A stretch of DNA of 64,000 nt from Macrostomum lignano (Eukaryota). The stretch spans positions 154,720-218,719 of the forward strand of contig NIVC01000799.1 in NCBI GenBank assembly GCA_002269645.1, read 5' to 3'. The position numbers were made by a program, and so were the translations under genes. Positions 1 through 64,000 of the stretch are shown here, in pieces (position 1 is the first letter of the stretch; each line of letters opens with the position of its first letter). A model generated the notes under the pieces. The model searched no databases, was not told where the DNA came from, and worked only from the letters and a program-made list of their open reading frames with translations.

Positions 1-59
1 ACGGCGTACTGCATATGTTCAAACGAATATAATTCATTTACGAGACCTGCACTACACAG

Positions 60-797
60 ACAAAATGTGCCACGTCACAAGAGTTTCCATGCATGACCTG
101 GCATGAAAAGACTTGGCTAGGAACCATTACACATATGTAAGTAGAATTTAAAATTCTTTTTAAAATTTTATGATTAAATAAAAACTTAACCGGAATTTAC
201 ATATGTACTTTTCTAAAATTCCAGATACGTTGATATCGATAAGCTACCGTTTTCTTCTATAACAAACAGATTGGCCTTCATTGTCAAGTAAGTCTTGTCT
301 CGTACTCGTATATGTCGTATTTTTTGTAGGTTGAAAAAAATAATAAGCAGCCTAGTAATACTCTGAGCTCAGTGAAATATAAGAGAGGCGGGACGATCAC
401 CTTATTTATCAATTAATTTACAACAGCCAGTTGAGCAATCATAAGTAGGCAAAATTTACACTTCTAGGAAGAACAAATTTTACTAAAAGTTTCAATCAAA
501 ACATTTGGGAAAGAAATCTCGCACGACACATCGCCCACAGTACTAGAGACTTGGAGAAATACTATGTGAGTTTTCTGGGCAACTAATGTAATATATTACT
601 GTTATAATTCGATAGTCGAATTATTTTTTTACCCAAAGCAGTGCTATTGCATAACTAAAGAACAGTATAAAAATGACAGCATTCTAGAACGAGAAACAAA
701 GCTTACTGCAAAGGCAAACGCCGAAAGAAAAGCAGGGCAGAGTCAGCAGCAAAAAAGAAGCTCATCTGAATGGAAAGATGGGCGGTCAGCAAAGAGA
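60..797 (+). CDS. Fragmentary exons of an unidentified spliced gene or intron-containing transposon upstream of the exon array (5' end probably outside the window)
   Basis: AG/GT-bounded segments with open frames: 60-136 (TKCATSQEFPCMTWHEKTWLGTITH, phase 2), 225-287 (YVDIDKLPFSSITNRLAFIV, phase 2-2), 468-565 (RTNFTKSFNQNIWERNLARHIAHSTRDLEKYY) and 639-~797 (QCYCITKEQYKNDSILERETKLTAK...). Junctions 136/225 and 565/639 are phase-compatible. The others could not be resolved. Confidence 0.3.
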
Positions 798-1124
798 TAG
801 GATCTCAAAAAATTGCAACTCCTAGTAACTGAAACTCAATTGCAATAAGTGTTTTGTTCTCTAGGGCATTATTAAAACAAGCAAGCCTGCCTGCAGTCAG
901 CTAGTGAGAAAGTAAGTTGTTGCGGCACTATCGGGAAAGTGAAAATTGTACTCCATCTGACTCACACAAGCAGCAGCGTTGGGACAAACCTCGAGTATTT
1001 TAATTGTACAGTAAAATTTCATTGACAATGAAGCATTTATTAGAACAGCGACATTTAAATCTGTTTTCAAACAAATCAGACCGATTTCTCATGAGTTATT
1101 TTTCTTTTGTGCGCCCACGCACAG

Positions 1125-1186
1125 GTTCATCCGCATTCAAACTCGCCGCTGCATCCGTCATTTGGTTCACTTGCTGCTCACAAGCC

Positions 1187-1222
<36 letters not shown>

Positions 1223-3100
1223 GCTATCCGTGCAGGCAGTCAGTCTATTTGTGAATTTTCTGGTGGATCTGAAGAAAACCCGTCTGGCACAGGATTAAAG
1301 AGAAAGAGACGATCTGTTTTGGGTGAGTATTATCTGCTGTAGAAGTATTGTACACCAGAGTACTTGTGTTACCTGATAGAGCACAATTCAAAAGCAATGC
1401 AACAATCTCAGTGGCATTGTTGGGACACAAGCTACAAACGCAAAGAATAGTAAACACAGCCCAGCCTAGCTCAAGGCTAGTAATTTGTTGGGCATTTATT
1501 GGGACATTGCAGCCAGGCCTATTTTTTGAACAGCATTTGTTGGGTCGCACTTATTGGGACAATACTGATTCTAATCGCGACTACTTCTGAGTTCTGACTT
1601 TTCAAAACAGACCCAGCATTAGTTGAACACGTTCTATTAAAGGGTTCCTTTATAGCCTATTAATGATTACTAAAGCAAGCCTATCTTAATTGATTTCTTT
1701 TCCTCGCAGCTTCTGAAGTCAGCAACGCCAGCGACATGCCTAAGAGACAAGAATGCGCTTTAACGATCAGCAGCGAGCATTCTGATCTCGCCGCTGCATC
1801 CGTCATTTGGTTCACTTGCTGCTCACAAGCCGCAGCAGCAGCAGCAGCAGCCGCTATCCGTGCAGGCAGTCAGTCTATTTGTGAATTTTCTGGTGGATCT
1901 GAAGAAAACCCGTCTGGCACAGGATTAAAGAGAAAGAGACGATCTGTTTTGGGTGAGTATTATCTGCTGTAGAAGTATTGTACACCAGAGTACTTGTGTT
2001 ACCTGATAGAGCACAATTCAAAAGCAATGCAACAATCTCAGTGGCATTGTTGGGACACAAGCTACAAACGCAAAGAATAGTAAACACAGCCCAGCCTAGC
2101 TCAAGGCTAGTAATTTGTTGGGCATTTATTGGGACATTGCAGCCAGGCCTATTTTTTGAACAGCATTTGTTGGGTCGCACTTATTGGGACAATACTGATT
2201 CTAATCGCGACTACTTCTGAGTTCTGACTTTTCAAAACAGACCCAGCATTAGTTGAACACGTTCTATTAAAGGGTTCCTTTATAGCCTATTAATGATTAC
2301 TAAAGCAAGCCTATCTTAATTGATTTCTTTTCCTCGCAGATTCTAAAGTCAGCCACGCCAGCGACATGCCTAAGAGACAAGAATGCGCTTTAACGATCAG
2401 CAGCGAGCATTCTGATCTCGCCGCTGCATCCGTCATTTGGTTCACTTGCTGCTCACAAGCCGCAGCAGCAGCAGCAGCAGCAGCAGCCGCCGCTATCCGT
2501 GCAGGCAGTCAGTCTATTTGTGAATTTTCTGGTGGATCTGAAGAAAACCCGTCCGGCACAGGATTAAAGAGAAAGAGACGATCTGTTTTGGGTGAGTATT
2601 ATCTGCTGTAGAAGTATTGTACACCAGAGTACTTGTGTTACCTGGTAGAGCACAATTCAAAAGCAATGCAACAATCTCAGTGGCATTGTTGGGACACAAG
2701 CTACAAACGCAAAGAATAGTAAACACAGCCCAGCCTAGCTCAAGGCTAGTAATTTGTTGGGCATTTATTGGGACATTGCAGCCAGGCCTATTTTTTGAAC
2801 AGCATTTGTTGGGTCGCACTTATTGGGACAATACTGATTCTAATCGCGACTACTTCTGAGTTCTGACTTTTCAAAACAGACCCAGCATTAGTTGAACACG
2901 TTCTATTAAAGGGTTCCTTTATAGCCTATTAATGATTACTAAAGCAAGCCTATCTTAATTGATTTCTTTTCCTCGCAGCTTCTGAAGTCAGCAACGCCAG
3001 CGACATGCCTAAGAGACAAGAATGCGCTTTAACGATCAGCAGCGAGCATTCTGATCTCGCCGCTGCATCCGTCATTTGGTTCACTTGCTGCTCACAAGCC

Positions 3101-3142
<42 letters not shown>

Positions 3143-3751
3143 GCTATCCGTGCAGGCAGTCAGTCTATTTGTGAATTTTCTGGTGGATCTGAAGAAAACC
3201 CGTCCGGCACAGGATTAAAGAGAAAGAGACGATCTGTTTTGGGTGAGTATTATCTGCTGTAGAAGTATTGTACACCAGAGTACTTGTGTTACCTGATAGA
3301 GCACAATTCAAAAGCAATGCAACAATCTCAGTGGCATTGTTGGGACACAAGCTACAAACGCAAAGAATAGTAAACACAGCCCAGCCTAGCTCAAGGCTAG
3401 TAATTTGTTGGGCATTTATTGGGACATTGCAGCCAGGCCTATTTTTTGAACAGCATTTGTTGGGTCGCACTTATTGGGACAATACTGATTCTAATCGCGA
3501 CTACTTCTGAGTTCTGACTTTTCAAAACAGACCCAGCATTAGTTGAACACGTTCTATTAAAGGGTTCCTTTATAGCCTATTAATGATTACTAAAGCAAGC
3601 CTATCTTAATTGATTTCTTTTCCTCGCAGATTCTAAAGTCAGCCACGCCAGCGACATGCCTAAGAGACAAGAATGCGCTTTAACGATCAGCAGCGAGCAT
3701 TCTGATCTCGCCGCTGCATCCGTCATTTGGTTCACTTGCTGCTCACAAGCC

Positions 3752-3793
<42 letters not shown>

Positions 3794-4401
3794 GCTATCC
3801 GTGCAGGCAGTCAGTCTATTTGTGAATTTTCTGGTGGATCTGAAGAAAACCCGTCCGGCACAGGATTAAAGAGAAAGAGACGATCTGTTTTGGGTGAGTA
3901 TTATCTGCTGTAGAAGTATTGTACACCAGAGTACTTGTGTTACCTGATAGAGCACAATTCAAAAGCAATGCAACAATCTCAGTGGCATTGTTGGGACACA
4001 AGCTACAAACGCAAAGAATAGTAAACACAGCCCAGCCTAGCTCAAGGCTAGTAATTTGTTGGGCATTTATTGGGACATTGCAGCCAGGCCTATTTTTTGA
4101 ACAGCATTTGTTGGGTCGCACTTATTGGGACAATACTGATTCTAATCGCGACTACTTCTGAGTTCTGACTTTTCAAAACAGACCCAGCATTAGTTGAACA
4201 CGTTCTATTAAAGGGTTCCTTTATAGCCTATTAATGATTACTAAAGCAAGCCTATCTTAATTGATTTCTTTTCCTCGCAGATTCTAAGTCAGCCACGCCA
4301 GCGACATGCCTAAGAGACAAGAATGCGCTTTAACGATCAGCAGCGAGCATTCTGATCTCGCCGCTGCATCCGTCATTTGGTTCACTTGCTGCTCACAAGC
4401 C

Positions 4402-4443
<42 letters not shown>

Positions 4444-5059
4444 GCTATCCGTGCAGGCAGTCAGTCTATTTGTGAATTTTCTGGTGGATCTGAAGAAAAC
4501 CCGTCCGGCACAGGATTAAAGAGAAAGAGACGATCTGTTTTGGGTGAGTATTATCTGCTGTAGAAGTATTTATTGTACACCAGAGTACTTGTGTTACCTG
4601 GTAGAGCACAATTCAAAAGCAATGCAACAATCTCAGTGGCATTGTTGGGACACAAGCTACAAACGCAAAGAATAGTAAACACAGCCCAGCCTAGCTCAAG
4701 GCTAGTAATTTGTTGGGCATTTATTGGGACATTGCAGCCAGGCCTATTTTTTGAACAGCATTTGTTGGGTCGCACTTATTGGGACAATACTGATTCTAAT
4801 CGCGACTACTTCTGAGTTCTGACTTTTCAAAACAGACCCAGCATTAGTTGAACACGTTCTATTAAAGGGTTCCTTTATAGCCTATTAATGATTACTAAAG
4901 CAAGCCTATCTTAATTGATTTCTTTTCCTCGCAGATTCTGAAGTCAGCAACGCCAGCGACATGCCTAAGAGACAAGAATGCGCTTTAACGATCAGCAGCG
5001 AGCATTCTGATCTCGCCGCTGCATCCGTCATTTGGTTCACTTGCTGCTCACAAGCCGCT

Positions 5060-5110
<51 letters not shown>

Positions 5111-5761
5111 GCTATCCGTGCAGGCAGTCAGTCTATTTGTGAATTTTCTGGTGGATCTGAAGAAAACCCGTCCGGCACAGGATTAAAGAGAAAGAGACGA
5201 TCTGTTTTGGGTGAGTATTATCTGCTGTAGAAGTATTGTACACCAGAGTACTTGTGTTACTTGGTAGAGCACAATTCAAAAGCAATGCAACAATCTCAGT
5301 GGCATTGTTGGGACACAAGCTACAAACGCAAAGAATAGTAAACACAGCCCAGCCTAGCTCAAGGCTAGTAATTTGTTGGGCATTTATTGGGACATTGCAG
5401 CCAGGCCTATTTTTTGAACAGCATTTGTTGGGTCGCACTTATTGGGACAATACTGATTCTAATCGCGACTACTTCTGAGTTCTGACTTTTCAAAACAGAC
5501 CCAGCATTAGTTGAACACGTTCTATTAAAGGGTTCCTTTATAGCCTATTAATGATTACTAAAGCAAGCCTATCTTAATTGATTTCTTTTCCTCGCAGATT
5601 CTGAAGTCAGCAACGCCAGCGACATGCCTAAGAGACAAGAATGCGCTTTAACGATCAGCAGCGAGCATTCTGATCTCGCCGCTGCATCCGTCATTTGGTT
5701 CACTTGCTGCTGCCAAGCTGCAGCAGCAGCAGCAGCCGCTATCTGTGCAGCAGTCAGTTAA
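1125..5761 (+). repeat. Tandem array of 8 exon(+intron) units, each 603 bp + 3n, with a variable (GCA)n tract; putative repetitive coding exons
   Basis: Unit spacings 630/639/651/651/650/667 bp. Units 2-8 have the acceptor ttttcctcgcag (unit 1 has cccacgcacag at 1124) and units 1-7 have the donor G|gtgagt, e.g. exon 1710-1952 = 243 nt. Only the poly-Ala frame is open from acceptor to donor. Ala runs are 14, 9, 12, 16, 16, 16, 20 and 8. The last copy (from 5598) ends in TAA at 5759-5761, with AATAAA near 5883. Confidence 0.85.
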
Positions 5762-5958
5762 TTCATGAGTTTTCTGGCGGAGCTGGTTATTTTTTTAATT
5801 TTCTGAATCGAGAAGCCGATTAACTGTTGTGTGCTTCACTGGAATATTATTTAGAGGACGCATTTTTTGCAGTCTGTTTCTAATAAAATCCGGTGCAATG
5901 ACCGCGGTAGAGCTCTAGCATTTGCTTTTTATAGTATTTGTGTATATTCTTTTTCAAG

Positions 5959-6097
5959 CTATGCTGGAATTGTTGGGACAGCCCTATCCACACTGGCTAT
6001 GGTGGAATTGTTGGGACAGCCCTATCCACACTGGCTATGGTGGAATTGTTGGGACAGCCCTATCCACACTGGCTATGGTGGAATTGTTGGGACAGCC
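5959..6097. repeat. 38-bp tandem repeat, about 3.7 copies
   Basis: ctatggtggaattgttgggacagccctatccacactgg repeated at 5959, 5997, 6035 and 6073 (partial). Confidence 0.9.
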
Positions 6098-6850
6098 CCA
6101 TACTATAGTGTGTGCTGGCTTCTGCTATAGTGTGGTTCATTTCCGCATCCTTTTACGTAGCATTCTGTGGGTCCGAATAGCTGACATGTACCTTTTGAGT
6201 AATTCTAGTGATTGTGTCATAATCAATAAAGTACATTTTTATGAACAGTGGAGTTTCGCTACAGAATTGTTTTTTCCCAGTGGCACTAAATGTAGCAAAT
6301 TTTGTTTATTCAGATCGTAAAATTTTTTTGATATGTGTCAATGTCGTTTGTCTTCGATAACCTTAAAGTCCCTTGCCATTTACCATCCTGTCTTCTATAA
6401 TCTATGATCGCTGAAATTATCTGGTGAAATTTGACGCGCTGATATTATTGCCTTAGTGGAATTCAGCAAGACACCAGGGTTTTTTAATTCTGTTTTAGAC
6501 AAGTATACATGTACAATCTGTTGTGAGTTCAATGCACCTCGAAAAATGCTTTCCAACTGTTTTCAGTAAGCCAAAAGCATGTTGTCAATAAAAATCTATT
6601 TGGTGGGTTGAAAATTGCCTGTGTGGGGACGTGTGTGTGTGTGATTTTTCGTGTGTCGGAGCAGTCCCAATATGTGCAAGTTTTTGCACACTTTGCCAAT
6701 AAGTGCCTCGTGCACGTTTGTGTGTGTGTGTGTGTGTACTGTGTGTGTGTGTGTGTGTTTGACTGACTGTTTGAATGTTTGCTTGGTTGGCTTCAATAGG
6801 GTTACACTCATAGACAATTATATAACACGGGCACTAGTGGAAATCTTAAT

Positions 6851-7056
6851 AAATTACTAAATATAGATAGTTACTATTTTTGGTATCAAATTGTTACCAT
6901 AAATAGAATGTCATACTGCTCCTAAGAGATATAGAATAATCGATTCTAAAATAAGCATCATCATCAATCGATGTGTATCTCTTAGGAGCAGTATGACATT
7001 CTATTTATGGTAACAATTTGATACCAAAAATAGTAACTATCTATATTTAGTAATTT
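6851..7056. repeat. Perfect 81-bp inverted repeat with a 44-bp spacer (hairpin or MITE-like)
   Basis: 6851-6931 is the exact reverse complement of 6976-7056. The spacer holds its own small hairpin tagaat...attcta. Confidence 0.85.
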
Positions 7057-7707
7057 GTTAGTAACAGACGGATTAGAGCAGTGCGCGCGCGCGATCAATG
7101 TTAAATAGATAGACAGACAATTAATTGTCTATGGTTGTTGGTTATACGCAACTGAATGAATGATACCGCTATGTCGATATCTCTTACCCCTACATCCATC
7201 ACTTTGTTTGGATGGAGGGATGGATGGATGGATGAATGAATGCTAACCGACACTAGTTAGTACTTTAGTCTATGGTAATCTATCTATCTATGTTAGATAG
7301 TTTATGTTTGTCTCTGTCTCTAATACTGCTGTTAATCAAACCAACCGGCTGGCTGGCTGGCTGGTTGGCTGACTGACTAAACAATAAACACTAGTAGTAC
7401 TCATATAGCATACCGATTGACTAACTAACTAACCCACCCAATCTACCTACCTATCACTATCATTATTCACAACACCAAACCCAACCACTAACCTGTCACA
7501 GCCTAGTTTTTTTCTGGGGGACCGCTGCGCTAGCTCGAGAAATGTGAAATTTCTCTAAGTGTCAAAATTATTTTGACTTAGAAAATTTTTCGCATAAATT
7601 TTTTTTTACTTTCATTTCAACTAATGAAACGTATGCTGCTGTTTTGAAAAACTTATCTGGGGAAACGCCTGTTGCTGTCTGAGTGTAGCTTATCTGAGAG
7701 TAGCCAG

Positions 7708-7918
7708 CCCTAACCCTAACCATAACCCTAACCCTAACCCTAACCCTAACCCTAATTGACGCTAGCCCTAACCCTAACGTAACCCTAACCCTAATTGACG
7801 CCAGACCTAACCCTAACGTAACCCTAACCCTAATTGACGCCAGCCCTAACCCTAACGTAACCCTAACCCTAATTGACGCTAGCCCTAACCCTAACTTAAC
7901 CCTAACCCTAATTGACAC
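7708..7918. repeat. Interstitial telomere-like (CCCTAA)n with a 39-bp higher-order unit
   Basis: CCCTAA runs followed by several copies of ccctaaccctaattgacgc(t/c)agccctaaccctaacgtaa. Confidence 0.85.
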
Positions 7919-8150
7919 CAGACCTGCTAGTTATATTGATGCACTTTAGACTTAATTCAATGAAATGAAAGCGAAACGAGACGAAAAATACTGTCTATGG
8001 CAATCACGAGCCAATAGGAGAGAACGAGGAGGAAAGGGATGTTATGAACAAGATAAAAATAACTGGCTCAGACTAGCACTCTATTCTATTATTTCCTCCA
8101 TAGTCAAAACACCAGTGTTAAAGAATATGAAGTTAAAACACCACTGTTAA

Positions 8151-8500
8151 AGTCGTCAGCCAAAGTCGTCAGCCAAAGTCGTCAGCCAGAGTCGTCAGCC
8201 AAAGTCGTCAGCCAAAGTCGTCAGCCAAAGTCGTCAGCCAAAGTCGTCAAGCTGCCAAAGTCGTCAATTTGCCAAAGTCGTCAGCCAAAGTCGTCAGCCA
8301 AAGTCGTCAATTTGCCAAAGTCGTCAGCCAAAGTCGTCAATTTGCCAAAGTCGTCAGCCAAAGTCGTCAAGCTGCCTGGAATTGGATGCCAAAGTCGTCT
8401 GGAATCACTCAGTTGTTGCAAGGTCAATGGGAATCACTCAGTTGTTGCAGGATCAATGGGAATCACTCAGTTGTTGCAGGGTCAATGGGAATCACTCAGT
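8151..8500. repeat. 13-bp minisatellite (gccaaagtcgtca) followed by a 29-bp repeat
   Basis: 13-bp units over 8151-8400. atgggaatcactcagttgttgcagggtca x ~3.5 over 8401-8500. Confidence 0.9.
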
Positions 8501-9139
8501 TGATCTAGGGTTGATTACTCAGTCAACTTTGCCTTCAGCTATACTCGTACTTCTAAAGCATTGGTTTGTCGTGGAAACCAAAAACATATTACAATATCTC
8601 GTAGATATCCTTAAAAATAAAAGTATGCAATCAAATGGGGCGTAACTTAATTTATATGCTACTAAGAGTAACTAAAGCAGCAAAAACGCCTAACAACTCA
8701 AAATTTCCAACTCAGATCCACAAGACTACACAGCGCAGCAAGAAAATAAATCCGCATGCAAACACTATATTTTGTTAATCGGAATACATTCAAATGCGCA
8801 TTATTATTAATTAAAATGATACCGATGTCATAACACTTTCAACTTTCATAATGTCATAACGCTTTCAAAGTTATGTCAGGGCTACAAAGATAATCGAAAT
8901 AGGTTGGACCAAGCAGAATTTATGACATAGAATGAAAAGATGCATTCGATAGTAGTTAATTTGAGACAGGGCAGCCCAGTAAGTAAAGCAAACAAAAAAG
9001 CTACTTTGATCCAACATGCAGACGCTTAAATTAAATGGACAAATTAAACTTTCTTCAACTGAATCAGACTGGTATGGTCTTGTATATCAGATGAAAAATA
9101 GCAACAGCAAGCTGGAAATCCAACCAATAACACCAACAC

Positions 9140-10325
9140 ACGAAGCCACAAATCTCACAGCTGAGGATCAAAGCCACAAATCTCACAGCTGAGGATCAAA
9201 GCCACAAATCTCACAGCTGAGGATCGAAGCCACAAATCTCACAGCTGAGGATCGAAGCCACAAATCTCACAGCTGAGGATCGAAGCCACAAATCTCACAG
9301 CTAAGGATCAAAGCCATAAATCTCACAGCTGAGGATCGAAGCCACAAATCTCATAGCTGAGGATCCAAGCCACAATCTCACAGCTGAGGATCGAAGCCAC
9401 AAATCTCACAGCTGGAGATAGAAGCCACAAATCTCACAGCTGAGGATCGAAGCCACAAATCTCACAGCTGAGGATCGAAGCCACAAATCTCACAGTTAAA
9501 CATAAAAGCCACAAATCTCACAGCTGAGGATCGAAGCCACAAATCTCACAGCTGAGGATCGAAGCCACAAATCTCACAGCTGAGGATCGAAGCCACAAAT
9601 CTCACAGTTAAACATAAAAGCCACAAATCTCACAGCTGAGGATCGAAGCCACAATCTCACAGCTGAGGATCGAAGCCACAAATCTCACAGCTGAGGATCA
9701 AAGCCACAAATCTCACAGCTGAGGATCGAAGCCACAATCTCACAGCTGAGGATCGAAGCCACAAATTTCACAGCTGAGGATCAAAGCCACAAATCTCACA
9801 GCTGAGGATCGAAGCCACAATCTCACAGCTGAGGATCGAAGCCACAAATCTCACAGCTGAGGATCGAAGCCACAAATCTCACAGCTGAGGATCGAAGCCA
9901 CAAATCTCACAGCTGAGGATCGAAGCCACAAATCTCACAGCTGAGGATCGAAGCCACAATCTCACAGCTGAGGATCGAAGCCACAATCTCACAGCTGAGG
10001 ATCGAAGCCACAATCTCACAGCTGAGGATCCAAGCCACAATCTCACAGCTGAGGATCGAAGCCACAAATCTCACAGCTGAGGATCGAAGCCACAAATCTC
10101 ACAGCTGAGGATCGAAGCCACAAATCTCACAGCTGAGGATCGAAGCCACAAATCTCACAGCTGAGGATCGAAGCCACAATCTCACAGCTGAGGATCGAAG
10201 CCACAATCTCACAGCTGAGGATCGAAGCCACAATCTCACAGCTGAGGATCCAAGCCACAATCTCACAGCTGAGGATCGAAGCCACAAATCTCACAGCTGA
10301 GGATCGAAGCCACAAATCTCACAGT
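9140..10325. repeat. 27/28-bp minisatellite downstream of eIF2-beta copy A
   Basis: ccacaaatctcacagctgaggatcgaag units with variants. It is the reverse complement of the array at 33490-36066. Confidence 0.95.
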
Positions 10326-10677
10326 TGGAGATCGCACCCAGGTCTTAAGACTCCGAAGCCGGTCAATCTCGATAAAAAACAACCAATTTTTGCTAGCAAG
10401 TTTACTGCAGTTTGACAGCAAATATGCATTGAATAGATAACTTATACCCATCCACTTAACAGCTTCACTTCTGACAATGACTTCTCAGCTTATATTTGCC
10501 ATTCAGACACTTAAGCATTCAACTGGTGTACATATTTGAGCCCAACATTGCCACATAAAGTTCACCCGCCAGCAGTCAAGTTCATGCAGCACAAGACATG
10601 GACAATCAATCAGTCAGCAACCATGTTCATACACAGAGCAATGCCCTCATTATCCAGCTCTTCTCTCTAACACAGTG

Positions 10678-13600
10678 TCACGTGGCCTTGGCCCTCTGCG
10701 CAGCTCTCCTGCCCACCTGGGCCTGAAATCCAGACTTGATGCTGGCAACTGAGCACCGACTGCCGCAGGTGCTGCACTGCAGGAAGAACAGCCGAGTCTC
10801 CTTAACGAGCTCAGTGTCGTGAGACCGGCACGTGTGGCACATCACGTACTCCTTGATGTACGAGCGCAGCACTGATTCAATGTTCTTAGTCTGGAATCTG
10901 CCCTTAATAATGAGCTGGTTGTTCCCATCAACCGACCCGGTGGTGCCCAGCTCAGTTAGAAGGTAAGCCAACAGGTGGTCTGGCTTCCTTCGAATCTGCT
11001 TGCTGATCTCCGTGAAGTTGGCAAAGGCGGTCTTCTTGGTTCCAACTCGCATCAGAGACGGAGGCTTCATCACCACCTTCTTCTTCTCCGACAGCATATC
11101 CGGGTTCCGCTCCATCATGGCGCGGAAGGCCCGGCTGAGCAGCTCGCTGTAGCTGTAATCCTTGTCCTCGCTTCCATCTCCCTCCACAGCTGACGCCGCG
11201 CCTTGGCCTCCGTCTTCCTCAGGCTGCTCAGCCGCCGCCGCGAGTCGCTCCTTCGGCGGCTTCTTCTTCTTCTTTGTTTCGAGGTTAAAGTCTGCTTCAA
11301 GCTCCTCATCCACTGCTGGGGTCTCCTCGGCCAGCTCCTTCTTCCTATTCTTCTTCTTTTTTATGCTCGGGTCGAACATCTGCGCGAGTCAAACAGGGGA
11401 GCGAAAGGCATGGCAAACAATCATAAATCATAATTATTAGTCGCTTAAAAGTGACACGGGCAATGCTTTTGAGTATTACAGTGCTAACTAAGACCACTCA
11501 GCTACATTCTAATTACCTAATTGACAAAATTTGATAAGAATACAACTTCACATTTTTGTATCCATAAAAGCTTGGGTATAGTATTTAAAATATATACTTG
11601 TACCAACAATGTGTTTTCACAGAGTATTTTTCTGAAACTTTATAACATATTTTGAGATACAAAGGTAGTGTTCCGCTATAAGGAGGGTCCATGTGCCATA
11701 GCCATAAACAAAAATATGGCTTATTCCAATTCTCTGTATTCCATAGCCATGGGGACCCCAAGATTCCCATATTCCCATAGAGCCATAGCTGTAGTTTTAA
11801 CAAAAAATCTAGGAAACCAAATATTTTGAACCTGGAAGATAACCTGGTGCTTAAACAACTGCAAATTAAGATAGAAAATAAAACAAACACTTGATTGCCT
11901 TTGTAGGGTTATATTTAATATTTTTACAAAGAGTAACAATACTTAATCACTACTGAAAGTACTACTGCTAACTTTTTCACATTAATAAAAGTCAGAGTTT
12001 GCTAATGTTTTATTGTACTTTATTAGGTATAATTTATAAGTTTTTAAGTCTATAATACAGTATTAATAAGTTTTAATCCATTAGTAAGCATTAAGATATT
12101 CCATTATCATTAATGGACTGCCATTAAGATTTTGTTGCACTAACAAATTAAAGAATTTGCAATAGTCAATAAGACCAAAGATCCAAAGAAAGAGCAAGAA
12201 TATATTTGACAAGAAGTTATATTATAATTAAATCTACCTATATGCCTAAATAATTTTTTTGTTTATGAGGATGACCATGCAATATTAACAAATCTTTTTA
12301 ATTATTGCTTTCATTATTAAAATATAAAGTAATTCTTGCCTATACCTACATATAAGCATTTATACTTGATTTATTTCTATACTATATATAATGTATATTA
12401 GCAATCTTTTATAACTTTCTACTGTGCCTGACAGTGCAACTGAAACAACCTTCTTTTTTATATTTTAATAATTAATTAGCTTTCAATTTTCAAATTTCTT
12501 GGAAGAAGAAACTTCTTACGTTTTCTACTTTTAGTATTCTTTTATATATAAGCTTGCTTCTTTTTATTTGTTACTCAATAAATTGTAAATCACTTAGATA
12601 AACTAGCATTTATATTTAGGCTACTATGCTTCAAACAATTTCAGTTAGGCCCTAATGGTAAGGTAATATTACCATATTACCAATCAGAGTGTTGCTAAGC
12701 ATAACATGCGCAACTGCTGGCCGACCTGGCCGATTTTGCCACCATAAATTGTGGTGGACCAGGGGTAAGTTGCAATAATGCCAAGCTTAAAAATAGACAT
12801 AGTACTAATTAGATGACGAGGCATTTAGCCTTATAAGACAGTCATAGTTACTCCTGCCGTTTACCCATAATTGCATTTACAGGTAAGTTGCATTTTTGGT
12901 CAAAAAAGTAAGTCGCATGGCCAGTGTAAATCAGGGGGGTTGCGCATGTATGTTGCTAAGCAATATTGAATCAATGTATCTTAAAAAGATTTTTCATTTT
13001 ATTTAATAAAAATAAATCAAAGCTCATTTGATATCAAACAATTGCACAAATATTTGCTAAAAATAGTTGAAGCAAGTCAACTTTTGTTAAAAGTTACAGA
13101 CAATTGTTTTGAATGTTTATCAAAATATTTATTGGAAATTAGAAAACCCTCAAAGACAAAAAATATTTTATAAAAAAAAGATATTTTGTTTCAAATTTTT
13201 TATACTAATTTTTAAATTTTATACTAAAAATTAGTATTGCTGTATGCAATACTAATTTTGCATACAGCAACTTTATTTTTGACCTCTGGGTTATTTTTTA
13301 TATTGGAATAATATCAAAAAACAATAATTTTCATTAGGCCTACTAAGTAGGCCCCTAGGCCCTAGGCTATATCTACTTGCCATGATCTAGATGGGTTGCC
13401 ATTATAAACTCGAAAAATCACATTGTCAAAAACAAGGCTCTATCACAAGCTTGAAAAGTCACAAGCTTAAAAAAATCACATTGTCAAAAAGTTTAGCAAA
13501 CATCATCACAAGCTCAAAAAGGCACAAGCTCTAACCCTAACCCAAAGGCACTAACCCTAACTCTAAGGCACTAGTACCCTGCCTAACCCTGAACTATTAC

Positions 13601-14628
13601 CTTAACCCTAATCCCAACCCTAACCTAAACCTAAACCCTAACTTAAAGGCACTAGTTCTTACCTTGACCCTAACCCTAAACCCTAACCTTAGGGCACAAG
13701 TTCTAACCCCAACCTTAAACTTAACCCTAAGCCCTAACCCTAAGGCATAAGCTCTAACCCTAACCCTATTCAAGCTTGTGATGGTAGTTACTAACCTTTT
13801 CGACGATGTGACTTTTCGAGCTTGTGAATTTTTGAGCTTATGATTTTTTGAGCTTATAACTTTTTGAGCTTGTTATGATGGTTGCTAAAACTTTTTGACA
13901 ATGTGATTTTTCAAACTTATGACTTTTTGAGCTTGTGATAGTGACTGCTAAATCAGTTTTTGACAATGTGATTTTTTGAGCTTATGACTTTTCAAGCTTG
14001 TGATAGTGGTTGCTAAACTTTTTGACAATATGATTTTTTGAGCTTAAAGTCGAGCTTGTGGGTTGCTAAATCAGTTTTTGACGATGTTATTTTTCGAGCT
14101 TATGAGTTTTTGAGCTTGTGATAGTATTGGCTCTAATTTTTTTGATGATATGATTTTTCAAGCTTATGACTTTTCAAGCTTGTGATAGTGGATGCTTTTT
14201 GACAATATGATTTCTTGAGCTTGTGATGGGCCTTCCATCCCATCTAGACTATGGTCCTTAATAAATATGTGTATCACAAAGTGCATGCTATATTAATATA
14301 CCAAAATTCAGGCATATATGTTAGCTATCAATATCATAAATATAGGCCTAGCTAGGGCAAGGTAGAAATTACAAATAAGATGTTAGAAATAGGCCTATCT
14401 AGCATACATGGTATAATTAGACCTAGGCCTAGGCTGCCTAGCCTATGGCTATAATTTTCTAAATGTGGAATAGGCCTAGATAGGCCTATTGCCATTGCCA
14501 AACATCAAATAACTAGAAATTATTTAACATAATTTCTTTTTACCCTATTTATCTTAAGCTCAACGCTCAAGCAAGCTAGGCTTGGTTTAAAAAATAACAA
14601 TGCTTACAGGCTCGGCAGGCTCATCCAT
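10678..14628 (-). CDS. EIF2S2: Translation initiation factor eIF2 beta subunit, copy A (about 240 aa)
   Basis: The main exon 11379-10678 encodes [10 protein letters not shown].., two Lys boxes, [22 protein letters not shown].. and the C2C2 zinc ribbon (CHTC..CSTC), all diagnostic of eIF2-beta. Its ATG directly follows the acceptor cgcag. An upstream phase-0 micro-exon at 14628-14608 (MDEPAEP|gtaagc) has its acceptor at 14677, and a probable non-coding exon donor CAG|gtaagc lies at 14825. Confidence 0.9.
12702..12950. mobile_element. Non-autonomous TIR element (MITE) carrying a 28S rRNA fragment
   Basis: Termini TAACATGCGCAAC...GTTGCGCATGTA, flanked by the direct repeat TGTTGCTAAGCA (12690-12701 and 12951-12962, a 10-12 bp TSD). 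It lies in the intron of eIF2-beta A. Confidence 0.7.
12804..12866 (-). pseudogene. 63-nt degenerate fragment of LSU (28S) rRNA, helix 69-71 region
   Basis: The minus strand reads gggtaaacggcaggagtaactatgactgtcttataaggctaaatgcctcgtcatctaattagt. The conserved eukaryotic 28S sequence, recalled from memory, is GGGTAAACGGCGGGAGTAACTATGACTCTCTTAAGGTAGCCAAATGCCTCGTCATCTAATTAGT. Confidence 0.85.
13386..14248. mobile_element. Foldback-type non-autonomous element with a telomere-like core
   Basis: Ends tctagatggg...cccatctaga. Subterminal repeat arrays are inverted (cacaagctcaaaaa on the left, tttttgagcttgtg on the right), with degenerate CCCTAA at about 13530-13770. Confidence 0.6.
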
Positions 14629-15599
14629 AATGTCTTGAATTGTTGTCAATGTTGAATTATGATGGCAGTGCTGTGTCTAAAATCTCGCAGTTTGGTTCAA
14701 ATATGGTTATGGTAGGCTTCAAAGTCTATATAAGCCTATTATTATAATCTTATATCAAACAGACGTAAGACATAGTCAGTTACTCGATGTATGTCACCAT
14801 ATGTGATCGCCGATCGGGTGCTTACCTGACTAAAGTTGTCGATAAGAGTCACCGTGGACAAATTCGACGACAATCTAGTCAAAATTAACGAAAAAAGGGA
14901 AAAATTATTTTTATTATTATTAATTTTTCCGGTACAATGGTATTAGTCAATGTACATTACAGTTTACTTTTTTATTAAGTTTGTTTTCTCCATTGTTTGT
15001 CCTCAAAAATTTTAAAATGAGCTTTCGAAGAAACGTTTGAAAAAAAACCGTAAAAAACCGTAAAAAATTCTAGACGCTCTTTCAAATACCTTACTTATAC
15101 AAATATCGTAACTCGTTTTCAGCGATCGTGTAAAAATATTTAACTTTGTGAACAAATACTAAATACATCGTATAATATTGGCAAAACAGGCTCCTTGCCT
15201 GGGCCAAATTTACTACTACTTCTAGTTTCGCTTCTCTTCGTTCAAAAATACCTGTGCGCTACGCGTATATCTGGATATCATTATTTTTCTAATCGCAAAC
15301 ACTTAATGCCGATCTAAAACTTTGTTTTAAGCGCTCTATTTTTGGTTATTTACTTCTTCTCCATAAAAATATCCCTCATCTTTAATACCTTATAATTGCC
15401 TGCAATCCTTACATTTGATATTTTTTTAATTGTCTGAATAATACCTATATACTAATTTTTGTCACCTACGGGATCAATTGAATTGCTATACATCGAGTTC
15501 ATACAATACTTGCTTTTTAATTCCTTACTTAAATACTTTTTGCTTCATTAGTCGTTAAAGATTGTTTGAAGTTTCGTAGAGAAAAAATTGGTAATGGGC

Positions 15600-15887
15600 A
15601 TGGCTAGAGTTTCGGCACCGGAGCCTGTTTTCTAACAGCTAGGGATCCAGCAGTGCTGTATAGAAGCATATAAAGACTGCTAAGAACATATCTTAAGAAG
15701 TCTGAATATTAGAAGCATCTTGTCCCAAATCTTATCATATTGTCTTTGTCTTAAATTTTAATCTAGAACAAAATCTCAATATCAGCCACCTGTAGAAAGA
15801 AGAATATAATGTTCCATCTATATTATAATGGCTCTGCCGGATCTGTAGCCATTGGAAAATGGGTTCCGGTGCCGGAACTCTAGCCAT
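15600..15887. mobile_element. MITE-like element with ~54-bp imperfect TIRs
   Basis: atggctagagtttcggcaccggagcc...gatccagcag (from 15600) versus the reverse complement at 15834-15887. No TSD identified. Confidence 0.55.
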
Positions 15888-16779
15888 TGCCAAAAAAATT
15901 AGGCATTCTTTCAAATACTATATTATTGCAAAACTTGTACTTATGCATAAATATCTCCTTCTAATCTTGAATTATTATTAAATACATTAACATATACTGG
16001 CCAAACAGGCTTCTTGCCTGAGCCAACTTATTACTTACTACTACTTACTTACTTAGGCCTACTACTTGTTTTTTCATTCTTAAAGAGGCACAATACGATG
16101 TTGTATTTAGATCAAACATTGTTTTGTCAAAGGTCATGAGCTTTAGTTTAAAATCACTTCACTTCCTTCGCTGCAAAAAAATATATGCAATGTGATATTT
16201 TTTATATTTTTAGCTCCTTACTCTAAGTAGGCCTAGTGTGTGTTCCCCCTTTTAGAAATCTAATATGATATTGATATTATAATGATATATTATGAAATAT
16301 AATATAAAAAGCTAGGTAGTGAAATTCAATTGAATAGATTTGTGAGCCTTTATTACTATAGTAGACAGTGAATGTATACTTATACTCCAATGATTTAAAT
16401 CAAGAAGTTTAAAATACTAATTGTTCCTTAAGTTTTAAACTTCAGAGGAGAAGCTTATATTTCTAGATAGATTTTGCAATGCTAAGTTTGGGATACAAGT
16501 TGTTTGATTCAAATATGAAAAAGCATAGCATTAAAAACAGTTTTAATAGCTTTACAGAGTATACTTTAATTTAATAAAGTCCTAATTAACTGCAATTAGA
16601 TAGGGCCTAGAGATAATATTGATTAAATCAAATTAGATTTAATTAACTTATATCTGTTTCTTGGAAAAGATGTAAGGAAGAAAGATCAAAGGAAATATTA
16701 TAAAATTGATCATGGTTATAAGCTATATCAGTATATGGTTAGAAATTCTTTATTTATATTTTTTCTTAAATAAAGCTTA

Positions 16780-17390
16780 AAATAATTTACAAAAGTTTAG
16801 ATGTGAGAACACAATAAAAGAGAGAAAGAAAGAGAAAAAAGAAAGATAGAATATATAGTAAAGAAAAAAGAATAGTAAATAAGCATAGGCATAAGGTAAT
16901 TGCAAGAAAAGAGAAAATAAGAGAGAAAAAAGATAATAGAGACAAAAGTAAAGAGAAAAGATGAAAAACGAGAGCAAAGAGGAAAAGAAAAAGAAAAGAA
17001 AAAAGGATAGATAGAAAAAAGACAATAAATAGGGATGAGAAAGGGGGGGGGGGAAAGAGTAGAGAAAATAGTGAGAGGAGAAAGGAGAGGAAAAAATGAT
17101 AAGAGAAATAAAAGTAGAGATGAGAGCAGAGAGGTAAGGGAAAAGAGAAAAGAAAGAACAAGTAGAGGAGAGACAATAGATAAGAGGAGAAAGAAAGTAG
17201 AGAGAGAAGTAAAAGGAAAAGGAAGATAGATAACAATAGAGATGGGAGAACAGTGAGAGAGATAAGAGTAGAAAGGAGAGAGAAAAGTAGAAATGAGAGC
17301 ACCAAGAGGAGCGATAAAAGCAGAGAGGGGAGATAAGATCAGAGAGGAGAGATAAGAGCAGAGAAGAGAATAGATAGGAAAAAGTCAGTC
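16780..17390. repeat. GA-rich low-complexity tract
   Basis: Almost pure purine sequence. The ORFs called here are compositional artefacts. Confidence 0.85.
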
Positions 17391-17731
17391 TGGACAATGG
17401 CAATCTGTGGTGTCTCAACAGACTAACACAGGAAACACGAGTACGTGGCAGGTAAGACTTTTTGCTGGAAAAAAAGGTACGAGCTCCACTTAGGGCAACC
17501 TGCGCTTATATTTGATATTTAACAGTAAATTGTTACATGATCGATAAATTCAACCGCCAAAATGTCACGTGATTAAAAATACGTTTCACAATACAATATA
17601 CGAATAATTTATTAACTGCACTACTTAAAGTAGAGTAGTAAGAAAAAGTAAGAAAAGGTTAGTTAGACGAACGGCCCTTTTACGGGCTCCTAGTCACGAC
17701 ACAACATTTTCCCCCTCCGAGAGCACGGACA

Positions 17732-19663
17732 TCACAGTCCCGCTTGGTACCGCTCCGAAGGTCGTCGGGCCCTGGCCGAGCGCCTTGGTTGGACTTCGCT
17801 GGGAAGCCCCGCCGGCTGCGCCATTGCCGCCGCATCGCTGTCACCGCCGAGTTCGCCATGCACCAGCGGGTCGAGCTCGGCGTCCTGGTCGCCGTAGGCC
17901 CTAGCGCTTGTGGGGACCAACGCCTGTTGATTCCAGGTTGTGCCGTCGCTCAGCCAGTACGCGGCGCCGGCCTTGGTCATGATCTGTAGCGGGCCGGACA
18001 GTCTCGTGGCCAGCTTGCCCTTCTTGATGGGCCGCCGCACTCGGACCCAATCGCCTGGTCGGAGGTCGCTGACTCGCGCCCGGCGGCATAGGTCCGTGTA
18101 GCGCTTGGTCCGCTGTTGCCGGTAGTAGATGGTCTCGCGCAGTCGCCGTCCCTCGTCCGTCTCATTGATGTCTTTGGGCGGTGCCAGGGCAGTCAGCATC
18201 GTCCGCATCGATCGCCCTAGCATGAGCTCGGCGGGGCTCCTGCCCGTCAGGCTGTGCGGCGTGCTCCTGTAGACCTCCAGGAACTGGGTGATGGCGTCGG
18301 ACAGCGGCGTGCAGTCTGCCTTGGCCGCTCGAATGCTGGAAAGCAGCGTCCGGTTGAGCCGCTCAGTCTGGCCGTTCGTGCTCGGGTGGTAGAGGCTGGT
18401 CTTGCGGTGTTGGATACCCCGAGCTCGCAGGAACTCTGTGAAGGCCGCGCCGAACTGCGGGCCGTTGTCGCTGATGACCTTCTTGCAGAGACCCCAGCGA
18501 GCGAACAGGGACCGCATCACCTTGCAGACGGTTTCGGTTGTGATGCTAGCCGTGGCGAAGACCACCGGCCACTTGCTATGCAGGTCCGTAACCACCAGCA
18601 GGAACCGGGACGATTGCGGCGCTTCGTGCAGTTCACCGACGATGTCGACGGCGATCTCCTCCCACGGACCCGCGGGCCACTCGATCGGCTGCAGCGGCGC
18701 TGGGTGCAGCTTGAAGTTCTTCTCCGCCGTCTCACACGCGCCGCAGCCCCTGATGAAGGTTTCGACATCAGCGTCGAGTCGCGGCCACCAGACGGACTCT
18801 CGCAGGATCTGTTTTGTGCGCACCACGCCTGGGTGTCCGGTGTGCGCCTGTTCCAAGACGCCGCGCCTCAGCTCCGCCGGAATGACGGCTCGCTCCTGAA
18901 ACGCCAGGCAGGAAGCGTCGTGCCAGACGCTTAGGTGTTGTCGCGCCAGCAGGTACGGCTTGAGTTCGGAGTCCGCGGTGCGCCTGGGCCAGTCGCCGTT
19001 CAACACGTGTTGCCGCACCCGTCGCAGCGTCTCGTCCTTGGTCGTCGCCTCCGCCAGCTCGGACAGTGACAACGCGGGCACCCTGGGCATCGCGGTGTCG
19101 GGCAGCTGGACGAAGTTCATGTCGGAGCCGTTGCTCCACCGGGACAGGAGGTCGGCCATGCAGTTGCTCTCGCCGGGTAGATAGCGGACGTGGAAGTCAT
19201 ACTGTTGGTACCTGTCGCACCACCTGTGGATGCGGAGCGGCCGGTGCCCGGTGCCGCTAGGTCCCATCAGCAGCTGCCGCAGAGACTGATGATCCGTTCT
19301 GAGCTCAAAGTGCCTCCCGTACAGGAAGAAATGCCACTTTTCCATGGCCCAGAGACACGCCAGGGCTTCTCGTTCGTTGGCTGCGTAGCGCCGCTCGGTC
19401 TCTGTGAGCGCTCGGGCGGCGAAGGCGATCGGCCGCTCGACGCCGTCCTGCAGCTGGGACAGCTGGGCGCCCAGGGCGACTGAGCTGGCGTCCGTAGTGA
19501 CAATCGTAACGGCTGCGGGGTCGAACAAAGCCAAAACTGGCGGGCTGCTGACCGCCTGCTTCAGCGCGTCGAAAGACTGCTGGCACTCTTCGGACCAGCT
19601 GAACTCCGCGTCGGCCTTAAGCAGCTTGCGCAGCGGCTCCGTGATGTCCGAGAAGTGCGGGAT
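17732..19663 (-). pseudogene. pol C-terminal part: RT connection, RNase H and integrase
   Basis: The frame is open from PHFSDITEPLRKLL.. onward. It contains RNase H (TTDAS, NEREAL, TDH), integrase HHCC (HTGHPG..CGAC) and DDE (IAVD, ISDNG, NGQTER). Confidence 0.9.
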
Positions 19664-19986
19664 GGGGGAAAATGTTGTGTCGTGACTAGGAGCCCGTAAA
19701 AGGGCCGTTCGTCTAACTAACCTTTTCTTACTTTTTCTTACTACTCTACTTTAAGTAGTGCAGTTAATAAATTATTCGTATATTGTATTGTAATGTATCG
19801 TATTCACGTGACATTTTGGCGGTTGAATTTATCGATCGTGTAACAATTTACTGTTAAATATCAAATATAAGCGCGGGTTGCCCTAAGTGGAGCTCGTACC
19901 TTTTTTCCGGCAAAAAGTCTTACCTGCCACGTACTCGTTTCCTGTGTTAGTCTGTTGAGACACCACATTGGCGACGAGGATAGGAT
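19664..19986 (+). mobile_element. Inverted insert of the same family: PPT remnant + full LTR (19673-19967) + 18-nt PBS (tRNA-Ser GCU type)
   Basis: gggggaaaa-TGTTGTG...CACCACA-t-TGGCGACGAGGATAGGAT interrupts the codons F-I-P-H of pol, with GGAT on both sides. Confidence 0.9.
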
Positions 19987-21350
19987 GAAACGCCTGAGGA
20001 AGTTGGCGGCGCCCAGGAACGGCTGCAGCTCCTTCTGGGAGGTCGGAGCCCGGATCTCTTCGAAAGCACGCGTACGCGAATCGCCAACACGGAACCCGTC
20101 GCCGGAAACTAGGAAGCCGAAGAATTCGATCTGCGGCTGTCGGAACTCACATTTCTGCTTGTTCACTGTCAAGCCCCTGTCACAGAGTCGCCGCAGTAGA
20201 GCCTCCAAACAGCGGTCGTGCTCCGTCGTGGTGGCACCGAAGATGATGAAATCGTCGAGGATGTGCTCCACGCCGTCCAGGTCGGCCACCAGATCGTCGA
20301 GCATGCGCTGGAACGCCGCAGGCGCTGACGTCAAACCGAACGGCACTCGGCAGTACCTGTATAGGCCCTTGTGCGTGATGAAGGCTGTCAGGTCGCGCGA
20401 AGACTCATGCAGCTCCATCTGCATGTAGCCGGCCTTCAGGTCCACCTTGCTGAAGATCTGTCCTTTGGCCCCCTTGATCTTGGCAGCGATGTCGTCCAGC
20501 TGGGGCATCGGGTGTTGGTCGCATATCACCGCCTTGTTGGGCTCCCGGATATCGACGCAGACCCTGATGCTGCCGTCCTTTTTGGTGGTGGTCACCAGGT
20601 TTGACACCCAGCGACTCGAGTCGACTCGCTCGATGATGCCAGCCGCCTCCAGTTTGTCGAGCTCAGCCTCCACCAGCTGCTGCTTGGCCAGCGGTAGACG
20701 ACGCAGAGGCTGGCGCACTGGCGGCATGGAGGGGTCGATGACGGGCTTGTGCACGGCTCCGCTGCAGCAGCCGATCTGCTCGCTAAAGGCCGCTGGGAAC
20801 CGCGCCTCCAGCTGCTCCGCGACGCTGTTCACCTCGCTGACGTCCTCACAGGCTCACATGGAAACCGAGCTTATCCATGAGGTCTCGACCTGCGATGTTG
20901 TCGCCGTGCTTCGCGATGTAGAATAGGTGTTGCAGAGACCGGTTGTTGTGCTTAACGGGAACCGCCGCTTGGCCCACGAGATCGATCAGCTTGCCGCCGT
21001 ATGCGCGCAGCTTCATCGTTGTCGGCTGAGGTAGCACGTCGGTCAGGAGCGCGGCCGTGTCGGCGTTCAACAGTGACACCTTGGCGCCGCAGTCGATCAG
21101 AGTATTGACCGGCACCTCTGCTTGTCCGAGCCGCAGCTGCGCACGGATCTCACCGTCTCCCTGCACGGCGTATATAGTGACCGCCTCGTCCGGGCCGTCC
21201 TGAGCCTGGCCGGTCACTTGGAGCGCCTTGCTCCGGCAGCAACGGCTGAAATGGTTCATCTTGCCGCAGTTGTTGCAGGACTGCCCCTTCGCTGGGCAGT
21301 TGCCGTCGCCGTGACTGCGTCCGCAGCGAGAGCAGGCCTTGGCGGCGGGT
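19983..21350 (-). pseudogene. Truncated gag (zinc knuckles) + protease + reverse transcriptase, with a frameshift near 20845
   Basis: CSRCGRSH..CPAKGQSCNNCGKMNHFSRCC (Mag-type double knuckle), protease LIDCGA, and RT motifs SKVDLKAGYMQ, VPFGLTSAPAAFQR and ILDD. A TGA at about 20846 and a +1 shift separate PR from RT. Confidence 0.9.
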
Positions 21351-22160
21351 ACGTGTACTAACTGTGTACTGTGTACTAACACAGGAAACGAGTACGTGGC
21401 AGGTAAGACTTTTTGCTGGAAAAAAGGTACGAGCTCCACTTAGGGCAACCCGCGCTTATATTTAATATTTAACAGTAAATTGTTACACGATCGATAAATT
21501 CAACCGCCAAAATGTCACGTGAATACGATACATTACAATACAATATACGAATAATTTATTAACTGCACTACTTAAAGTAGAGTAGTAAGAAAAGGTTAGT
21601 TAGACGAACGGCCCTTTTACGGGCTCCTAGTCACGACACAACACAATCATTTTTTGCAAACAGGGAAAACAAGATATGTTATTTAGGAGGTTTTAAAGAA
21701 GATTTAGAAGATTGGATTAGGGTCATAGAATTCAGCTAATAGATTTTAAGGAATGTAATTTTGTCAATGGGAGTTCTATGGCCTTTCTCCAATAGAGGAG
21801 TTGGCGTTTTTTAAAAATAAATAAATATTTATTGGATTATCTAAGATCCATTTTCTTGACAATGCCATTTTTGTAAATAAATATTTGTATGCAATAGGGT
21901 CTAGGGCAACTTTGTAGTTGTACCATGTGCATTGGTATACAAAAATTTACTTCTATATGCAATAGTTAAACTCTGGTATGCAGTCTGCAGGCCAAAATAT
22001 TTGTATGCATAGTCTATATTTTGGAGGCTATTGTGTAGGACTATATTTATATTAGTATATTGATAAATCAATGATGTGTATTTGTCTAGTCTCCCAATTT
22101 TTGCCTACTATAATCCTAATATAGCTTTAAATATCATTTAGCCCTTTTTGCATCCATTGC

Positions 22161-23294
22161 ATGGACTGCGTTGCTGTTCGACTTAAGCCTGGGGAGCTGC
22201 TGCGCGAGTCCCTGATGCAACTGGTGAAAGAGCAGGGCCTGAGCTCTGCTTTTGTTATCAGCTGTGTTGGTAGCCTCACCCAAGCTAGACTGCGCTATGC
22301 CACCTCATCTGATGGTTCTGGCACCAACCCAGTAAGTATTCTGATTTTTCTAAAAAAACTGAAGCACTTGTGATATTATATTTGTCTGAGCAATAAATAA
22401 AAATGAATTGTTGTCTAGATTTTATCTTTGTGTCATAGAATGTGATATAGGAGATCAACTTTAATTTTGACGCGCTGAATTTTGAACCTTAGATGCCATA
22501 TTGGCATCATTTTCCCATCTATATGCCATTTAAATGAAGCTCCATATTTGTCACATTTCATTTACTGCATAAAGAGATAAATAACCTAGCTAATGGTCAC
22601 AAGTCGGGGGAGAGATAAAGAAGAAGAGGGAATAGATAAGAGAAGAGCGGAGAGAGGAGATGAGATATGGGATGAGAGAAGAGAAGAGAGAGAAGATAAG
22701 AAAAAGATAAGGATAAGAGACGGCAGAAGAGAAGACGAAAGCAAAGGAGAGAAGAGGGGCGAGAGGAGAGGAGAAAGAAGAAGATAGAAGAGAGGAGAGA
22801 GGCGAGATCAGATACGAGAGCTAAGAGGAGACCCTGAGCGGGCATGCAGATTGCTATTATGAAGTTTCGCGGGTCGGAGGTTGTCGACCTTTGGTTTAAA
22901 GTATCACTGATTTTATAATTATTGGGATTATTGAAATTTCATTAGTGCTCTTTCAAATTTCTAATTTTCAACTAACGCCAGTTGGCATCCGTTCTATTAT
23001 ATCCGATGGGATAATCTTTTATTGCAGTCCGAACTGCTGCAACGCCACATGGAAATTGTTTCACTAGTTGGCACCATCAGCCAGGGCGGCCAATCGTGCC
23101 ATCTGCATATTTGCCTGTCGGACGAGCACGGCCGTGCGATTGGTGGCCACCTCCTTGGCGACGATATTGTGTACACAACTGCCGAGGTTGTCCTTGGCTG
23201 TCACGCTGGTCTGGTCTTTACCAGGGAGCCGGACCCGGCGACGGCTTTTGACGAATTAGTTGTGACTGCGGCGCCGGCTTTGAAGCCTAAATGA
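22161..23294 (+). CDS. PPC/DUF296-domain protein (AF0104/ALDC/Ptd012-like fold), about 145 aa, 2 exons
   Basis: Exon 1 is 22161-22331 (RLKPGELL..SCVGSLTQARLR, phase-0 donor gtaagt). Exon 2 is 23028-23294 (EIVSLVGTI..HLHICLSD..G..GGHL). Both carry typical DUF296 motifs. Confidence 0.85.
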
Positions 23295-23614
23295 ATATTT
23301 CCTTTGGTGTAAACCAAAATAAATGACGCTTTATTATTGTGCCAATATTTCGCTGTTTTAAAGGTCTCGTACAGTGCAATCAGGTCAGAATTAAATGTAT
23401 AACTAAGCGTTATCACGACACTTCTATCTAGATTTTATACTGCGTTACTAACTTGTATGTACACAAGAAAGCAAATTCCAATATTTCAAATGCCAGAAAC
23501 GATGCAACTGCAATAAAGATAATTACCTATCTAATTTATGCTTACTTACTATTTTATTAAGCAAGCTACAAAACGGTGTATTTTTACTACTTTATTCTCT
23601 GCTTTAGACTAAAA

Positions 23615-23945
23615 GTGGGTTGTAGCCTAGTGGTCAGAGCGTCGGACTCACGACTTGAAGGTCGGGGGTTCGATTCCCGATCCTACTGAAACAATTTGTA
23701 TCCTTGAGCAAGAAATTAAACTCTGCATTGCTTCAGTTCACCCAGCTGTAAAATGGGTGCCAGCATTAGCTGGGGTAATTGAGGGTGTGTGGCGACCCCC
23801 CCCCCCAGTCCTTGGACTGAACAGCCGTACGCAGCCTTCAGATGCGCCGGGCAATAGCTGCGGCTGAGCTGTCGGTTGCACACATCTGCTCATTAAGGCC
23901 CATTAAGACAGGTGTAATCAATTATTATTATTATTATTATTATTA
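23615..23945 (+). mobile_element. tRNA-derived SINE with a Nin/Deu-like core and (ATT)n tail
   Basis: A box TAGCCTAGTGG (23623), B box GGTTCGATTCC (23667), core ccttgagcaag..cttcagttcacccagctgtaaaatggg, and an ATT tail. A second copy lies at 37490-37770. Confidence 0.75.
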
Positions 23946-25256
23946 TATTATTTAGACTAACCAATTGAAATTTCGGATACTCTGAATCTAAAGCGACTTT
24001 TGTCATTTAAAATTTTTTAACTTACATGTAGTAGATTGGCGTTAATCAATAACTACCCCTGCCCGTAGGTCTACTTAATTTCAGCTAATTAAATGTTAAA
24101 TCTACATAAAATTTGAACAAGGATTGTTCGAGTGACAGAATTTGAGAATTACTACGTTTAATTTTTGGAAATGTTTAGAAAGGCAGGTTTTACCGAAAAA
24201 ATACGTCTATCTATGCATGCTCAGCTATATATAAGTTATAACTTTATAATCTGCAATCTATAATTAATAGCCTTCATTAAACCAGAGAATAAAAGGCTTC
24301 AATTTTTAGGCTAAGTACTCTCCTACATGTATAGGCCATATTTATGAAAAAGCTTAATTTTTTAGTAAGTCTAGTCAATTTAATTAACTTCGAATCCTTA
24401 TCTTTTAAACAAAAAAACTCTATGAACATCAATTAGAGCTAGCTATAAGAAAGGCAAGTCATATATCAGAAGATGTACGCTAGGATCTGTCTCCTGTGAA
24501 AAGCAACGACAAATTTTGAAACGTAGTTTTCCATCCTGCTTCAGTAGTCCCCGAGTTGAAGCTTTCTATTTTAAGCTTTTTACGTTCGCTTTCGAAGATT
24601 AATATTGGAGCAATGTCTGCAGTTTCGCGAATAACCGCTCGACACGCGCCTAAGCTAGTAGGCCAGCGGTGCAGAGTGCAGCGAGAAAAAGACGACCATC
24701 GACCTCCCACTCCCCTAGCCTCTGGCGTTCACTGACTTAAAGTTATCTGTTACTACTGTAAATTGTGCTGAAGGACAGCCTTTTCGCTACGGGGTACGTG
24801 TTTGCGTAGTACCTCATGTATATTTCACGGCTTAAAGTATATAACAAACTTATTTAGTAAAACACATCTTAGATTTAAAAAATAAAAACTAATGTATAAC
24901 AGTTGCTGGATTTATTTTCGAAACGAAAATTAAACTGAAGCATTTATTCAACAAATCATATTTATGATTGCGATGAAATAAAATTTCGTCATTTTTCTTG
25001 ACCTGGCCTGCCTCTTCTAGATCATCAAATAAATACGTTAAGATTACATACATAGATAAAGTATCTTGTTAATAAACTTCAATCCAATCGACCGACCTAT
25101 TGTAATATAACGATTTATTAATTAATTTGAGCAAATTAGTGATATCTAATAAGTTTTAGTTGAAATAAGTCAAGTAAAGTATCACTTTTTGGATAAAAAA
25201 GCAAGCTTGATTTTTTTTGATTTCGTGTGACAGACAGACAGGCTTTGGAATTAACT

Positions 25257-28200
25257 ATGGACATGGAGGAATCATCTGAACCAGTAAGTGTATACTAGCA
25301 GCCTACCAATTCATTTATTGAGGTATAAGCAGTGGTGTTGGAGCCAGTAGTGGATCCAGAAAATTTTGAATTGGGGGCACAGACTACTAAGCCAGGTACA
25401 TATATATGCATATCATGTACAAGTATTATATACATGATAATGTGTATTTTACATATAAAAAACTCGATGGGGTAGGCGCACCTTGTGCACCCCCTCTAAA
25501 TCTGCTATTGGTTAGAGCATATTTCAAATTGGGAGGGGCCATTGTTGTATTGATGTGAGGGCACATTGCATGGCTCTGGCTGAAGTCATCATATTTGAGA
25601 TTGTCATATTTGGTTACAAGAAAAACAACTAAATTATATAAATCATGATTGTCTTAGCATTAGGCAATACTGCATTCACTAAATCATTATATTATATTTC
25701 ATTGGCTGCGCAAGGATATGGGCTCTCATAGCAGCAATATGTTCTTATTTGCCAACAAAATGATTTTCAACTGTAAATTACATTCATACCATTCACTTAA
25801 AAGATAGGCCTATAAAAGCCTTGTACTAATTCCTATATTAAAGTTAATACTAATAGTCTAACTGAATATTTAAGTTTTAATTAAGAATGATAGAAAGATT
25901 GCCTTGAAATGGTTTGATAGGCTAGGGCCTAACTCTATAATTAGAAGCAGATGTATTTTTTAAACTTGAGTCAAGTTATATTATTTTTTAGCTATTATAA
26001 AAATTTGCTTCAACTTATTCTAGGGTCCTATATTTTTTGTTTCATTTGGTTTCATTTTCAAGAAACTTAATGAATTCATGATATTCAAATGTTAACATCT
26101 TATGGATTGCCCCAACCAAGTTTTCATCTTTATATGATAATTTAGAATATAACAATTTTGACCATATCCCATTGTACATGTCAATGTGCTCAAGCAAGTT
26201 AATGTGCCTTTAGATTAGCCTAAAAATGTATATCTTTAATTTACAAAATGGCATTCTTTCATTTTATGATCACTTAGCACTGTCCCTATGGGAGTCGGGA
26301 CTTTCGTTATACAATCCCCCCACAGAGGACAGAAAATTGCTCTTAAAATCAAACTTCAAAATGGGACCACTTCTGTGTCATTTTAATATAAAATATTGTG
26401 TCTTATAGAAGTTAGAAGCCTATCCTTATATTTACTTTTGTTATGCGATCATTTAAATGGTGAATTTATATGCAGATAATTGCAAGACGAAACCAAAAGA
26501 GCTTGTAGATTTCGACTTACAATCACACCAATAGTAAAATTGTATTGGAAAGATTGTATGACAAAATGGTAGGAAATTGTCACTATAATAGACGTTTCAA
26601 CCAAACAATCAATTGCAGCCTCTAATATGTCTACAAACTGAAAGCCCCCTGGCTCTTTTTACATGGCTCTTTTTGTATGCCTTTTTGGGCACCGCCGCCG
26701 CCCTATGCCCCCCTTCATTTTCGTCATACGTTCACCCCTCAATATAACACATAGGTCTAATGAACTGGGGGGATTTTATGACAAAAGTGAGGGGGTGGCG
26801 CTTGTGAATCTTATAATGAATACAATTTTATTCTTGAACCCTGTAGATCAATGATGGAGATCAATGTAGCAGTTCGTATCTTAAGTTGTCGTGAACTAGT
26901 GCAACTTCACCAGGGATGTAATGTGTAATCCATTTACTTTCGTCATACAATCCCTTTAATATAATTCTATCAATGCGGTGATCATAATTCAAAACCTACA
27001 AGCTCTTTCAGTTTTGTCTTGTGAATATAATATAAGTTAAGATAATATAAGAACATATAAGTTCACCATTTAAATGATCATATGACGAAAGTGAATATAA
27101 GCTATGTGCTTTCATAACTAATGCTATGCCCACGATCCTCAAGTTGATTGAAAAGTGAGTTGCAGTGATGAATTAGGTTGACTGGAAAGTGAGTTGCAAT
27201 GATTTTGTTCTTGGAAAATAAATGTGAAACATACTTTTTGATAAACTAAAGTGTCTTTTTTGACTCTTTTTAATGGGGATCGTAAGACAAAACTTGACCT
27301 TATCAGGGATTGTAAAACAAAAGAATGCCTACAAAATTAATGATTTTTCAATTACAAAAGCCAATCCTATATACTAAAAATGGTCTGTCTGTGTCTATCT
27401 ATCTATCTATCTATCTATCTATGTGATCGATTAGAGAAAAAATGGCTGGACCGATTTTGTTCGAACTTGCACTGTTCGATCAGAAATTTTCCCGTGACGG
27501 TACATGCATCGTGGCTAAGAAATTGCTCAATGCTAAAGGCATTAAATATTCGAAAAACATGCTTTTTTGCAAAGGTCAAGCAAACTTTTTGACTTGAAAT
27601 GCATTGTAAGAATGCTAGAGAAAAAACTGACTGGTTGAATTCTGACTCTGAAATAGATTGCATCATAACTGAATTGTAACTCCGACTTGAATTGAAAATG
27701 CAGTGTGGAAGCGTAGCACCAGACTTGATTTAAATTGCGTAACCATATTGTTAACTGATACTGACTGACTGAGAAATTGATTATGTCATAACTGCTTCGT
27801 GTGATTTACTCTATGCTTGGATTTTAAAATGTTGAATTATATAAGTGCAAAATTTGATGTTATCAAAACGATGAGAGCTAGCGTAGAGGTGAACAAACTG
27901 AACTGCTAAATGCAGCGACGATGGTTCGAATTTTCATAGAGTATAATTTTTTTAATTAAAGCTTTTCAACGTCAGGAAAACTAAAAGACTTTTTTAAAAG
28001 AAGCGTCATGTAATGAATCATAGAAGCGTCATGTAAACAATCATAGAAGCGTCATGTAAACAATCATAAAAGCGTCATTTAAAAAATCATAGAAGCGTCA
28101 TGTAAAAAATCATAGAAGCGTCATGTAAAAAATCATAGAAGCGTCACGTAAAAAATCATAGAAGCGTCATGTAAAAATCGTAGAAGCGTTATATAAAAAT

Positions 28201-31200
28201 CATAGAAGCGTCATGTACACAATCATAGAAGCGTCAAGTAAACAATCATAGAAGCGTCATGTAAACAATCATAGAAGCGTCATGTAAAAAATCATAGAAG
28301 CGTCATGTAAACAATCATAGAAGCGTCATGTATACAATCATAGAAGCGTCATGTAAAAAATCATAGAAGCGTCATGTAAAAAATCATAGAAGCGTCATAT
28401 AAACAATCATAGAAGCGTCATATAAACAATCATAGAAGCGTCATATTAAAATCATAGAAGCGTCATATAAACAATCATAGAAGCGTCATGTAAAAAATCA
28501 TAGAAGCGTCATGTAAACAATCATAGAAGCGTCATGTAAACAATCATAGAAGTGTCATATAAACAATCATAGAAGCGTCATGTAAACAATCATAGAAGCG
28601 TCATGTAAACAATCATAGAAGCGTCATTTAAAACTCATAGAAGCGTCATGTGAACAATCATAGAAGCGTCATGTATACAATCATAGAAGCGTCATGTAAA
28701 AAATCATAGAAGCGTCATGTAAACAATCATAGAAGCGTCATGTATACAATCATAGAAGCGTCATGTAAAAAATCATAGAAGCGTCATATAAACAATCATA
28801 GAAGCGTCATATAAACAATCATAGAAGCGTCATATAAACAATCATAGAAGCGTCATATTAAAATCATAGAAGCGTCATATAAACAATCATAGAAGCGTCA
28901 TGTGAAAAATCATAGAAGCGTCATGTAAACAATCATAGAAGCGTCATGTAAACAATCATAGAAGTGTCATATAAACAATCATAGAAGCGTCATGTAAACA
29001 ATCATAGAAGCGTCATGTAAACAATCATAGAAGCGTCATTTAAAACTCATAGAAGCGTCATGTGAACAATCATAGAAGCGTCATGTAAAAAATCATAGAA
29101 GCGTCATGTAAAAAATCGTAGAAGCGTCATGTAGAAAATCATAGAAGCGTCATGTAAAAAATCATAGAAGCGTCATGTAAAAATCATAAAAGCGTCATGT
29201 AAAAATCGTAGAAGCGTCATATAAAAATCATAGAAGCGTCATATAAAAATCAAAAAAACGTCATTAAAAATTAATGAAAGCGTCATTTAAAAATTTAAGA
29301 AGCATCATGGTAGAATTAAAGAAACGTCATGTCAGACATGAAGGGTGTCATGGAAAAATTAAATGCAGCTATAATGCTGTGCTGGGGAGAAAAACTGAGA
29401 CGTCAAGGCTCTCAGAAAATAACTGAGATTACGGGGGGGGGGTTTCTGAGATGTCAAAGCAAAAGTCAGAAGCTAATTCAAAGTTCATGTACTTTACTCA
29501 ATTTTTTTATTGCATTCTTTGTTGGCTCGCCACGGGGGGGGCGCTGATAGAAGAAGAGTCATGTAAAAAATCATAGAAGCGTCATTTAAAAATCAAAAAA
29601 ACGTCATTTAAAAAATCATAGAAGCGTCATGTAAACAATCATAGAAGCGTCATATAAAAATCATAGAAGCGTCATGTAATGAATCATAGAAGCGTCATGT
29701 AAACAATCATAGAAGCGTCATGTAAACAATCATAGAAGCGTCATGTAAAAAATCATAGAAGCGTCATGTAAACAATCATAGAAGCGTCATGTAAAAATCA
29801 TAGAAGCGTCATGTAAACAATCATAGAAGCGTCATGTAATGAATCATAGAAGCGTCATGTAATGAATCATAGAAGCGTCATGTAAACAATCATAGAAGCG
29901 TCATGTAATGAATCATAGAAGCGTCATGTAAAAAATCATAGAAGCGTCATGTAATGAATCATAGAAGCGTCATGTAAACAATCATAGAAGCGTCATGTAA
30001 TGAATCATAGAAGCGTCATGTAAACAATCATAGAAGCGTCATGTAAACAATCAGAGAAGCGTCATGTAAAAAATCGTAGAAGCGTCATGTAAACAATCAT
30101 AGAAGCGTCATGTAAAAATCATAGAAGCGTCATGTAAACAATCATAGAAGCGTCATGTAAACAATCATGGAAGCGTCATGTAAACAATCATAGAAGCGTC
30201 GTGAAAAAATCATAGAAGCGTCATTTAAAAACTAATGAAAGTGTCATTTAAAAAATTAAGAAGCATCATGGTAGAATAAAAGAAGCGTCATGTCAGACAT
30301 GAAGGGTGTCATGGAAAAATTAAATGCAGCTATAATGCTGTGCTGGGGAGAAAAACTGAGACGTCAAGGCTCACAGAAAATAACTGAGATTACGGGGGGG
30401 GGGGTTTCTGAGATGTCAAAGCAAAAGTCAGAAGCTACTTCAAAGTACATGTACTTTACTCAATTTTTTTATTGCATTCTTTGTTGGCTCGCCACGGGGG
30501 GGGGCGCTGATAGAAGAAGAGTTATGTAAAAAATAAAAGTAGCACTATGCATACATAAAAGAAAAGTCATGTCAAAGTTAAAAGATTCATTTGGGAATTG
30601 CTACGATGTCAAAGCTAGGTGGAAATCGTTATAGTGCTGTGATTCTTAAAGAAGGAATCACTAAAATGTCAAGGCTTAGGGGAGAAGAATTGCTGAGATT
30701 TCAAGGCTTTAGGTTGGGTTAAAGTTAGGTTTAGGTCAGGTGTGGGTTGAGGGTTATATTTTATCGGGTTTCAAGGTTAACGGGGGATTTTTCAGATTTC
30801 AAGGTTTATGGGGGGCATCGCTGACATGTCAAGGCTTACGGGGGGATAGCTGAGAGATGTCAAGGCTCACGGGGGTATAAATGAGATTTCAAGGATAAAG
30901 TCAGAAGCTACATGTAGTTTATTGAAAACTTTTTATTACATTATTTGATGCCTCCTCAGGGGAGGGATCGCTGATAAAAAAGCGTAATGTAAAAAATAAA
31001 AGAAGCTTCATGTCGAAGTTAAGAGATTCATTTGGGAATCCATTGCATTGCTGAGATGTCAAGGGGGGAGTTGATATGTTAAAGCTTGTGGGGGGGGATT
31101 ACTGACATGTCAAGGCTTACAAGGTTTGACAGGAGATTTTTTAAGATTTCAAGGATACATGTAGCTTATTAAAGAAACGTGTATTGCATTTCTTTGGCTC

Positions 31201-33143
31201 CCCAACGGGGGGCGTAGATTGCTAGTTTTTACTAAAAATTACTTTTAATTTTGATATTAAAAATTATTGTCTCTAGTATTTGGTTTAATGATAAATACTA
31301 AATAACAGCAACATATTCAATGAAAATATTGATACATTTTAAAACAATAGACAATCAATTACTAATTAGTAAAACTGATGAATAGACAGTCCTATATATA
31401 TATATATATATATATAAGCTGCAGTAATGAAGGCATAGTAGGCATATCTATCTTCTTTGACTAACCACTCACTAAGTCTACCCATTTGTCTAATAGTCTA
31501 ACTTTGTACCAAAGACATATTTTAAGCCATGTCATTTTATGCTTATTTACAAAAATAATTTTGAAGTTTGCATTTTTAGATATAGGCAAAATGACATTGG
31601 TATCAAAAAGCATCATAGATACATCTTGAACTGGCATTTAAATTAGCTAATAAGTGAACCAATTATTGAATCAATATTTACTATATTTATACTGCTTCTT
31701 GCTAGAATGTTGCATGCTTGTTTTTGGGCCATAGACAAAATTCATAGAAAAAGCTATAGATAGAAGCCATAGACTCTAAGTATTTTTACTCTTCAAATTT
31801 ACACATAGCATGAACAAATCCAATCTAGTTTAGTTCATCTTCTAGAATATTATGATATTATTTTTAGCTTACCCTTCAACCATTTATTTGGTTCTATTGC
31901 TAGTTGCAATATAGTCATATTGCAAAGCTATTGTTAAGTGCTCACATTACAAATAGTATGTCTTACATTAGAAAGATAGCAAAAACACATGCATTTTGAG
32001 CCTCACTGCTAGTTGTCTATAGTAAAGAGTATGTCAAATCCGCAGGCAATTAATTCCTTGGAGAAATCATTTAAGCACTATCTTGCTTGGCCTTTTCATT
32101 TATTTCATGCATGCCTCCAACCAAACCAACCAGGAAGCTCCATATGAAAAAGTTACAATATAGAACAAGGTTCAGCAAGAAAAAGTTCACTTAACAAAAC
32201 CTGCATATAAAGAAGCACATGACAAAAATTTTTTTGTATGTTTAGACTTCAGTAAGTTACATAATCACCTCCCCAGCGATACAGCCTGTGCGAATTCTTG
32301 CCTGTGTGCTAAGTTGGCAATGCTTCTATTGTTATCGCCTCTGTCAATAGTGTCGATTATCAATCTATGCTTTTCGTCGCTAATCTTCGTTCGTTGCTCT
32401 TTGTTTGCAATGCCTTTCACTCCCCTGTTTGACTCGCGCAGATGTTCGACCCGAGCATAAAAAAGAAGAAGAATAAGAAGAAGGAGCTGGCCGAGGAGAC
32501 CCCAGCAGTGGATGAGGAGCTTGAAGCAGACTTTAACCTCGAAACAAAGAAGAAGAAGAAGCCGCCGAAGGAGCGACCCGCGGCGGCGGCTGAGCAGCCT
32601 GAGGAGGACGGAGGCCAAGGCGCGGCGTCAGCTGTGGAGGGAGATGGAAGCGAGGACAAGGATTACAGCTACAGCGAGCTGCTCAGCCGGGCCTTCCGCG
32701 CCATGATGGAGCGGAACCCGGATATGCTGTCGGAGAAGAAGAAGGTGGTGATGAAGCCTCCGTCTCTGATGCGAGTTGGAACCAAGAAGACCGCCTTTGC
32801 CAACTTCACGGAGATCAGCAAGCAGATTCGAAGGAAGCCGGACCACCTGTTGGCTTACCTTCTAACTGAGCTGGGCACCACCGGGTCGGTTGATGGGAAC
32901 AACCAGCTCATTATTAAGGGCAGATTCCAGACTAAGAACATTGAATCGGTGCTGCGCTCGTACATCAAGGAGTACGTGATGTGCCACACGTGCCGGTCTC
33001 ACGACACTGAGCTCGTTAAGGAGACTCGGCTGTTCTTCCTGCAGTGCAGCACCTGCGGCAGTCGGTGCTCAGTTGCCAGCATCAAGTCTGGATTTCAGGC
33101 CCAGGTGGGCAGGAGAGCTGCGCAGAGGGCCAAGGCCACGTGA
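25257..33143 (+). CDS. EIF2S2: Translation initiation factor eIF2 beta subunit, copy B (about 242 aa)
   Basis: The main exon 32442-33143 is about 99% identical to copy A and follows the acceptor cgcag. A phase-0 micro-exon at 25257-25283 (MDMEESSEP|gtaagt) has its acceptor near 25233, with a candidate non-coding exon donor at 24794. Confidence 0.88.
25345..25510. mobile_element. Degenerate hAT-like MITE
   Basis: cagtagtggatccag...ctaaatctgctattg with an imperfect 8-bp TSD gttggagc/gttagagc. Confidence 0.45.
26420..27105. mobile_element. Degenerate foldback/MITE with long imperfect inverted arms
   Basis: About 150 bp starting gatcatttaaatggtgaa..aagagcttgtag..gattgtatgac recurs in reverse complement at about 26930-27105. 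Confidence 0.55.
28010..30530. repeat. 23-bp satellite in two blocks, each ending in the same ~300-bp tail
   Basis: atcatagaagcgtcatgtaaa(c/a)a units. The tail is duplicated at about 29240-29560 and 30205-30530 (near-identical spurious ORFs at 29329 and 30290). It lies within the eIF2-beta B intron. Confidence 0.9.
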
Positions 33144-33489
33144 CACTGTTAGGGAGAAGAGCTGGATAATGAGGGCATTGCTCTGTGTATGAAGATGGTT
33201 GCTGACTGATTGATTGTCCATGTCTTGTGCTGCATGAACTTGACTGCTGGCGGGTGAACTTTATGTGGCAATGTTGGGCTCAAATATGTACACCAGTTGA
33301 ATGCTTAAGTGTCTGAATGGCAAATATAAGCTGAGAATTCATTGTCAGAAGTGAAGCTGTTAAGTGGATGGGTATAAGTTATCTATTCAGTGCATATTTG
33401 CTGTCAAACTGCAGTAAACTTGCTAGCAAAAATTGGTTGTTGCCTTTATCTAAATTGACCGGCTTCGGAGTCTTAAGACCTGGGTGCGA

Positions 33490-36066
33490 TCTCCAGCTGT
33501 GAGATTTGTGGCTTTTATGTTTAACTGTGAGATTTGTGGCTTCGATCCTCAGCTGTGAGATTTGTGGCTTTTATGTTTAACTGTGAGATTTGTGGCTTCG
33601 ATCCTCAGCTGTGAGATTTGTGGCTTTTATGTTTAACTGTGAGATTTGTGGCTTCGATCCTCAGCTGTGAGATTTGTGGCTTCGATCCTCAGCTGTGAGA
33701 TTTGTGACTTTCATCTCCAGCTGTGAGATTTGTGGCTTTTATGTTTAACTGTGAGATTTGTGGCTTCGATCCTCAACTGTGAGATTTGTGGCTTCGATCC
33801 TCAGCTGTGAGATTTGTGACTTTCATCTCCAGCTGTGAGATTTGTGGCTTTTATGTTTAACTGTGAGATTTGTGGCTTCGATCCTCAGCTGTGAGATTTG
33901 TGGCTTTTATGTTTAACTGTGAGATTTGTGGCTTCGATCCTCAGCTGTGAGATTTGTGGCTTCGATCCTCAGCTGTGAGATTTGTGACTTTCATCTCCAG
34001 CTGTGAGATTTGTGGCTTTTATGTTTAACTGTGAGATTTGTGGCTTCGATCCTCAGCTGTGAGATTTGTGGCTTCGATCCTCAGCTGTGAGATTTGTGAC
34101 TTTCATCTCCAGCTGTGAGATTTGTGGCTTCGATCCTCAGCTGTGAGATTGTGGCTTCGATCCTCAGCTGTGAGATTTGTGGCTTCGATCCTCAGCTGTG
34201 AGATTGTGGCTTCGATCCTCAGCTGTGAGATTTGTGGCTTTTATGTTTAACTGTGAGATTTGTGGCTTCGATCCTCAGCTGTGAGATTTGTGGCTTTTAT
34301 GTTTAACTGTGAGATTTGTGGCTTCGATCCTCAGCTGTGAGATTGTGGCTTCGATCCTCAGCTGTGAGATTTGTGACTTCGATCCTCAGCTGTGAGATTT
34401 GTGGCTTCGATCCTCAGCTGTGAGATTGTGGCTTCGATCCTCAGCTGTGAGATTTGTGGCTTCGATCCTCAGCTGTGAGATTGTGGCTTCGATCCTCAGC
34501 TGTGAGATTTGTGGCTTTTATGTTTAACTGTGAGATTTGTGACTTCGATCCTCAGCTGTGAGATTTGTGGCTTCGATCCTCAGCTGTGAGATTTGTGGCT
34601 TCGATCCTCAGCTGTGAGATTTGTGGCTTCGATCCTCAGCTGTGAGATTTGTGGCTTTTATGTTTAACTGTGAGATTTGTGACTTCGATCCTCAGCTGTG
34701 AGATTGTGGCTTCGATCCTCAGCTGTGAGATTTGTGGCTTCGATCCTCAGCTGTGAGATTGTGGCTTCGATCCTCAGCTGTGAGATTTGTGGCTTCGATC
34801 CTCAGCTGTGAGATTTGTGGCTTTTATGTTTAACTGTAAGATTTGTGGCTTCGATCCTCAGCTGTGAGATTTGTGGCTTTTATGTTTAACTGTGAGATTT
34901 GTGGCTTCGATCCTCAGCTGTGAGATTGTGGCTTCGATCCTCAGCTGTGAGATTTGTGGCTTCGATCCTCAGCTGTGAGATTTGTGGCTTCGATCCTCAG
35001 CTGTGAGATTGTGGCTTCGATCCTCAGCTGTGAGATTTGTGGCTTCGATCCTCACCTGTGAGATTTGTGGCTTCGATCCTCAGCTGTGAGATTTGTGGCT
35101 TTTATGTTTAACTGTGAGATTTGTGGCTTCGATCCTCAGCTGTGAGATTTGTGACTTCGATCCTCAGCTGTGAGATTTGTGGCTTCGATCCTCAGCTGTG
35201 AGATTGTGGCTTCGATCCTCAGCTGTGAGATTTGTGGCTTTTATGTTTAACTGTGAGATTTGTGACTTCGATCCTCAGCTGTGAGATTGTGGCTTCGATC
35301 CTCAGCTGTGAGATTTGTGGCTTCGATCCTCAGCTGTGAGATTGTGGCTTCGATCCTCAGCTGTGAGATTTGTGGCTTCGATCCTCAGCTGTGAGATTTG
35401 TGGCTTTTATGTTTAACTGTGAGATTTGTGGCTTCGATCCTCAGCTGTGAGATTTGTGGCTTTTATGTTTAACTGTGAGATTTGTGGCTTCGATCCTCAG
35501 CTGTGAGATTGTGGCTTCGATCCTCAGCTGTGAGATTTGTGGCTTCGATCCTCAGCTGTGAGATTGTGGCTTCGATCCTCAGCTGTGAGATTTGTGGCTT
35601 CGATCCTCAGCTGTGAGATTTGTGGCTTCGATCCTCAGCTGTGAGATTTGTGGCTTTTATGTTTAACTGTGAGATTTGTGGCTTCGATCCTCAGCTGTGA
35701 GATTTGTGACTTCGATCCTCAGCTGTGAGATTTGTGGCTTCGATCCTCAGCTGTGAGATTTGTGGCTTCGATCCTCAGCTGTGAGATTTGTGGCTTCGAT
35801 CCTCAGCTGTGAGATTTGTGGCTTCGATCCTCAGCTGTGAGATTTGTGGCTTTTATGTTTAACTGTGAGATTTGTGGCTTCGATCCTCAGCTGTGAGATT
35901 TGTGGCTTTTATGTTTAACTGTGAGATTTGTGGCTTCGATCCTCAGCTGTGAGATTTGTGGCTTCGATCCTCAGCTGTGAGATTTGTGGCTTTCATCTCC
36001 AGCTGTGAGATTTGTGGCTTCGATCCTCAGCTGTGAGATTTGTGGCTTTTATGTTCAACTGTGAGG
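33490..36066. repeat. 28-bp minisatellite downstream of eIF2-beta copy B
   Basis: tttgtggcttcgatcctcagctgtgaga plus the variants tttgtggcttttatgtttaactgtgaga and tttgtgactttcatctccagctgtgaga. Diverged relatives occur at 36710-36900. Confidence 0.95.
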
Positions 36067-37083
36067 TTTTTTGGATGTTGATGCGAGTCGGTTAGAAGCA
36101 GTTAGCAGTTTACAATATTTTCGGGCACTCTGGCAGTTATTGTACCTTTAAATCGGCTAGTGAGCCTTTGCTGCGGTGTTACTGTATCCAGTTTCGGTCT
36201 TAAATATTACTCCAATACTCCATCTCATCGATTTCGAAGCCTTGTCTTATTTGCTCTTTATTCAGTGCTGGTGAAAACGTTTTGAGTTCAATTTCGAATA
36301 GTAAATAAATATAAATTGTCCGGAATGTTGATATACTGTGCACGGGAAAATCAGATATTATATTATAACTTGTTTTTGTTAGTTAAAACAACTGCAGTGA
36401 CTTTTTTGTTTGTCAAAACTGATTGTTGCTGACACAGAATATTGAAATACATATATTTTTTATTCGGCCAGCTTAAGTGTAAAGTTTGGGGGTATCAGCA
36501 TCAACAAATCGTAAAACAAAGAGTAATAATATATTTATAGGCAATATTTTATTCCAATAGAGTAACATTTTAATTCAAGCAACATCACGGAGGGTTTGAA
36601 CCAACAGGCTATCTACTCACTGCTTGCTAATATTTGAGGTGGAAGTCATTGGTAGTTGAAATTATTTGGAACTCATTGTCAATAACTTCATTTTTCTCCA
36701 GACGAGTTCGATTTGCGGCTTTGGTCTGTAAGGGGTGAGATTTGTGGCTCGGATCTGTAAGGGGTGAGATTTGTGGCTTGGATCTGTAGGTGGTGGGATT
36801 TGTGGCTCGGATCTGTAAGGGGTGAGATTTGTGGCTTGGATCTGTAAGGGGTGAGATTTGTGGCTTCGATCTCTTAAAGGGTGAGATTTTTGGATTCGAT
36901 CTTTCAGTTGGTGATATTTTTAGCCAGGATTTTTACAGGGGGTGAGAAATTTTTCTTGCATCTACGAAGGGCTATTGTTAGTCGACTTTTGACGTCCAGG
37001 ACAGATTACCGACTGCATGGTCTTTAAGCTGTTCTCCTAGAAGCTCCAATTAGCTTAATCAGTCAATTGGGTACTACTTTAAG

Positions 37084-40000
37084 CTACACCGGCGGTCTCC
37101 ATAGAAACGAAGGCAGCGGGTCGTTGCCAGAGTCCGGTATGAATGGCATCCCCATTAGCGGTCCGGGCGCATTGAACACGGCGGGCTGGTCTTGCTGCTG
37201 CCCAGGGGCTTCGCCTCCTTGATCGCCAGCGTTGGCAAATTCTGGCGGCGGAGTCGTCGGTCTCTGCGGATCCGGGTCCGCCGCCTCCCCCGGCTTCTTG
37301 TTGATCGACGGGCTGACGACCGATGCTGAAGTGGCTGCTCGGATTTTCGGGCTGCAGAATGAGGATTGGGCGATCATCTAATGTTCGTACTCAAAAAATT
37401 AGAAAACTGTGATGATCGCGACTGTGAAGCGACCGATGGCAGGTAATTGGCCTCATTCGACGGCGGTTGCAGCACCAATTGTCTTCGAGTTTGTTATTAC
37501 ACTGTACACCTGCCCCAATGAGTAGATGTGTATATACAGTCGCAGCTATTGCGCGGCGCGCATCCGCGTACGGCTGTTTAGTCCAAGGACGGGGGTTCGC
37601 CACATCGCCCTCGATTACCTCAGCTAAGCTGGTACCTATTTCACAGCTTGGGTGAACTGAAGCAATGCAGAGTTAAGTGTCTTGCTCAAAGACCAATTAT
37701 TCTGAGAATCGAACCCCCGACCTTTTCATTGTGAGTCCGCGACGCTTTATAACTACTAGGCTACAAACCCTCTACTCGTGACGAGTAAACAATGTTCTAC
37801 CGGTATATAGATTAAGATACGCGTTAAACCCGGCCGGTTGATCGATCGATCCACTCAGATTTAGAAATAAGATATTTAATAAATACATCATACATATGTA
37901 GATATCTCGCACTTACCTAGGTTTACGCAAACCTGCATAACAATTAAAGACCTTGTTTCTTTATTATTAGAGGCAGGGGGGTTGTGTGCACCCTGGCGCA
38001 CTTTAAGCGACGTAGGCACACAACCGGCGAGAGGCATTACTGCCCATTCCGCCGACTCCCCTGAGCAGGCATACAAGCGCGCGGATACGTACGCAGGCAC
38101 ACACTCACACAGGAGTGTACAGCGGCCCTAACTTTATTTATCGTTAGGCATGTACACTTCACTGCGCCTTGGGGGGTTGGCTCTCAAGGCCGTTAATTGC
38201 ACGAGCAGAGCCAAGCCGAGATTCCAATTCAGCCCCAAATTAATGTGACTGCACTTGGAATCGAGCCTGGGTCGCTGGCACACCAGAGCAGCTGCGCTAC
38301 CGCTGGGCTACGGCCCCCCTAATTTAAGTCCTTGGCTGTGGATTGCCTTATAGTCTATGGGCCATAGACTACAAAAGCCAAGCAAAGTGATAAAAAACTG
38401 AGAATCGACCAGCTGGTACTTTTCCAGCTCTCTCCAGCTGACTGTTTGGTCTGTGCATTGAGGGACGGCCATTTTAGTTCCAATGTACGCCAACGTATAA
38501 ACCGATTGATTCTCAGTGTAGGTGGCTTCTTATCAATTCGCTTGGCTTTTTGCAATCTATGGCCCATAAGTCATAGACTAAGGCAAGACACAGCCGAAGG
38601 CCCTTCTACATGCTTGCAGGCAGCGCAGGCAACTTTGAAGCTGATCAAGTAACGAGTTCGAATCTCACTTTTGGACACGCCTCGTACAAGATGATCAGGA
38701 CAGATTCTGCGTCTTTTAGTGGAAAGAAATTCTGTGGTTCGCATGTGCACTACATGTACATGAACCATGCACACATCATACACAAGACCAAAGGCTCCAG
38801 TTTCTCTTACACAATAACCAGCGCAACGACCAGTCCCAAAACGGTCAGAAGCGCTGCCGAGCTGACTATCCCGCCACCGATGGCGGCCTCCAGGACAACT
38901 TTGGTTAGCTGGCCACTTCCGGTGCCGCTGCTGCTTTCGGAGCCTGAGCTGCCGCTGCTTGATCCACCACCCCCACCGCCGCCGCCGCCGCCGCCGCCGC
39001 CCAGGCAGTAGGTTGGCCACTGCACCGTGGCATTTCTTGCCGATGTAATCACGGTGGCATAATAGCCGCAGCAGCCAATTGGGTCGGATCCGTTCCCAGC
39101 TAAACTGGCGTTGCCTAGCCGTAGAATTGACTCGAATGAGGACAGGTTCAGGTACTGGCCGGAGCCTGCAGTGCAAGGTTTTGGTTTTACTAAACATGAA
39201 CAACAACTACAGGAAATGTCATTTCATTTCATCTTTTTGTGTACCTTTTCAGACGATTTTTCCCAACTGAGTTTGTCTGTCTATATCGTAATTGTTCCCT
39301 ATTTAAACTACGGAGAAAAGAAAAAATCTGTACAAAATCTGTTTGGAGACACGCGAACTCTAAGTTCATGGAGAACTCAAAGTACATAAAGAACTCAAAA
39401 TACACGGAGAACTCAAAGTACATAGAGAACTCAAAGTACACGGAGAACTCAAAGTACATAGAGATCTCAAAGTACACGGAGACCTCAAAGTACACGGAGA
39501 ACTCAAAGTACATAGAGATCTCAAAGTACACGGAGACCTCAAAGTACACGGAGAATTCAAAGTACACGGAGAACTCAAAGTACACGGAGAACTCAAAGTA
39601 CATAGAGAACTCAAAGTACACGGAGAACTCAAAGTACAAGGAGAACTCAAAGTACACGGAGAACTCAAAGTACATGGATAATGGAGAACTGAGAGTGTTC
39701 CTCACCTGAAGCGGTCACCCGCTTGCAGAACGCGTCAGTGGATCTCCGCCTTGCGTACAGCACCACCTTGGTCTCGCCTGTCACCTCCTGCAGCGGATAA
39801 TAGCCGCTGTCGGCTGCCACCACGCCAAAGTCGCTGGCATTGATGAACAGCTGGCTGTTGCCTGCCGTGGCGCCGGTGTCCGGGCAGCACAGCGCCGCGA
39901 TTGCCGCGGCCGTCAGATTCGATCCCAGGTCGTCACCGGAGCAGAATTTGTTGAGAATATCCGCGATTGAGGCGAGCACGGGGAACTGGAGGGAGCTCTG

Positions 40001-42418
40001 CCACTGTGGACGGAGGAGAGGCTGGTGGTAGGATATCTGACACGCCTTACCCTACCCTACGCATTGACTTGTCACTCCCTCCCGTTCCTTTGAGGCATTG
40101 ACTTGTCACTCCCTCCCATTCCTTTGAGGCATTGACTTGTCACTCCCTCCCGTTCCTTTGAGATATTGACTTGTCACTCCCTCCCATTCCTTTGAGACAT
40201 TGACTTGTCACTCCCTCCCATTCCTTTGAGACATTGACTTGTCACTCCCTCCCATTCCTTTGAGACATTGACTTGTCACTCCCTCCCATTCCTTTGAGAC
40301 ATTGACTTGTCACTCCCTCCCATTCCTTTGAGGCATTGACTTGTCACTCCCTCCCGTTCCTTTGAGATATTGACTTGTCACTCCCTCCCATTCCTTTGAG
40401 GCATTGACTTGTCACACCCTCCCATTCCTTTGAGACATTGACTTGTCACTCCCTCCCATTCCTTTGAGACATTGACTTGTCACTCCCTCCCATTCCTTTG
40501 AGACATTGACTTGTCACTCCCTCCCATTCCTTTGAGGCATTGACTTGTCACTCCCTCCCGTTCCTTTGAGATATTGACTTGTCACTCCCTCCCATTCCTT
40601 TGAGGCATTGACTTGTCACTCCCTCCCATTCCTTTGAGATATTGACTTGTCACTCCCTCCCATTCCTTTGAGATATTGACTTGTCACTCCCTCCCATTCC
40701 TCTGAGGCACTGACTTGTCACACCCTCCCATTCCTTTGAGACATTGACTTGTCACTCCCTCCCATTCCTTTGAGACATTGACTTGTCACACCCTCCCATT
40801 CCTTTGAGACATTGACTTGTCACTCCCTCCCATTCCTTTGAGACATTGACTTGTCACTCCCTCCCATTCCTTTGAGACATTGACTTGTCACTCCCTCCCG
40901 TTCCTTTGAGGCACTGACTTGTCACTTGACTTGGCTTATTACTTGTCACTCCCTCTCTTCCCCTAGGGTCATTCATTGACTTGTCACTGATCCCTTCTCT
41001 ATTAGTAACTGGTTAACTTGTTAATCAGCGTGTTCAATCAATGCTACTTTAAGTAGGCCCATGAGGCAGCTAAAATTTATATTTTTATCTCTCACCAAAT
41101 ACGTGGGTGTCGGATAGTAACTGCAGGACCGCACTCCGCCAGCAAAGCGCAGCTGAATGCCATTGTCCAGCTGACTTGTGTCGACTGGAATAGATCCACG
41201 CGAAAGAGCTTGCTGTCTAAGAAATTCACCATTCGCTCTGGCTCTCAATAGACTACCTTTCAGTTTAATTAAAAAGCTGTGAGCAAAGAGTCAGTTTCTA
41301 AGAATCCACTCTAATGGCTGTAAAAAGTGGAGTCAGTTTCTAAGAATCCATTCTAATGGCTGTAACAAAGAGTCAGTTTCTAAGAATCCATTCTAATGGC
41401 TGTAACAAAGAGTCAGTTTCTAAGAATCCATTCTAATGGCTGTAACAGAGTCAGTTTCTAAGAATACATTTTAATGGCTGTAACAAAGAGTCAGTTTTTA
41501 AGAATCCACTCTAATTACTGTAAAAAGTGGAGTCAGTTTCTAAGAATCCACTCTAATGACTGTAAAAAGTGGAGTCATTTTCTAAGAATCGACACTAATG
41601 ACTGTACCAATTGGAGTCAATTTCTTAGAAAATGCAATAGAAACCTAAAAAAGTAGTTTTCAAGCCTTTCATCTTTCCAATGTAACGCAGCTGCCTCATT
41701 GAAAGTTTTGCTAAGCTAGCAGACGCAACAAAGACGCAAAACTCACACTGGCACTGCGGCCCTGAGTAGCCGCTTGCGCAGGTGCAAACGCAGGCCCCAC
41801 TGCTGCTGGACGTGTCGCTGCCGTGAACGCACGGCGTGCCCGCAGCGCTGCACACCGAAGCAGTGCAGGCTGTACCAAGTGGTAGGAAGTTTCAATTACC
41901 GTGACGGTTTATAGTTTAACTTATAGGGATTGAATATTTGCGGAGCAAGAGGAAGTACTTGTACGAGTATAGCTTGTAGTAGAAGTTTCATGGGGGCTTG
42001 GCACAAAGACTGGCTGTCAAATGCCGTGGGCCTTAGTTCGATACTCTCTATGTGTCAAGGGTCCCACAACACAGCAATGTAACCATATTCAACCAATGCT
42101 TCATCGATCGTCTCTGGCCAAAACCGTGTACTGTAATTCAGACTTCAAACTCAGAACCATTGGCATTAGAGCAAGAATCTCTTGTCGTGAGCAAGAATCT
42201 CCTGTCGTGAGAGTGTAGGAACACCAATCCTATCGATTGAATGGGTCCGGCTGACTCCCCAACTTCATTTATACGACAGGAGCCTCATGACTTGTCTGAA
42301 TCTAAGTAAAAACTAAGTAAAAAGTCACCAATATGGAGCACACTTACAGGCGTTGTTGCTGCACTGGCACATGACATTCTCCAAGTAGGTCACGTGCTGA
42401 CAGTCGTTGCAATCGGGT
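37084..42418 (-). CDS. 3' part of a type-I membrane protein gene: Cys-rich + EGF + unknown extracellular domain + poly-Gly linker + TM + Pro-rich tail
   Basis: Exons: 42418-42348 (PDCNDC..CQC); 41869-41747 (EGF: C..C..PCVHG..C.CTCASGYSGPQC); a probable exon ending at about 41096; 40003-39706; 39165-38811 (..GGGGGGGGGGGG..IVSSAALLTVLGLVVALVIV); and 37351-37084 (PKIRAA..LWRPPV*). All junctions are phase-compatible except 41747 to ~41200, which is unresolved. The 5' end was not found. Confidence 0.7.
37490..37770 (-). mobile_element. Second copy of the tRNA-derived SINE seen at 23615
   Basis: Reverse complement of the same head (tagcctagtag.., ggttcgattc), core (cttcagttcacccaagctg) and 3' body. 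Confidence 0.75.
38130..38319 (-). mobile_element. Short tRNA-derived SINE (different family)
   Basis: Head GGGGCCGTAGCCCAGCGG...GGCTCGATTCC (A and B boxes) without a proper acceptor stem or CCA. It ends in a taaataaag tail. Confidence 0.5.
39371..39674. repeat. 18-bp intronic minisatellite
   Basis: gagaactcaaagtacacg units. These explain the repetitive ORFs at 39229-39709. Confidence 0.9.
40063..40925. repeat. 34-bp intronic minisatellite
   Basis: cattgacttgtcactccctcccattcctttgaga x ~25. Confidence 0.95.
41285..41610. repeat. ~40-42-bp intronic tandem repeat
   Basis: gagtcagtttctaagaatccattctaatggctgtaacaaa variants. Confidence 0.85.
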
Positions 42419-43459
42419 CTGCAGGCTGTCGATTAGCAGGGATAAAACCGTGTGATTGAAAGCTCATGCTAATGCCGTGTAATTAGTGAAGCATCGGATG
42501 CGCGGGCTTATTATCTGAGCTGCACTATTTTATTAAAGGCTTCTTTGAAACAGCGCGGGCTCTGAGGTGACTGCAGCTGGGGTCACGTGTGGAATTGATG
42601 AGGAGCTGGGGAATAATGATGGGGAACGGCGCCATGCATTTGCCCGCACCTGCCGGCTGATACATGCCCTGGTGCCCCCCCCCCCCTATACAGTGTATGT
42701 GCGATTCCCGCTTGCACGCCAGCTCAAAGCTTTCCAAATCATTTGCTAAAGAAACACATGAGTCAAGCATATTCACTTTCAACCGCTGTTTTGCTCTGTC
42801 TGAGTCTGTCGTGACCCCGGAGGCTGATCCAAACTGCATCCACCCCGCTCTCCAGACTCGTGTGTGAGGTACATGTAACAAAGCAGAAAGGTTAGCCGCA
42901 TTCAAACACATCAAACAAAATGACAGTCCAATTCAAACCCAAAATGGCAATCCAATTCAAACACAAAATGGCAGTCCACTTCAAACACAAAATGGCAGTT
43001 ATTCTCAAACATGTCAACAGATGCGCTTTGTCATGCATAAATTACAGTCTTGAAAAGATACAAAAATGACAACTTTATCCGGAGGAACTAGTAAGGTAAA
43101 CATAGAAATTTCCTGCAAAGAGAGATTGGCAAAAGTTTTGCTACTGAATCGAGGCCGGAAGCAAGGATGCCAAAACGGTGGCGCCAGTCTTTCCAAACCG
43201 GAAATTGAACTTCCTGTCCGAGGCAGCTGTAAAGTAAGCTGCAGTCACTTCCCTGCTGGCCGGATATTAATATAGCTACAGCTGTCCCCTTGGAACTGTC
43301 AATTCCACGGACACAATTTAAATTTCAGTTTAATGAAAAAATATTTATATTTTTATTCTTTCAATCTTTTTCTGCCAGCCAGACAGGGGCTATACGAAGT
43401 GGTGGTCAAGATTTGTTGCACTCTGACAGTTCATTTCCTAGCATCACACAATGTCCTAT

Positions 43460-43800
43460 TCACAGCAATTGTGGCGCCCCATTCACAGCAGTTTTGTCGC
43501 CCCGTTCACAGCAGTTGTGGCGCCACTTTCACAGCAATTGTGGCGCCCCATTCACAGCAGTTTTGTCGCCCCGTTCACAGCAGTTATGGCGCCACATTCA
43601 CAGCAGTTTTGGCGCCACATTCACAGCAGTTTTGGCGCCCCGTTCACAGCAGTTGTGGCGCCACATTCACAGCAATTGTGGCGCCACATTCACAGCAGTT
43701 TTGTCGCCCCGTTCACAGCAGTTGTGGCGCCACATTCACAGCAGTTTTGTAGACCCGTTCACAGCAGTTTTATCGCCCCGTTCACAGCAGTTGTGGCGCC
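43460..43800. repeat. 20-21-bp minisatellite
   Basis: ttcacagcagttgtggcgccaca / ttcacagcagttttgtcgccccg alternation. Confidence 0.9.
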
Positions 43801-44656
43801 ACTGGCACTGGTGCCCATTGATACTGGCGCCACTGGTACTGGCCCCATCAACCGCGCCCCCAAAAAAACAGCGCGCGCCGCCCTGGGTATCCTGAACAAG
43901 CAATTTCTTTGTAAATAGAAATACTTTCACGAAGAAGAGTCATTGCAGACGATTTGAAAACAAGAAGAGAAGCTTAGTCTGCCCCTTCTCATGCAGCATT
44001 GGTGCCCAACTAATAATTTATTTAGCCAGTCGGATTTCGATGGCGTACAACAACTGCGATCTTCCGAGGGAGGGGATCGTGCTGCTATGTACAGGGGGGA
44101 TCTGCACTACTGGGAATGCATCGGTTGGCAGGACGTGGGGACCCAAGCGAAGAAAGAGGGTGGAGGGCTGAGTTAAGGACAAAAATATATTAAAAAGGAA
44201 AGGAATCATATAAAAAACTGACCGAAAATCCAATGCTACTAACAGTAGGCGCAACGTCCATTCTTCTGCTGCGAGTTTCGCTTTGAACTGATAATTGCTC
44301 GCATTGTCCCTCCCAGGTGACAGAGCGGAGTGGGAAAAACGCGCAGAAGAGAGGTTTGCAACAAGAAAAGGAAAACAAGAAAGAGAGACAAAAAGAAAAT
44401 CGGGTAGCAGCAAAGGATGGCATTTATAAAGCGGGCCGAGGCGAGATAGTGTCTAAAAATTAAAGTACAAACAAAAGTACACTTGGGAGTGTTTTGACGT
44501 GCATTCAGTACTAGCTGTACAGTTTAAACAAAGATTTACTATAATATTGATAGTTTAATATGCGAGTATGTAGGAATATTGGTATGTAAAGAGTGCTGCT
44601 CACTACGATGTCGACAACCCATAAGCTATAGCGCTTCACTGGCGGAGTCCCGCCGT

Positions 44657-47600
44657 TTATTCGCCTTGACCTTCGGACTCGCCGCCGGGGACGCCACCGG
44701 AGGTTGAAGAGGGAGCGGCCGCGGCCGCGGCTGCAGCGGCGGCGGCTGCGGAGGCGGCGGCCACGGCGGCGGCGGCTTCCTGGCCGGCCCAGAGCTGGGA
44801 CAGCATGGCCACAGGCACCGGCATCCACACGCAGCCGGGCGGGGAGAACGGCGACCCGTTGCTTGCATACGACGACGAGGCGGCGGTGAGGCCAGCGGCT
44901 GCGGCGTGCGGCGGAGCCGGCTGCTGATGGCTCAGGCCGTGGCTTGACGCTGACGGCGAGGCAGCCGCGGCAGCGACAGGATCCGCGGACTGATGCGTCG
45001 GCGGCGGCTGGTGCGGCTGCGTCGGTGTCAGCGACGGCCTCTTGAACAGCTTCTGCAGGCGGATGTGCTCTGCCAGCTTCTTCATGTTGGCCGCGTGCCG
45101 GCTGGAGTGCAGGAAAGCCGGGGGGCCGCCGCCGCTGCCGCCGCCTCCGCCGCTGCCGCTTCCTCCTGCGGCTGCAGCCGCTCCGCCAGCGAGCTCGAGA
45201 GTCAGCCATTGGATGTAGCTGCTGGGCAAGCCGCCGCCGCCGCTGCTGCCGCTCTCTGGCGAGTCGGCAGCCGACGCCGCTGTCGCTGCTCCGACTGTCG
45301 GCTCGGTTTTGATGCGAGGAGTCGAGCCGGCAGTAGAATTCGCTCCGGACGCTGCCGAGTCCACCGGCGACTCGTGGCAGCGGCAAGCGCAGCAGGGCCG
45401 CTTGGCCGGCGGAGACTCCGGCGATCTGGCGGAGGCAGCGGCGGCGGCGGCGGATTCGGGCGAACGGAGCCGCTTAGACAGCGCCAAAGGCTGCGGCTGC
45501 GGCGGGGTTGACGCTGCTGACGACGCTAGCAAGGCTGCGGCTGCTGCAGCCGCGTGCGGCAGACTGAGATCGAGGCCTTGGTGCTGCTGCTGATGCTGCT
45601 GGATATGATGATGCTGCCACAGCCTCCTGGGCTGGTGGGTCAGCACCGCTGGCTGCGGGGGCGGAGTCAGCGACTCGGTCGGCTGATGCTGAAGCTGTTG
45701 AGGCGGCTGCGGCTGCTTCTGCAACAACGGGACGGGAATCGCCGCCTGCGGCTCTTCGAGCTGCGGAGAGGCCGGCAAATCGTCGTCCACCGCTTCGAGC
45801 TTCGGGCTGACTCCGTCAGACGGTGTCGCGATGCTCGACGCCGCTGCCGCCGCGGCCGCCGCGGTGCCAAGTGACCTCGGCGCCCTCAGTACGCTGTCGC
45901 TTAAACCGACAAATCTGTACACAAACTTCTGCCCCTGGACCTTCTTGATGATGTTCTTCTGGTAATAGTACCTCAGCGCCCGGGACAGCTTGTCGTAGTT
46001 CATCCGGTGGTTCTTGTTCTTCCGCATGCCCCACAGCCGGGCCACCTCCTCGGCTCTCAGCAGCTGGAACTCGCCCTCCCGGTTGGTCCACTGGATCACG
46101 TGCGAGTACTGCCGGCTCATCAGCAGCTCCAGCAGGAACTGCCACAGCGTGACGTTCACCTCGCCTTGCAACGGCGGCGAAGAACCGTCGGCGCCGACGC
46201 CGATCCGACGCCACCGACGCCGCCGCCAGTGCTGGTGACACTGCCGGCGCCTCCGACGCCGATCGCGCCACTGAGGTCCATGCCTGCAGCAGCGGCTTGG
46301 GAGTCTTCGCATAGGCTGCGGCTGGCGCGGGCGAGCTGCGAATAGAATTCATTTAAATTATCATCATCATTAGGAATTCGAGTATAATTTATACTTTTGT
46401 ATGTATATTATATAGCCATTGTAATTAGCTCTGGGAAATTATTATTAAGGTTAGACTCTCTCGCGTTAATTTTGGTGACCTCGTGATAATTCTAGCGACG
46501 TCATGATCATTTCGGTGACCTCATTATCACTTTGATGACCTCATGATCGTTTGGTGACCTCATGATCATTTTGGTGACGTCATGATCATTTTGGTGACCT
46601 ATGATCATTTTGGTTACCTCATGGTCATTTTGGTGACCTCATGATCATTTTAATAACCTCATGATCATTTTGGTGACCTCATGGTCATTTTGGTGACCTC
46701 ATGATCATTTTGGTGACCTCATTATCACTTTAACGACCTCATGATCATTTTGGTGACGTCATGATCATTTTGGTGACCTATGATCATTTTGGTTACCTCA
46801 TGGTCATTTTGGTGACCTCATGATCAGTTTGCTGACCTCACGGTCATTTTGGTGACCTCATGATCAGTTTGGTGACCTCATGATCATTTTTGTGACCTCG
46901 TGATCTTTTGGTTACCTCGTGATCATTTTGGTGACCTCATTATCATTTTAGTGACCTTGTGATCATTTTGGCGACCTCATGCTCAGTTTGGTGACCTCGA
47001 AATCACTCTAGCGACCTCATGATTATTTTGGTGACCTGATGATCATTTTGGTAACCTCGTGATCATTTTAGTGACCTCGTGATTTTTTGGTTACCTCGTG
47101 ATCATTTTGGTTACTTCATTATCATTTTAGTGACCTCGTGATCGTTTTGGTTACCTCGTGATCATTTTGGCGACCTCATGTTTATTTTGGCGCCCTAAAT
47201 GACAGCCTATGAACAATCTTTGTTTTTCTTTGTGCGTGATCTGATCTGACAAGCCTAATACTTATATAGTCATCAAACAGACTTAAATACTACAACTATG
47301 TGCTGCTATAAATAGCATCAAGAATTCACGACATGACACAACAGATTCCAAGGCACAAAAACCACAGGAATGCTGTTCGATAACAATCTATGTTATCCAT
47401 GGCGAACGAACTAACCATGGACGCCCGATGGTAGTGATCTGGACTAGAAGCTTTCTCTGTAAACTTCAAAAGGCTTTCCATTCTGTTCCAGATCATTATA
47501 TCCTAGGCGTCCATGGCTAGCAATAACTGCAGATTGTTTACTTACTATAGTATAGTTTCGTAATAGTAATAGTAATAGTAATTATAGTGATAGCAATAGT

Positions 47601-49737
47601 AATGCATTAGAATAGAAATGATTGTCTCAAAAAAGGAAATTCAAAAAGATAAGTTCTTTAAGATGCAGCATTGGCAGCGGCGCCAGAGAGAGGTGCCATT
47701 TTAATTATGAGTTTGTGCCACTTTGAATCTGAGAGGTGCCATTTTCATTGAGTTTGTGCCACTTTGAATCTGAGAGGTGCCATTTTCATTGAGTTTGTGC
47801 CACTTTGAATCTGAGAGGTGCCATTTTCATTGAGTTTGTGCCACTTTGAATCTGAGAGGTGCCATTTTCATTGAGTTTGTGCCACTTTGAATCTGAGAGG
47901 TGCCATTTTCATTGAGTTTGTGCCACTTTGAATCTGAGAGGTGCCATTTTTGTCATTTCAGCGCCACTTTGAATCTGAGAGGTGCCATTTTTACATGCAA
48001 TGTAAAATAAGAGTTGCTTCGATGAAAATCATGCCAACCATTAACCAAACCAACTTCCTCACTAACAGCTGTTCAGCCCTGCGCGACACACGATTAGTGG
48101 TAATTTTAATATATTCGATGCTAATTTTTATAACTTTGCTATCCACACACACTAAATTTAGGTTTAGTAAAAAGGATCACCTTAGTTTATGCCTTGGTAC
48201 TGGCAAGCAGAACTGCGCAGCCGGGGTCTCTTGATTTCAAGTCCTTATTAGGAATTTTTTAAGGTTATGCCCGTGGTAAAGACGATTTTGAGTGCTTTGG
48301 GTTATGCTATGTTGGAGTTTTTTATGATAATTTATGACACCAACCAGCTCAGCTTCGTTCGAAAATTGACTATGGAATATTTGAACTCGTAAACACTTGT
48401 GCACACTAATTGCTCCATATATATAAGCACCCCTAGAAACCGGTCTGGTGTCTCAGCAAGAAACCTCAAAAAGCAATTTGACACCTAAAGAAGCGATGTG
48501 GCGTCTGAAAAAGCAATGTGGCGCCTCTTAAACGCGCCGAAAAGCAATCTGGCGCCTCGGATAGAAATCTGGCACCTAAGAGGGCAATCTGACGCCTCAA
48601 AAAGCTATTAAAAAGCTATTAAAGCACCTCTAAAAGCAATCTAAGCACCTCTAAAAGCAATCTAAGCGCCTCTAAAAGCAACCTGAAACCTCTAAAAGCA
48701 ACCTGACGCCTCAAAAAGCAACCTGGTGCCAAAAAGCAATCTAAGCGCCTCTAAAAGCAATCTAAGCGCCTCTAAAAGCAACCTGAAACCTCTAAAAGCA
48801 ACCTGAAACCTCTAAAAGCAACCTGAAACCTCTAAAAGCAACCTGAAACCTCTAAAAGCAACCTGACGCCTCAAAAAGCAACCTGGTGCCTAAAAAGCAA
48901 TCTAAGCGCCTCTAAAAGCAATCTAAGCGCCTCTAAAAGCAACCTGAAACCTCTAAAAGCAACCTGAAACCTCTAAAAGCAACCTGACGCCTCAAAAAGC
49001 AACCTGGTGCCGAAAAAGCAATCTAAGCGCCTCTAAAAGCAATCTAAGCGCCTCTAAAAGCAACCTGAAACCTCTAAAAGCAACCTGAAACCTCTAAAAG
49101 CAACCTGAAACCTCTAAAAGCAACCTGACGCCTCAAAAAGCAACCTGGTGCCGAAAAAGCAATCTAAGCGCCTCTAAAAGCAATCTAAGCGCCTCAAAAA
49201 GCAACATGGCATCTCAAAAAGCAATCTAAGCGCCTCAAAAAGCAACATGGCACCTCAAAAAGCAACTTGGAACCTCAAAAAGCAACCCGACGCCTCAAAA
49301 ATTCAACATGGCGCCTCTTAAAAGAAACCTAGCGGCCTCAAAAGGCAATCTGGTGCTTTAAAAACCTAGGCGGAGACCCAAAAAAAATCAAAGGGGGGAC
49401 CAAGCGATTCGACCTGTTAGTGTCGTGTCAATTTATTAGTGAAAATTAAACGGAAAAGTTTAATATCATGTTAAAATATTAACTATACAGGACAGGAAAT
49501 TTGCCAGTAACTCACCCATGCGCTGGCCTCCTCGCTCCCAATCTCGTCGGCGGATCCGAAGTCGCCGTCCTCATCTGAGGACAAAGCCTGCTCTGCCGGA
49601 TGACTGTTATTATTATGGTTATTGTTATTATTGTTAAAATTATTGTTGTCTTCGCCGTCGCTGCTGTGCCGACTGTGATTGTTGTGGCGGTGACGGCGAA
49701 GATCTTCGCTAGCCGCAGCAGCCGATTCAGTCTCCAT
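44657..49737 (-). CDS. ELK: ETS-domain transcription factor of the Elk/TCF (ELK1/3/4, lin-1) class; apparent 1-nt frameshift near 46203
   Basis: ETS domain [55 protein letters not shown]. Exon 49737-49516 (METES..ASAW|gtgagt, phase 0) splices in frame to the exon starting at 46335 ([19 protein letters not shown]..), which needs one extra nt at GGA-TC-GGC to reach the ETS frame ending at TAA 44657. The C-terminus has poly-Ala/Gln, GLDLS/PLALS, IKTE and many SP/TP sites. Confidence 0.88.
46490..47190. repeat. 20-bp intronic minisatellite
   Basis: catgatcattttggtgacct variants. Confidence 0.9.
47700..47990. repeat. 41-bp intronic tandem repeat
   Basis: gagtttgtgccactttgaatctgagaggtgccattttcatt x ~7. 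Confidence 0.9.
48480..49350. repeat. 20-21-bp intronic minisatellite with higher-order pattern
   Basis: ctctaaaagcaacctgaaac / ctctaaaagcaatctaagcgc units. Confidence 0.9.
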
Positions 49738-49933
49738 GAGTTGGTTTTTAGCTTCGGCTTGCGGTAGAACGGACTTAAAAAGTTTCGCTGTTCAAAGTCC
49801 TGCCTGCTCACTATAGGGGACTCTCCCTTCCTCCAGCGGGCTCACTTCTGCTCTGCTCTGCGGGTCCTGGCGTCAGCTCAGCTCTGGTAAACAGGGCTAC
49901 GGACTACGGTTAAATGAAGACCCGAAAATGGAA

Positions 49934-50238
49934 CAGGAAGTGGCAGGGTTTTAAGGAGCAGGAAGTTGGAGCGGACAGGCCAATCCAGTCGGGCTTCGAT
50001 TTCCTGCAGCTCGGCTCGGAGCGGAAGCAAGCGAATCCGCCGAGCCTTATTAAACAGCGGAAGTCGGTAGGATTCATTTCCGCTCTAGCGAGGACACCCC
50101 ACCCATAATCAAGGCAAGCAGGAAGTCAGGCCCGAACTGAGGGGGAGGGTTGGTCTGGGTGAGGGAGGCAAGAAAGAGAGCTTTGGCTAGGGCAGTTGAG
50201 GCAGGAAGCGCCGGAGCACATGAGCCATACGCTTCCTG
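49934..50238. promoter_or_regulatory. Homotypic cluster of ETS-binding-like sites upstream of the Elk gene
   Basis: Nine (A/C)GGAA(G/A)(T/C) sites in about 305 bp: 49934, 49959, 49999rc, 50021, 50057, 50076rc, 50119, 50202 and 50231rc. Confidence 0.55.
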
Positions 50239-52820
50239 CTGTACGCGTCCGCGTGTACCCCTCCTCTCTCCCTTTCCTTTCCTTTTTAGCCTCCGCTATG
50301 CTCTTGTCCTTTCTCTCTGCTAGACCCCCAGCCAACCCTACCTCCGCTGCAAACAACCCCAACCTCCCCACGCGACGCTTGCCTTCAATGCGTGCGGGGC
50401 GGGGGGGGCTTCTAAAACGTCACCCCTCCACACACCCCTCTCCCCCCGTCGCCTCTCTCCTTCGCCCCCCTCCCCCACCTTGGCCTTTACAACCCAAGCC
50501 AAGGAAAGACCGTTTTTATTCCTGCCCCGTCCTCTCTGACACCCCTGCGCCCTCCTCTCTCTCCGTGCTATCTAATGAAATGTATAGCGCCAGCCAGTGG
50601 GTGTGTGGGTGGATGGGGGCGCGCGAGAGAGAAGAGAGAGAGAGAACGAGAGAAAAGCTGAGGTGGCCTGTCGCGTCGCGTGGCGTGGCAGCCGTGGCTG
50701 ACGTGTGTGAGCGTGAGTGAGCGAAGGTTTTTCACCCCCTCCCCCAAACCCTGATCCACGCAGCCTACCCGCAATCCAATAGGACGAGCCCGGAGGGTTA
50801 GATAGGCTGATAGATGCACGACGGGAGGGTTCAGTTCAGAACTCCGAAGGGTTACACCGAGAGGAGGAGGCTGCGGAGAGTTGGGCATTGGAGAGGCTGA
50901 GGAGACGGAATCTGGGTCTGGGTCTTAATGGCGAGTCTCACAGCCCCCCCCCATTCTTTTTCCGCATCCTCCCCAAACCAACCTCCGAAAGGGAGCGGAA
51001 AGAGATGGGGCCTAGGAGGTTGGGGGTAGGACCTTTATGTATGTAAGTATATAGTATATGTAAGTATATGTATATAGTATACGACTTATACGGGCGGAAG
51101 ATGAGGGTAAGAGGAAGGAAGGAAACTGGGCGATGGGGTGGGTTTAGGAGATCACAAAAAAGCCTTGGGATCCTTGGGGCCCGGGGCCGGAGGTCGGAGG
51201 AGGAAACTGCCGGTGCTGGACTAAGAGGAAGAGAAGAGGAAATGCGACTGGGAGGAAGCTGGAGGGAAACGTAGTGGCGGGAGGGCCGATCCACTTCCTC
51301 TCCCGGCCACAGCCAGGCTTTTGGCTAGCCCCACCCCATCCTCCGAATCCCCCATTCCGGATACCTGAGCGTGTGCAGAAGGAAGCAGCTGAGTTAGGCA
51401 ATCCTTCCCCCATACCGAGATGGGGAGCTTTGGAAGCTGCTGAGAGGATGGATTATATGCTGCTTTAGCTCTCTGGTCCCCTCCCAGATTCTCTCTACCT
51501 AATCCATCTCTCCTTCCTCATTTACTGGGACTTGGAGGTAGGAGATGGGCTGACTGACAAGCGGGAAGTGGAAATAGCCGCTCGGACCTCGGGAGCCCCC
51601 CCCCCCTCGAAGGAGAAAAAGGGCCTTGGCGGGACAAAGTGGGAAATTCATCCGCACGCTGGTGAGGTGGTTGGCGGCGGGGATTCCGGATCGAAAAATT
51701 GCCCCCACCCTGCCCGCTCACCCGCCTCCCCATTATTCTACATTTGCTTTTCCCTTTCTGAGGTAGCAGAACCCGGTCGCCTGAGGAGGGTTAGAAATTT
51801 TCACCTGAGAAGGCAGGAAGCAGTATAGGTTGATGGTGGAAGCTGGCCGAGGAAATTCCATGGAGGCATTCGTCTCGGTTAAGCCTGTCTGAGTTCCCGT
51901 CCCAGCCTCCGCCCCATCAGAGGGTCCCCTGGGATCGCCTATTATGCAGGCATTAGGTTATTTTTTCAATTTTGCTAGCGTAAATTTCAAGGTCTCTCCA
52001 ATGCATGCTGCTTGGACAGATCAGTTTTGCGTATTCAGATATTTGTTGATATTTTTGTTGGTGATTTGTAAACAAAATACGTTTATCATTTGTGTTTACT
52101 ATATCGCGTTTTATGATGGTAAATGCAGCGGGCAATAGTCAGAGGGAGGCGCCATCTTGGGGCGCCATCGTGGGAGCACCCAGCATTAAGGGGCGCCACA
52201 GCTGCTGCAAAGGGGGCGCTTATTCAGTTTGGCTGCCATAGTTTTTCCCACCCTTACTTTGGATGCCCCCAGCTACACCCCTTGGTAAATGAAAGTGCTT
52301 CCGCTATCGGTAGGCATAACACCCTCCGTTGGTTCTAGTAGGGCAGATAATCTGATTTTTTCTTTAGAATAAGTTTTCTTCATTCTCTGTATGTATTTCC
52401 TCGCTTCCGTTCAATAACGCCGGAAGACAAAGCTTTCCATTTTCAAAGCTCTTTCAGCCCCTGCCCCCCCCTCAAGAGAGTGAGTAGCTGCAGAAGCTCT
52501 GACTCATCCGCCACACTTCTTTCTGCTCCGCTGAGCTTTACTTCCGAGTCCGCGGCTTTGTCCCGAACCCCCACCCCACATCCGATCCGGCCACCGGACT
52601 CAAAATGGGAAGTATGGGGGCGAAACGCAGCGTTTACTTGGCGTCTTAGCAAGTTAGCAAAACTAATACTATTAATGAGCTATAACGTCTACTAATTAAA
52701 AGTAGGCAGTTCAGCGTGCTTATAAGAAATCGCGCCATATTAAAACACGTTCGTATTTGTCAATTGGCCCCTCTAATGATGACTACAATCAATCTGGAGT
52801 CAACGACAATGACATATCAG

Positions 52821-55070
52821 CAGTGGCGCGTCCAAGGGGGGGCTAGGGGGGGCCTGGGCCCCCCAATTAAGCCACGGGCCCCCCCTGTGGCCCCCCCCCA
52901 ATTAAGCCACAGGCCCCCGTGGCCCACCCCCACTTTCAGTTTTTTTTCACTTTGAATTTTCCAAAAAATAGTTTGAAAAACCCATTTTTTTCTTTTTTGC
53001 AATTTTAATTTTAGAAACAATAGTTTTTATACGAGCACTTGTAAGCTGTTGAAACCTGTGGATCTTGAACCCGTGGAATTCCAATCCCGGGAATTATTTT
53101 CGCACATTCTAGAATTTGAAGTCATACTCAAAAAAAAACTTGTTAATAGTTAGGATGGAGATGAACATAAAATGGAGTAAATTCATGTAAAATTAAGATT
53201 TGAGGCAAGCATTGATCTCGTTGGCTAGGATGCTGTGCAGAATATCAGGCAATGTTGATCTAAAGCATGTATGTATTGGAAAAGTCAGGAAAACTCTGAC
53301 CTCTGCCTCTGCCTCTCTCTACATGTACGTCCCTTGGATCCTTTGAAACTTCTATCTTTGCTTCTGTTTCCTCTCTTTTCTCTCATCTTTCGTCTCTCCT
53401 GTCATCTCTTCTTTCCTCTTTCCTCTCTTCTCTCTCCCCTCTTCTTTTGTCTCTTCCCCCACCTCTCTTCTCTCACGTCTTTTCTCATCTCTTCCCTGTT
53501 CTTTCCTCTCTCCTCTTTCCTCACTTTTTTTCTCTCTGCTCTCCTCTCTCCTCTTTCCCCTCTACTCTTGTCTCTTCCCTTTCCTCTCTTTTCTCTCCTC
53601 TCTTCTCTTCTCTCTCATCTCTCTCATCTCATATCTTCTCTCTTATTTCCTCTCTCCTCTCTCCTCTTACTTATCTCTCTGCTCTCCACTCCCCATCTCT
53701 CTTCCCTCTACTTTCTCCCCTCTCCATTCTCTTCTTTCCTCTCCCCTTTCTCCCCTGTTGTCAATTCTCTCCCCTCTTCTCTCTTTACTCCACTTCTTTC
53801 TCCCTTTGTATCTCTTCCCTACTCTCTCCTCTCATCTCCATAATCTCTTCTCTGTCCTCTGTTCTCTCTACTCTCCCATCTCTTGTCTGTTTACTCTCGT
53901 CTCTGTTCTCTGTTCTCCCCTCTCTCTTCTGTCAACTTTAATCTCTTATATGTTCTCTCATGTCTTTCCCCTGTACTCTTTTATTTCCCGTCTTTGACTC
54001 CTCTCTTTCCTTTCTCCTCTCTTCTCTTCTCTTGTCTCTTCTCTTCTCTCTCCACTCTCCTCTCTCTTCTCTTTCATATCTCATTTCTCATTTCTTCTGT
54101 CATCTCTACCACCTTATCTATTTTCTCTTAACTTTACTCTTTCGTCTCTCATTTTTCTTCTTTTATCTTTGCTTGCTCTCTTTTCTCTTCTCATTTCTCT
54201 CTGCTCTCCACTCTCTCCCCTCTTCTCACTTCTCACTCTCCCATCTCTCAAAACTTCCCTCCTCTTCTCTCTCTCCTCACTTCTTTCTACTTCTCTGCTC
54301 TCATTTCTCATCTCTCCTATTTATCTCCTCTCTCCCTGATCTCTAATCTGTACTATCCCTTTTAACATCTCTTCTCTCTTCTCTCTGCTTGCTTATCTCC
54401 ACCCTTTCTAATCTCTCCCTTCTCCACTCGCATCTTTCTACTCTCTCCTATCTACTCTCTCCTCTCTCATCTCTACTCTCTTCTATCTGCTCTCTACTTT
54501 CTCCCATCTTTTCTCTCTTCTCTCATCTCTACTCTCTTCTGTCTCCTCTCTTTATCCCTTATCCTATCTACTTCATCCTATCTACTCTCTCCTCTCTCAT
54601 TTCTTCTCTCTATTCTCTCCCTCTTCTCACCTCTACTCTCTCCTCCTATTTATCCCTCCCTACTCTCTCCCCTTCTTCTCTGCCCTCTCCTCTCAGTAAA
54701 AATATATACTCTGCAGAGATTAGCCAATAATTAAATGAACCAACAGAGTTTTTTGATGAGAATCTGCCAGGAAAAGTAAACTGTAAAGTTCAATGAAATT
54801 GTGTTTAGCTTTCTATTCAAAAATTTTCCAATTGCAAATCCTAAAAAGTGTTCTTGGGCAAAAAACATTTAGAATGTTAGTTAAATCAACTTAGCTATAG
54901 CATTCATTCTTTGCGAGATCTTTTTTGGATGTAATTTTTACTTTTCGGTAAAAATTAGCTTTTATAATAATTAAAAAACTCAATTCAAGATGTTGGTATT
55001 GCCCCTTCAGTTTTTACTGGGCCTTAACTGGGCCCCCCCCCCCATCCTGAAAACTCTGGACGCGCCCCTG
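52821..55070. mobile_element. Non-autonomous hAT-like DNA transposon (2.25 kb) with CT-rich cargo
   Basis: TIRs CAGTGGCGCGTCCA...TGGACGCGCCCCTG and a perfect 8-bp TSD CATATCAG (52813-52820 and 55071-55078). The interior at 53290-54700 is CT-rich low complexity. Confidence 0.85.
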
Positions 55071-55181
55071 CATATCAGCTTTCTATATTAAAACCCCCGA
55101 CTTTTATGACGGTTAAATTGTTTTTCTCTCATTACTGTGGCTATGAAATCAACAAACAGCCACTTTGGTTTTTTGTCTCAC

Positions 55182-58284
<3,103 letters not shown>

Positions 58285-59177
58285 TTGCGGTACTATTTCT
58301 GGTTATTGTACTGGTGATCCTGAACCAATGTCACTTCCGGTGATTGTCCAAGTGATTTTCAACCAACGTCACTTCCGGTGATAGTCCAAGTGATTTTAAA
58401 CCTTGGAGTTTTGAAACCTTTAAGCCAACCGGTTTTTCAAGTGGAATTTCTTATGACCAATCTGCTTTTGCAGGAAGACAAGATTTTGCAGAACTCAGGC
58501 AGTTTCATGTGAGCAATAAGGAAAATTCCTTCATAAAGTTGGCACAGTTTTGCTCTGTTACGGCGACAGTGAATGTCTTCTGGCGCTGCTATAGAAATTT
58601 GGGGCGCCGACGGGGGAAGCAGAAGCAGACCAGGTAAGGAGAGGCATGAGAGAGGAAAGGAATGAGCAGAAGAGATTGCATTGTGCTCTCAGTTGAGGTA
58701 CTGCACTATCATCTCCACGGGAAGGCACTCTTGGTCTTTCTCTGTCCCTTAATTTGCCACCCGTCAAGCTGAGCATTAGCTCATATTTACTATATTGTAG
58801 TAAGTGGCAGTCGGTGAGCTGTCCTGAGTGGCTGGCACCGAACCTGTCCATCTGCTGGCCCCGCTCGCCTTAGGGGGGCAATCTAATTACGGTTGGCATG
58901 GGGAGAAAAATAACTAACCGTATAAAGTGCGCAATCAGAGCTTGCTTTTTCTTCATCGTTCTTTTCTACTCGAGGCACAGTGCGCTGAGAGCCAAATTGA
59001 CTCACAGGAAGGCTTTCTAAGCCTGTCTGGAGTGCTTGAAATGCTGCTCTGAACTGGCGCGTGAGCTGATGATAATGGGCACTTCGCTTGTGCGGCTCAC
59101 ACGAAATCTGAGACACAATTGAGTCTGGAGAGCTTACGGGGCACGGCTCACCTTGAAAATTGTACTTTTGTGTAAAG

Positions 59178-59956
<779 letters not shown>

Positions 59957-60354
59957 GCAACATTAGTTACTATTGTCATATAGGAGCCCAGTTAGTCCGA
60001 AAGAGAACGCCTAAAATTTAGGCATTCCTCGCTGTAGACCCCGGGGGCCAAATCTGTCCGCTTGTCACATCGCTGCACCGTAGCAACTATTTGAACAGAG
60101 CTTTGGGCTTGAGAACAATGCGCCATTCGAATTTGCGCAACTCACACAAAACCATGCAGTCAGCAACCCGGCCTCGCCCAACTGCAAACAGCACCCGTGC
60201 AAATAAAGCGACTTAATCCGTTCTGCCCTTTGCCTTTCCGATAAAAAATTTCTGACATCAATTGTCGATAAGAATCCAACTCCAACTGCGAACTACTATT
60301 AGTAGTACTCATCAGACAGCAAATTTAAGGTTGAGTTTCTTGCAACAAAAGTCC

Positions 60355-60710
60355 AATAAATACCCCATCGATCTGCAAGAGATGAGCAATAAATACCCCA
60401 TCGATATGCAAGAGATAAGCAATAAATACCCCCATCGATCTGCAAGAGATAAGCAATAAATACCCCCATCGATATGCAAGAGATAAGCAATAAATACCCC
60501 ATCGATCTGCAATAGATAAGCATTAAATAACCCACGATCTGCAATAGATAAGCATTAAATACCCCCCGATCTGCAATAGATAAGCATTAAATAACCCACG
60601 ATCTGCAATAGATAAGCATTAAATACCCCCCGATCTGCAATAGATAAGCATTAAATACCCCCCGATCTGCAATGGATAAGCAATAAATACCCCCATCGAT
60701 CTGCAATAGA
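60355..60710. repeat. 33-34-bp minisatellite
   Basis: aataaataccccatcgatctgcaagagataagc variants. Confidence 0.9.
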
Positions 60711-61330
60711 TACCTTGAGTATTAGATAACAAATAGCCATCCATGGTAATTTTGAATGAAGTTAGAAAAGCCATTAAAAGCTTTTTAATGGAAATTTTGT
60801 CCCCTACTGCTTTTTCACTCCTTCCTTATATTTGGCATGATACGGGGGAGCGGCTAGCTAGGGGGAATTCACTTTCATCTAGCTTGTAGTCAGCCTCTCA
60901 GATCTCAATATTCCGCTCCCCTATATGCAGCGCTTCATCATTTAATTTCGTTCTCATTCTCCCTCAGTCGCTGTCCTTTCGTACATCTTCTGCAAATGTT
61001 TCGTCGCGTACAAAAGTTTATCTGGCTATAGTGCCAACTGCCTCTGTTGTGTCTCCAGCCTCCAGCTCTCTTAACAAACTATGCCCTGCTCGAAACTCAT
61101 CCCCTAGAGCCACGGTCTCCCTTCCACAGGCCCAAGCTTCTGATCTGCCTCTTCCCCGACTCGTCCTTCATTGCGCCCCCAGCAACGCTTGACATCGATC
61201 GGGAAGAAATTTGCCTGCCAGTCGGCCCAGAGCTCTACTCGCGAAGGCGTCATCTCGACAAAAAAAGACATCCCGGCCGATTACCAGCGACCAAGTGCTA
61301 AAGGCAATTCTGCCAATTCCGCTGACTTTT

Positions 61331-61474
61331 GAGCGCATACAAGCGCGCCAATAATGTACTTTCTAATTGTCAGGAATGTGTGTGCAGTCTCTGTGCCTTG
61401 GGGAGCGCATACAAGCGCGCCAATAATGTACTTTCTAATTGTAAGGAATGTGTGTGCACTCTCTGTGCCTTGGG
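61331..61474. repeat. 72-bp tandem duplication
   Basis: gagcgcatacaagcgcgccaataatgtactttctaattgt... at 61331 and 61403. Confidence 0.9.
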
Positions 61475-62834
61475 GTTGGCCCTCATAGCTGTTGAATCGC
61501 ACGACAGGCCTCTGAGAATCCCGGTTGCCTGCCGGATGTTCTCCTCGATATCCGGGTCGATTCTCCAACAGTGTTGCACGATTCGCACCGCTTTTACTTG
61601 TCAAAACTGAACGGAAATTGGGTGGCGCTGCCGGCATTTCAATCGGCGCAGGCTGCACTGATTCTTTTCCCGCTGTTGGGAAGGGAGGGAGCAGCGACTT
61701 TGACGGGGAAATCGAATGCCCTGAAAGCAGAGCATAGTAGAGTAGGACGAGCGCTACGACCCCCCCCCCCCGCCAGAAGCAGAATGATCTACCAGCCAGC
61801 AAAGATCGAAGCTCGTTGGCCCCAGGGGACAGTCGGCAGAGAGGTAAGAGTACCGTGGTGTGGCGAAAGAAGGGGTAGCATAGCAAAAGCCGAAGGCGCA
61901 CCCCACCAAGTTGAGGTGAGGCTCTCGTCTATAACTGTTTCTAATTCTTCCACGCGTGATTGAGTCGACATTCGGGTCGGGCGCGGCTCCAACTTATTGT
62001 ATAATATAATACATACTGAATAGGAATAGTGCACTTTCACTATTTCTACTTTCATTTGCAACACTTCAGCAGATTCGCTTGACTTTCAGGGCCGCGGTTA
62101 GCCGAGGAAGGGTGGAAGAGCTGATGGCTAGAAATTCTGGTCCATTTTAAAGAGGAGAAACGAAAGAAAACTTACAGAGAAAGGGGAGAAAGGGATGCGA
62201 GGAGGGAGGTTGTTGCAGTGCCTTTATAATTCTTGATTGAAAATTATCGATTTTTATAAGTCGCCAGCTAATAAGCTCGACTCTTCTCAACTACGAGTAT
62301 ATAGTGGTCAATGTTAGACACGTTGAAATATTACTATTTTTTAACCCTCGCCTTCACCAATAAATTTATTTCTGGTTTGCTTGTTTGCTGCAGAATAAAA
62401 GTGAAGAAATGGACAATAACTGTGCCGTATCGATTAGAATTAGGATTAGGATTAGGATTAGAATTAGGCTCTCCTGAGGCCTCGCGCAGTTTTGCACAAA
62501 AGGCTCACGAGGACTGCAGAAGAAGCTACCACCCCAGAATTAAATGCGGCCACACCGCCCTGAAAACCGAGTTCCGGATCTTTGGTAACCAGCAGACCAA
62601 AAAAAGAGTTCACTCATTTAGTGAACTCTTGCCAGGTTAGGGGCATCGTCGAGAAGTCCTGCTTGTTACTTTCGTTGGAGCGAAGCTTCACAAGCTCTAC
62701 AATGGAAAGTTTTCGAGCTAGAAGAAGCGACTGGCGAATTTTGAGCTTGTAAATCTGGGGTGTGCCGGCCCTCGGGTCCTTTGAAACTTCACAATAGCGA
62801 TCCGGCCCGCTCCGGGTTTGTGACTCTTCTCTTT

Positions 62835-63460
62835 TCTTTTTAACTCCTCTCCTCTCTCACCCCCCTCCCCTCGCTTCTCTCTCCCCTCCTCTCTCTTTCC
62901 CTTCGCCTACTTCCCTCTCCCTCTCCTCTCTCGCCTCTCTCTCCTTCTCTCTCCCCTCCTCTGTTGCCTCTCTCCCCTCCTCTGTTCCCTCTCTCCCCCT
63001 CTGTTGCCTCTCTCCCCTCCTCTCTCCCTCTCTCTCCTCCTCTGTTCCCTCTCTCCCCTCCTCTCTCCCTCCTCTTTCCCTCGTCTCTCCCCTCGTCTCT
63101 CCCCTCCTCTCTCGCTCTCCTCCATTCTTCCCTCCTCTCTCGCCTCTTCTCTCGCCTCCTCTCTCGCCTCCTCTCTCCCCTCCTCTGTTGCCTCTCTCCC
63201 TCCTCTGTTCCCTCCCTCCCCTCCTCTGTTGCCTCTCTCCCCTCCTCTGTTCCCTCCCTCCCCTCCTCTGTTGCCTCTCTCCCCTCCTCTGTTGCCTCTC
63301 TCCCCTCCTCTGTTCCCTCTCTCCCCTCCTCTGTTCCCTCTCTCCCCTCCTCTGTTCCCTCTCTCCCCTCCTCTCTCCCCTCCTTTGTTCCTTCCTCTCT
63401 CCCCTCCTCTGTCCACTCCTCTCTCCCCTCCTCTCTCCCTCTCTCTCCTCTCCCCTCACT
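62835..63460. repeat. CT-rich low-complexity tract
   Basis: ctctcccctcctctgtt-type units. The ORFs here are artefacts. Confidence 0.9.
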
Positions 63461-64000
63461 CATTAGGCTCTTCAGAGTCTCCGACTAATTCTGATGTGCA
63501 CAGTGTCTGCGCACGTTTTTAATTTACATTTGCGCACTCTCCACTCACCCATCGAACTCTCAGTTTCTTGCCTTTACATCGGAGAACACCTGGCTTAAAA
63601 ATACGAGTATTCGCGTCAGTGTCAGTCCTGAGGAAGAGCATAGAATATTCGAAATATCGTCACTTTGCTTATACATCTGCGTTACGGCCTCAGTTTTTGA
63701 GGACTACTCTTCCGTCTCCCCTCTCTCAGTTTTTTCAGTAACTGCTTGAGCCCTTCAAAAGTATCCAAGTAACAAAGATTAGATGATGTAGAGATCCATG
63801 AAACGAGAAATTTAGACGGATTAGACAGCCGCCGAGTCACCGGCTTCGAGTTCCGGAGAGTTGTAGGGAAACGGAGGCACAGGAAAAGAGAGGGAAAAGC
63901 AAACGATACCCAGAGGGAAAGGGGAGAGTGCGAGACCACCTGGCTGAGTTGCCATGGCCCAGTGTTTGCCCTCTACCCTGTTTACACTCGCTTGCACTAT

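Follow-up and report, generated by a model that had tools for sequence, protein, structure and literature searches.

An expandable array of homogenised exon–intron units within a dispersed, probably mobile element of Macrostomum lignano

The window analysed here, comprising the terminal 64 kb of the Macrostomum lignano contig NIVC01000799.1, carries on its plus strand an array of eight near-identical exon–intron units; compared over 14,999 nt, window and contig are 100% identical. Overall, this array is perhaps best explained as the interior of a non-autonomous DNA element that was recently mobilised and is dispersed in the M. lignano genome. We are confident about the structural side of this account and about the mobility of the element; that a functional protein is produced from the array seems conceivable but somewhat doubtful. 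In the scenario we favour, a unit would comprise a phase-1-symmetric exon of 237–276 nt and a 387-nt GT–AG intron, transcription would proceed along the plus strand with the introns removed by ordinary cis-splicing, and the mRNA would end at an AATAAA signal past a diverged terminal exon.

Anatomy of the array and its transcripts

Within the array, seven 300-nt segments spaced 630–663 nt apart share 99–100% identity, which is far above chance. The array opens with exon 1 (1125–1322), a truncated and diverged first unit (SSAFKLAAAS...) with a run of 14 alanines. Three variants can be distinguished among the internal exons by their first residues: variant A (Ala-SEVSN) is represented by exon 2 (1710–1952, 243 nt, nine alanines) and exon 4 (2979–3242, 264 nt, 16 alanines), variant B (Asp-SKVSH) by exon 3 (2340–2591, 252 nt, 12 alanines), exon 5 (3630–3893, 264 nt, 16 alanines) and exon 6 (4281–4543, 263 nt, 16 alanines), and variant C (Asp-SEVSN) by exon 7 (4935–5210, 276 nt, 20 alanines). 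The coding part of the terminal exon (5598–5761) has eight alanines and closes with a TAA stop codon at 5759–5761; its tail, ...CCCQ(A)8ICAAVS, is of a type that we call ‘alpha’ and is set apart from the ‘beta’ tail of other copies (...IRAGSQLIDEFSGRAGYFLSF followed by a stop) by a length difference of 1 nt. Introns 1 (1323–1709), 2 (1953–2339), 3 (2592–2978), 4 (3243–3629), 5 (3894–4280) and 7 (5211–5597) all measure 387 nt, and intron 6 (4544–4934) reaches 391 nt through a TATT insertion at 4571–4574. Four TT(G/A)TTGGG(A/T)C motifs occur in intron 1, together with an ATTAAA hexamer at 1636, 74 nt before the next acceptor. Exon 6 owes both its length and its frameshift to one missing A (AAAG to AAG, 4285–4287). 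This deletion may be an assembly error, since it lies in a run of A and since length errors are frequent in other copies of the sequence, where, the window itself coming from a long-read assembly, differences of 1–3 nt often affect exons and introns alike.

Splice sites are uniform throughout. All seven donors read TTTTGG↓GTGAGTAT (with TTGG↓GTGAGT at every one of them) and all seven internal acceptors read TTGATTTCTTTTCCTCGCAG↓ (i.e. TTCCTCGCAG↓), so that the introns run from GTGAGT to CGCAG, and these sites match the cis-splice motifs GT[GA]AG and CAG described for M. lignano (PMC8629364). A single open frame passes through the exons, starting two bases into each of them and leaving one base over at the end; every intron is therefore in phase 1, and splicing creates at the junction the codon G↓CT for Ala or G↓AT for Asp. 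The internal exons are accordingly of phase 1-1 and their lengths are multiples of three, exon 6 excepted. A preliminary description of this DNA had recognised the eight units with their symmetric exons, the succession A,B,A,B,B,C,C of variants along exons 2–8, the peptide pattern of the units, the deletion in the sixth copy and the terminal stop codon followed by AATAAA, all of which we found as described, and translation of the exons reproduced the eight poly-Ala lengths that it had reported. The length of the open frame is by itself no proof of coding, because each unit also contains an 80-codon open reading frame in the intron and a 101-codon one on the minus strand.

That description had named a lack of spliced transcripts, or transcription solely from the minus strand or as unspliced satellite RNA, as outcomes that would count against it; the annotation does not bear this out. 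A number of GenBank proteins (P0002, P0003, P0008 and P0034–P0045) carry the predicted junctions, RRSVL↓ASEVSN or RRSVL↓DSEVSH / DSKVSH, and the GenBank annotation of M. lignano draws on no source other than stranded RNA-seq and transcripts assembled de novo (PMC5730564); the occurrence of the junctions in a transcript-derived annotation therefore supports cis-splicing on the plus strand. Judging from these protein models, the array appears to be transcribed and spliced where predicted, the annotation from which splicing is read having arisen by mapping a few de novo transcripts, with their poly-Ala collapsed to seven residues, to many identical loci. In the window itself, the gene BOX15_Mlig029855g38 (3056–4999, plus strand; a partial CDS of 154 aa) takes in exons 4 and 7 and, between them, one B exon, all joined at the predicted junctions. 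Some annotated models leave out one, two or more units, which proves nothing about exon skipping, because one collapsed transcript was mapped onto identical exons; the suggestion that the array is ‘splice-tunable’ amounts to a formal possibility.

The beginning of the transcript is harder to read. Exon 1 is preceded by a polypyrimidine tract with an AG acceptor (1105–1124, plus strand) that is conserved across the four aligned copies, so the distinct acceptor attributed to the first unit is borne out, but the coding sequence that might be expected ahead of it is missing: exon 1 contains no ATG, and a search of the 2.46 kb preceding the array for a phase-1 exon of the form ATG...GTRAG retrieved no upstream coding exon, start codon or signal-peptide exon. 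An ATG at 1091 is present in two copies only. As no upstream donor was found, the acceptor of exon 1 is a candidate spliced-leader acceptor that may, and in our scenario probably would, receive the spliced leader, for which both the sequence and a rule for its acceptors are available in M. lignano (PMC8629364). The AUG of the spliced leader would open a poly-Gln frame ending at a stop codon within exon 1; the first ATG in the poly-Ala frame lies at 1736, in exon 2, from where this frame would be translated.

The element and its copies

The array sits inside a sharply bounded element, where it is preceded by a 5' arm of 2.46 kb and followed by a 3' arm of about 0.9–0.96 kb; the copy in the window, with eight units of 0.63–0.66 kb, is about 8 kb long. 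The 5' arm begins 1,328 nt ahead of the window (L012 5617), and its distal 1.1 kb (1–1124, plus strand) is 95.7–100% identical to all other copies; no convincing coding exon was seen in this arm and a Pfam search detected no domain in it. The 3' arm (5762–6720, plus strand), i.e. the 3' UTR and flank, includes the AATAAA polyadenylation signal (5882–5887), which is conserved in every copy reaching the 3' end, and a 38-bp minisatellite (5958–6098) present here in 3.7 copies, each with a ATTGTTGGGAC motif, and in differing numbers elsewhere. The arm ends with ...AATAAGTGCCTCGTGCACGTTTG at 6720, and is adjoined from outside by a (TG)n tract (6721–6757); a TG-rich tract likewise abuts the 5' end.

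This element occurs at no fewer than seven unrelated genomic sites. Seven 5' junctions were seen, each with an outer sequence of its own, and beyond the 3' end there are six different outer sequences; on either side, all of them are TG-rich. The arms of different copies are 96.3–99.96% identical. The copy designated L004 has no mismatch to that of the window over 2,458 nt of the 5' arm, and the two share no similarity across 5–7 kb of outer flank and contain ten and eight units, respectively. The annotation places copies within the spans of a myosin gene and of a TIR-domain gene. The preliminary description had seen here a young, copy-number-variable coding array; the variability stands, but the array is not a single locus, being the inner part of an element repeated across the genome.

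The termini of the element may form an imperfect inverted repeat (GTGCA..AGGCA.TT.TTGG), with 16 of 26 positions complementary. Motifs of the TTGGGAC type recur in the introns, in the minisatellite and at both ends of the element, those near the two ends being oppositely oriented. No clear target-site duplication was found at the junctions of the copies: GTGTGCATG is present on both sides in the copy L001, and GTATGTG in L003, yet the register of such repeats is ambiguous because all flanks are TG-rich. Neither was a transposase found, the open reading frames of the arms having no Pfam match. With neither of these marks nor an empty site in evidence, our calling the element ‘mobile’ rests on identical copies in unrelated flanks, and ectopic recombination through (TG)n could produce the same picture of dispersed copies.

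Copies of the element contain 8, 8, 10, 11, 18 and at least 15 to 23 units, so that the copy-number variability foreseen in the preliminary description extends from 8 to at least 23, although differences between copies could partly reflect assembly error. The poly-Ala run varies from 7 to 29 residues across copies, and the GCA tract changes its length independently unit by unit, as expected from the microsatellite slippage that had been postulated. Certain substitutions are fixed in all units of a single copy. These patterns would follow if unequal exchange between near-identical units shifted their number and homogenised them within each copy, and if slippage of (GCA)n reset the poly-Ala length exon by exon; the frame would be preserved through gain and loss of units because these are multiples of three with matching phases. 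No purifying selection on the frame was detectable, in agreement with the earlier caution on this point: exons have seven variable sites per 222 nt (six non-synonymous and one synonymous) and introns eight per 387 nt, so exon diversity is not below intron diversity in a comparison that, given the youth of the units, has little power. Many units are frameshifted among the copies.

The putative protein and competing interpretations

All 30 protein matches of the repeat come from M. lignano, with no homologue found outside this species, and the repeat protein matches no PDB entry and no Pfam family above its threshold. A hint of coding comes from a second, paralogous type of repeat (A0A1I8HX90, a predicted model), which is about 50% identical to the first, stays in frame and has the same exon junction and tail.

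A selected family of host genes for a secreted repeat polyprotein would be an alternative of some substance, albeit an unlikely one. Its signal peptide would be the hydrophobic, Ala-rich segment after the first Met, furin-like convertases would cut at R-K-R-R↓S, and possibly also at P-K-R↓Q, to release many identical peptides, additional units would mean more product, and segmental duplication, not transposition, would be the source of the copies. Every unit has RKRR↓S, in agreement with the furin consensus R-X-K/R-R, and this motif is kept in type 2, as are the ‘beta’ tail and the block GLKRKRRSVLAS[EK]VSNASDMPKR spanning the exon junction. The stretch MPKRQEC...LAAASVIWF...(A)n-IRA↓G, which follows the Met of exon 2, resembles a signal peptide in its n, h and c regions and in a valid –3/–1 cleavage pattern, each unit contains three to four Cys residues and an NAS sequon, and several models have been automatically named ‘Secreted protein’ by UniProt. 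The internal repeats could cross the membrane, because the hydrophobic core (dG +1.4 to +3.7 kcal/mol) is too weak for a stop-transfer helix. However, type 2 lacks the poly-Ala/hydrophobic core, and since its equivalent segment is not hydrophobic, a signal function is no property of the family. The two types differ in the positions of their Cys residues, the basic site lacks a preceding Gly and hence an amidation signal, and an N-terminal exon is missing. The excess of non-synonymous changes, exons as variable as introns and the abundance of frameshifted units likewise speak against a selected family, and sharp ends shared by copies in unrelated flanks favour an element over gene duplicates.

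At the other extreme, the array might make no protein and be a satellite-like repeat inside a transposable element, with strong splice sites that engage the spliceosome and an open frame that is a by-product of (GCA)n and a short unit. The additional open reading frames of every unit, an exon 1 devoid of a start codon, undetectable constraint, restriction of the family to one species, introns full of motifs resembling the termini of the element, and gene predictors that read the array in all three frames are what one would expect in this case. We nevertheless find it quite improbable, as consensus splice sites with matching phases bound the open frame exactly, the frame closes at a stop codon in a diverged terminal exon that is followed by AATAAA, and a repeat diverged by about 50% retains frame, junction and tail. 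Much less plausible still is an operon-like array in which each unit is its own cistron of 78–89 aa (MPKRQEC...RRSVLGEYYLL, then a stop), read through the unspliced donor, with polyadenylation at the ‘intron’ ATTAAA and spliced-leader trans-splicing at the next acceptor. M. lignano does possess operons resolved by the spliced leader (PMC8629364; PMC5730564), ATG-initiated frames of this length exist in every unit, and an ATTAAA stands 74 nt ahead of each acceptor. Yet transcript-derived proteins connect units across the intron, under the published rule (PMC8629364) cis-splicing is to be expected where a strong donor lies 387 nt ahead of the acceptor, and the AUG of the spliced leader would open a short out-of-frame reading frame in each unit. 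Equally remote, in our opinion, is a single young nuclear repeat protein with KRKRR as its nuclear localisation signal (NLS) and with module number tuned by alternative exon inclusion. The conserved KRKRR does fit a monopartite NLS (K-K/R-X-K/R), any subset of exons stays in frame, and annotated models skip units; against this, the skipping models represent one short transcript on interchangeable exons, the array is not a single locus, and Cys-rich repeats with a glycosylation sequon would be unusual for a disordered nuclear protein. Moreover, KRKRR fits a furin-type cleavage site equally well. If a functional protein is made, it is somewhat likelier to be a secreted repeat protein, cut at RKRR by a furin-like convertase, than to be nuclear.

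Returning to the non-autonomous element as the preferred explanation, one may speculate, tentatively, that it carries a complete, spliced and expandable coding array as cargo, so that protein length (8 to 23 or more modules, with 7–29 alanines each) and gene copy number evolve at the pace of transposition and unequal exchange. Its modules may also enter host transcripts: copies land in introns, in either orientation, and their strong, symmetric splice sites could thus feed in-frame modules into the transcripts of the host. Were this true, the element would be a vehicle for the birth of new genes and for exon shuffling, observed when both had barely begun. A translated array would represent a very young, species-restricted family of repeat proteins whose module number, poly-Ala length and copy number are legible in the genome, and how a modular gene is born and first evolves could be approached by experiment, M. 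lignano being a laboratory animal amenable to transgenesis and RNAi. If the array is not translated, it is a cautionary case of a transposon-internal satellite with perfect splice sites and an open frame yielding dozens of ‘hypothetical proteins’; the family accounts for more than 39 gene IDs in GenBank/UniProt, some with misleading domain names.

Comparison with known systems

Units made of in-frame exon(s) and intron that vary in number, and thereby alter protein length, are familiar from kringle IV-2 of the human LPA gene. The M. lignano array resembles it in having in-frame units whose number differs between copies; LPA, however, is a single locus encoding a known folded domain and protein, whereas the family described here has no known domain, occupies several unrelated sites and bears a microsatellite in every exon. 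Pack-MULEs, Helitron captures and MITE-derived satellites are non-autonomous elements with internal tandem repeats or captured gene fragments. With them our element shares common termini in unrelated flanks, the lack of a transposase, insertions in introns of other genes and an internal tandem array; it departs from them in its weak terminal inverted repeat and ambiguous target duplication, in ends that all abut (TG)n, which makes integration by microsatellite recombination equally possible, and in a cargo that is a spliced unit in full, down to a terminal exon and a poly(A) signal of its own. FMRFamide-type precursors, yeast alpha-factor and insect apidaecin or Baramicin are precursors of multiple peptide copies cut at dibasic or furin sites, and they too have near-identical modules parted by R-X-K/R-R and variable in number. 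Unlike them, the array has no signal-peptide exon, amidation Gly or match to a known peptide family, and its modules are long (80–90 aa), with a variable poly-Ala core.

In terms of architecture only, the closest counterpart is found in spider silk genes, with their homogenised repeats of exon and intron, and whether or not the array is translated, repeats of this kind evidently arise in flatworms too and can be spread by a mobile element. Iterated and homogenised introns have been described in Argiope MaSp2 and in flagelliform spidroins (PMC9779670). Both systems consist of repeated exon-plus-intron units, with introns 97.6% identical on average in MaSp2 and 99–100% identical here, both contain poly-Ala blocks and point to unequal crossing-over between intron-bearing units combined with replication slippage, and both show alternating unit types, in MaSp2 at every second unit and here in the succession A,B,A,B. 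The M. lignano array differs from spider silk in that it lacks Gly-rich motifs as well as the N- and C-terminal domains of spidroins, for which Pfam gave no hit, and its modules of about 80 aa, with their basic KRKRR, reside on a dispersed, multi-copy element.

A spliced array of interchangeable exons

The region between positions 1125 and 5761 (plus strand) comprises eight exon-like blocks with seven introns between them, and the preliminary description, which had listed eight near-identical units, is correct base for base. Seven segments of 300 nt with 99–100% identity are spaced 630–663 nt apart, all donors read TTTTGG|GTGAGTAT and all internal acceptors TTGATTTCTTTTCCTCGCAG|, and the introns measure 387 nt, except for intron 6, which is 391 nt long because of a TATT insertion at 4571–4574. 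A single frame stays open across the exons, starting two bases into each of them and leaving one base over at the end; all introns are therefore in phase 1, in keeping with the symmetry originally claimed, and the codon split by each junction is either G|CT for Ala or G|AT for Asp. The poly-Ala stretches are encoded by GCC-(GCA)n-GCC-GCT, and both their lengths in exons 1–8 (14, 9, 12, 16, 16, 16, 20 and 8) and the order of the exon variants (A, B, A, B, B, C, C) come out as first reported. The same holds for the 1-bp deletion in copy 6 (one A is missing from exon 6 at 4285–4287) and for the terminal exon, which ends with a stop codon (TAA, 5759–5761) followed by AATAAA at 5882–5887.

The window represents the final 64 kb of contig NIVC01000799.1 in the assembly Mlig_3_7, with which it agrees without a difference over 14,999 nt, and where GenBank annotates a partial gene, BOX15_Mlig029855g38, at 3056–4999. 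This annotation draws solely on stranded RNA-seq (StringTie) and on a mapped de novo transcriptome, ab initio prediction being unused (PMC5730564). The GenBank proteins of the repeat family (P0002, P0003, P0008 and P0034–P0045) exhibit the unit junctions as predicted, i.e. ...KRKRRSVL-A-SEVSNASD... and ...KRKRRSVL-D-SEVSHASD / DSKVSHASD..., and the GT-AG polarity assigns the array to the plus strand. Spliced plus-strand transcripts, on which the initial interpretation depended, are thus attested by transcript-derived proteins. One short protein is mapped to up to eight contigs, the poly-Ala in the annotated protein is collapsed to 7 (9–20 in the genome), and some models extend over one, two or ~10 additional units, which is what results when one collapsed de novo transcript is mapped onto interchangeable exons. 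The annotated models prove that the spliced junctions exist in RNA; the expressed copy and exon skipping are not discernible from them.

Older UniProt models, based on the ML2 assembly, translate the array in all three frames; their names (Dymeclin, UCH, Rho-GAP) are misleading and the models carry no evidential weight. Repeat-only UniProt entries in several frames (P0015, P0024–P0030 and P0049) are named Dymeclin, UCH, Rho-GAP, BAF250_C or DRIM domain-containing protein, the domain names being either artefacts or a reflection of element copies inside those genes. Many repeat-only models employ an alternative donor, CCC|GTC(C/T)GG, which connects the poly-Gln frame in one exon with the poly-Ala frame in the following exon. 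Our literature survey encountered no account of a 640-bp repeat in M. lignano; gene IDs, peptide strings and poly-alanine in combination with Macrostomum were also without a match.

The array as cargo of a dispersed element

Further copies were sampled from the contigs encoding the GenBank proteins, amounting to 16 loci on ~14 contigs. Beyond the array, all loci have in common a 2.46-kb 5′ arm and a 0.88–0.96-kb 3′ arm, which in the copy studied here start 1,328 nt upstream of the window and end at position 6720, respectively; outside these limits the similarity ends abruptly. The element begins with |TTTGTGCATTAGGCATTTCTTGGGAC and ends with AATAAGTGCCTCGTGCACGTTTG| in all copies, the outer sequence is distinct at all seven observed 5′ junctions, six distinct sequences follow the 3′ end, and the outer sequences at both ends are all (TG)n or TG-rich. 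Arm divergence between copies ranges from 0.04 to 3.7%. The copy on contig NIVC01001124 (L004) has no mismatch to the window copy in 2,458 nt of the 5′ arm and one in the 3′ arm, its outer flanks (5–7 kb) bear no similarity to those of the window, and it contains ten units (the window has eight) with different poly-Ala lengths. Element copies were located within the annotated span of a myosin heavy-chain gene, on the same strand, and within that of a TIR-domain gene, on the opposite strand. The initial observation is confirmed and its interpretation as a young coding array partly supported: the spliced plus-strand junctions stand, but the array forms the cargo of an element dispersed among unrelated flanks.

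Because the outer flanks of the copies are unrelated, we reject the possibility that they are homeologues of one locus in a polyploid genome. Assignment to Helitrons or LTR elements was likewise rejected: the ends do not fit, and long terminal repeats are absent. We read the carrier of the array as a non-autonomous DNA element that has recently moved. Its two ends are imperfect inverted repeats of each other, with complementarity at 16 of 26 positions, and ORFs in the arms have no Pfam match. With up to one mismatch, a TTGTTGGGAC-type motif has 34 occurrences in the window (3.5 expected), between 1417 and 6093; all but two of these occurrences are on the plus strand, in the introns (four each) or in a 38-bp minisatellite of the 3′ arm, and related motifs are found near both element ends in opposite orientation. 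These motifs may be transposase binding sites. Short flank duplications were seen in the L001 copy (GTGTGCATG) and the L003 copy (GTATGTG), with a register that is ambiguous in the TG-rich DNA. A (TG)n-bearing circle may instead have integrated via microsatellite recombination, which would produce the same overall picture as a DNA element that has moved. A stretch of ~1.36 kb with 28/29-bp minisatellites located just 5′ of the element (positions 4105–5477 of L012, a sequence covering the DNA 5′ of the window) recurs with 97.8% identity at 8401–9774, 1.7 kb 3′ of the element, so the insertion site lies within a local duplication.

Complete copies contain 8, 8, 10, 11 and 18 units, and those interrupted by contig ends, which provide lower bounds only, at least 15 to at least 23; the suggestion that the array is copy-number-variable is thus borne out among element copies (8 to at least 23 units). 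Poly-Ala length ranges from 7 to 29 over the copies. Some substitutions are shared by all units of a given copy and missing from the other copies, and units are therefore homogenised within each copy. The terminal exon is not homogenised and has two forms, ...CCCQ(A)nICAAVS* (window, L003 and L004) and ...IRAGSQLIDEFSG[RG]AGYFLSF* (L001, L005, L006 and L010). From the combination of identical arms and differing arrays it follows that both unit number and GCA length evolve much faster than point substitutions accumulate; L002 was left out of the rate estimates because of its many single-base indels. Assembly error in long arrays may also be a source of the array differences.

Coding potential and possible relatives

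Several observations count in favour of a protein product: consensus splice sites with matching phases exactly delimit the poly-Ala frame, the last exon, which is diverged, closes it with a stop codon and a conserved AATAAA, and a second repeat type in M. lignano keeps the exon junction at ~50% identity. This type-2 repeat, ASKVSNASDMPKREDSTSTINSEHSDIADALATSCLLAAQEQQQTLLMQTGCSQSIDDLSCGAKDNSSGKGLKRKRRSVL, is found outside the window in UniProt A0A1I8FV09 and A0A1I8HX90 (P0032 and P0033). The junction-spanning segment GLKRKRRSVLAS[EK]VSNASDMPKR does not vary between the types, the central region is swapped in type 2 (without the poly-Ala and the hydrophobic core), and the type-2 tail resembles the longer terminal form of type 1.

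On the other side, the search for a start codon was negative, and exon 1 is without an ATG. Neither the window nor the full 5′ arm contains an upstream coding exon leading from an ATG to a phase-1 donor (weak GTAAC candidates only), and the 7–8 kb upstream likewise lack a phase-1 first exon and long ORFs. An ATG at 1091 was rejected as the start, as it is confined to the copies in the window and L004, with AATAAG and an extra base in the others. The spliced leader of M. lignano has ATG at its 3′ end (PMC8629364); an AUG supplied in this way was also rejected, since joining to 1125 leads into the poly-Gln frame and a stop within exon 1. In the poly-Ala frame, exon 2 provides the first AUG (MPKRQEC...). 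Among 83–104 units from nine copies, seven sites vary in 222 nt of exon (six non-synonymous, one synonymous) and eight in 387 nt of intron, so the original caution that purifying selection is not demonstrated remains justified. Two further ORFs occur in every unit, one of 101 codons (1245–1550, minus strand) and one of 80 codons inside the intron (1348–1590, plus strand), both with a non-ATG start and no database match.

An exhaustive HMMER search of 1.84 billion representatives retrieved no relatives outside M. lignano, Pfam gave only sub-threshold summed matches to the repeat protein, and PDB sequences and Rfam yielded no match. An AlphaFold2 single-sequence model was unusable (mean pLDDT 42). 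The predicted module reads S[EK]VS[NH]ASDMPKRQECALTISSEHSDLAAASVIWFTCCSQ(A)nIRAGSQSICEFSGGSEENPSGTGLKRKRRSVL, with SVLASEVSNASDMPK as its junction-crossing tryptic peptide. As a motif match, RKRR|S fits a furin-type site and an NLS equally well. The hydrophobic core is estimated to insert at +1.4 to +3.7 kcal/mol, a range that would make it signal-peptide-like where it follows the first Met and too weak as a membrane helix. Because of the furin-type fit and this core, a putative secreted, convertase-cut repeat protein is ranked above a nuclear one, both of them below the view that the function is unproven.

The M. lignano family is similar to transposons with tandem repeats or captured genes as their load, and to copy-number-variable exon arrays such as that of LPA kringle IV-2. 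In architecture, spider silk genes come closest. Argiope MaSp2 and flagelliform spidroins consist of iterated exon/intron units with introns ~97.6% identical, unit types alternate in some silk genes, poly-Ala blocks are encoded, and the repeats are attributed to unequal crossing-over and slippage (PMC9779670). Iterated exon/intron units and poly-Ala are thus common to both families; lacking the terminal domains, the M. lignano family is no spidroin. The novelty lies in the pairing of a dispersed element with an entire spliced array as its cargo.

Other features of the window

Two near-identical eIF2-beta ORFs of 233 aa (Pfam eIF-5_eIF-2B, E = 7e-40) lie ~21 kb apart in inverted orientation, at 10678–11379 (minus strand; a spliced gene of 240 aa in the GenBank model) and 32442–33143 (plus strand). 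Each adjoins a 28-bp minisatellite array (9141–10324 and 33487–36069), the two having the same unit in opposite orientation, and the ORFs and minisatellites jointly make up a large inverted duplication. Three ORFs at 17732–21439 (minus strand) make up the pol region of a Ty3/gypsy-type LTR retrotransposon (Pfam RVT_1, RNase H, integrase zinc finger and rve), with a GC content of 53–61% compared with ~40% around it. A GC-rich island contains an ORF of 551 aa (44657–46312, minus strand) that encodes an Ets DNA-binding domain (E = 4e-33) and is rich in poly-Ala, poly-Gln and poly-Gly. Interstitial telomere-like CCCTAA repeats occur at 7708–7925, with a 39-bp higher-order unit, and at 13531–13768. 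Long minisatellite and microsatellite arrays are unusually abundant (27999–30293, 40062–40926, 55437–56176, 59178–59956 and others), examples in the window being 23 bp x 100, 34 bp x 25, 30 bp x 25, (CTAA)195 and (TAGA)72, and long polypurine/polypyrimidine tracts are present at 16.9–17.4, 22.6–22.8, 53.4–54.7 and 62.8–63.5 kb.

Follow-up and report, generated by a model that had tools for sequence, protein, structure and literature searches.

Two eIF2-beta genes, copy A on the minus strand and copy B on the plus strand, lie head-to-head in the window, a stretch of 64,000 nucleotides which matches contig NIVC01000799.1 from Macrostomum lignano with 100% identity. They are very probably an old duplicate pair whose main exon has been kept nearly identical by gene conversion between inverted repeat arms. 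Their product is the beta subunit of eIF2, which delivers the initiator tRNA to the ribosome. The features of the locus are collected in Table 1.

Table 1. Features of the eIF2-beta locus (positions in the window).
Feature	Positions	Strand	Remarks
Arm A, distal: 28-bp minisatellite, about 43 units	9141-10340	.	homologous to the terminal array of arm B
Copy A 3' flank in arm A, probably 3' UTR	10341-10677	-	AGTAAA poly(A)-signal-like hexamer 10401-10406
Copy A main exon, 233-codon ORF with stop, eIF2-beta	10678-11379	-	within PAA76725.1 / Mlig022373g1
Copy A intron, last 41 bp, inside the repeat arm	11380-11420	-	carries two A/B-fixed differences
Copy A intron, remainder	11421-14607	-	unalignable to the copy B intron
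Copy A micro coding exon MDEPAEP	14608-14628	-	donor GTAAGC; in published CDS span 14628->10678
Gypsy-type LTR retrotransposon in the spacer	17365-21643	-	RT, RNase H and integrase ORFs
PCC-domain gene (PF03479) in the spacer	22176-23294	+	upstream of copy B, same strand
Copy B micro coding exon MDMEESSEP	25257-25283	+	donor GTAAGT
Copy B intron outside the arm	25284-32400	+	
Copy B intron, last 41 bp, inside the repeat arm	32401-32441	+	
Copy B main exon, 233-codon ORF with stop, eIF2-beta	32442-33143	+	public model 5'-partial (232 aa)
Copy B 3' flank in arm B, probably 3' UTR	33144-33480	+	AGTAAA 33413-33418; complex variant 33425-33430
Arm B, distal: 28-bp minisatellite, about 93 units	33481-36069	.	

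Both genes of the window are eIF2-beta genes of M. lignano. The main-exon ORF encodes 233 amino acids in each copy, and its top protein matches belong to eIF2-beta models of M. lignano and to metazoan eIF2 subunit 2 proteins; the protein of copy A is exactly PAA76725.1. The Pfam domain PF01873 (eIF-5_eIF-2B) is matched with E = 7e-40 over residues 97-208 (profile positions 6-117 of 117). Both ORFs have a C2-C2 zinc ribbon (CHTC...CSTC) near the C-terminus; the ribbon, like the CDS as a whole, is intact in all six copies (two genes on each of three contigs). The canonical number of lysine boxes in eIF2-beta, in yeast and human, is three. The M. lignano protein, of 233-242 residues, has two in its N-terminal part (KKKKNKKK and KKKKKPPK), and so has the protein encoded by a related flatworm transcript.

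A spacer of 20,980 bp separates the arms (10378-11420 and 32401-33441), whose complementarity is 99%. Identity begins abruptly at 11420/32401, 41 bp upstream of each main-exon acceptor, and over the 60 bp further upstream the similarity between A and B is at chance level. The identity runs through the main exon, where 697 of the 702 nucleotides are identical and the five differences are two non-synonymous changes (R/K and L/P) and three silent third positions, and then through 337 bp of 3' flank, with nine A/B difference events including two 2-bp indels. An earlier note on this DNA, which described an inverted pair about 21 kb apart with main exons about 99% identical, an abrupt start about 41 bp before the acceptor, two amino acid changes plus a few silent ones and about 340 bp of similar 3' flank, is correct on these points. 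The arm ends which it placed at 10330 and 33490 do not hold: both arms extend into a 28-bp minisatellite. The unique part of the arm thus measures 1,080 bp, with 18 difference events, and the minisatellite part is 82-94% identical between the arms. Two differences within the 41-bp stretch (32409 and 32419) are paralogue-specific in all three genome copies. A processed retrocopy was considered and rejected: the homology takes in 41 bp of intron and passes the poly(A)-signal region into the minisatellite, and an A-run (3' poly(A) tract) is absent.

The 5' parts of the genes give a different picture. Each copy has, as had been proposed, a micro coding exon followed by a phase-0 intron: ATGGATGAGCCTGCCGAGCCT with a gtaagc donor in copy A and ATGGACATGGAGGAATCATCTGAACCA with a gtaagt donor in copy B, the introns being 3,228 bp (11380-14607) and 7,158 bp (25284-32441) long. 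No collinear similarity was found between the 5' halves of A and B, either in the introns or in the upstream DNA. The view that these halves are unrelated is therefore right for introns and upstream DNA but not for the first coding exons, which are homologous. Indeed, MDMEESSEP of copy B and MEMEEPAEP, encoded by the A-type exon of contig NIVC01003981.1, share six of nine residues and 19 of 27 nucleotides, and GTAAG follows both; the two micro exons are the sole windows of such similarity in the 64 kb, where 0.01 would be expected by chance. The micro exon of copy B is identical across all three genome copies. Between A and B, third positions differ in six of the seven non-ATG codons of the micro exon, compared to three of 234 codons in the main exon (Fisher p = 2e-9). 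In the transcript of a distant relative MEEP is joined to MFDPS, so the connection of the two exons is real and goes back to an ancestor. Homologous micro exons with saturated third positions, in surroundings which cannot be aligned, show at the sequence level that A and B are an old inverted duplication of the whole gene, as the earlier note had assumed, and that the main exon has been homogenised.

The inverted A-B pair is found on three contigs of the assembly (NIVC01000799.1, NIVC01003981.1 and contig 302; 799, 3981 and 302 below), with a spacer of 20,980 bp in 799 and spacers of 20,226 and 29,497 bp in the other two. This agrees with the published three-copy structure of the M. lignano assembly (PMC10733133). 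The possibility that the pair results from a haplotype mis-join had been raised; the presence of the same architecture on two further contigs is evidence against it. Contig 302 looks like a mosaic in which 799-like blocks alternate with 3981-like ones, so that the three loci do not represent wholly independent lineages.

These three paralogous copies of the locus, taken from one assembly, were used in place of related species in a test of concerted evolution, the base-level variants being those of the Pilon-polished assembly sequence. Upstream of 32401, beyond the arm, the division into A-type and B-type sequences is perfect across the three contigs. Within the arm, CTGCAGTAAACTTGCTAGCAAAAATTGG is found in both arms of 799 and CTGCAATAAACTTGCTGTTTAATTGG in all four other arms: a linked SNP (33414, within the AGTAAA at 33413-18) and a complex indel (33425-30) are common to the two 799 arms and absent from the four others. 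The G at 32586 follows the same partition. In the 3' flank, each 799 arm is closest to the other, with nine difference events between them, compared to 18-20 between the A arm of 799 and the other A arms and 11 between its B arm and the other B arms. The arm sites as a whole define mutually incompatible partitions and form a patchwork, in which sites of the orthology type lie at the arm edges (32409, 32419 and 33451) and an A-specific cluster (33290-33316) is present in two contigs. The variants shared by the 799 arms to the exclusion of the four others show, as far as the assembled sequence can, that the main-exon arms exchanged sequence at least once after the three genome copies diverged. 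The proposal that the coding core evolves in concert is thereby borne out, by type-sorted sequence outside the arm and 799-specific sharing inside it, although the signal consists of only about three to four independent events.

The identity could instead reflect recency, after a single replacement without continuing exchange: a recent partial duplication, with its breakpoint 41 bp into the intron, would have landed beside an exon already present, or a single long conversion would have replaced the main exon of copy B shortly before the triplication. Three points favor a single event: the sharp proximal boundary is the same in all three contigs and is therefore older than their split, the non-coding arm sequences of A and B diverge by about 3%, near the 2.2% between genome copies, and the edge sites and the cluster mentioned above follow orthology. 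However, the homologous micro exon excludes the chance landing of a partial duplication next to an unrelated exon, the linked SNP and complex indel specific to 799 need at least one later arm-to-arm transfer, and the 3' flank distances group within the locus for this contig. We regard a single replacement as improbable. An artefact, either a mis-join or near-identity produced by short-read polishing over a multi-copy exon, is more improbable still. The assembly of this neopolyploid began as a Canu draft from PacBio reads, to which Pilon polishing with multi-mapping Illumina and RNA-seq reads was applied (PMC5730564); 93% of the read pairs map to several loci, and contig 302 is mosaic-like. Polishing could thus have erased, and occasionally created, single differences in the six-copy exon. 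But the inverted layout, with distinct A and B 5' halves, was assembled on three contigs that differ by kilobase indels. Moreover, polishing needs similarity sufficient for read mapping and cannot turn 70% identity into 99%, and it would draw the six copies to one consensus rather than make a variant exclusive to the two 799 arms.

Another alternative is that the micro exon of copy B is not used, either because copy B is silent or because a spliced leader is trans-spliced onto the main-exon acceptor, the start codon being the terminal ATG of the leader or that of the exon. This alternative is about expression and not about the cause of the identity; if it were true, the pair would not be a two-promoter arrangement. 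In its favor, the main exon opens with an ATG of its own immediately behind the acceptor and is therefore a self-sufficient ORF, the M. lignano spliced leader has a terminal ATG, and trans-splicing affects about 30% of the genes, especially conserved ones. In addition, the models of all B-type copies are 5'-partial and begin in the main exon. On the contrary, the copy B micro exon has kept its ATG, frame, phase-0 GTAAGT donor and six of nine residues amid saturated neighbours, which argues for long-term selection as a coding exon. The main-exon acceptor, GCGCAG, has only the CAG of the [T/C]TNCAG motif that is enriched at trans-splice sites (about 44% of those of M. lignano), and the partial models may be explained by transcripts of the other copy mapped onto B-type copies. 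Disuse of this micro exon thus seems unlikely.

Gene conversion between the arms of an old duplicate accounts for the locus as follows. An inverted duplication copied the whole gene, with its promoter, micro coding exon, intron and the single large exon in which nearly all of the CDS lies. Further inward, both copies then diverged past alignment, only the micro exon of 7-9 codons, under selection, staying recognisable. The outer parts (41 bp of intron, the 702-bp exon and the 337-bp flank, into the minisatellite) have been overwritten repeatedly, presumably by non-reciprocal exchange between inverted arms on the same chromosome, at least one such exchange postdating the divergence of the three paralogous genome copies of the neopolyploid. 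The conversion tract probably cannot reach further inward because homology stops there, and selection on the CDS, by slowing divergence, would preserve the substrate for later conversion. Initiating breaks may come from the unstable minisatellite at the outer arm end. The predicted outcome is two transcription units which differ in their 5' regions and, slightly, in their N-terminal peptides but make essentially one protein. It is conceivable, if doubtful, that the pair is a maintained two-promoter device, in which two modules, each of regulatory sequence and first exon, selected for different expression (e.g., germline or neoblast versus soma) and giving slightly different N-termini, feed one coding body, kept uniform in six copies by conversion with the minisatellite as initiator.

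The arrangement resembles the palindromes of primate Y and X chromosomes, in which inverted arms on one chromosome flank a unique spacer, intrachromosomal non-reciprocal exchange keeps the arms identical and the arm genes evolve in concert. It is not a large Y-type palindrome, whose arms measure tens of kb to Mb: the unique part of the arm is 1.08 kb, followed by the minisatellite, compared to 9 kb to 1.45 Mb in primates, and its identity is about 98-99% rather than at least 99.9%. Unlike in primate palindromes, the arms span only the 3' part of the gene, the 5' part lying in the diverged spacer. There is also no known sex linkage or testis specificity here, M. lignano being a hermaphrodite.

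The human RHD and RHCE genes are oppositely oriented paralogues about 30 kb apart, with a gene in the spacer and exon-scale conversion in cis that produces mosaics; the eIF2-beta spacer likewise contains a gene (of the PCC-domain family). RHD and RHCE are tail-to-tail, have many exons and form antigenic hybrids by conversion, whereas the eIF2-beta pair is head-to-head and a single exon with nearly the whole CDS is homogenised. Closer in orientation is the Drosophila Hsp70Aa/Hsp70Ab pair, which is inverted and divergent, with coding regions converted in concert and diverging flanks; the eIF2-beta genes are also a head-to-head pair of housekeeping/stress type with a converted coding region. The Hsp70 genes are intronless and their promoters are partly homogenised too, while the promoter, first exon and intron of the eIF2-beta genes are outside the tract. 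In human HBG1/HBG2, which are direct repeats, conversion is bounded within an intron by a (TG)n microsatellite. The eIF2-beta tract also ends sharply in an intron and has a tandem repeat at one edge, a possible initiator or terminator, but this repeat, a minisatellite with 28-bp units, lies 3' of the gene and the copies are inverted.

The pair is a clear yet ordinary instance of a well-known process, although the example itself is new, and it leaves the current understanding of gene conversion and of eIF2 unaltered. It is a clean and compact case of partial concerted evolution, with a saturated first exon, a main exon about 99% identical and a boundary defined to the base. Tests of gene conversion can use the three paralogous genome copies of M. 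lignano in place of outgroup species. In practice, probes, RNAi and short reads directed at the CDS cannot distinguish the two eIF2-beta genes (six copies), which are separable only by their first exons, 5' UTRs and introns, and the public 5'-partial models of the B-type copies could be completed.

The differences between the three loci include the Gypsy-type LTR retrotransposon of the spacer, which 799 and 302 share but 3981 lacks, and a 3.85-kb segment of the copy B intron (27381-31226), which is exclusive to 799 and holds a 23-bp minisatellite.

The 233-aa ORF of copy B has its top matches, in a protein search, among the eIF2-beta models of M. lignano (99% identity); metazoan eIF2 subunit 2 proteins rank next. 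Among the members of the protein cluster, PAA76725.1 (Mlig022373g1, 240 aa) is exactly MDEPAEP followed by the copy A ORF, including its R and L residues, and copy B corresponds to a 232-aa 5'-partial public model. Positions 678-24628 are 100% identical to NIVC01000799.1 (GCA_002269645.1, Mlig_3_7; hereafter contig 799), the contig which bears PAA76725.1. The protein contains an eIF-5/eIF-2B domain and a zinc ribbon of the form CxxC...CxxC. It has only two lysine boxes, and its length falls about 100 residues short of human eIF2-beta.

Coordinates of the genes and repeats in the window
Feature	Position	Strand	Remarks
eIF2-beta copy A, micro exon	14608-14628	-	
eIF2-beta copy A, main exon	10678-11379	-	
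eIF2-beta copy B, micro exon	25257-25283	+	
eIF2-beta copy B, main exon	32442-33143	+	
28-bp minisatellite, arm A	9141-10340		~43 units
28-bp minisatellite, arm B	33481-36069		~93 units
PCC-domain (PF03479) gene in spacer	22176-23294	+	
Gypsy-type LTR retrotransposon	17365-21643	-	RT, RNase H, integrase ORFs
Tandem array	1133-5785		~seven units of ~650 bp, 96-98% identical
Minisatellite arrays (among >20)	40062-40926, 46469-47190, 48627-49330, 55437-56176, 57530-58053		

The earlier note described an inverted repeat, and its arms (10378-11420 and 32401-33441) are indeed 99% complementary, far above chance, with 20,980 bp between them. A base-by-base alignment confirms that identity starts abruptly: as far as 11421/32400 it does not exceed chance level, and beyond that point it is 95-100%. 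The 702-bp ORFs differ at five positions, two of them second codon positions (the R/K and L/P changes already noticed) and three of them silent third positions. The outer ends have to be corrected. They mark the start of a 28-bp minisatellite which continues on both arms, so that the arms extend farther than first described and terminate within a tandem array; a similarity search within the window found no homology distal to the two arrays. The alignments delimit a homogenised tract which begins 41 bp ahead of the acceptor and reaches the minisatellite. A retrocopy origin of the arm was rejected, the arm falling outside the class of processed retrocopies in a membership test. An Rfam scan of the window gave zero matches.

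For the micro exons, their donors, the phase and the length of the introns (3,228 and 7,158 bp) the earlier description holds, and the published CDS spans exactly 14628 to 10678, which includes the A micro exon. The 5' halves of the two genes had been called unrelated. This holds for the non-coding DNA, since 11421-16500 and 23300-32400 show no collinear similarity, only noise, in BLAST comparisons (word sizes 11 and 7, soft scoring), but not for the micro exons, which are homologous. The A-type micro exon of NIVC01003981.1 (contig 3981) reads ATG GAG ATG GAG GAG CCT GCC GAG CCT before its donor gtaagc (MEMEEPAEP), and the B micro exon ATG GAC ATG GAG GAA TCA TCT GAA CCA before gtaagt (MDMEESSEP); 6/9 residues and 19/27 nt are alike. 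Over the whole window, both strands and all frames, the two micro exons are the only matches to MEMEEPAEP at six or more of the nine residues, and each is directly followed by GTAAG; shuffled sequence yields 0.01 windows with a 6/9 match. Third positions differ in six of the seven non-ATG codons of the micro exon; in the main exon they differ in only 3 of 234 (p = 2e-9).

The eIF2-beta transcript of a distant flatworm relative (CDS 75.6% identical) joins ATG GAA GAG CCT to ATG TTC GAT, therefore the junction between the micro exon and the main exon is real and ancestral. Given this divergence, its 5' and 3' UTRs could not be placed on the window to position the proposed non-coding exons. The homology of the micro exons, together with their saturation, establishes at the level of sequence that the whole gene was duplicated, in inverted orientation, long ago. 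The main exon and the 3' flank accordingly cannot share the history of the first exon. On contig 3981, the A-type micro exon (about 9995-10021 of piece L001) has an in-frame ATG two codons ahead of the start in the annotation, and this gives MEMEEPAEP, versus MEEPAEP in PAA49088.1; the A copy of the window is shorter (MDEPAEP).

About 85% of the Mlig_3_7 genome is present in three paralogous copies, with a SNP rate of 2.2% overall and 1.1% in CDS (PMC10733133). The locus fits this pattern: the divergent pair recurs on NIVC01000302.1 (contig 302) and on contig 3981, where the spacers measure 20,226 and 29,497 bp respectively. The six arms (A and B from the three contigs) were aligned. Upstream of 32401, each variable column sets the A-type sequences of the three contigs apart from the B-type ones, and positions 32409 and 32419 also do so in all three contigs. 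Both the separation of A from B and the edge of the tract therefore existed before the three copies diverged.

Within the arm the picture is different. At 32586, the two 799 arms have G and the remaining four have A. Both 799 arms have CTGCAGTAAACTTGCTAGCAAAAATTGG and the four arms of 302 and 3981 have CTGCAATAAACTTGCTGTTTAATTGG; the linked SNP and complex indel common to the 799 arms have not plausibly originated twice independently. In the 337-bp 3' flank, nine difference events separate the two arms of 799, compared to 18-20 between its A arm and the other A arms and 11 between its B arm and the other B arms. Other sites give incompatible partitions (a TG indel common to the B arm of 799 and the A arm of 3981; 33159; 33338), and an A-specific cluster at 33290-33316 occurs in contigs 302 and 3981 only. 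Such mutually incompatible partitions indicate short, patchy tracts. At least one arm-to-arm transfer after the divergence of the genome copies is required, on top of an earlier homogenisation, and the arms appear clearly to have exchanged sequence repeatedly. The comparison of the three genome copies, with sorting by type outside the arm and 799-specific sharing inside, supports the core of the earlier interpretation, namely an inverted pair whose main exon evolves in concert by conversion. Copy A of 799 has nine private changes; of its 8 private substitutions, six are from G/C to A/T, which fits recent mutations that conversion has yet to remove. GC-biased conversion was considered and set aside, since GC3 (0.76 for the main exon, 0.68 for the relative, 0.60 for the PCC exon nearby) is too undistinctive to use.

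The assembly was produced by Canu from PacBio reads and polished by Pilon with Illumina and RNA-seq reads (PMC5730564). Polishing across a six-copy exon could erase, and occasionally introduce, single-base differences; the CDS, which is intact in all six copies, is nearly invariant across them, and this very low diversity is given no weight for that reason. Polishing cannot turn saturated sequence into 99% identity, nor can it make a variant that the two arms of a single contig have and no other arm has. Homogenisation between genome copies was dropped as unsupported, considering that the published inter-copy CDS divergence is only 1.1% and that polishing may have had an effect. Contig 302 is a mosaic made up of blocks: it is 3981-like left of window position ~12750, in the B arm and beyond ~39300, and 99.6-100% 799-like at 12750-27381 (spacer) and 36050-39000. 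This results either from exchange between paralogous genome copies or from haplotype switching by the assembler, and the locus in effect represents two to three lineages.

Conversion between inverted paralogues with intron-bounded tracts is already well known, and the M. lignano pair is a further case. Y-chromosome palindromes offer one familiar example; others are RHD/RHCE, Hsp70Aa/Ab and gamma-globin. The inverted arms would pair within the chromosome or between sister chromatids, with repair proceeding without crossover; inversion of the spacer by crossover is seen in none of the three contigs, in each of which the left flank adjoins A and the right flank adjoins B. On its inner side the tract would end at the point where homology is lost, the minisatellite may be a source of initiating breaks, and purifying selection on the CDS may help to keep a substrate for conversion.

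Copy A is backed by a public gene model, and the B-type copies on all three contigs by 5'-partial models only. A possible alternative route for copy B is spliced-leader trans-splicing onto the main-exon acceptor: the M. lignano spliced leader ends in ATG and the main exon begins with ATG, but the acceptor fits the trans-splice motif poorly; the leader sequence is absent from the window. The B micro exon has been conserved while the sequence around it is saturated, which argues for a coding exon that is in use or was so for a long time. The eIF2-beta protein cluster contains no M. lignano transcript contigs, and expression data for Mlig022373, Mlig014777 or EIF2S2 were not found by full-text search or in the supplements of three M. 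lignano papers.

The candidate poly(A) signal is AGTAAA in both 799 arms (33413-33418 and 10401-10406), with the complex indel 7 nt downstream, versus a canonical AATAAA in the four 302 and 3981 arms (site at L001 16076-16101 and L004 10949-10974 for 3981, L002 10955-10980 and L003 10949-10974 for 302). The AGTAAA and the indel may change 3'-end formation in both genes of the 799 genome copy; for copy B, the predicted poly(A) site is at about 33435-33445. Lysine box 1 also varies: it is KKKKNRKK in the A copy of 799 (K to R at 11345), KKKNKKK in that of 3981 (AAG deletion in L001 at the equivalent of 32463-65) and KKKKNKKK in the others.

In each of the three genome copies, the PCC-domain gene precedes the B micro exon by about 2 kb and shares its strand. 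The Gypsy element is found in 799 and 302, not in 3981; its LTR-like ends (17422-17706 and 21375-21643) are ~92% identical to each other, and an extra inverted LTR copy lies inside it (19632-19967). The B intron shows large indels between genome copies: a 3.85-kb segment (27381-31226) holding a 23-bp minisatellite of ~100 units (27999-30293) occurs in 799 only, and a 2.67-kb insertion ~290 bp past the micro exon in 302 only (L003 4302-6970). An annotated 154-aa gene model (3056-4999, + strand) overlaps the ~650-bp tandem array. Interstitial telomere-like (CCCTAA)n tracts occur at 7708-7925 and 13661-13765; one is set in a 39-bp repeat, and the copy A intron contains the other. Minisatellites are unusually dense across the window, with units of 18-42 bp in 10-100 copies.
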